DNA of 64,000 bases, taken from contig NC_086107.1 in the NCBI RefSeq assembly GCF_963921235.1, positions 109,928,001-109,992,000 on the forward strand. The letters run 5' to 3'. The stretch comes from Mobula hypostoma (Eukaryota). The notes under the pieces were generated by a model, which was not told where the DNA came from, ran no database searches, and was given only the letters and a program-made list of their open reading frames with translations. Positions 1-64,000 of the stretch are shown here, piece by piece (position 1 is the stretch's first letter; each line of letters opens with the position of its first letter). A program made the position numbers and the translations under genes.

Positions 1-770
1 CAGTGCGGAGGATCAGAGGGATCTTGGGGTCCGAGTCTATAGGACACTCAAAGCTGCTATGCACGTTGACTCTGTGGTTAAGAAGGAATATGGTGTATTG
101 GCCTTCATCAATTGTGGGATTGAGTTTAGGAGCCGAGAGGTAATGTTGCGGCTATATAGGACCCTGGTCAGACCTCACTTGGAGTACTGTGCTCAATTCT
201 GGTTGCCTCACTATAGGAAGGATGTGGAAACCATAGAAAGGGTGCAGAGGAGATTTACAAGGATGTTGCCCGGATTGGGGAGCATGCCTTATGAGAATAG
301 GTTGAGTGAACTCGGCCTTTTCTCCTTGGAGCGACGGAGGATGAGAGGTAACATGATAGAGGTGTATAAGATGATGAGAGGCATTGATCGTGTGGATAGT
401 CAGAGGCTTTTACCCAGGGCTGAAATGGCTAGCACGAGAGGGCACAGATTTAAGGTGCTTGGAAGCAGGTAGACAGGAGATGCCAGGGTAATTTTTTTGT
501 TAAGCACAGAGAGTGGTGAGTGCGTGGAATGGGCTGCCAGTGATGGTGTGGAGGTGGATACGATAGGGTCTTTTTGATAGATAGATATACTTTATTAATC
601 CCGAGGGAAATTTGGTAATTTTAAGAGACTCCTGGACAGGTACATGGAGCTTAGCAAAATAGAGGGCTATGGGTAACCCTAGGTAAATTTCTAAGGTAAG
701 GACATGTTGGGCACAGCTTTGTGGGCCGAAGGGACTGTATTGTGCTGTAGGTCTTCTATGTCTCTATAAG
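1..770 (+). mobile_element. CR1 LINE 3' fragment (end of ORF2 plus 3'UTR)
   Basis: LYRTLVRPHLEYCAQFW...ERVQRRFTRM...LERRRMRG, typical of CR1 ORF2; near-identical to 54200-54895. Confidence 0.92.
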
Positions 771-1012
771 GCGACTGACAGGAAATAATAAAGTAATGGT
801 GGGGTTAGTGGGTGGAGGTGAGGATCGGGGGCTGAAGAAAACTGGTGCCTTTAATTGGCTTCAGGAGGGGATGAGGAATTCTCATCGACAAGGAGAAAAG
901 AAGATCGTTTCACCCTCCCCCTCACATCAGCTTTTCTCTGTCCGTTCCTCAGAGAGGTAACGAGCCAGGAGAGACACACACGGACAGGGAGGAATACGAG
1001 GTCACACCATAC

Positions 1013-1123
1013 CCAGATCATCGGTGGTCCTGCCGTGCCAGTGTTCCAGATCCCGTCTGAAGCGGTCGACCACTTCCTGCGTGTAGGTGGACTGCGCCTC
1101 GCTTTTCCATCTGCTCGAGAGAC
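1013..1123 (-). CDS. CIMIP4: CIMIP4/TEX33 exon (GLSSRWKSEAQSTYTQEVVDRFRRDLEHWHGRTTDDLG)
   Basis: ctgacgttag acceptor, GTATGG donor, 111 nt, phase 1/1; DLEHWHGRxTDDLG motif. Confidence 0.92.
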
Positions 1124-4100
1124 CTAACGTCAGGACAACAGAGCACCCACCTGTCAGATTCCGCTCTGTCCCGAACTCTGTCCAGTACTTCAGGGGAGCC
1201 TGAGGGGAAACCCCCTCACTCGGGGGGTGGTGACGGTGCGGAACGGGCTGCCGGCGCAGATGGTAGGTGCGAGTCCGATTACAGGATTTAAGAGAAGTTT
1301 GGATAGGTACGTGGATGGAGGGGATTTGGAGAGCTGTGTTCCCGATGCAGGTCGATGGAGGTGGGCAGAATAATAGTAGACACAGACTAGAGGGGCCGAT
1401 GGGCCTCTTTCTGCGCTTTAGTATTCTCAAGGAATCTGTGACTCTATTACAAAGTCTCCAAAATTAACATGATTTGAAAAGCTGGCTCTGTTATTGGAGT
1501 CAAACTGGACACACTAGAGGCTGTGGTAGAACAAAGGACCCTACGGAAAATCCTGGCAATCCTGGACAATGTTTCCCACCCTCTGCATGCCACCTTGGCT
1601 GAATAGGGGAGCAATTTTAGTCATAGACTAAGACAACTGCACTGCTCCAAAGAGCACTATATGAGGTCATTCTTACCCTCAGCCATTAGGCTCTATAATG
1701 AGTCAATTAATAGCCGGGGAAGTGATGACCCCCTCCTGTTAGAGTGTTTATGGTAAATTATTTTTTATTCTTTGTACTTCTCTTCTAATATTTATATCTG
1801 TGCACTTGTAATGCTAATGTGACACAGTAATTTCCTTCGGGATCAATAAAGTATCTATCTACCTACCTACCTATGTCCGGCCTGGACTGGCCTGTCTAAT
1901 GCTGATGTTAGGTTTTGTGAAACGACAACTCTTCTTGTTTCCACACTGACCTGCTGAGTGTTCCCCCTTCTCTGTCTAAATTTCACCTTTTCACCGCCAG
2001 CGACATTTAAATGCTACATAATTACAAATTATGGTCAATATTCCTGGTTTTAAGTGTGCTGCTTTGTCTGTCATATCCAACGAGAGCACGTGGGTTTCCT
2101 CCGGGAGGATAATTGGTCACTGTAAATTGTCCCGCAGTTAGGACCGGTCAGGTGTGGGGTGGCGTGGCTCGTTATGCACTTTAAATTTAAAGGCATCCAT
2201 TAGTCTTGCGAGACCATGGATCTGCGCCTGGAAAGTCTTCACTCTCCAGGGCACAGGCCTGGGCAAGGTTGTTTGGAAGACCAGCAGTTGCCCATGCTGC
2301 AAGTCTCCCCTCTCCACGACACCAATGTTGTCCAAGGGAAGGGCATGAGGACCCATACAGCTTGGCACCAGTGTCGTCGCAGAGCACTGTGTGGTTAAGT
2401 GCCTTGCTCAAGGACACAACATGTTGCCTCGGCTGGGGCTCGAACTCACGACCTTCAGGTCACTAGTCTAATGCCTTAACCACTTGGCCACGTGCCCAAC
2501 ACTATGCACTTTATCCCTAAATAAATACATGGTTGCCCGTCGTGTCGGAAGACGACAGGAAACCCGTGCGGGGGAATTTTTAAAGTGGAAAAGCTTTTGC
2601 ACTGGGGAAGTTCCACTCTCTCAGCCTCAGAAGTCCGGGTCCACTAGTACAAACAGTCATCCCAAACCGGGATCTTCCCCGGCCACAGTGGATGACCGTG
2701 ACTTCCTCTGTGTGTCGTCGCGCCCTTCGCTCTCCACGGAGCGTTGGAGCGCCACCTTCCTGGCCGTGGGATCTCACTGTAGTTCACATCCACCCATCCC
2801 GCCAGAGCTGACTTTGTGGTTTTAAGTACCCGATCTGATATAACAGCTTACGTACTCGGAATCGATTAACTACCAACAAAATACCTCCCGCGGGGACATA
2901 AGGATATAGGAACATTCCTGTAGACATAGGTACGTCCTACCCCATTCCACTGCCATACGATGAGCTGCAAGAATAATTGCACAGGTGGCACCATTAGCGC
3001 AAAGCTTTACAGTGCCAGCGACAAGGGTTCAATTTCCGCCGGCATCGAAAAGGAGTTTCAAGCACCACACATAAAAGTTGCTGGTGAACGCAGCAGGCCA
3101 GGCAGCATCTATAGGAAGAGGTACAGTCGACGTTTTGGACCGGGACCCTTCGTCAGGACTAACTGAAGGAAGAGTTAGTAAGAGATTTGAAAGTGGGAGG
3201 GGGAGGGGGAGATCCGAAATGATAGGAGAAGACAGGAGGGGGAGGGATGGAGATATATATATATAAAATAAATAAGTAACGGATGGGATACGAGGGGGAG
3301 GTGGGGCATTAGCGGAAGTTTGAGAAGTCGATGTTCATGCCATCAGGTTGGAGGCTACGCAGATGGAATATAAGGTGTTGTTCCTCCAACCTGAGTGTGG
3401 CTTCATCTTGACAGTAGAGGGGACCGTGGATAGACATATCAGAATGGGAATGGGACGTGGAATTAAAACGTGTGGCCACTGGGAGATCCTGCTTTCTCTG
3501 GCGGACAAAGCGTATAAGGAGTTTGTACGTTCTCCCCACGATCGCGTGGGTTTGCACCGGGCACTCCAGACTCTTTCACGGTCCAATGACCTACAGGTTT
3601 TGGTACAAGTTAGTAGGTTAATTGGTCATTGTAAGTTGTCCCACGATTCGTCTGGGGTTAAATCGGGGGTTGCTGGGCAGTGTGGCTCAAAGAGCTGTTT
3701 TCACGCAGTATCACGATAGATAAATAAATAAGTAAATGGGCAGTACCTGGGAAGATGTTACATCGTAGTGGGTAACCTATCTTTTCATACATGTCTGCCT
3801 CGTCAGTGATGCTCTCCTGCGCCTCTGCTGTCGTGTCCTTGGAATCCAAATCCCTTGCGGGAAATTCCTTCTGATTCAAGAACTCCTTAACCTTCAGGGA
3901 GGCAATGTTAAAAAGCAGATCAGGATGGACATAGGGCAAGCCAAGAGGATTTATGTCCTCTTCGATTTGTTCCGTAAAGCATGAGACAATGTGGGGTTCT
4001 GCTCCATAGATATCATGTAACTCCCTTACCTCACAGAGTACAACAGCACAGAAGCAGGCCCTTCAGCCCATCTAGTCCATGCCAAACTGTTGCCCTCCAT

Positions 4101-7100
4101 ATCCCTCCCATCCATGAACTTCTCTTAAATGTTGTTCATCACCTGGGCTGGCAGCTTGTCCCACACCCTCACCACCCTCTGAGTGAAGAAGTTTCCCCTC
4201 AGGTTCCCCTTAAATATTTCACCTTTTGCCCTTAACCTATGACCTCAAGTTCTAGTCTCACCCAACCACAGTGGAAAAACCCTGTCTGCATTTACCTCCC
4301 CATCATTTTGTATACCCCATGTCAAATCTCCCCTCATTCTCCTACTCTCCAGGGAATGAATCCTAACCTATTCAACCTTTCCCAGGCCATCAAGTCCCAG
4401 GAACATAGTTGTATGTTTTCTCTTCACGGACTGCGTATCTGAGACTATTAAGCCAAGAGTGCCCCTTAGCGACACTTCCATTCCCGTGGGACGGAAGCGC
4501 TCAGCACGGCCTGTGAGCTCAGTGCAGTGCAGAATTCCATGGGGTACTTATGGAATTCTTGCTTTTATCAGTCGAGACATTGAGTTCAAAAGTCAGGAGG
4601 TTATGTCGTAACTTTATAAAACTCTGGTGAGGCCACATCTGGAGGATTGTGCTCATTTCTGGTCGCCCCACTGTAGGAAGGATGTTGAGGCTTTGGAGAG
4701 GGTGCAGAAGAGATTTACCGGGATGCTGCCTGGATTAGAGGTCACATGCTACCACAAGAGGCTGGGCAAACTTGGGTTGTTTTCTCTGGACTGCCAGAGG
4801 CTGAGGGGAGATCTGATAGATGTCTATAAGATTATGAAAGGCATAGATAGAGTAGACAGAGAGTATCTGTTTCCCGGGGTTGAAATATCTAATACCAGGG
4901 GGCATGCACTGAAGGTGAGAAAGGGTAGAGTCAGAGGGGATGTGAGGGGTAAGTTTTTACTCAAAGAGTGCTGGATACCTGGATTACGCTGCCTGGTATG
5001 GCAGTAGGGGCAAATATATTAGAGGATTTTCAAGAGACGTTTGGAAAGGCATATGAATGTATGGAAGATGGAGGGATATGGACCTGGTGTAGGTAGGAGG
5101 GATTAGAGTTTGGGTGTTTTGGATTTGCTTTTTAGCTGGGTCAGCACAACATTGTGGGCTGAATGGCCTGTTCCTGCGCTGTACTGTTCTATGTTCTTAC
5201 AGCACCAGCTTCGGGTGTGCGTTTAGCAGGGTTGAGCCCACAGCTGCCAGCTCAGGGCTGGGAGCCTATGGTTAGGGATACTGTGGATTCCGGTTAACCA
5301 GGGCAGCCACCTATTTGGGACAACTCTGAAAGAACAAAAGCCAATCGTGAAAATAGTCAGGATTCTCTTTTGTCTATTTGGGACACTATGCCGTTTTCAA
5401 ATGTTTTTATTGTGAAGCAACATCAGCTTAACCACAACTGACAATGTCCTAAAAGTACAATGCTTCTTTTTCTAAAAACGCAAACAACAGGAATTCTGCA
5501 GATGCTGGAAATTCAAGCAACATACATCAAAGTTGCTGGTGAACGCAGCAGGCCAGGCAGCATCTCTAGGAAGAGGTACAGTCGACGTTTCAGGCCGAGA
5601 CCCTTCGTCAGGACTAACTGAAGGAAGAGTGAGTAAGGGATTTGAAAGTGGAAGGGGGAGGGAGAGATCCAAAATGATAGGAGAAGACAGGAGGGGGAGG
5701 GATAGAGCCAAGAGCTGGACAGGTGATAGGCAAAAGGGATACGAGAGGATCATGGGACAGGAGGTTCGGGAAGAAAGACAAGGAGGGGGGGGACCCAGAG
5801 GATGGGCAAGAGGTATATTTAGAGGGACAGAGGGAGAAAAAGGAGAGTGAGAGAAAGAATGTGTGTATAAAAATAAGTAACAGATGGGGTACGAGGGGGA
5901 GGTGGGGCATTAGCGGAAGTTAGAGAAGTCGATGTTCATGCCATCAGGTTGGAGGCTACCCAGATGGAATATAAGGTGTTGTTCCTCCAACCTGAGTGTG
6001 GCTTCATCTTTACAGTAGAGGAGGCCATGGATAGACATATCAGAATGGGAATGGGATGTGGAATTAAAATGTGTGGCCACTGGGAGATCCTGCTTTCTCT
6101 GGCGGACAGAGCATAGGTGTTCAGCAAAGTGGTCTCCCAGTCTGCGTCGGGTCTCGCCAATATATAAAAGGCCACATTGGGAGCACCGGACGCAGTATAT
6201 CACCCCAGCCGACTCAGAGGTGAAGTGTTGCCTCACCTGGAAGGACTGTTTGGGGCTTACACTTCCTCCCTTACCACCATTCAGGGCCCCAAACAGTCCT
6301 TCCAGGTGAGGCAACACTTCACCTCTGAGTCAGCTGGGGTGATATACTGCGTCCGGTGCTCCCAATGTGGCCTTTTATATATTGACGAGTTCTCATTGGA
6401 GGATCAGAGGTGGAAAGGATTATCAACTATAAAATCGTAGGTGTCATCGTTTCAGAGGAGCTGTCCCAGGCCCAGCAAGCAAGTGCCATTACAAAGAAAG
6501 CACGGCAGCCCCTCTGCTTCATTAGGAGTTTGCAGAGATTTAGCATGACATCTACAACTTTGACAAACTTCTCTAGATGTGTGTTGGAGAGTATACTGAC
6601 TGGTTGCAACATGGTCTGGCATGGTCTCTATTTCCTGAGGAGAGTGAGGTCCTTTAACATCTGCCGGACGATGCTGAGAATGTTCTACGAGTCTGTGGTG
6701 GCCAGTGCTATCATGTTTGCTGTTGTGTGCTGGGGCAGCAGGCTGAGGGTAGCAGACACCAACAGAATCAACAAACTCATTCGTAAGGCCAGTGATGTTG
6801 TGGGGATGGAACTGGACTCTCTGAAGGTGGTGTCTGAAAAGAGGATGCTGTCCAAGTTGCATGCCATCTTGGACAATGTCTCCCATCCACTACATAATGT
6901 ACTGGGTGGGCACAGGAGTACATTCAGCCAGAGACTCATTCCACCGAGATGCAACACAGAGCGTCATAGGAAGTCATTCCTGCCTGTGGCCATCAAACTT
7001 TGCAACTCCTCCCTTGGAGGGTCAGACACCCTGAGCCAATAGGCTGGTCCTGGACTTATTTCCTGGCGTAATTTACATATTACTATTTAACTATTTATGG

Positions 7101-10100
7101 TTTTGTTACTATTTAATTATTTATGGTGCAACTGTAACGAAAACCAATTTCCCCCAGGATCAATAAAGTATGACTCTACTATACTATGAAAAACACCAAT
7201 GCCCCCTTGAGTGAAAATCCTACAAAAGGTAGTGGATACGGCCCAGTTCACAGGTAAAGCCCTCCCAACCACTGAGCACATCTACGTGAAATGCTGTCAC
7301 AGGAAGGCAGCGTCCATCTTCAGATTCTTCATCTTCAGGTTCTCTTCTCACTGCTGCCATCAGGTAGAAGCTCCTGGAGCCTCAGGACTCACACCACCAG
7401 GTTCAAGAACTGTTTCTACCCCTCAACCATCAGGCTCTTGAACCAAAGGGGATAACTTCACTCAACTTCACTCACCCCATCATTAAAATGTTCCTACGGC
7501 CAATGGACTCAGTTTCAAGGACTCTTCATCTCATGTTCATGATATTTATTGCTTATTTATTTACTATTAGTTCTTTTTTGTGATGGTCTTTCATTGATTC
7601 TGTTATGGTTATTATTCTATAGATGTATTGAGTATGCCCAGAAGAAAATGAATCTCAGGGTTGATAAATGGTGATACATATGTACTTTGATAATAAATTT
7701 ACTTTGAACTTAATTGGGACGGGAGACTGTTGCCAAACAGGTTCTAACTATCGTCAGTCACACACACTGTGTGGCCATTACACACTACAGCAGACTTAGA
7801 GTGAACAGTTTTTAAATAGCATCAGTTGTGTGTGCTTGCGTTCAAAACGCACTGAATTTTGTCACTGGTTGTTGGCAAGAAATAAGCAGTAAGACAACTC
7901 AGAACTGTTTTGCTCACTGTTTTTTTCAAGTATTCAGGCTTGGCGATGCCAGAAATAGTCATGAGTGAAAATGAAATGATTTCACTACTTCGACAAGTTA
8001 GAACTATGAAGATTTTGAGGGTATCGGTAACTATCTTGAATGTTACAGTGAAAATGAAGATTTGGAGGATGCAATCATCGAAAGCATTGTACGAAGGCAG
8101 TCCATTATCCAAAATGCTTGGGGCTGAAAGAGTTTTGGATTTTGAATTTTTCTAATTTTGGAATATATAACGAGATAGCTTGAGATCACCACCATTTCCA
8201 ACTCTGAATTTATGACATACTGGTAAGCAGTGCTTGTCTGCATACTGCATACCATTTACCTTTTAAAATCTTAAAAAATTTAAGGCTGAGTCTTTTCTTA
8301 AATTTCTGCAACCAGCCAGCTGAATATTCATAGTTATCTTAAATTTTCTGTTCATCGTGATAGATCTTTGTTTGTTTCATTATCAGCATACCGTTAAGTG
8401 GCATAGGTTCACTCCAAAGCTGACAAATCCACTCTTTCAATACACAATCGAGATCTTCATTTTCTGCTTTATGTAGTGTTTTTCTATTTTTCATTAACTT
8501 CTGTTCATTACATATGTGAGGTCACTTTGTTGTGTACAGAGGCCAGCACATCACCTGGAAAACTTCCTAGCAACTTGTGGAAATTTCCATTTGTGACATC
8601 GTGTCAGCGCTCAAAAAACCTTTGGATTTTGGAATTTCAGATAAGGGGTGCTCAATCTGTATTAACCCGGGAGGAGGGAGAAGATGGTGGCACAACGACA
8701 GCGCGTGCGGTCACTTCGGTGATGAGTATCTGTTATCTGTCAAGTAGGGGACCGTGCACAATCCTGATTTGATAGAGACGGACGTGAGAGCACAGCGGAA
8801 CATCTGGAAAACTTCTGAAATGACTGCTTTGCTACTGCTGTTACTGTGTGGTAACCGGAATCTCCGGAGCTGAAGGCCTCGAAATCCTCAGCTTTGCGTG
8901 TTTCAGCAGCCGGGGAGAGGGCGAAGGCGCTCAGCAGAGGATGGCGCTTGGGAGGCTGTATCGGAGAGGCTGCTCGGAAGCTCGGAGTTTTTGGACAGAT
9001 GGACTCAATGTCGGCTGTGGTCGGCTGCTTCCAAGGTATTGGCAAGTTGACGGTGCCTGGAGGTTTATGGCAGGGAGTTTCTCCCTTTTGCCGCCTGCTA
9101 TCGGGGACTCGGGAGTCGATCGACTCGGGACTTTGAGAAATTTGTTTTTTACTGTGCCTATGGTCTGTTCTTTATCGAATTATGGTATTGCTTTGCACTG
9201 CTGTAACTATATGTTATAATTATGTGGTTTTGTCAGTGTTAGTCTTTGGTCTCTCTTGTCTTCTGTGATATCACTCCGGAGAAACATTGTATCATTTCTT
9301 AAATGACAATAAAAAGGACTGAGTGTTCTCATAATCTAAGTCTAAATCTATCTACCAGCTTAATACTTATCTATATATTTTGTCTGAAATGCCTCCAAGG
9401 AGCAAGAAACGTTTATACAGAGGTGCAGGAGGGAACCTACACTTGGTGGCCACTTTATCAGGTATACCCGTAATTCTGCTCGTTAATGCGAATATATGAT
9501 CAGCCAATCATGTGGCAGCAACTCAATGCATAAAAGCATGCAGACATGGTCAAGAGGTTCAGTTGTTGTTCAGACCAAACATCAGAATGGGGAAGAAATG
9601 TGATCTAAGTGACATTGACCATGAAATAAATGATTGCTGGTGCCAGACAGGGTGGTTTGAGTATCTCAGAAACTGCTGATCCCCTGGGATTTTCATGCAA
9701 AACAGCCTCGAGAGTTTACAAGAGAATGGGGCAAAAAAAAACACAAAGAAAAATCCAGTGTGGGTGAAAATGCTATGATAATGAGAGAGGTCAGAGGTGA
9801 ATGGCCAGACTAGTTCAAACTGACAAGAAGATGACAGTATCTCAGATAACCACACGTTACAACGGTGGTGTGCAGAAGAGCATCTCTGAACGTACAACAT
9901 GTTGAACCCTGAAGTGGATGGGCTACAGCAGCAGAAGACCATGAACATACACTCAGTGGCCAGTTTATTAGGTACAGGAGGTAAAATGAGTAACTCACAA
10001 GAGAAAAAGTAAAAGATAAAAAGAGGGAAAGTAAACTTGTGTGTTTTGGCAGCTCGGACTGAGTGTTACAAGTAGAAGAAAGTCCTACAATTGGTCTTTC

Positions 10101-11670
10101 ACTCACCTTTTCGTCTGATAGGATCTCGTTCACCACATGGGTCCCAAATTTATGCTGAATATTTTTTGGAATTAGACATTTCTCCTCTGGCGTAGGAAGA
10201 CTCTCTGGGGTCTCGCACAATGGTGACTGCGTGCCGGGTGTCCCTCCCCGCATGGAGACCTCCTCACCGTCGACCTGCCGCTCGCTGCTCCTCCGGTCAG
10301 GGCTGGCGGCCTGGGTTTTGTGCGATGTCTTCAGCCTCGCCTGGCAATCCACGTCTTCGGGCAAACTCTGCCTGGACCCGGTGGTGTTGTGGACGGATTC
10401 CGACTTGGGACGCAGGATACTTTCCGAGTCAACGCAGTGGCCTGATTTTGGGCTGCTAAGCTGCTGGGTTTTGTGGGCAATGTCTGTGCCCTGCGCCAGT
10501 GGAGGTGTCAGCCGATGACAACTGTTAGACGTGTCAGGAAGCTGTTCTTCCTCTGGTATCTCTGTAATTCAGATTCAGATTCATTTATTTATTAAATGTA
10601 CATCAGAACACACAGTGAAGAGTGTCACTGGTGTTCATCACCAACACAACAACGTGCTGGGACTAGCCCATACGTGTCAACACACTTCCAGTGTTCGTTT
10701 AGCATTCCCACAACTCACTAATCCTAATCCGTACAGCTTTGGAAGGTGGGAGGAAACCGGAGCACTTGGAGAAAACCCACACGGTCACGGGGAGAACGTA
10801 CAAACTCCTTACAGACATCGACGGGAATTGAACTCCAATTGCCGATCACGGCCGCCGTAAAGCGTTACGCTAACCACTACGCTCCCGTGCTGCTTCTCTT
10901 CGAGTGAAGAGCGTCTGTCACACCAACCCCGTCTAAGTAACCGAGCGCAAATCTGGCTTCAAGAGTTGCATGGAGGCAGGTATAGTGTGGGGAAGTACAG
11001 TTGTACTGGGAACAGCAAGCATCCTTTTCCCCCAGGGTAAAAAGAGCTAATATGAGAGGGCATAATTTTATGCAGAGGGAAGAAAAGGGGGGAGTGTCAG
11101 AGGTTTGGTAAGGATTGGGCTGCACAGGGTTGGACAAAAGCTGCAGAAAGTTATAAACTCAACCGTCTCCATCATGGACACTAGCCTTCCCGGTATTGAG
11201 GACATCTTCAAAAGGTAATGGATCAAGAAAGTGGCATGCATGATTACAGACCCCCATCACCCAGGACGTGCCCTCTTCTCATTGCTACCATCAGGAAGGA
11301 GATACAGGAGCCTGAAGACACACACTCAACGATTCATAAACAGCTTCTTCCCCTCTGCCATCTGATTTCTGAATGGACTTTGAACCCATGAACACCACCT
11401 CAGTATTTTTGTTCTCTTTTTTCACTACTGATTTCATCTAATTTTTATATACAGCGCCTATAAAAGGTATTCACCCCCCCAGATGTTTCCGTGTTTTATT
11501 GTTTTACAAAATTGAATCACAATGGATTTAATTTGGCTTTTTTTTGACCCTATTCAGCAGAAAAAGTCTCTTTCGTGTCAAAGTGAAAACTGATCTCTGC
11601 AAAGTGATCTAAATTAATCACAAACATTTGCAGATGCTGGAAAACCAAGCAGCACGCACGCACACACACA

Positions 11671-11741
<71 letters not shown>

Positions 11742-14700
11742 CTGGAGAGACTCAGCAGGCCAGGCAGCACCTACAGAAAAAAAGTACAGTCGACGTTTCG
11801 GGCCGCAGTCCTTTGGCAGGACTCAATTAATTACAAGCATAAAGCACAAAATATCTACCTTATGTGCAGTCTAACATCCCTTTATGGACATACAATCAAT
11901 CTATATATATTTATTTACATTATCTTATGTATTTATATTTATTGCATGTTTTTATTATTGTGTAAAGTAACATGGTAGTGCAGTGGTTAACACAATGCTT
12001 TACAGTACCAGCGACTGGGGTTCAATTCCCACTCGTACGCTCTCCCCGTGACTGCCTGGATTTTCTCCAGGAGCTCTGGTTTCGTCCCACAGTGTAAGGA
12101 CGGACAGATTGGTTGATTAATTGGTCATTGTAAATTGTCCTGTGATTAGGCAAGGGTTAAATTGTGGGTTGCTAGGCAGCACTGCCCAAAGGCTCGGAAG
12201 AGCCTATCCTGTGTTGTATCTCAATAAATAAATCTTTATGTCATTGTGGGGGTTTTTTGTGCTGCAACAGATCGGGAGTAACAACTATTTCGTTCTCCTT
12301 TCACTTGTGCACAGGGAATGACATGAAGCAATCTTCAATCTTCATTCTTGAATGACTGAAGACAGGGAGGTGGAGCTGAAGTTAAGGTGCTCTTGATGCA
12401 GTGAATGGCAGAGAAAGTTCAGAGCAGTGTATCGCCTGCCCTTGTCCACATGCGTTGCTGCGAATAAGAATTTGAACGAGGACAAAGGGGAAGAGTGGGA
12501 AGCTCGGCGAAACAGTAAAACAGAGCTGTGGTCTAACATGCCGTGTCTCCACTTCAGTAGAAGCTGATGCTGAGGCAGCCTCGGCGTTGGATCGTAACAC
12601 GTCTAGGTCAATGCAACACGCACAAAATGCTGGAGGAACTCAGCAGGTCAGGCAGCATCTACGGCAACGAAAGTCGACGTTTCAGGCGAAGATCCTTCTA
12701 CAGGACTGGAACGGAAGGCGGTGGGGGGAAGATACCAGAATAAAAAGTTGGGGTGAGGGGTAGGAGGCTAGCTGGAAGGTGATAGGTGAACTCAGGTAGG
12801 TGGAAAAGGTCAAGGGGATAGGATGGGAGAGTGGACCATAGGAGAAAGGGAAGGAGGAGGGGACCCAGGGGAAGTGATAGGCAGGTGAGAAAAGGTAAAA
12901 GGTCAGAGTGAGGAATGGTGGGGGGGGGGGGGGAGGGAATTGTTTACCGGAAGGAGAAATCAATATTCATGCCATCAGGTTGGAGGCTACCCAGATGGAA
13001 TATAAGGAGTTGCTCCTCCACCCTGAGGGTGGACTCACCTTGGCACAAATTGAAAGTAAGTTTATTATCAAAGTACATCCTAAATGTTACCATATACTAC
13101 CTTGAGATTCATTTTCGTGCAGGCATTCTCAAGTAAAACAAAGGCATCCAATGGGTTCAAATTCTTCTTCCCAACCATGCATCAGGTGCCAGTGTAGCAC
13201 AGTACTTAGTGTGACGTTATCACAGCCCGGGACATCGGAGTTTGGAGTTCGATGCCGGCCATCCCTGCGAGGAGTCTGTACGTCCTCCCCGTGTGTGCGT
13301 GCTTCCGTCCCTACCCGCAGTCCAAAGACGTATAGGTTAGTAGGTTAGTTGGTCATTGTAAATTGCCCTGTGATTGGGTTAGGGTTAAATATGTGGGTCG
13401 CCGGGCAATGCAGCGTGAAGGGCCGGACTCCGCGCCATGTCTCTAAACAAATCAAAAATTATCCAGAAAGACCAACAAACAAGAGAAAATCTGCTGGTGC
13501 TGGAAATCCAGAGCAACACACACAAAATGCTGGAGGAGCTCAGCAGGCCAGGCAGCGTCTATGGAAGAGAGTATCGTCGAAGTCTCAGGCCAAGACCCTT
13601 CACCAGTCCGGATCGTCGACTGTTTACTTTTTTCCATAGATGCTGCCTGGCCCACTGAGTTCCTCCAGTAAGACAGACAAACAATCAATGAGCAAGAGAC
13701 GAAAAACTGTGCAGATAAGAAAGACAAGTAAGTAAATAATACAGAGATCATAAGTTCTGTATATGGCATTCTTTACCTTTGGATAAACCTTTACTATCCA
13801 GCGTTGTGCCAAAGAGGGTTCGACCCGGGAACTCGTTAGCTGTCGTTACCTTGGTCTTCATCAGTTTATCTGGAAAGGATTTTTTCATTAAGGGAAACTA
13901 TTCTAAAAAGTTGATGCCTATAGAAAAGTATGTTTGAAATTCAAAAATAACATGACCTTTCTTAAACACATCCTACCTCCGATTCAAGAAGATCTCTTAA
14001 ATAAAGAGCCTTGCCACACTCTCCAGAAGCATGTCTGTTTTCTGGTGACAGACGCCAGATTCTGTATGTTCCCGTTACTCAGATCATCATGAGTGTGAGG
14101 TAATGAATTTTGGGGATTAATAAGGGCAAAACATGGACAATTAATGCTAATGCCCCAGGGCATACTCAGATACAAAAGGACCGGGGTGCAAAGTGAAAAC
14201 GTGCCTGAAGGTGGCAGCACTGTAGCAAAGAAAGCACATCAGACCATAAAATATGGGAGCAGAATAGGTCCATTGAGTCTGTCCTGCCATTCATTCGTGG
14301 CTGATTCTATTTTTCAACCCCACTATCCCATTTCCTCCCTTACTAATCAACATCTTATCAACCTCTGCCTTAAATACACTCTTGGATTTGGCCTCCACAA
14401 CCACTGTTCCCTCCAAGGTGCGCAGCCGCGCTGTAGCTGAAATACTCCCGCACACATAGCCTTTGTTGCTACGCAGCTGGAATTTTCTTTTATATGATGT
14501 TAACATAATTTTAAAATAAAGTGAATGTAATTTTGAAATAATGCTAATATAATTTTGAAATAATCTGTAATTAATTATGTTAATGAATATAACCCATAAT
14601 TTTTCTAAATACCATAATGAAGATTTACTTTGAAATGTTTTAGAGCTTCAATGTATTTATATTGTCAGTGTGTCAAGTTACAACAAATTGTAACAATAAA

Positions 14701-17700
14701 CACAGAATGGAAGTCAGTAGCTTATTTTTAATAAACCGCCTGCCCACTGAATGCTAACGCATGTTTCAAGAAAAACATTTAAAGTGCCGCACAGTTTTCA
14801 GGCCATGTAAAAACTTCCTGCTCAGGGCAAAGCTTAGTCCATGCAGCTGTTTAAAAAAATTAGAGAGAATGTTGTCCACAGCTCTCCGTGGTAACACATC
14901 CCACAGATTCATCATCCTCTAGCTCAGGGGTTCCCAATCGCTTTTACGCCATGGACCCTTCAGCAAGAGGTCCGTAGACTCCAGCTTGAGAAGCCCTGCT
15001 CCAACTAAACAAATTCCCCCTTATCTCAGTTTTGTAGCGATACCCATTAATTCTGAGGCTGTGCCCACTCTCCCACTACTGGAAACATCCTCTCCACCCC
15101 ATCCAGGACTTTCAGTCCCTGACAGGTTTTATAAGATCATTTCTAGCATAGCATAACATTTAGTGTAACGCTTTATAGTGCCAGTGTCGCGAGTCAATTC
15201 CCGTCGCTGTCTGTAAGGAGTTTGTACGTTCTCCCTGTGCCATGTGGGTTACTGCTGAGTACTCTGCTTTTCTCCCACATCACAAAGACGCACTGGTCTT
15301 CGGACGAAAGAAAACCAGAGGGATGTGTGGGACGGACCTTACTCCAGCTTAGGAAGTTGTCACAACATCATGAGCCAAAGAGCCCCCACTGCACTGTACC
15401 GTTCTCTGTTCTATAAAGGAGAAATCAAAAGAGAAAGGGCATGAGTTTAGGCTGAAGGGCTGGAGGTGTAGAGGGGAGCTGAGGAAGAATTTTTCCACCC
15501 AGAGTATGGAGCACACAGCCTGGATGGGTGGTGGAGACACAGAGAGAACCTCACGGCATTAAGGATCCAGCAGGTCTGAATATGAATCAGAATCAGGTTT
15601 AATATCACTGGCATATGTCAGGAAATGTGCTGTTTTGTGGAGGCAGTACTTTGCAATATATAACAACTAAAACCATAAATTACAATAATTCATTTATTCA
15701 TTTTGTTTACATATGTATGTGGAGATACTGCGTGGAATAGGCCCCTCCGGACCCCAACAACCCCGATTTAACCCTAACCTAATCACAGGACAATTTACAA
15801 CGACCAATTCACCTACCTGATATGTCTTTGGACTGCAGAAGGAAATTGTGAAGTAAACAGAAAGGGTGCAGAGGAGATTTACAAGGATGTTGCCTGGATT
15901 GGGGAGCATGCCTCATGAGAATAGGTTGAGTGAACTCGGCCCTTTCTCCCTGGAGCGATGGAGGATGAGAGGTGACCTGATAGAGGTGTATAAGATGATG
16001 AGAGGCATTGATCTTGTGGATAGTCAGTGGCTTTTTCCCAGGGCTGAAATGGCTAGCACAAGAGGGCACAGTTTTAAGGTGCTTTGCAGTAGGTACAGAG
16101 GAGATGTCAGGGGTAAGTTTTTTAGGCAGAGGGTGGTGAGTGTGTGGAATGGGCTGCCGGCGATGTTGGTGGAGGCGGATATGATAGGGTCTTTTAAGAG
16201 ACTCTTGGACAGGTATATGGAGCTCAGAAAAATAGAGGGCTATGGGTAACCCTAGGTAATTTCTCAGGTAAGGACACATTCGGCACAGCTTTGTGGGCCG
16301 AAGGGGGCCTGTATTGTGCTGTAGGTTTTTCTATGAAACCGGAGCACCCAGGGAAAACCCAAGCATTCCACGGGGAGGACGTACAGACTCTTTACAGAAG
16401 ACGCCGGGATTGAACTCCGAGCGAAAAAAAGAGAGAAAGCACAATAGTGAGGTCCTTTACATGAGCTCAATGTTCAGAAATCTGATGGTGGAGGGGAAGA
16501 AGCTGTTCCTAAAAAGTTGAGTGTTTGCTTTCAGGCTCCTGTACCTCCTTTCTGGTGGTAACTATGAGAACAGGGCATGTCCTGGGTGGTGGGGGTCCTT
16601 AATGATGGATGCTGCCTTTTCAAGGCATCGGGTTTTTGAAGTCATTGGTCAAGGGTTATGGGCTAGATGTTTTAAAATGGGATAAGTTTCGATAAGTACC
16701 AGATGGTCAGCAGGGAGACGATTAGGTGTAGGCACTGCTTCTGTAGTGTATCATTCACAACCTATAACACCTCACAAAGACTCAGTAGGCCTTCTGTGGA
16801 AAAGAGAAAGCAGTCGACGTTTTGGGCCAAGACCTTTCTTCAGGACTGGAAGAAAAAGTTGAGAGGTTAGAGCAAGAAGGTGGGGGGGAGAGGAGAAAGT
16901 ACAAGGTAGTAGGTGATAGGTAAAACCTGGAGAGGGGGAAGGATGAAGTAAAGAGCTGGGAAGCTGATAGGTGAAAGAAATGAAAGACTGGAGAAGGGGG
17001 AATCTAATAGGAGGATACGGATTACCATGGAATTAAAGGAAGGTGGAGCAGCCTCAGGGGGAGGTGATGGGCAGGCAAGGAGATCAGGTGAGAGAGGGAA
17101 ATGGGAATCGTGAAGAGGGGGCAATTACTGGAAGTTTGAGATATTGATGTTCATGCCATCAGGTTGGAGGCTACCCAGACGGAATATAAGGTGTTGCTCC
17201 TCCAACTTCCGTGTGGCCTCATCTCGGCAGTAGAGGAGGCCATGGACTGACATGGCAAAATGAGAATGGGAACCAGAATTGACATGGGTGGGCACCGGGA
17301 GATCCCTCTTTTTCTGGCAGACTGAACATAGGTGCTTGGCAAAGTGGTCTCCCAATCTATGTTGGATCTCACTAGATGGCAGGAGGAGAAGACGACGGCG
17401 CGACACAGCACGCGCGGCCTCTCCGGTGAAATTATATCGTATTTATTAAATAGGGGCTGTGCACAATTCTGATTTGATGGAGACAGACTTGAGAAGCACG
17501 GAGGAACATCTGGAGAAACTTCCGAAATGCCCGGTTCACTGCCGCTGTTACTGTGCGATTGAGAATCTCCGGAGGGGAAGGCCCCAAATCCTCGGCTTTG
17601 CCTGTTGCCTGTTGCCGGGGATGGGGTCGAAGCGCTCAGCAGAGATGGTGCTTGGTGCTTGGTGTCGGAGAGCTGGTCCGAGGCTCGAAGTTTTCGGACG

Positions 17701-20700
17701 ACTCAGAGTCGGACTGTGGTCGGGTGCTTCCAGGGTGCTGCATCGGCAAGTTTGCGGTGCCGGAAGCTCATGGCAGGAAGAGTTTTCTTTCTTCTCCCGT
17801 CTGTGTGAGATGATGGGACTTTTGAGAGACTTCGAACTTTTTTTACTGTGCCCATGGCCTGTTCTTATCAAGTTACGGTATTGCTTGCACTGTTATAACT
17901 ATATGTTATAATTATGTGGTTTTTGTCAGTTTTTCAGTCTTGGTCTGTCCTGTGTTTCTGTGATATCACACTGGAGGAACATTGTATCATTTCTTAATCC
18001 ATGCAGTACTAAATGACAATAAAAGAGGACTGCGTGTCCTCATAATCTAATAATCTAATATACAAGAGGCCACACCAGGAGCACCGGATACAATAAATGA
18101 CCCCAACAGACTCACAGGTAGGTGTTGCCTCACCTGGAAGGACTGTTTGGGGCCCTGAATGGCAGTGAGGGAGGGGGTGTAGGGGCAGGTATAGCACGTT
18201 TTCCGCTTGCAAGGATAATTGCCAGGAGGGAGATCAGTGGGGAGGGACGAATGGACGTAGAGAGCAATCCCTGTGGAAAGTGGGAGGGAAAGGTGTGCTT
18301 GCCGGTGGGATCCTGTTGGAGATAATGGAAGTTACGGAGAATTACATGCTGGGCACAGAGGCTGGTGGGGTGGTAGGTGAGGACAAGAGGAACCCTATCC
18401 CTAGTGGGGTGGCGGGAGATAGGGTGAGAGTAGATGTGCGCGAAATGAAAGAGATGCGGGTGAGGGCAACGTTGATGTTAGAGGAAGAAAAGCACTTTCT
18501 TTGAAGGAGGAGGACATCTCCTTCGCTCTGGAATGAAAAGCCCCATCCTGAGAGTAGATGCGGCAGAGACGGAGGAACTGAGAGAAAGGGATGACACCTA
18601 TAACACCAGAGAAAAACAGACAAAAACTGCTAAAGATATGGCAAGGTTGGCGCCCGATGCACCACAAAGCGCAGAGAGGAACAACGAGTACAGACTGCAG
18701 AAGTTTCTCATTTCCTGCCCCTTTAATTCCTATCACACACCCACCCTGATCTTTTGGTCTGTGGTCTCCTGCACAGCTACAGCAGGGTCCAACACAACAT
18801 GGAACACATTACAGTACAGCACAAAGTAGGCCATTTGGCCCATAATGTTGTGCTGAAATATGAATCTAACCCTCCAACACAGCCCTCCGTTTTTCTACCA
18901 TTCATGAACCTGTCCAAGAGTCTCTTAAATGTCCCTGATGTATCTGCCTCCACCACCATCCCTGGCTGCAAATTCCACAGGCTTATCATCTCTGTGTAAA
19001 AGAACTTAGCTCTAACATCCCCCCTATACTTTCCTCCAATCACCTTAAAGTTATTCCCCCTCGTATGAGTCACTTCCACCCTGGGGGGAAAGCCTCTGAC
19101 TATCCACTTGACCTATGCCTCTTATCATCTTGTATGACTTTATCAAGTCACCTCTCATCCCCCTTCACGCCAAAGAGAAAAGCCCTAGCTTACTCAACCC
19201 ATCCTCACAAGACATGCTCTTGAATCCAGGCAACATCCTGGTAAATCTCCTCTGCACCCTCTCAAAAGCTTCCACATCCGTCCTATAATGAGGTGACCAG
19301 AACGGAACACAATGCTCCAAGTGCGGTCTAACCAGTGTTTTATGGAGTTGTAACATTACCTCACGGCTCTTGACCTCCAACACGCCATGCGCCTTCTTAT
19401 CCACGCTCTCAACCCGCACGGCTACTTGAGAAGTCAAGAGGGAGCTGCACTACACGAGATCGACCCCCGCCGTGCCGCAGAGAACAGGCGGCGGCTGTGA
19501 AAGGAGAGGGTGAACAACCAAAAGACCCGACCGCTGACCACAGTCACCACTTACCCTTGCTGGCAGGGCACCAGACTACATAGATCCCGGATCAGCCTCC
19601 CCAGCCACCCGAGGGACCAGCTATAGACACCCCATCATACTCAGCTCCAGTGATCACACCACTACTTCAGGAACAGCACCTCACTTTCTGCCTGGGCACA
19701 TTGCAGCCCTTTGGAATCACTATTGAACTTTACAATCTCGGTTCACTTAACTTCTGTCTCTATTGGATTTGTTGGGGTTGTCGATAGATCAGTGTCCCGA
19801 TCATCAGATTTCTGAGTGGACAATGAACCCATGGACACCACCTCAGTATGTTTATTTTTCCCTTCCTATTTGCTATACTTTTTAAATTTAATTTGTTTTT
19901 ATATGAACTTATTGTAATTTAGAGTTTTTAATATTATGTATTTGTACTTAATAAAAGGTAGTGGATTTGGCCCAGTAAATCACGGGTAAAACCCTCCCAA
20001 CCACTGAGCATATCTTCATGAAACGCTGTCACAGGAAAGCAACATCCATCATCAGAGATCCTCACCACCCAGGCCACGCTCTTTTCTCGCTGCTGCCATC
20101 AGGTCGAAGGTACAGGAGCCTCAGGACTCGCTCCACCAGGTTCAAGAACAGTTACTACCCCTCAACCATCAGGCTCTTGAATAGAAGAGCATAACTGCAC
20201 TCACCTATTGATAAACAAGAGAAATTCTGCCAATGCTGGAAATCCAAGCAACTCACACAAAATGCTGGAGGAACTCAGCAGGCCAGGCAGCATCTATGGA
20301 AAAGAGTGAACAGTTGACGTTTTGGGCTGAAATCCTGCTGAAGGGTTTTGGGCCGAAACGTCGACAATACTCTTTTCCATGGATGCTGCCCGACCTGCTG
20401 AGCTCCTCCAGCATTTTGTGTGTGTTGTTCATCTATTGAGAAGTTTCCACAGCCAATGGTCTCACTTCAAGGACTCTTTATCTCATGTTCTTGTTATTTA
20501 TTGCTATTTATTTATATTTGCATTTGCGCAGTTTGTTGTCTTCTGCATTTTCATTGATCTTTCATTGATCCTACTGTATTCTAAAGATTTGCTGAGAATA
20601 CCCACAAGAAAAATTAATCTCGGGGTTGTATGTGGTGACATGTATGTACTCGGATAGTACATTTTTACTTATTTTTACATCACTGCTACCGCCAAACAAC

Positions 20701-21070
20701 AAATGTCACTACATATGCCAGTGATATTAAACCTGATTCAGTCTGGTCTGGGCGTTATTATCTGAAAGGAGCCATCTCGGACAGTGTAGCTGTCCCTCAG
20801 TACTGCCCTGGTGTAGCAATTTCGTCCTCACGAGGGTCTTAAACTCACAGCCTGCTGTTTTAGGACCGACAGTCACCATAAAGAGTTAGTCCTGACGAAG
20901 GGTCTTGGCCTGAAACGTCGACTGCACCTCTTCCTAGAGATGCTGCCTGGCCTGCTGCGTTCACCAGCAACTTTGATGTGTGTTGTCACCATAAAGCCGC
21001 GGTTTTACACAAAAATATCTCCAACCAAGAAAGAGAAATGTAAAAAAATACTATTACCTGCCATTTTCAT
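1013..21070 (-). CDS. CIMIP4: TEX33/CIMIP4 (ciliary microtubule inner protein 4) orthologue, 3'-partial; proposed join(21070-21058, 13869-13777, 10561-10107, 3891-3747, 1123-1013, last exon beyond left edge)
   Basis: LIPKNIQHKFGTHVVNEILSDEK, GYPLRCNIFPG and [27 protein letters not shown] match recalled human TEX33 [34 protein letters not shown] and [27 protein letters not shown]. Splice phases chain in frame; the 5' exons are less certain. Confidence 0.85.
1455..1875 (+). mobile_element. Rex/Babar-like LINE 3' fragment
   Basis: Similar to 6780-7180 (ILDNVSHPLH motif); ends gatcaataaagta(tcta)n. Confidence 0.7.
2184..2502 (-). mobile_element. tRNA-headed SINE with a probable RTE-like tail and 11-bp TSD, nested in a V-SINE tail
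   Basis: A box TGGCCAAGTGG and B box GAGTTCGAG on the minus strand; TSD tatgcacttta at 2173-2183 and 2503-2513; second copy at 24890-25180. Confidence 0.85.
2983..3730 (+). mobile_element. V-domain tRNA SINE split by a Penelope-like insertion
   Basis: SINE head 2983-3058 resumes at 3516 (ggagtttgtacgttctcccc...gcgtgggtt). Confidence 0.8.
3059..3515 (-). mobile_element. Penelope-like element 3' fragment with 9-bp TSD
   Basis: Encodes the GIY-YIG C-terminus (PVATRFNS...LEEQHLIF...QPDGMNIDF); TSD aaggagttt at 3050-3058 and 3516-3524. Confidence 0.88.
3747..3891 (-). CDS. CIMIP4: CIMIP4/TEX33 exon (VKEFLNQKEF...YEKIGYPLRCNIFP)
   Basis: Pyrimidine tract plus gaag acceptor, GTACTG donor, 145 nt, phase 0/1; same residue count as the corresponding recalled human segment. 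Confidence 0.88.
4545..5195 (+). mobile_element. CR1 LINE 3' fragment
   Basis: ORF 4627-5007 RPHLE.C...ERVQKRFT...RLRGDLI. Confidence 0.9.
5480..6389 (-). mobile_element. Penelope-like element fragment (GIY-YIG domain, 3' region, hammerhead) with 5' inverted duplication
   Basis: VIYCVRCSQCGLLYIGETRRRLGDHFAEH is a PLE GIY-YIG signature; 104-bp inverted arms. Confidence 0.9.
5579..5616 (-). ncRNA. Minimal type I hammerhead ribozyme in a Penelope-like element, sense to CIMIP4 pre-mRNA
   Basis: Reverse complement UAGUC-CUGACGA-A-GGGUCUCGGCCU-GAAA-CGUC-GACUG. Confidence 0.72.
6400..7710 (+). mobile_element. Two nested Rex/Babar-like LINE fragments (inner copy ~6623-7185)
   Basis: Chimeric ORF 6410-7042: KKARQ..FIR.L...ESILTGC then LYFLRRVRSF..FYESVVAS..VCWG; the inner copy has its own aataaa/(ctata)n tail and the outer copy resumes at ~7187. 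Confidence 0.8.
8103..8659. mobile_element. Tigger4/MER46-like non-autonomous DNA transposon remnant
   Basis: ttatccaaaatgcttgggg...ttttggatttt and right end gataaggggtgctcaatctg followed by TA. Confidence 0.6.
8668..9350 (+). mobile_element. About 680-bp non-autonomous retroelement, copy 1
   Basis: Colinear with 17378-18055; 5' aagatggtggc, 3' aatgacaataaa...(aatcta)n tail. Confidence 0.75.
9440..9980 (+). mobile_element. Tc1-like non-autonomous transposon (N-terminal transposase remnant)
   Basis: Left TIR cacttggtggccactttat; decayed MGKKCDLSD..H...GARQGGLSISETAD.LGFS paired-like domain. Confidence 0.8.
10107..10561 (-). CDS. CIMIP4: CIMIP4/TEX33 large exon ending LIPKNIQHKFGTHVVNEILSDEK
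   Basis: 455-nt open frame; strong AAG|GTGAGT donor. The 5' boundary (ttacag) is weak and uncertain. Confidence 0.82.
10567..10890 (-). mobile_element. V-domain tRNA SINE abutting a CIMIP4 acceptor
   Basis: Head gcgtagtggttagcg, V-domain, (ctgaat)n tail. Confidence 0.8.
11451..11625 (+). mobile_element. Tc1-like transposon left end, interrupted by a Penelope end (11628-11824)
   Basis: TA-cagcgcctataaaaggtattcaccccc terminus; imperfect duplication aattaatYacaaRcat at 11612-11627 and 11825-11840. Confidence 0.6.
11652..11736. repeat. Compound (CA)n/(CG)n microsatellite
   Basis: 85 nt of alternating purine-pyrimidine sequence. Confidence 0.95.
11972..12230 (+). mobile_element. V-domain tRNA SINE
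   Basis: gtagtgcagtggtt / ggttcaattcc boxes, V-domain, aataaataaa tail. Confidence 0.8.
12612..13045 (-). mobile_element. Penelope-like element 3' fragment
   Basis: Same tail, degenerate hammerhead and GIY-YIG end as other copies. Confidence 0.8.
13777..13869 (-). CDS. CIMIP4: Probable CIMIP4/TEX33 N-terminal exon (DKLMKTKVTTANEFPGRTLFGTTLDSKGLSK)
   Basis: cctttccag acceptor, AAG|GTAAAG donor, 93 nt, phase 1/1, open, non-repetitive; no homology support. Confidence 0.6.
14402..14874. mobile_element. hAT-like non-autonomous element with 8-bp TSD, inserted in a CR1 3' fragment
   Basis: Imperfect TIRs cactgttccctccaa / ttagagagaatgttg; TSD tccacaac 14394-14401 and tccacagc 14875-14882. Confidence 0.7.
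15862..16335 (+). mobile_element. Young CR1 3' fragment nested in a minus-strand V-SINE
   Basis: ORF 15866-16249 is uninterrupted CR1 ORF2 C-terminus; SINE halves flank it. Confidence 0.9.
16790..18600 (-). mobile_element. Penelope-like element (end of RT region plus GIY-YIG) interrupted at ~17378-18055
   Basis: IPFSQFLRLCRIYS (PLE RT C-terminal), VIYCIRCSWCGLLYI, LEEQHLIFRLGSLQPDGMN. Confidence 0.85.
17378..18055 (+). mobile_element. About 680-bp non-autonomous retroelement, copy 2
   Basis: Colinear with 8668-9350; (aatct)n tail. Confidence 0.75.
18800..19430 (-). mobile_element. CR1 LINE 3' fragment
   Basis: ORFs 19165-19437 and 18777-19079 match the CR1 ORF2 end. Confidence 0.88.
19950..20670 (+). 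mobile_element. Rex/Babar-like LINE 3' fragment carrying a fold-back Penelope insert (20212-20428)
   Basis: Colinear with 7215-7710. Confidence 0.75.
20884..20984 (+). mobile_element. 101-bp Penelope-end insertion (hammerhead plus tail) with 12-bp TSD
   Basis: TSD gtcaccataaag at 20872-20883 and 20985-20996. Confidence 0.9.
20887..20924 (+). ncRNA. Minimal type I hammerhead ribozyme (Penelope-type)
   Basis: Stem I UAGUC/GACUG, core CUGACGA (20892-20898), extra A, stem II GGGUC/GGCCU, GAAA (20912-20915), predicted cut after GUC (C20919); palindromic ACGU replaces helix III. Confidence 0.75.
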
Positions 21071-21081
21071 AATTTCAGAAA
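21058..21081 (-). CDS. CIMIP4: Probable 24-nt CIMIP4 exon containing ATG AAA ATG GCA G
   Basis: ttttgttttgcag acceptor and CAG|GTAATA donor; phase 1 fits the next exon; lies just downstream of the promoter. Confidence 0.6.
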
Positions 21082-21149
21082 CTGCAAAACAAAATGCACA
21101 GATGTTAGATATTTAACGTTCACTTTTCTGAAGATTAAAATCGCTTTAT

Positions 21150-21360
21150 ATCTTTAAACCCTTGGCGTTAAGAATTACCGACCATGAAACTGACGGCACT
21201 CGGGATCCATCGCCGGACCCGAGGGAAGAAAACTTGGGGCTGAGGTCGCTACATCGCTTCCGCCAACCGACAGGCAGGAAGGCGGTCACGTGACAGAGCA
21301 CGGTTGCCCGGGCAACTGCAGTAAACATTCCGGGCGTCGGGTCCGCAGGCGGTTATGAAC
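21150..21360. promoter_or_regulatory. CpG-rich promoter of CIMIP4 with E-box, RFX X-box and forkhead motif
   Basis: GTCACGTGAC 21285-21294; GTTGCCCGGGCAAC 21303-21316; GTAAACA 21321-21327; local CpG enrichment in non-repeat sequence. Confidence 0.8.
21179..21280 (-). other. CIMIP4: Probable first exon of CIMIP4
   Basis: CpG-rich segment ending TCG|GTAATT, giving a 97-nt intron to the 24-nt exon; contains an in-frame ATG (MVVSEIMKMA); TSS is an estimate. Confidence 0.45.
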
Positions 21361-21614
21361 TCCCCAAACCCCACAGAAGCTTCACATAATAAACACAACT
21401 GCATTAGAACTGCACCACCATCAAATCTTGGTTCTTGGTTCTTGATCCTCCAAAATATTCCGCATGGAATTTAAACTGGAGGTGGCGGAGGGTAGGATTA
21501 AGAAGGAGATTTTTGAAGAAGAAAAGCTGTCTCAAGGACAACGATAGTGAACTGTAGCAACTTAGCCCGGGACCAAATCGGAAAGAGATGCACCATTAAT
21601 CTTTCAAGTGTATA

Positions 21615-23310
21615 ACTATTTAAGAAAGGGTGTGCTGGGATTGGAGAGGGTCCCGAGGAGGTTCACGAGAATGGTTCCGGCAATGAAACGGTTAATGTGG
21701 GAGCATTTGGTGCCCGCTGGAGCTAAGAAGAACGAATCATTGAAACCTATTGAATATGGAAAAGGCTTTCGGGGTTCCCAACCTGGGATCTACTGACCCC
21801 TTGGTTCATGGTAGGCATCCATGCTATTAAAAAGTTTGAGAATCCTTGACTTAGATGGAGTGGATGTGCAGAGGAAGTTCCCTTTTGTGGGAGAGTATGG
21901 GACCAGAGAGCACAGCCTCAGAATACAAGGACGTCCTTTTAGAATGGAGGTGATGAGGAATTTCTTTAGCTGGTGGGTGGTGAACCTATGGAACTCACGA
22001 CCACCCTCGGCCGTGGAGGCCAAGTCATTGGGTATATTTAAAGCAGAGGTGGATAGATTCTTGATTAGTCAGGGAGACAAAGGTTATGGGGAGAAGGCAG
22101 ATGAATGGGATAATAAATCAGCCATGATGGAATGGCAGAGCAGACTCGATGGGCCGAATGGCCTGGTCCTGCTCATATGTCTTATGGAAAGGGAACAGAA
22201 CACCCCAGCTGAAGCTTGCGCTCACTGCTAAGGGGAGACCTAATCCACAGTTTGTTGTTATCCCTCTCCGCACTTTGTGGCAACCTTGCCATTTCTTTTA
22301 AAATTTGTCTGCTTTTTTACCAGGGTGGGTCGCTAGCTCGAGGCTCAACCCAGCACAGGTGGAGTGCGAGCAAGGAGCCGGCCAGGTTCGAGTCCGAGAC
22401 CATTTGCCCTGAAGTCTGGTGTGGATGTCACTGCATCATTTCATTGCAGGTGATACGAAATTGGTGGAGGGGGAGGTAGCATTGGGGAAACAAGAAAGGT
22501 TAGGGGAATGGGCAAGAAACTGGCAAATAAAATACAATGTTGGAAAATGCATGGTCATGCACTTTGGTAGAACAAATAAATGTGCAGACTGTTTTTTCAG
22601 TGGGGAGAAAATCCAGAAATCTGAGATGCAAAGGAACTTGGGAGTCCTTGTGCAGAACACCCTAAAGGCTAACTTGCAGGTAGAGTCGGTGGTGGAGAAG
22701 TTAAATACAATGTTAACGTTCATTTCAAGAGGTCTAGAATGTAAGAGCAGGGGTGTGATGCTGAGGCCTCACATGGAGTTTGAGCTCCTTATCTAAGAAA
22801 AGATGTGCCAGCATTGGAGAGGGTTCAGAGGAGGTTCAAGAGGATGATTCCGGGAATGAAAGGGTTATCCTATAAGGAACCTTTGATGGCTCTGGGCCTG
22901 TACTTGCTGGAATTTAGAAGGATGAGGGGGGGATTTCATTGAAACCTTTCAAATGTTGAAAGGCCTGGAGAGAGTAGATGTGGAAAGGATATTTCCCATG
23001 GTGGGGGAGTCTAGGACAACAACTTCAGGGTAGACGGGGTGTCCATTTAAAACAGAGATGAGAAGACATTTCTTTAGCCAGAGGGTGGTGAATTTGGGGA
23101 ATTGGTTACCACAGGCAGTTGTGGAGGCCAGGTTGTTGGGTGTATTTAAGGCAGAGACTGATAGGTTCATGATCGGCCATGGCATCAAAGGTTACGGGGA
23201 GAAGACCGAGTTGTGGGGCTGAGGAGGGGAAAATAGAATCAGCCATGATTAAAGGGTGGAACAGACTCGATGATCGAAATGGCCAAATTCTCCTCCTATG
23301 TCTTATGCTC
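21615..23310 (+). mobile_element. Two CR1 fragments (~21615-22190, ~22440-23310) with a small hAT MITE at ~21770-21848
   Basis: LERVPRRFTRM, WARNWQIKYNVGKC, RNFFS..VVNLWN motifs. Confidence 0.85.
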
Positions 23311-24889
23311 TAGCATCGTGGTAAAGTGAGAGAAAATTTGGTAAGTGCTGGAAACAGGTGCCGAAATATGGAGTAGAGCAAAGTATTTCAGATTGATGTC
23401 CGTTTTTTTCCCCAAATCTGTAGAAAAGTAAGAATTTTCTCTAAGAAAAATGGAGGGAATGCAAATGGGAGATCAAAGAGCCCAGTTTCCGACGGAACGA
23501 AAGGCCGGAATGAGTAAGTGGAAGTGGAACAGGAACAAGCTGTAATAGTGTTGGGCTGACCGCTAGGCTACAGGGCAGCCCATCTGGGTATTTTGATGGT
23601 ACTAGGAGCTTGCAGACGTTGATTAGAGTAGGGCGCCTGGAGACATCTGGGAAGTTCTTGAAAGTGTGGTACTGAGAGTTCAAGATCTGCATGTTTCTGT
23701 CAGGGTCCATGGCAACTGGTCTGCCCGTGACCACAGGAAACTGCAGAGAAGTATCAGCACATCGTGGACATGAGCTTCCCTTCCATGACTTTATCGACAC
23801 TTCTCGCTGCCCCCATGAAGCAGCCAAGTCTCCACCCACCCCGGACATTCCCTCTTCTCCCCATCCCATCAGGCAGAAAATACAAAAGCCTGAAAGTGTG
23901 TACCACCAGGTTCAAGGACAGCTGTTACAAGACTACTATCATAATTTTATTTTTTTTACAGATACAGCGTGGAACGGGGCCTGTCCAGCCCAACAGCCTG
24001 CAGCACCCAGCACCCCACCTATTTAACCCCAGCCTAATCACAGGACAGTTCACAATGACTACTGAACCTACTATCCGTTACGTCTTTGGACTGTGGGAGG
24101 AAACCTGAGCACCCGGAGGAAACCCACATAGTTCACAGGGAAAACGTACAAACTCCTTACACGGTGCCGGAATTGAACTTTGAACGCCGGAACACCCTGA
24201 GCTTGCAATAGCGTCTCGATGACTGCGACACTACCGTGGCGGGTGACATGGATTATTGACCTCACAGCCCTTGTTAAAATCATAAGACACAGGAGCAGAA
24301 TTAGGCCATTTGACCCATCGAGTCTGCTCCACCATTCCATCATGGCTGCTCCTTTTCCTTCTCCTCAGTCTCACTCCCCAGCCTTCTCCCTGTAATCCTT
24401 GATGCTGTGTCCAATCAAGAACCGATCAAGCTCTGCCTTAAATACACCCAATGACCTCTGGTTGCCTGTGGTAACAAATTCCACAAATTCACCATCCTCA
24501 GGCTGAAGATATTTCTCCACATCTTTGTTTTAAATGGATGCCCCTCTATCCTGAGGTTGTGCCCTCTTGTCCTAGACTCCCCCACCACGGGAAACATCCT
24601 TTCTGCATCTACTCTGTCTAGGCCTTTCAACATTTGAAAAGTTTCAATGAGATCTCCCCCCATCCTTCTGAATTCCAGCACATGCACACCTAGAGTTAAA
24701 TGTAGGGATAGTTTCTGTCTCCTTCTATAGGGCGGCATGTTAACCAGAACATCATACAATGGTCTACATTTAAGTACACAAGGAGAGATGTTTTGATTTC
24801 AATCAGAATCAGGTTTATTATCACTGGCATATGTCATGAAATGTGTTAACTTAGCAGCAGTAGTACAATGCAATACATTATAATTATAG

Positions 24890-25180
24890 GCATCCGTTAG
24901 TCTCGTGAGACCATGCATTTGTGCCTTGGAAGGTTTCCGGGGTGCCGGCCTGGGCAAGGTTGTATGGAAGACCAGCAGTTGCCTATGCTGCAAGTCTCCC
25001 CTCTCCACGCCACCAATGTTGTCCAAGGGAAGGGCACTAGGGCCCACACAGCTTGGCACCGGTGTCGTCGCAGAGCAATGTGTGGTTAAGTGCCTTGCTC
25101 AAGGACACAACACGCTGCCTCAGCTGAGGCTCGAACTAGCAACCTTCAGATCACTAGACTGACGCCTTAACCACTTGCCC
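24890..25180 (-). mobile_element. tRNA-headed SINE, second copy of the 2184-2502 family
   Basis: Direct sequence similarity. Confidence 0.85.
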
Positions 25181-26804
25181 AAGGCCTTGCATCCCATCGT
25201 TCAAAGTAAGTTTATTATCAAAGTACATATATGTCAACATATAGAATCCTTCCGGTAAGATGGCGGCACATGTAGACACAGCAGCCTCTAAAATGCTTTT
25301 TTCTTTATTAAATGTGTTTTTTTTATCATAGCTAAACTGGACTTCAATAACAATGGGTACAGCAAGACTACCACATCAGTGAGCAGCTGTTTGATAAGAG
25401 TAGCTGGCCGGGGTGTCATAGGAGGTGGCTGGCGGTTCAGATAAGGGGAGGCCTTGGGAGGAGAGTCAGGCCGCTGGGCCATGATGAGAAAGTCAGGTCA
25501 CCAGGCCGTGATGGGAGAGTCGAGCTGCCGGGCTGCAGGGCCGTAGGGCCGTGGGAGGAGAGTTGGGCTGTTGTACCACAGGAGGAGCCAGATTGCGTTC
25601 GGAGGAGCTAACCCAGCTGCATGCCGTGCTACTGCCTGCACTCAGAGGCACCGGAGTTGGTGCAAGAAACCGTGAGTGATTGTCTTGGACGTTTCTTTAG
25701 TGATCGCAAGACCCTGTTGGGCATTGATTGCTGCAGACTTGTTTCCCTTGTTTGGTAGTGAGGCAGGAGGCAAGGCAGCAGTGTCATCTCTGTTGTAGCA
25801 AGGACTAGGCCTCAAGCCGCAGGCTTGCCTGCTGCTGCAGTCCAGGTGGGGAGGAGATGCTGGAGGCACCGTGTGCTCATTTGGGGGTAGCTTCTCTTGT
25901 CAGTGCTGCCCTCTAATGTTGGATTAGTGGAATTACAGGCTGGACTGCTGGGCAGCATCAATTTGGGTCTTGGACTAAAATTCTTTTATTTTCTCCCACA
26001 TCCTGTTAAATGCACGTGTGCATTTTTGCACCCCGGCCCCAGAGGAACACTGTTTCATTCAGCTGTACGGTTTGAATCATAATTAAACTTGATTTGATTT
26101 GATTTGAGATTCATTTTCTTGCGGGCAAACTGAATAAATCCAATAACCATAACAGAATCAATGAAAGACTGCACCATCAGGGCGCACAACCAGTGTGCAA
26201 AAGACAACAAACTGCAAATACAAAAAAAAAGGGAAAAAATGACATAATAATCATCATAATCATAGCTGAAAAATACTTTAATAATTAAATGATAATAAAT
26301 GAATAGATAAGCGATAAATACTGAGACCATGAGATGAAAAATCCTTGAGAATGTGTCCAGAGGTTGTGGGAACAGTTCAATGATGGGGCAAGTGAAGTTA
26401 TCCCCTCTGGTTCAAGAGCTGCCTGCACTGCACTTTCTTTTTAATTGTAACACTTTATTCTGTTATTGTTTTTCTCCTCTAACTGGACGCTCTGTTGAAA
26501 TGATCTATATAACCATACAACAATTACAGCACGGAAACAGGCCATCTTGGCCCTTCTAGTCCATGCCAAACTCTTACTCTCACCTAGTCCCACCAACCTG
26601 CACTCAGCCCACAACCCTCCATTCCTTTCCTGTCCATATGGCTATCCAATTTAACTTTAAACGACAACATCGAACCTGCCTCAACCACTTCTGCTGGAAG
26701 CTCGTTCCACACAGCTACCACTCTCTGAGTAAAGAAGTTCCCCCTCATGTTACCCTTAAACTTTTGCCCTTTCACTTTTGTCCATGCCAACCAACATGTC
26801 TATT

Positions 26805-27895
26805 TGAGCACTTTATTAGGTACAGGAGTGGAGCCTGGTGTAGCCTTCTGCCCACTGTAGCCCATCCTCTTCAAGGTTCAATGTGTTGTGCATTCAGAGA
26901 TGCTCTTCTGCACATCACTGTTGTAATGTGTGGTTATTTGAGTTACTGTCACCTTCCACCAGTCCAGCCATTCTCCTCTGACCTCTCTCACTAATAAGGC
27001 GTTTTTGCCCACTGAACTGCCGCTCACTGGTTCTCCCGATGCGGCCTCCTCTATACTGGCGGTACCCGTCGTAAATTTGGGAACCGCTTCGTCGAGCACC
27101 TCCGCACCATCTGCCAGAAGCAGGGCTTCATGGTAGCCAAATATTTTAAATCCCGTTCCCTTTTCCATTCTGATGTGTCAGTCCATGTTGTCCACCCTCA
27201 GGGTGGAGGAGCAACACCTTATATTCCATCTGGGTACTCTCCAACCTGATGGCATGAATATCGATTTCTCCTCCTGGTAAACACATTTCCCCTACCCACC
27301 TTCTCTTCTTCTCACCTGCTTGTCACTTCCCCCTGAGTCCCCTCCTCCTTCCCTTTCCCCTGTGGTCCACTCTCCTCTCCTAGCAGATTCCTTCTTCTTC
27401 AGCCCTTGACCTTTCCCACCCGCCAGGTTTCTCCTATCACCTTCCAGCTAGCCTCATTCCCCTCCCCCAACCTTTGTATTCTGGCATCTCCCCACCTCCT
27501 TCTCAGTCCTGAAGAAGGGTCTCAGCCCGAAACGTCGACTGTTTATTCGTTTCCATAGATGCTGCCTGACCTGCTGAGTTCCTCCAGCATTTTGTGTGTG
27601 GTGCACCAGATGTTTTTTTTCCCACATCATTTTCTGTAAACTCTAGAGACTGTTGTGGGTGAAAATCCTGGGAGATCAGCAATTACTCAAACCGCCCCGT
27701 CTGGCACCAACAATCATTCCACAAAGCCACTTAGGTCACATTTCTTCCCCATTCTGATGTGTGGTCTGAACAAAAACTGAAGCTCTTGACCATGTCTGCA
27801 TGCTTTTATGCATCAAATTGCTGCCAGCTGATTGGTTGATTAGATATTTGCATTAATGAGCAGGTGTACAGGTGTACCTAATAAAGTGGCCATTG
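26805..27895 (-). mobile_element. Tc1-like element interrupted by a plus-strand Penelope fragment (~27030-27600)
   Basis: Both halves are colinear with 31500-32031. Confidence 0.8.
27504..27541 (+). ncRNA. Minimal type I hammerhead ribozyme at the 3' end of a Penelope-like element
   Basis: CAGUC-CUGAAGA-A-GGGU(CUCA)GCCC-GAAA-CGUC-GACUG; all core positions present. Confidence 0.75.
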
Positions 27896-27949
27896 ATGTA
27901 CTAAATTCTGCTACTGTGCAAGTTATTGTCTGCTCTATCAAGTGCCAAG

Positions 27950-29850
27950 TCAAGTTTATTGTCATTTAACTATATACATGTATATAATGTATATAACCAT
28001 ATAATCTATATAGAAATGAGACAGCACTTCTCTGAACCAGGCTGTAAAGCACAGTAGTACACATAGCACATGATAACTTATGAAGGTAAGGATAAAATCT
28101 ACAGATGAATCACACATAAATAACAAACTAAAGAGCATTAATTTTAAATATTCTAAAGTACAGAATAGATTAACCAGTGGCACTTCGAATACGATGCGAC
28201 AGGGAGTTCAGAAGCCTAATGGCCTGAGGGAAGAAACTGTTTCTCATCCTGACTGTTCTTGTCTTTATGCATCAGTCTCCTGCCTGATGGTAGAAAGTCA
28301 AAGAGGATGCTGGATGGATGGGTTGGGTCCTTAATAACACTAAGGTCCCTGTGTATGCAGCGCTCCTGATAAATGTCCCCGATGGATGGTAGGGAGACCC
28401 CTATGATCCTCTCAGCTGTTCTCACAGTCCTTTGTAGGGACTCATGGTCTGATGCTCGACTGCTACCATACGCTTAACTGTCTCTACAGAGGAGCCATGT
28501 ATTCACGGAACACACATAAAAGTTGCTGGTGAACACAGCAGGCCAGGAGACGTAACTTGTCAGCACTCTCTCAATGGTGCTCCTATGAAATGTAGTTAAA
28601 AGGGGGGATGGGGGAACCTCAATCTTCTCAGGAAGTGGAGGCCCTGTTGTGCCTTCTTCTTCAGGGAGGTGATACTAAGGGACCAGGTGAGGTCATAGAC
28701 GATGTGAAATCCCAGGAACTTGGTGCACTTAACTGTCTCTACAGAGGAGCCATGTATTCACGGAACACACATAAAAGTTGCTGGTGAACACAGCAGGCCA
28801 GGCAGCATCTCTAGGAAGAGGTACAGTCGGCGTTTCGGGCCGAGACCCTTCGTCAGGACTAACTGAAAGAAGAGCTAGTAAGAGATTTGAAAGTGGGAGG
28901 GGGAGATCCAAAATGATAGGAGAAGACAGGAGGGGGAGGGATGGAGCCAAGAGCTGGACGGTTGATTGGCAAAAGGGATATGAGAGGATCATGGGACAGG
29001 AGGCCTAGGGAGAAAGAAAGGGGGAGGGGGGAAAATCAGAGGATGGGCAAGGGGTATAGTCAGAGGGACAGAGGGAGAAAGAGGAGAGAGAGAGAAAGAA
29101 TGTGTGTATAAAAATAAATAATGGATGGGGTACGAGGGGGAGGTGGAGCATTAGCAGAAGTTTGAGAAGTCAATGTTCATGCCATCAGGTTGGAGGCTAC
29201 TTTGTCTGCACCTTCCTGAAGTCCACAATGATTTCCCTTGCTTCTCCACATTCAGGCCTACATTGTTGGTCTCACACCAATCTACCAGCTGTTCCACTTC
29301 CTCTCTATACTCCATCTCATCATCATTTTCGATAAGGCCAACCACTGTTGAGTTATCCGCAAACTTGATGACACGGTTTGAGCTGGATCCTGTGACACAG
29401 TCATGCGTCGGCAGTGTGAACTGCAGTGGGCTGAGCTCACAGCCCTGGGGAGCGCCAGTGCCCGGCGTAATGGGATGTGAGACATCGCTGCCCACACAGG
29501 CAGATTGTGGCCTTACTGTTAAAAAGTCTGGTATCCAATTGCAGAGGGAGGTGTTGAGATCCAGTTGGGCATTTTCCCCACCAGTTTCTGGAGTATCACG
29601 GAGTTGAAGGCCTGTAAACAGTAGTCTGGTGTATGAGACCCCATTTCCCGGGTGGGACAGGACAGAGGCCATTGCATCATCAGTGGATCATCAAACTGGA
29701 AAAGGTCCAATGTAGTCAGAAGAAAGGCATTTAATGTGCTCGATGACCAGCCGCTCAAAGCATTGGTTGATGTTAATGCCACCGGACAATAGTCATTTAG
29801 GAAGGTTACTGTCACCTTCTTTGGCACCAGGATGATGGTTGCTGCCTTGG
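27950..29850 (-). mobile_element. Rex/Babar-like LINE fragment interrupted by a Penelope fragment (~28763-29200)
   Basis: GAPQGCELSPLQF and IKFADNSTVVGLI RT motifs; LNDYCPVALTS. Confidence 0.85.
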
Positions 29851-30221
29851 GCCCAGGCTCCTGGGGTTCTTTCTGTATGTGCTGTTAAATGTTTCTAAGT
29901 ATTTACAGGCCCTACAGTGCCTCCTGCTTTACATCCTCCTACTTTTTTTCTAGCAGCTCAGCAGTGGTGACAGACGAACTCATGACTGTGTCTTTGAGAT
30001 CACTAGTGCTTGAGAAGCCATTGGCAGCCGCAGGAAGAGGAATGTCTGGCTTGTGCCTGTGGTGGAGCTGGCCAAGTCAAGCTGTCTGATCTCCAATCTG
30101 GCTCTTTGCAACTTGACTGTGTTGCACATGTTCCTGTGTTACACTCGTGACTCTTCAGGAAATAGTTTCTTACAAAGGTCTTTAGAAACATTTGGAGTTT
30201 GGAAAATATCCCTCAGAATTG

Positions 30222-30422
30222 CCTGTCACTCCCTCCCTGTCTTTCTCTTGCTCACTTTGTCTATGTTTCTCTCCTCCTGTCTCTATCCCTTTCTCTGTCT
30301 CTGGATTTCTGTCCCTCCCCCTCTCTTTGTCTATGTCTCTCTCTATCTCCCCCACCCCACCACTGTCTCTGGATTTCTTCCTGACTGTCTCTTTCCTCCC
30401 TTCACCCCCACTCTTTTCTTCT
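30222..30422. repeat. CT-rich low-complexity polypyrimidine tract
   Basis: About 200 nt of degenerate (ct)n/(ctgt)n. Confidence 0.85.
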
Positions 30423-31499
30423 GAGGTGGTCCTGCCCTTTGGACGTTGGCCTGGCTGTGTTTCGTTTCGAGGCAAGCCGCCCCTGCCGGGCCTTGATGAG
30501 GTCACACCGCCAGTGTGAAGCCATTGTTTCATTGTCTGTCGTTGTCAGGGTTATCAATTGTCGCCATTTTGTTTATGTGGCCTTTGTGGTTGACCGCAGT
30601 TAGTCTCCACCAGGACACCCTTCTGCTCCAGTAAAAGAGGGAGGGTGTGAGGTGAAACCAGACCTTCCTCCTCCCGTGGTTGTCAGCAGCTTTATAAGCA
30701 CAGGGGAGTACTTCGCTGACGCTGTCCTCCCAGGGAAGCCGAAGAATCGAATCTGGATCCTGGGCCCACACAGCCTGAAGGCAAAGAGGACCTGTGAGAA
30801 CCACTGTTAGTGGACAATGCAGAGGACGGCAACCCGCCATTAGCGGAGTTGCAGGCGCCTCCGTCGGGCGCTGTGTTCCCCTGATGGAGACCCAGAGGCA
30901 GTCTTGGAAAGTTAGTGGAACAGAGTAAACCTCGCGTCCCTCTCGGATGCAGAGGGCGAGGAGATTACCACCACCTCTCCATGCCAGCGGGGGGTGGGGG
31001 GGGAGAATGCATCAAGGAGTTGCCGCCACCTTACGCAGGAGGCTGCCCTCGCTGGAATTCCCTCCACCGAGGTCCCTCTGTGAACAGAAATCAGGCTTTC
31101 CCATCAATCGAGGGAGGGAACAGCCTCCAAGAGAATCCTTGGCATTCTTTCAACGTAGCTCAAGTACAGGTGAAAACCTGGAAGGCAGGCTTCCAGAAGA
31201 TGCTGCGCCTTGGCTGATGGAAGAACCAATAGGTTTCTGAGATTTGAAGCTTTGCTGAGATGCCCGACTAAATAAATTTGTTCTAAATAATTCCTTATTA
31301 ATGTATCACCGTCCTACATAATTTCAATATAAATTAGCATCTGTAAAATAATTGCCCTTTCGGCAAAGGAATGAACTTATAGTGTTATTTTTTTCAGTGT
31401 CATTTACAGAGATACAATAAAAACCTTCTGCTTTCCACGCAGATCATTCCACCCATAAGTACATCAAAGCAGTAAAAAGGCAGCAAAATGCAGAATATA

Positions 31500-32031
31500 C
31501 ACTCAGTGGCCACATTATTAGGTACAGGAGTGGAGCCCAGCGTGCTCTCCTGCTGCCGTAGCCCATCCACTTCAAGGTTCAACAAGTTGTGCATTCAGAG
31601 ATGCTCTTCCGCACACCACTGTTGTAACGCATAGTTATTTGAGTTACTGTCACCTTAAGCCAGTCTGGCCATTCTCCTCTGACCTCTCTCTTTAACAAGG
31701 CATTGATGAACAGAACTGCCGGCTCACTGGATGGTTTTTGTTTTTTTTTGCACCATTCTCTGTAAACTCTAGAGACCGTTATGTAGGAAAATCCCACCCC
31801 CAGGAGGTCAGCAGTTTCTGACCATCCCCTCTGGCTCCAATAATCATTGCACGGCCAAAGTCACTTGGATCACATTTCTTCCCCCATTCTGATGTTCGGT
31901 CTGAACAACCGAATCTCCTGACCATGTCTGCATGCTTTTATGCATCGAGTTGCTGCCAGATGATTGGCGGGTTAGATGGTTGCATTAATGAGCAGGTGTA
32001 CCGGTGTCCCTAATAAAGTGGCCACTGAGTG
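31500..32031 (-). mobile_element. Tc1-like non-autonomous element with both TIRs
   Basis: cactcagtggccacattattagg ... cctaataaagtggccactgagtg; left TA at 31498-31499; GFS.ITVSRVYREW transposase remnant. Confidence 0.88.
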
Positions 32032-34749
32032 ACAAAGGTCCACGTCGGGGTAGACTGGGAGATCCAATTTCATCTTTTAGCGTACGAGACGGTTATCCAA
32101 GAGTCTGGCAACAGTGGGACGGGAGCTGTCCTTGCGTCTTGTGACATGTGCGCTTAACCATTTATAATTCACTGCCTGACAGGAGTGGGGAGAAGAGATA
32201 TGAACTGTGATGGGAGGGGTTCTTGATTATGTTGGCCACTCCCCTGGGGCAAAGGGGAGAGCAGAGACAATGCGGGGGTGGGGGTGGGGGGACGCTGATT
32301 TGCGGGAAGGTCTGAGGTTGTGTTCACAACTCTGCGGTGCCTTGCAGTCCGGCGCAGGGTAGTTGCTAGGTGTGCAGGGAATGGTGGCAAATTAGATCAG
32401 TAGTTCTAAACTATAATCTATGTCGAGATCAAGAGACCGTAACGTACCTTATAGTGAATTTGGCACTATTCTTCAGCAGAGAATTCAGTGGGTCAGAAAG
32501 CATCCGAGGGAAGTGGACAATGCATGCTTCATTTTCCTCTGCAGATGCTGCCTGGGTCACCGAGTTCCTCCAGCAGCCTTTTCTTTGCTCCAGTTCCAAC
32601 ACCTTCACTCTACATACTAATTTCTTTATTCTGTCTGTCCATCTATTTGGTGTCCAGGGAGGGGCAGGACTCGTGTTCTGGGCACAATTAACGAGTACCA
32701 GTAACTGACCTCTTATCAGCATCGTCACAGGACTGCAGAGGCACAGGAGGGAAGTGAAATATTTCTACAAACACTAGCAGCCAAAAACAATGACGAAGGG
32801 CCGACCAGCACATTTGAGGCGACATACATAAGCAGTTGCAATCTTTCCCGGTAGTAGCGATCAAATTTCCAAATGATCTTGGCGGAGACATGGTAAATGC
32901 CTGGCATATCTCTTAGACATAGGTCACTGCGATAGCGGTTAACGCGACGCTATTACAGCTCGGGGTTCAGTTCCGGCGCTGTCTGTAAGGAGCTTGTACT
33001 GTACATATGTGTGGGTTTCTTCCCACAGTCCAAAAACCTATTTGGTCATTGTAAATTGTCCTCTGATTAGGCTCGGGTTAAATCTGAGCGGCACGGCCTG
33101 CTCCGAGCTGAATAAATATCTATTGTGAAAAGTACAGTAAGTGCTGAAGGAGGGGCCAATCAAACAAGCTGTCACAAGCAACACACTCAAAATGCTGGAG
33201 GAACTCAGCAGGTCAGGCAGCATCTATAGAAAAAAAAGTGCAGTCGACATTCCTCCAGCATTTTGAGTTTTAGTTGATTTGGCATGTCACCAAAGACACC
33301 CGCAAATTTCTACAGATGAACCGTGGAAAGCATTCTGACTGCACTACACAGGATGGTAGTAAGCTGCAGAAAGTTGTAAACTCCATCATGGTTACTAGCC
33401 TCCTCAGCATCCAGAACATCTTCAAGGGGCAATGTTCCAAAAAGGCAACATCCCCCATCACCCAGGACATGCCCTCTTCTCATTACTACCATCAGGGACG
33501 TGGTACAGGATCCTGAAGACACACAGACAACGATTCAGGAACAGCTTCTTCCCCTCTGCCACCAGATTTTTGAATGGAGTTGATCCCATGAACACTTCCA
33601 CCCATCCCCCTATCTGCACTACATCTACTTACTGTTTCGTTTTTATTATTGTATTGCCGTTTACTGCTGCCACAAAACAACAAATTTCACCACGTATACT
33701 GGTAATATTAAACCCGACTCTGAGATGCTGGAGGAAGTCCGCAGGGGCCTCTTGGAAGATCCTCGGCCTAAAAAGTCAATTTTATTGCTTTCCATAGATG
33801 CTGCCTGACCTGCTGAGTTCTTCCAGCATTCGTGCGTGTTGCTTGGATTTCCATCATCTGCAAGAATCTCTTGCATTTGTGATCTTACTGGCAGTTCTGC
33901 AGTGCGCAATTAAATGATTGGTTCACCCATCCAAACTCTGATCACCTTGGTGAATTAAGTGTTGCATTGATACTTTATTGTTGCTGATGCAACTCTTACT
34001 GGAGTTAGGAATCCACTGTCCCCTACTTCCAGAACCAAAACAGGCCCAAAGTTTCTTTCCCCCCTTCTTACAGTGAACAGCTTGCCCAGCTCAGTTGTAC
34101 CAATTCCTCTTATGAACGAATTTCACTGTGCCACACTGGAGTAACAGTTAGCTCGACGTTATTACAGTTGAGGGCAGAGCTGGTTTCCTCTGTAATAAAG
34201 TTTTTTACGTTTTTCCCGTGCTCTTGTTTCCTCAACAGTCCAAAGACATACCAGTTAATAGGTTAATTGGTCATTTAAAATTGTCCTGTGATTAGGCCAG
34301 GGTTAAATCAGTGAGTTGCTGGGTGGCCTGTTCCACGTTGTAACTTCTAAGTAAAATAAAGTTGATTCTGAACCAAACACCTGAAATTCTGTGACATTCA
34401 ATTCTCTTTACAAAGGAAACTAGGGCAACATTTCATGAAGATCCTTACTAACAAACAGCACGTTTATACTGACAGAAGACAAAAAGTTGGCTGAGAAGAC
34501 AGCAAGTTGGCTTTAATAAAGAAAAATTATTGGATGATCTTAATGGTTACAGCTACAAAAATATTCTACCACTGCTAATTTTAAAATTGGGTTGGACAAA
34601 TTAGGAATGTAACACACTCTTGAAATTCTTAGACCATGTGTTAAATCCATTAGTCTTAACATAAGCCCAGCACCTCAGCAGAATTTAAACATTTGCTGTT
34701 GTGTGAGGTAGTTGTGTTATTTGCACAAGTGATTTAGAAAAAGACCAGG

Positions 34750-37700
34750 AAAACTCTTTACTTTTTGCTTTTTAATTTCTTTTTCTAAACACAAATACAT
34801 TAACAAACAGCATACAAACAGAGGTATCAGTGATTGAAACGGTGTGTGCTGCAATGGTACATGGTGCTCAGAGGCAGCTTACGCCTCAACAATGGAATGA
34901 TTTCTTCACGTTTAAACTTTCCATTCATTAGAAATTTATTTTAAACAAGCGCATTTTCTTGCTGTCCGAGCTGCTTTTTTTTTCAATATTACAATTTTAC
35001 TTTTTTTACCGGGCAAGCAAGAGATAAGGAGAGCGAGCATGGCTTTTGGAAGTGTGTTTGGGAAGACAGCAGACTTTTTGTCAGTCATGTCTCACAATGT
35101 CACCATACTTGCATTAAGATTACATGAATGATACAGATGTCCAGAGTGTAACCTTGAAAATGAGCAATGGCCTGGATAAACTAACCCAGCAAAAAAAAAA
35201 AAAATCGGCCGTGTCTACAAATCTGTTAGGTTGTTTTAACAGAGGCACTGTGCACTTCAAATTAAGATATTTACTGATGAAAATTTACCTGCTTTTCCTT
35301 GACACTTTAGTGAGCTCAAGTTACAATCCTTTGTCTCACATGACAATGAAAACCCAAGTGAGTGCAGTGGATCACCAACTGATCAGCTGGCTTTTGATTT
35401 TTGGACTGCATATCATAAGAATCATATCTTTTTTCAAAAAATAGATTTAAAAAATCACTTTTCCTTCCAAATAAGTATTTAGCCAAGTGTGATATATTAA
35501 AAAATAGAATCAAGGTATCAGGTAAATGCAGCAACTGTTTTCTAATGAGACAAATGAAAGCAAGTTAGCTGGCATTCAGTTGTTTCTAAGAACAGTGTCT
35601 ACAAGTTTGGATCACTTCATGGTCAGATGATAAAGACACTAGGAAGAAAAGAAAGCAACCGGGAATAAACCTGCATTTTTATTAAACTGTAGAAGTTCAG
35701 GCAGCTACACAAATCTATAAAACCCTTATTACAGATTCCATCCATAACCTAAAGAATTTTATTTTAATCTTTCTGCGCCAAGGGTTGGTTCTCGTACAGT
35801 TTGAACTGAAAAGAATGACAGCTCAAGATTTTCATTAAAATGTCACAAATTCCAACTTAAAAGATGCAAAAACGAGGACTGAAGGTTATTAGGGAATGCA
35901 AGGGGAACCTGACTGTTTGAAATAAGCCTTTTGATTTCATCCAATATCATGATATCTTGAACACAGTAAAGGACCGAAGAGGGGCCTCATCATGCAATTA
36001 CCAGTTTCAAGGCTCTCTGGTTTTATATGGTGAGCAAGGTGACACTGACACACTAAAGTCCCAACCACACGCAGCCATGCAATAGGCAACCATTACAACC
36101 ATCAATATATTTTTTAAAATTTTGTTTCTTTACCCAGGGAGGCAAGGTTGGGGGGGGGGGAACATTAAAATCAGCATGTATTCTAAAGACATGCCAATTT
36201 CATACTCAAAATCCAATGGACTGTGAAAAAAAAGATATAAAAGTATTGTACAAGTTTACAGCACTACCCTGGAATACTGGTTTAAGTTTTTTTTATTTTA
36301 TTTTGTTGCTTTATCCATCAAAAAATATAAACAAAGAAATGAATGTACCAGTATTCCAAGGGAGTTTTTTTTTTAATTTCTTTAGCAAGTGCCTGTTCTG
36401 GTTCAATTGGCATAGATGCACAATTAAGGAAGTTCACTGAGAATTACATTTTAATCTAGACAGGGAAAAGGCCAGGTGATCAGCCCTCATTCCCCAAAGC
36501 CGAGTTTTTGTGTGTTTAAAAAAAAATCCCCAATAATTTTCAAAGCAATGTTAGCAGATAAAGAATTTCCAATTGCAAAAGATGTACACCTCTTAAAAAG
36601 TACTCCAGTTCCCTTTCCCTTCATGCAATCGGCAAATTCAAATTATGCCACAAAACATTTTGCTTCCCGATTCTGTAAATGTGAATGCACTACTGCGCCG
36701 AGTAATTACAAATCCGGCCAGTAACCAATAGATAACATCCTTAACTCATAATTCCACAGGTTCCCGAGGCAACCAACTATTCGAAACTGGGCTGCAGATA
36801 GAAATATGTTGCTAGCTGAAAGCTAAGGAAACAGCACAGCCATCTTGATGAAGATTGTTTTACATACATTATTACTTGATGCTCAGCACTGTACAAAAAT
36901 GGAAATACAAGAACCTTTTACACAAAAGGATATAACACTGGTGACTGACTTCACACGCCAGTTAGGCCTGTCGAAAGTCTTTCTTCGTGAATGAGTGACA
37001 CTTTTCCTACGGGCACTTTGCTTCCCATCAAGTTTCAGAGACACCTGAGGAAGTTAGCCAAGCTGCAGTTGTTCCAGCGAGAGGACGAGGACTTGTCTTT
37101 GCATGCAAACCAGAACCACGTTCACACCCAGAACTCTCAGGATGTATATTATGAGAATAGCCACATCCAATTAAATTATGTCTAGAAATATAAAACACCT
37201 CTGTAATAACTGCAGGGGCATTCAATGTTATAATGTTAAGAATTGCTGAGGATTCCCTCACCACTAATATGTGAAAAGGATGGGGGCAGATGCAAAATCC
37301 CTTCCTCCGAGTCCAAATCTTAAATATGCACCTTTCTATATGGTTAGGCCAGCTTAAAAGATCCTCTGCAAAGCCACTAACCTGCACCAAGATGTCAAAG
37401 GTGTCTTAATTCCACTTATTTTGTGTCCCGATTTTTAAAAACTGTGGCACATTCACTTGCACTTTTCCGAAAGATAGTACTACATTCCTCTAAGCTACAG
37501 CAGCACTGGGAGGAAATCCAAAACAAAGAGAAACCAGAAGTGGCAACAGTGCGCCCGTGCAGGGAGTTGTGGTCGAACAGCTCACACGTGCCAATCTACC
37601 ACATTTAAAAAAGGAGCAACCAACTTTAAGATATAAAAAGGTCATGAGCCAATACACCACACAGCAGGCTGGGTGCGCCTGTTCAGTTTCTCCAGCTGAG

Positions 37701-38405
37701 AACCAAGAATGTACTATTTAGGATGACTGATGGGTCCTTCCAAAGACAAACTAGTAACACAAATGCTTTAAAAAAAACTCTGATGTGATTTGGAGAATGG
37801 GTAGATAGAAAGAATATCTTATTAGCAGCTTTTTTTTTAAAAATACACCATTTATTACAGGACTTCCAAGTCTCTCTTAAAGAGCCACTGTGGACTTAAG
37901 AAAGCCTTGGTATTAAGAGCAAAATGCAGATCGTGGTATGTAAATAGATACAATAGTTCTTCACTTTCTTCTCATAAAATCTTCCTCTTGATGAATACAG
38001 TCCTGGAAGCTTGACAACTTAGAGATGCTTAGAAATAGGCCAGAAAAATCATAGTGGATGAAAGCTGGAAAAAAAACTGACTGCTATTTTCTTGTCAGCC
38101 AACATTAAATTGGAGCCTGAACTTCTGGCTACACTGAAGGCCAATTGACCCGAGTACTAGGGCAATTTTTTTTTAATATAAATTAAAACGTTTTAATACA
38201 GCCGCCACAGAAACACAGCAAGTTTTCGTGCCAAGATGATTTGCCTTGTTTTTTTTTTGTGTGAATTAGAACTGTCCAAGTAATGATGCATTTATTTTCC
38301 CCAAAGATTCCCAATTGCTTGTAACAGGAACTTGCTAAATGTGAATAGCGTGCCTTCTTTTGTTAGCCGACAGTCAGAAATCCATATCCTTTTGTTGTGT
38401 GGGTT
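34750..38405 (-). other. Probable long 3'UTR of the UBC9 gene
   Basis: About 3.6 kb AT-rich with no recognisable TE, directly after the stop. Minus-strand AATAAA at 38291-38296, 37851-37856, 35758-35763, 35678-35683 and 34935-34940; ATTAAA at 34771-34776. True end uncertain. Confidence 0.6.
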
Positions 38406-58656
<20,251 letters not shown>

Positions 58657-59226
58657 TCAACAGTCCCCTGCAAAAAACAATTGGCCAGGTGTTCATGGAA
58701 GAGTATAATTTTTGCCCGACTATTGAGATTTTCAGAAGTGGGCAGAAGAACATTTTAAATACCTGCACTGAAGTCTGAGGGGAGTGATTTGGTGGGGAAT
58801 AAAAATGCATTTTGTTCTTCCAAACTGAGTTATGCCTGCGAACAGTACCTGTGTTTCCCCTCACATATTGGTAGCGGGTGACTGGTACAGAAGACAAATT
58901 AAAATCAATGGAATGTAAATGGCACAAGCTTGTAAGTGCATTTTAGTAAACTCATCTTGGATAAACTTGTGCTCCCTTTCCCAACAGAAGAAAATCTTAA
59001 TGAAAAGCATGAATGAGGAAAGCAGCAATAGTGAACAAAACAACTGAAGCAGCACAAGTGATACACAGATAAAAGAGCTTGCGCAGAACTCTATATCCAT
59101 GTAAGATACTCTGATGAGGGAGAAGTCCTCTGAACTCCTCCAAGATCATGGAGCAGTATGCATCGGCTAAAGCAACCCAGTGTCACACGAGCACAATGTC
59201 ATCTCAAGCCATTCAGACAGATGAAA

Positions 59227-59265
59227 GGTTCTGATGAAAAAGATCATCGACCTGAAACGTTAACT
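59227..59265 (+). ncRNA. Hammerhead-like motif of a second Penelope-end subfamily (degenerate stem II)
   Basis: GGUU-CUGAUGA...GACCU-GAAA-CGUU-AACU followed by the same gatgctgcctgac tail. Confidence 0.5.
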
Positions 59266-59524
59266 CTGTTTCTCTCTCCATAGATGCTGCCTGACTTGCT
59301 GAACATTTCCAGCATTCTCTGCTTTTATTTCAGAAAGGCTTGACATTTTCCACAGCAGAAACAAACAAAAGGCCACTGGGGAGTTCTAAAAGTAGAAGAA
59401 ACAGATACATCACCAAAACTTGAGATTTAAAATCATGATCATCTACCACTCGTTTTTCCCAACAGTTTAAAATGTGCTTCAAACTCTCTCCGGGACATAC
59501 TGCACAATAACATATTGCATTTAT

Positions 59525-60085
59525 GTACACAAGAGATTCTGCAGATGCTGGAAAGCCAGAGCAACACACACAAAATGGCTGGCACAACTCAGCAGGTCAG
59601 GCAACATCTCAGAAAATAAATAAAATAGTTGATGTTTTGGGTGAGACCCTTCATCAGGACAGGAAAAAAAGGGAGAAGATGTCGAATGAAAAGGTGCGCG
59701 GGGGAGGAGAGGAATGAAAAGATTCATCCCAACTTAATAGCTTGAACATCGATATCTCCTTCCGGTAATTTTCCCCCTCCCCCTTCCCTCTTCTTTTATT
59801 CCCCACTTTGGCCTCTTGCCTCTTCTCCTCACCTGTCTATCACCTCCCCCGGTGCCCCTCCTCCTTCCCTTTCTTCCATGGTTTACTCTCCTTTCGTATC
59901 AGATTCCTTCCTCTCCAGCCCTTTATCTTTCCCCACCCACCTGGCTTCACCTATCACATTGTAGCTTGTCCTCCCTCCCCTCCCTCCATCTTTTTATTCA
60001 GGTGTCTTTCCCGTTCCTTTCCAATCCTGAAGAAGTGTCTTGGCCCGATGCTAACTGACCTGCTGAGTTCCCCCAGAATTTTCTG
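59525..60085. mobile_element. Penelope-like ends in inverted arrangement
   Basis: Minus-oriented end ~59525-59715 joined to a plus-oriented end ~59730-60085. Confidence 0.7.
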
Positions 60086-61599
60086 TAGCAACATTAACAT
60101 ACTGAAACATTCCAAACTGTTTTACAGCCACATTAACAACATTTGATACTGGTCCCCACGAGAGGATCCAATAGATAACTAAAAGCTTGGTCTATAGATG
60201 GAGCTTAAAGAGCATCTTGGAGAGGAGAAATGCAGAGAAGCCAGGGACTGAATTTGGAACCTAAAGAGCTGAAAGGGAAACAGCAATGGCATGATAATGA
60301 CAATCTGAAATACCAAAGACTTTGAAATTGGAGATTTCACGGGGTTGCAACAGTAGAGAAGATTAAAGGTTTAAAAAAAGGCAGGAACTTCTAATGAAAG
60401 GATGAGAAAAAAAAATAGCCATCACTAGACCAGGAACGAGAAATAAAAGAGTTTCCAGATAGCCCATTCATACACAGAAAAGTTCTGAAGCGATTTCCAA
60501 TCCAAATTACATAAACCCTTCAGCAAATAGGGAGGGGATCACTAAAAATAAAAAAAGGGAACCATAGAGACTTATCATGTCAAGGTAGATTAATGGTAAA
60601 AAGCATATTCTGCATCCTGTCTATCCTAGGTATAGTCTGTTATCAGTCTCCAGACATTCCCAAATCTGTAAGACAGTGCTTGAGGCATCATCAGGGTTTA
60701 TTTTAACTAAGTGTATCGCATTCGGAATGGTTGCAACCCACTAGTCCAAGTCATCTTTCTACCTATTAAAAACCTTCTAAAAACAGAACTATGGTTTTGA
60801 AAATAGTTAAAGCGCTAATAACTTATGAATAAGAATAAAAAATTAAACCTATCTTTCCTCCCATTCACAAACTGTACATTAGAGAGCAGACTCTGTAAGA
60901 CAATTAAAATTCTGGAACATTCATCACATCATCAGGTTTTGTTAAGGATTCAACTCCAATGTTATTTTAACAGACACAAAAAAATTTGAACCACATAACC
61001 AAAAGAAATCAAAGGAAGATTATTTTCCCCGAGAAACAGTTTACCGGATGAGCACCCAAATTTACCATTAACACTGGCCCAAGTTTTCTGCTCTTTTACT
61101 GAAAGATATCTTAGTATGCTGTGGAAATGCATGAAACATCAAGTAACAGAATTAAGCAAATAGTTTCACCCTCAAGATAACTTGTGAAGCCTGTTAAAAA
61201 TAAGCCTATAAAAACAATTCTTTCTTATGAAATACAACAGACAGCGGAGCAGTAAACCGACATACAGAACTAATGGATTGTATGATTCAAGAGCAGCCCA
61301 TGAATGGAGGTTCACAACATAGAAGTATAGTGCTAGGTCATTTTCAGCCTCTCAAGCTAGTCATTATTCCTTTAAAATGAAAGACAATTTATACCTTAGC
61401 ATTTTTCTCCCATGTATACATACTCTTATCTTAGTCATCAGCATAGATACAGGCCCTCAGGCTTGTAGCATCCATGTCGACCCTTGTATTTATCTATACT
61501 AGTCCTAACTTATTTAGTCCCCAGCCTTCAACACCTTATGTGTTCCTCAAGAGTATCCCACACGTATTTGACCACTGTGAGAAAAATTCACCATCCTAG

Positions 61600-62150
61600 C
61601 TCTCTTCTTACAAATCTGCCTTCTTGTTTGGACACACTCCAATAAGGAATAAAAAAAATCTACCCTCAATTTTATATACTTCCATCAAGTCAACCCTCAA
61701 CATCCTCTGCTCCAGGAAAAACAAAGCCACTCTACCAATCTCTCCTTATAATTGAAATGCTCCAATCCAAACGACATCCTGGCAAATCTCTTCTGCACTC
61801 TCTCCAACAGTCACATCTTTCCTATAGTGTGGCTACCAGAAATGCACACAATAGGTGTGGCCTGTGCAATGATTTATGAAGTTGTACCATGATGGTTCTA
61901 TTTTATATGTTATGCCACACCTGATGAAAGCACAATCTCATAAATCTTCTTGACCATCGTTATTTAACTTGTGCTGTCAATGTCAGGGATCTGTGGTTGT
62001 TCTCCGAGGTCATTCTGTCAACACTCCCTAGGGTCCTATCATTTACTATAATCAACAGTTCTTTGACCTTCCAAAATGCATCACTTCTCACTTGTCAAGA
62101 TTAAATTCCATCTGCCATTACTCTGGCCAACTTTCAGCTGATCAATATCA
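61600..62150 (-). mobile_element. Old CR1 fragment
   Basis: Decayed reverse complement of CR1 ORF2. Confidence 0.65.
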
Positions 62151-64000
62151 AGCAACAGCCTAACAAAATCCTCATTATCTACATCACAAGTGTTCAACTG
62201 AATGACAACATTCCTTATTCAGGAAAAATTAAGTTACCAATATTGTGAAGGCATCTGGGCAAATCTGCAAATGAGCCATGCCATCCACAACAAGCAATTA
62301 ATTCAGCCACAACCAATGAAACTCTAATTACAAACCATCTGCAGAAACCACCTTCAATCAAATGACGTTCCCCATGTTAACAAGGTTAAACAAATCCATT
62401 GCTTACATGAACTTAAGCAATGGACATACATCTCATCTGAATCAATGGACTCTTTGGCACTTCTGCTGCTCGCATGGTGTGGGGGGGGGTTAATGTTTTG
62501 CTGCTGCTTCTGAGAAGGGAGGGGCTTCAATGTTTCTGTTGTTCTATGGGGTTACTTCATGGATGTCTGCAAAGAGGACGAATTTCAGGTTGTGTACTGG
62601 GTACATACTCCTAGTATTAAATGCATATTTAATACCTTTGAACTTATGTTCTCGTTATTTATCACTATTTATTTATATTTGCATTTGCAGTTTGCTGTCT
62701 TCTGCACTCCAGCTGATCTTTAATTGATCCTGTTATAGCTACTGTTCTATAGATTTGCTGAGTATGCCCACAAGAAAATGAATCTCAAGGTTGTATATGG
62801 TGACATATATGTACTTTGATAATAAATTTATTTTGAACCTTGATTTTTATCTACAATTCATAACCAGCACATTCAGGAAAAACCTTTAAAAAGTTATGTT
62901 TACTATCAACAAGTCTTAAAAAGAAAAAAAGAAATAAAATTGATGAGTTACAGATAACCACATGGTCTGAGAATTTCCACAGAAGCTTGAATTTTTAAAA
63001 ATTGACATGTTTCTCTAATTACCATCAGCTTTGTCCAAATCATGGAAATTATCATGAGCAGCAGCTAACAAGAATACTGGTCAAGATTACACCATTTAAT
63101 TAGTAGAATATCCAGAATTAGTCCTAATAGTCTTTTCAATCATGGCATGCATCTTAGTCTCAAGGACACCAAACCAAGTATAAGAGATATTAACTGCTGG
63201 AAACATTAGTCATTCTGTTTATTATCGTTTGCTGCAAAATAATAAGACACAAGCAGAAGGATCTAGCCATTTGGCCATTCAAGTCTGCCCATCATTCCAT
63301 GGCCGACCTATTATCCCTCAACTCCATTCTTCCTTTCAACCTCTGGTTTAACTATACCCAATGACTTGGCCTCCACAGCCATCCATGACAATGAACTCCA
63401 CAGACCCGCCACCCTTCAGCCAAAGAATCTCCAGTTACTGGAACAGAATGACCTCTGGTTGTAGGACAAGTGAGGATACCTTCATAACAAAATTAGCCTG
63501 GGGTTCTCCAAGGTGCAAATTTAAGGATTTCTTTTTCTTAAAACCTCCAAGAAACAGTATCAATATTCAGCTGATTTTGTGATCCTACTTCCAAGTCTCT
63601 ACTAGCATTACACCATGTACAAAACTTTAGTAGTCTTATACATCCCAAGATCAACTTTCATCCTCATTCAATGTATTGTCAAAGGCATTTTTTCCTCGTC
63701 TCATGCATCTCTAATTCTTAGCCTTGTATCACTCCCATTATTGTCAAATCCTGGGTCTCAACTTCAATATTCTTCCAGTTGGTTGCACTTCCAAACGCTA
63801 CAACCAATTCAGAGTGTCGCTACCCTCGTTATTTCTGCACATCCATCCTCCATAGTTTTACTGGTGTTCGTTGAGGCTCCCAAGACTCCGTAAGAATCAG
63901 GTTCTCAGTCTCCTGGGTAAATGTTATTTACCCTACCCACTCTCTGCAATTTCATCGGGTACCCATTCTCTATACACCTTCATACAGGAAAGATTACTCC

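Follow-up and report, generated by a model that had tools for sequence, protein, structure and literature searches.

The 64-kb stretch of Mobula hypostoma DNA analyzed here (the window) is strewn with copies of a short motif that resembles a minimal hammerhead ribozyme. This raises the question of which element left these copies behind, and whether the ribozyme may act in the element, in the host or in neither. We consider it highly probable (about 0.88) that the copies are 3′ ends of 5′-truncated Penelope-like elements carrying the pseudo-LTR hammerhead, that this hammerhead depends on dimerization in the full element, and that the inserted relics decay without host function.

Hammerhead copies in the window

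A profile HMM of the repeat family gives 24 matches in the 64-kb window, 20 of which extend into the hammerhead region, ten per strand; the other four consist of tail alone or of an inverted arm of the tail. With a covariance model for which window copies supplied part of the alignment, 12 matches are obtained at E<=1; against these two figures the preliminary estimate of about 15 copies was fair. The copies are organized as follows:

1898..1962, plus strand: strongly degraded copy, antisense within a TEX33 intron
3057..3514, minus strand: truncated element with endonuclease end and 9-bp target-site duplication, in a TEX33 intron, sense; hammerhead at 3124-3161 (minus) with G12A and C11.3U
5480..6389, minus strand: 5′-truncated Penelope-like insertion with endonuclease end (5913-6239), pyrimidine tract, hammerhead, ~100-nt tail and an inverted 5′ arm (~6258-6389)
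5579..5616, minus strand: hammerhead of the young subfamily with intact core and C11.1U, in a TEX33 intron, sense
11727..11827, minus strand: short stub beginning at stem I, with A6C, G8A, stem II changes and a (CA)n tract at its end
12608..13045, minus strand: truncated element with endonuclease end; hammerhead at 12671-12709 with A6U, G10.3A and C11.1U
13476..13671, both strands: two tails inverted head to head and meeting within the hammerhead region; neither core is intact, and 8 bp are duplicated at the flanks
16780..17442, minus strand: truncated element with endonuclease end; hammerhead at 16811-16848 with G12A and G10.1A
20213..20430, both strands: head-to-head inverted pair with 7-bp flanking duplication; its plus arm begins with stem I and carries A6C, the minus arm is truncated in stem II and has G12A
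20884..20985, plus strand: ~100-nt insertion of hammerhead (20887-20924) and tail only, flanked by a target-site duplication of 12 bp and sharing 97% identity with the 5579 copy
27029..27604, plus strand: truncated element with endonuclease end; hammerhead at 27504-27541 with unchanged core and stems
28756..29200, minus strand: truncated young element; hammerhead at 28824-28861 with U16.1C only, so that the cleavage triplet is lost and the catalytic half intact
33168..33280, both strands: tail from a few bases before the cleavage site plus a short inverted arm, with a 6-bp flanking duplication that could be chance
33755..33867, plus strand: decayed copy beginning near stem II, with G12A and other changes
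43697..44307, plus strand: old divergent element with endonuclease remnants and a decayed hammerhead near 44215, in a UBE2I intron, antisense
58333..58462, plus strand: short stub beginning at stem I, with A6C, A15.1C and G16.2U, in a UBE2I intron, antisense
59227..59265, plus strand: second-subfamily hammerhead with a U-A pair in stem I, U17, intact core and one stem II mismatch
59528..60086, both strands: head-to-head pair; the minus copy has its hammerhead at ~59626-59662 with G12A and G16.2A, the plus copy (60023) has an endonuclease end and has lost the 3′ half of its hammerhead

The family consensus holds a complete CUGANGA and GAAA core with a UH cleavage site, lacks helix III and has an ACGU palindrome (at positions given as 15.1-16.1 or 15.2-16.2). 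An extra base between 9 and 10.1 is A in all 15 copies, G10.1 is kept in 14 of 15 and C11.1 in 11 of 16, the remainder being CpG decay. The minimal type I geometry with an ACGU palindrome, as first described, is thereby borne out at the individual loci. A strict descriptor, requiring both stems and the full core, matches the window three times, at 5584-5611 (minus), 20892-20919 (plus) and 27509-27536 (plus), and matched none of 200 dinucleotide shuffles of the window. An Rfam search of the window returned no hammerhead match at E<=10; its matches to mir-1641 and AEV_CRE are hairpins of inverted arms, at 6219-6323 and 13533-13665.

All core bases are kept in four of the 20 copies (5579, 20887, 27504 and 59227), and only 27504 (plus) is free of any core or stem change. 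The copies at 5579, 20887 and 27504 had been called core-intact, which is right for the core bases; in 5579 and 20887, however, C11.1U turns the conserved G10.1-C11.1 pair into a wobble. The copy at 59227-59265 (plus) had properly been called a variant, since it combines a full core with a stem II mismatch and belongs to the second subfamily. The lesions listed earlier were also read correctly: G12A at 3124, 16811 and 59627, U16.1C at 28824 and A6U at 12672, while the lesion at 11787 is A6C plus G8A.

The carrier element

An end of a GIY-YIG endonuclease lies on the same strand 153-299 nt upstream of eight of the 20 copies (stops approximate), with the 5579 copy 299 nt past the stop. Pfam GIY-YIG matches the 5480..6389 element at E 0.0013, with a score below the gathering cut-off. 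The endonuclease peptide of the window is identical to the Mobula hypostoma protein P0001 at 104 of 109 positions and 77-85% identical to four Hypanus sabinus proteins. P0001 carries the reverse transcriptase (RT) motif YIDD, a CX2-5CxxC linker and two cysteines inside GIY-YIG, and the linker precedes the endonuclease in all five ray proteins examined. The window copy is truncated just after this linker; the RT is absent from the window, and its motif and its order before the endonuclease are seen in P0001. According to the relevant part of PMC8557442, the linker is a mark of Neptune and Nematis elements. The upstream endonuclease and the 95% identity to a Penelope-like protein of Mobula together indicate that the copies are the 3′ ends of truncated elements, as their designation as Penelope-derived ends implied. 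Judged by sequence, the carriers are Penelope-like elements of several subfamilies, probably of Neptune type, with a linker that is common to Nematis too.

No full-length element with two terminal repeats (pseudo-LTRs) is present in the 64 kb, and all copies are 5′-truncated. The insertions are cut short at the 5′ end, in some cases bear an inverted 5′ arm and, where two are joined in inverted orientation, have a longer tail on one side. Duplications of 12, 9, 8 and 7 bp flank four of the 16 insertions examined, and 6-bp matches at others may be chance. Head-to-head inverted insertions are seen at 13476-13671, 20213-20430, 33168-33280, 6153-6389 and 18057-18181; three of the inverted pairs have their junctions in the hammerhead and 6-8 bp flanking duplications, so that each pair looks like one event. 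The repeat is very abundant in related sequencing runs (four were compared, all consisting of contigs), with 20,210 of 1,736,423 contigs of run X1 matching 5300-6450.

Other repeats share the window. A perfect 75-nt direct duplication (28473-28547 and 28728-28802) spans an element 3′ end and its flank. LINE remnants, with Pfam matches to endonuclease and RT, and a tRNA-like SINE head are found at 52473-54431 (plus), 29154-29884 (minus), 6386-7042 (plus) and 2435-2497 (minus), and D5 is a SINE-like family with eight copies in the window.

A separate short unit?

Part of the population could represent a separate, non-autonomous and retrozyme-like unit of hammerhead and tail (~100-120 nt), mobilized by the Penelope enzyme and including a subfamily with A6C. 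Among the 14 copies with an intact 5′ half, five start at or near stem I and lack upstream element sequence, and all three A6C copies are such short stubs (3/5 vs 0/9, p=0.027, a post hoc comparison). Yet three identical transversions somewhere in the motif would arise by chance with a probability of 0.06-0.18 after correction for multiple testing, the C6 copies form no supported clade in an unresolved tree, and every one of them bears further lesions. The base change itself is a known natural core variant, weak in Mg2+ and better in Mn2+ according to the passages concerned in PMC7151607 and PMC3088659; A6 is nevertheless found in all three named ray proteins whose reading frames cross the motif (P0013, P0014 and P0017). 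The insertion at 20884 consists of just hammerhead and tail within a 12-bp duplication, but plain truncation at the hairpin accounts for it, because its sequence matches the terminal part of a long element at 97% identity. The gene model P0017 of Hypanus reads through a tandem tail array with a unit of ~118 nt, whereas the 64-kb window contains no tandem array. We therefore regard such a unit as possible though rather doubtful. As for annotation, P0017 (Hypanus sabinus) looks like a retrozyme-like tail array misannotated as a gene, and P0013-P0015 also contain translated tail.

A broader scenario joins an amplified A6C subfamily, within a short non-autonomous unit mobilized in rays by Neptune-type elements, to a dispersed population whose lesions fall separately on the catalytic and the substrate half and which would cut host pre-mRNAs as mixed dimers, for instance through the two sense copies of TEX33; we find it improbable as a whole.

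Conservation across element lineages

Relatives of the element, with ~30-55% identity, are encoded by metagenome loci, of which we consider the best 80 of 211, most of them from one metagenome. In 44 of these 80, the endonuclease is followed by 250 nt or more; a hammerhead-like match occurs in sense orientation in 26 of the 44 and in antisense orientation in none. The family motif accounts for 25 of the 26, mostly ~109 nt downstream of the endonuclease, and the remaining one is probably chance. This motif aligns with that of the ray without gaps. A model built from 41 metagenome motifs alone ranks five window copies at the top with rough E-values of 0.001-0.037, the next match being at E 1.3. 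The strict descriptor retrieves only two motifs from the 80 metagenome loci, and succeeds in one of the 30 that are evaluable, since U4C in this family breaks the match. The consensus of this Penelope-like family (L074-L148) combines U4C with a helix I that is extended distally. Searches with ray-type DNA patterns gave no match in the metagenome, prokaryote and viral collections, and a viral search for related loci gave one weak locus.

In the alignment of both lineages (A2, comprising ten of the 20 copies of the window and 41 of the 42 motifs from metagenomes after removal of truncated rows and rows containing indels), the covariation named as a check in the preliminary description is present in helix I, where two pairs are altered on both sides, while two pairs of helix II are altered on one side only. 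Each pair represents one event separating two lineages (three lineages if 59227 is counted), and the changes are not 21 independent events. The same geometry after the endonuclease in distant relatives, together with the compensatory pairs in stem I, indicates that the lineage of the element has conserved the motif.

Conservation of this kind could also reflect a fold or a protein-binding signal for the reverse transcriptase that is non-catalytic in vivo. What the lineages share, however, are the bases of the catalytic core, whereas loops and tails have diverged. U4C is moreover tolerated in a viroid, as stated in the part of PMC3088659 that covers it, and cleavage of dimers is described for the class in the corresponding sections of PMC4209133 and PMC6765202. 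We thus hold a purely structural signal to be unlikely.

Cleavage and proposed mechanism

In the experiments described in PMC4209133, the monomer of the motif did not cleave and dimers cleaved at a low level; that paper proposes hammerhead processing of the element RNA, possibly into circles, and the review PMC6765202, in its section on the subject, agrees with this account. For Xenopus, cleavage is given for one of nine dimers in the portion of the report concerned (Li, Clavereau, Pollet 2026, 10.64898/2026.07.22.740005). Following this literature, the motif would work solely within RNA transcribed from a full element, whose two terminal repeats bring two motifs together; these would pair through ACGU into a double hammerhead, cut after GUC and so process the element RNA. 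A single inserted copy would have no partner and would fold as an inactive hairpin, and single copies would decay after insertion without host function. Most likely, then, activity is weak, is exerted as a dimer within the full-element transcript, and would be nil in the window copies.

Folding predictions add detail to this model, although energy models omit tertiary contacts and proteins and are uninformative on catalysis. In monomers with C7, G5-G8 are predicted to pair with C15.2-C17 with a probability of 0.95-0.98, while 27504, with A7, folds as an open hammerhead. The resulting C7 rod, which hides both core and palindrome, is found in 5579, 20887 and 3124 of the young ray subfamily and in the distant family at L141:2950-2989; it is possible that it acts as a built-in inhibition of the monomer. 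Nearest-neighbour energies give the double hammerhead no advantage: for 27504 they amount to -16.3 kcal/mol, vs -17.4 kcal/mol for two monomers. In both ray subfamilies a second palindrome, of 6 nt, spans the cleavage site (5579-5586 and 59257-59265), and for that of 5579 an inactive duplex is predicted to be more stable than the double hammerhead.

Copies with a complete tail all retain ~100 nt past the cleavage site. The RNA that was copied was consequently either uncut there or circular, which leaves a role of cutting in transposition unproven.

Decay of the inserted copies

Outside CpG sites, changes amount to 12/133 in the core, 18/217 in the stems and 50/539 in the tail (core vs tail p=1.0); without five subfamily-diagnostic columns the tail has 22/457 and the core is higher (p=0.09). 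This tally covers 17 of the 20 copies (59227, 1918 and 44215 being omitted as too divergent), mixes subfamilies and has low power. The core is no better kept than the flanking tail, and the inserted copies decay neutrally. G12A (five of 15 copies) and C11.1U (five of 16) fall on one CpG and are two outcomes of decay at that single site. Core and tail decay equally fast across the copies, a result without sign of purifying selection on genomic copies; within its low power, the pattern fits selection during transposition and none after insertion.

Host genes and introns

The window contains two host genes:

1000..10563, minus strand: TEX33-like host gene, coding exons ~10563-10107, 4029-3747 and 1124-1002, in phase
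38406..58647, minus strand: UBE2I(Ubc9)-like host gene, six coding exons, open frame, Pfam UQ_con

The upstream (first) exon of TEX33 was not located in the window. The peptide of the second gene is presumably that of UBE2I, and a splice acceptor of this gene lies ~20 nt before the ATG. This complete six-exon UBE2I/Ubc9-like gene is upstream of TEX33 on the same strand. In human, UBE2I is located at 16p13 and TEX33 at 22q13, two paralogous regions, so that the UBE2I/Ubc9-like gene may represent a duplicate that cartilaginous fish have kept.

An intronic position is shown for five of the 20 copies. Three others are probably in the 5′ intron of UBE2I, because the acceptor precedes the ATG, and 12 lie between the TEX33-like and UBE2I-like genes. 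Both genes run on the minus strand, so the three core-intact copies on the plus strand, of four in all, are antisense to them, and only 5579 (TEX33) is both core-intact and sense to its host gene. By strand, core-intact copies number one in ten (minus) and three in ten (plus), and no depletion of the sense strand is demonstrable. The suggestion of a very large ribozyme repertoire inside introns is not supported, given a core kept in four of 20 copies, introns shown for five of 20 and decay at the rate of the tail; the term repertoire is itself an overstatement because published monomers do not cleave.

Dispersed copies might instead act on host RNA as mixed dimers, within one pre-mRNA or between transcripts. 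The candidate pair is 5579 and 3124, both sense in consecutive introns of the TEX33 pre-mRNA, with an exon between them and 2.4 kb of separation. G12A damages the catalytic half of 3124 but leaves its GUC half intact, and 5579 could supply a catalytic half to cut there, provided that the halves of a double hammerhead are separable, as the dimer model would imply. The great abundance of the repeat in run X1 (20,210 of 1,736,423 contigs on 5300-6450) also speaks for this reading. In the hammerhead fold, however, the mixed dimer has -8.2 vs -8.9 kcal/mol for the monomers, and the best co-fold of the pair is far lower, at -26.5 kcal/mol. The neutral decay of dispersed cores and the lack of depletion of core-intact copies in sense orientation (1/10 minus vs 3/10 plus) likewise argue against it, as does the weak cleavage of dimers of this class even when adjacent, described in the pertinent part of PMC4209133. 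Action on host RNA is hence very improbable. Finally, chance resemblance has practically no likelihood and is refuted by the shuffles, the sense-only metagenome motifs and the independent model that recovers window copies; core letters alone do arise by chance, as in 69 viral stretches matching a looser core pattern, but both stems reached at least 4 bp in none of the 69, and only one had 4 and 3.

Comparison with known systems

The truncated Penelope-like ends in the window closely follow the minimal hammerheads of metazoan Penelope-like elements in the parts of their description considered here (Cervera and De la Pena 2014, PMC4209133). Both are type I without helix III and have the palindrome, the extra base between 9 and 10.1, G10.1-C11.1 and a helix I of 4-5 bp; both occur mostly as single dispersed motifs from truncated elements, and also as close pairs on opposite strands. 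The window differs in its host, a ray, and in a helix II of 4 bp. The same source counts ~4,000 motifs in the coelacanth and ~9,000 in Xenopus, published numbers which the density in the window (20 remnants, four of them core-intact, in 64 kb) would exceed if it were typical. We found no ray-specific description in the literature, from which absence from print does not follow, as supplements may list motifs of cartilaginous fish.

With EN+ elements of the Neptune clade, as far as the relevant sections describe them (Craig et al. 2021, PMC8557442), the closest proteins share a C-terminal GIY-YIG with internal cysteines and the CX2-5CxxC linker, and the window shares 5′ truncation, inverted 5′ arms, a 30-40 nt tail on one end and a hammerhead near the 3′ end. 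Unlike full elements of that clade, the window shows neither RT nor a full pseudo-LTR structure. Non-LTR retrozymes, according to the portion of 10.64898/2026.07.22.740005 that deals with them, are short Penelope-derived hammerhead units with dispersed monomers that resemble the window copies; they are reported there in one chondrichthyan, and ~42-44% of the Xenopus copies are intronic. They are defined by tandem arrays, whereas the copies in the 64-kb window are isolated monomers without a tandem array of hammerhead units. The domesticated hammerheads of amniotes (RECK, C10orf118; PMC3088659) are intronic, like some window copies. In the account given there each exists as one copy, is conserved among species and shows activity as a monomer; the window copies, in contrast, belong to a multi-copy family, have no helix III and undergo neutral decay.

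Meaning

The motif is an already described signature of Penelope-like tails, of a class known since 2014, to which a ray example is added. The finding would gain greater weight if dispersed copies did cut host transcripts as mixed dimers, or if a subfamily with A6C had spread, in which case the element could evidently do without full catalytic activity. A very young and very abundant family with natural core lesions, together with a distant family of the same geometry, provides material on the role of the hammerhead in Penelope transposition.
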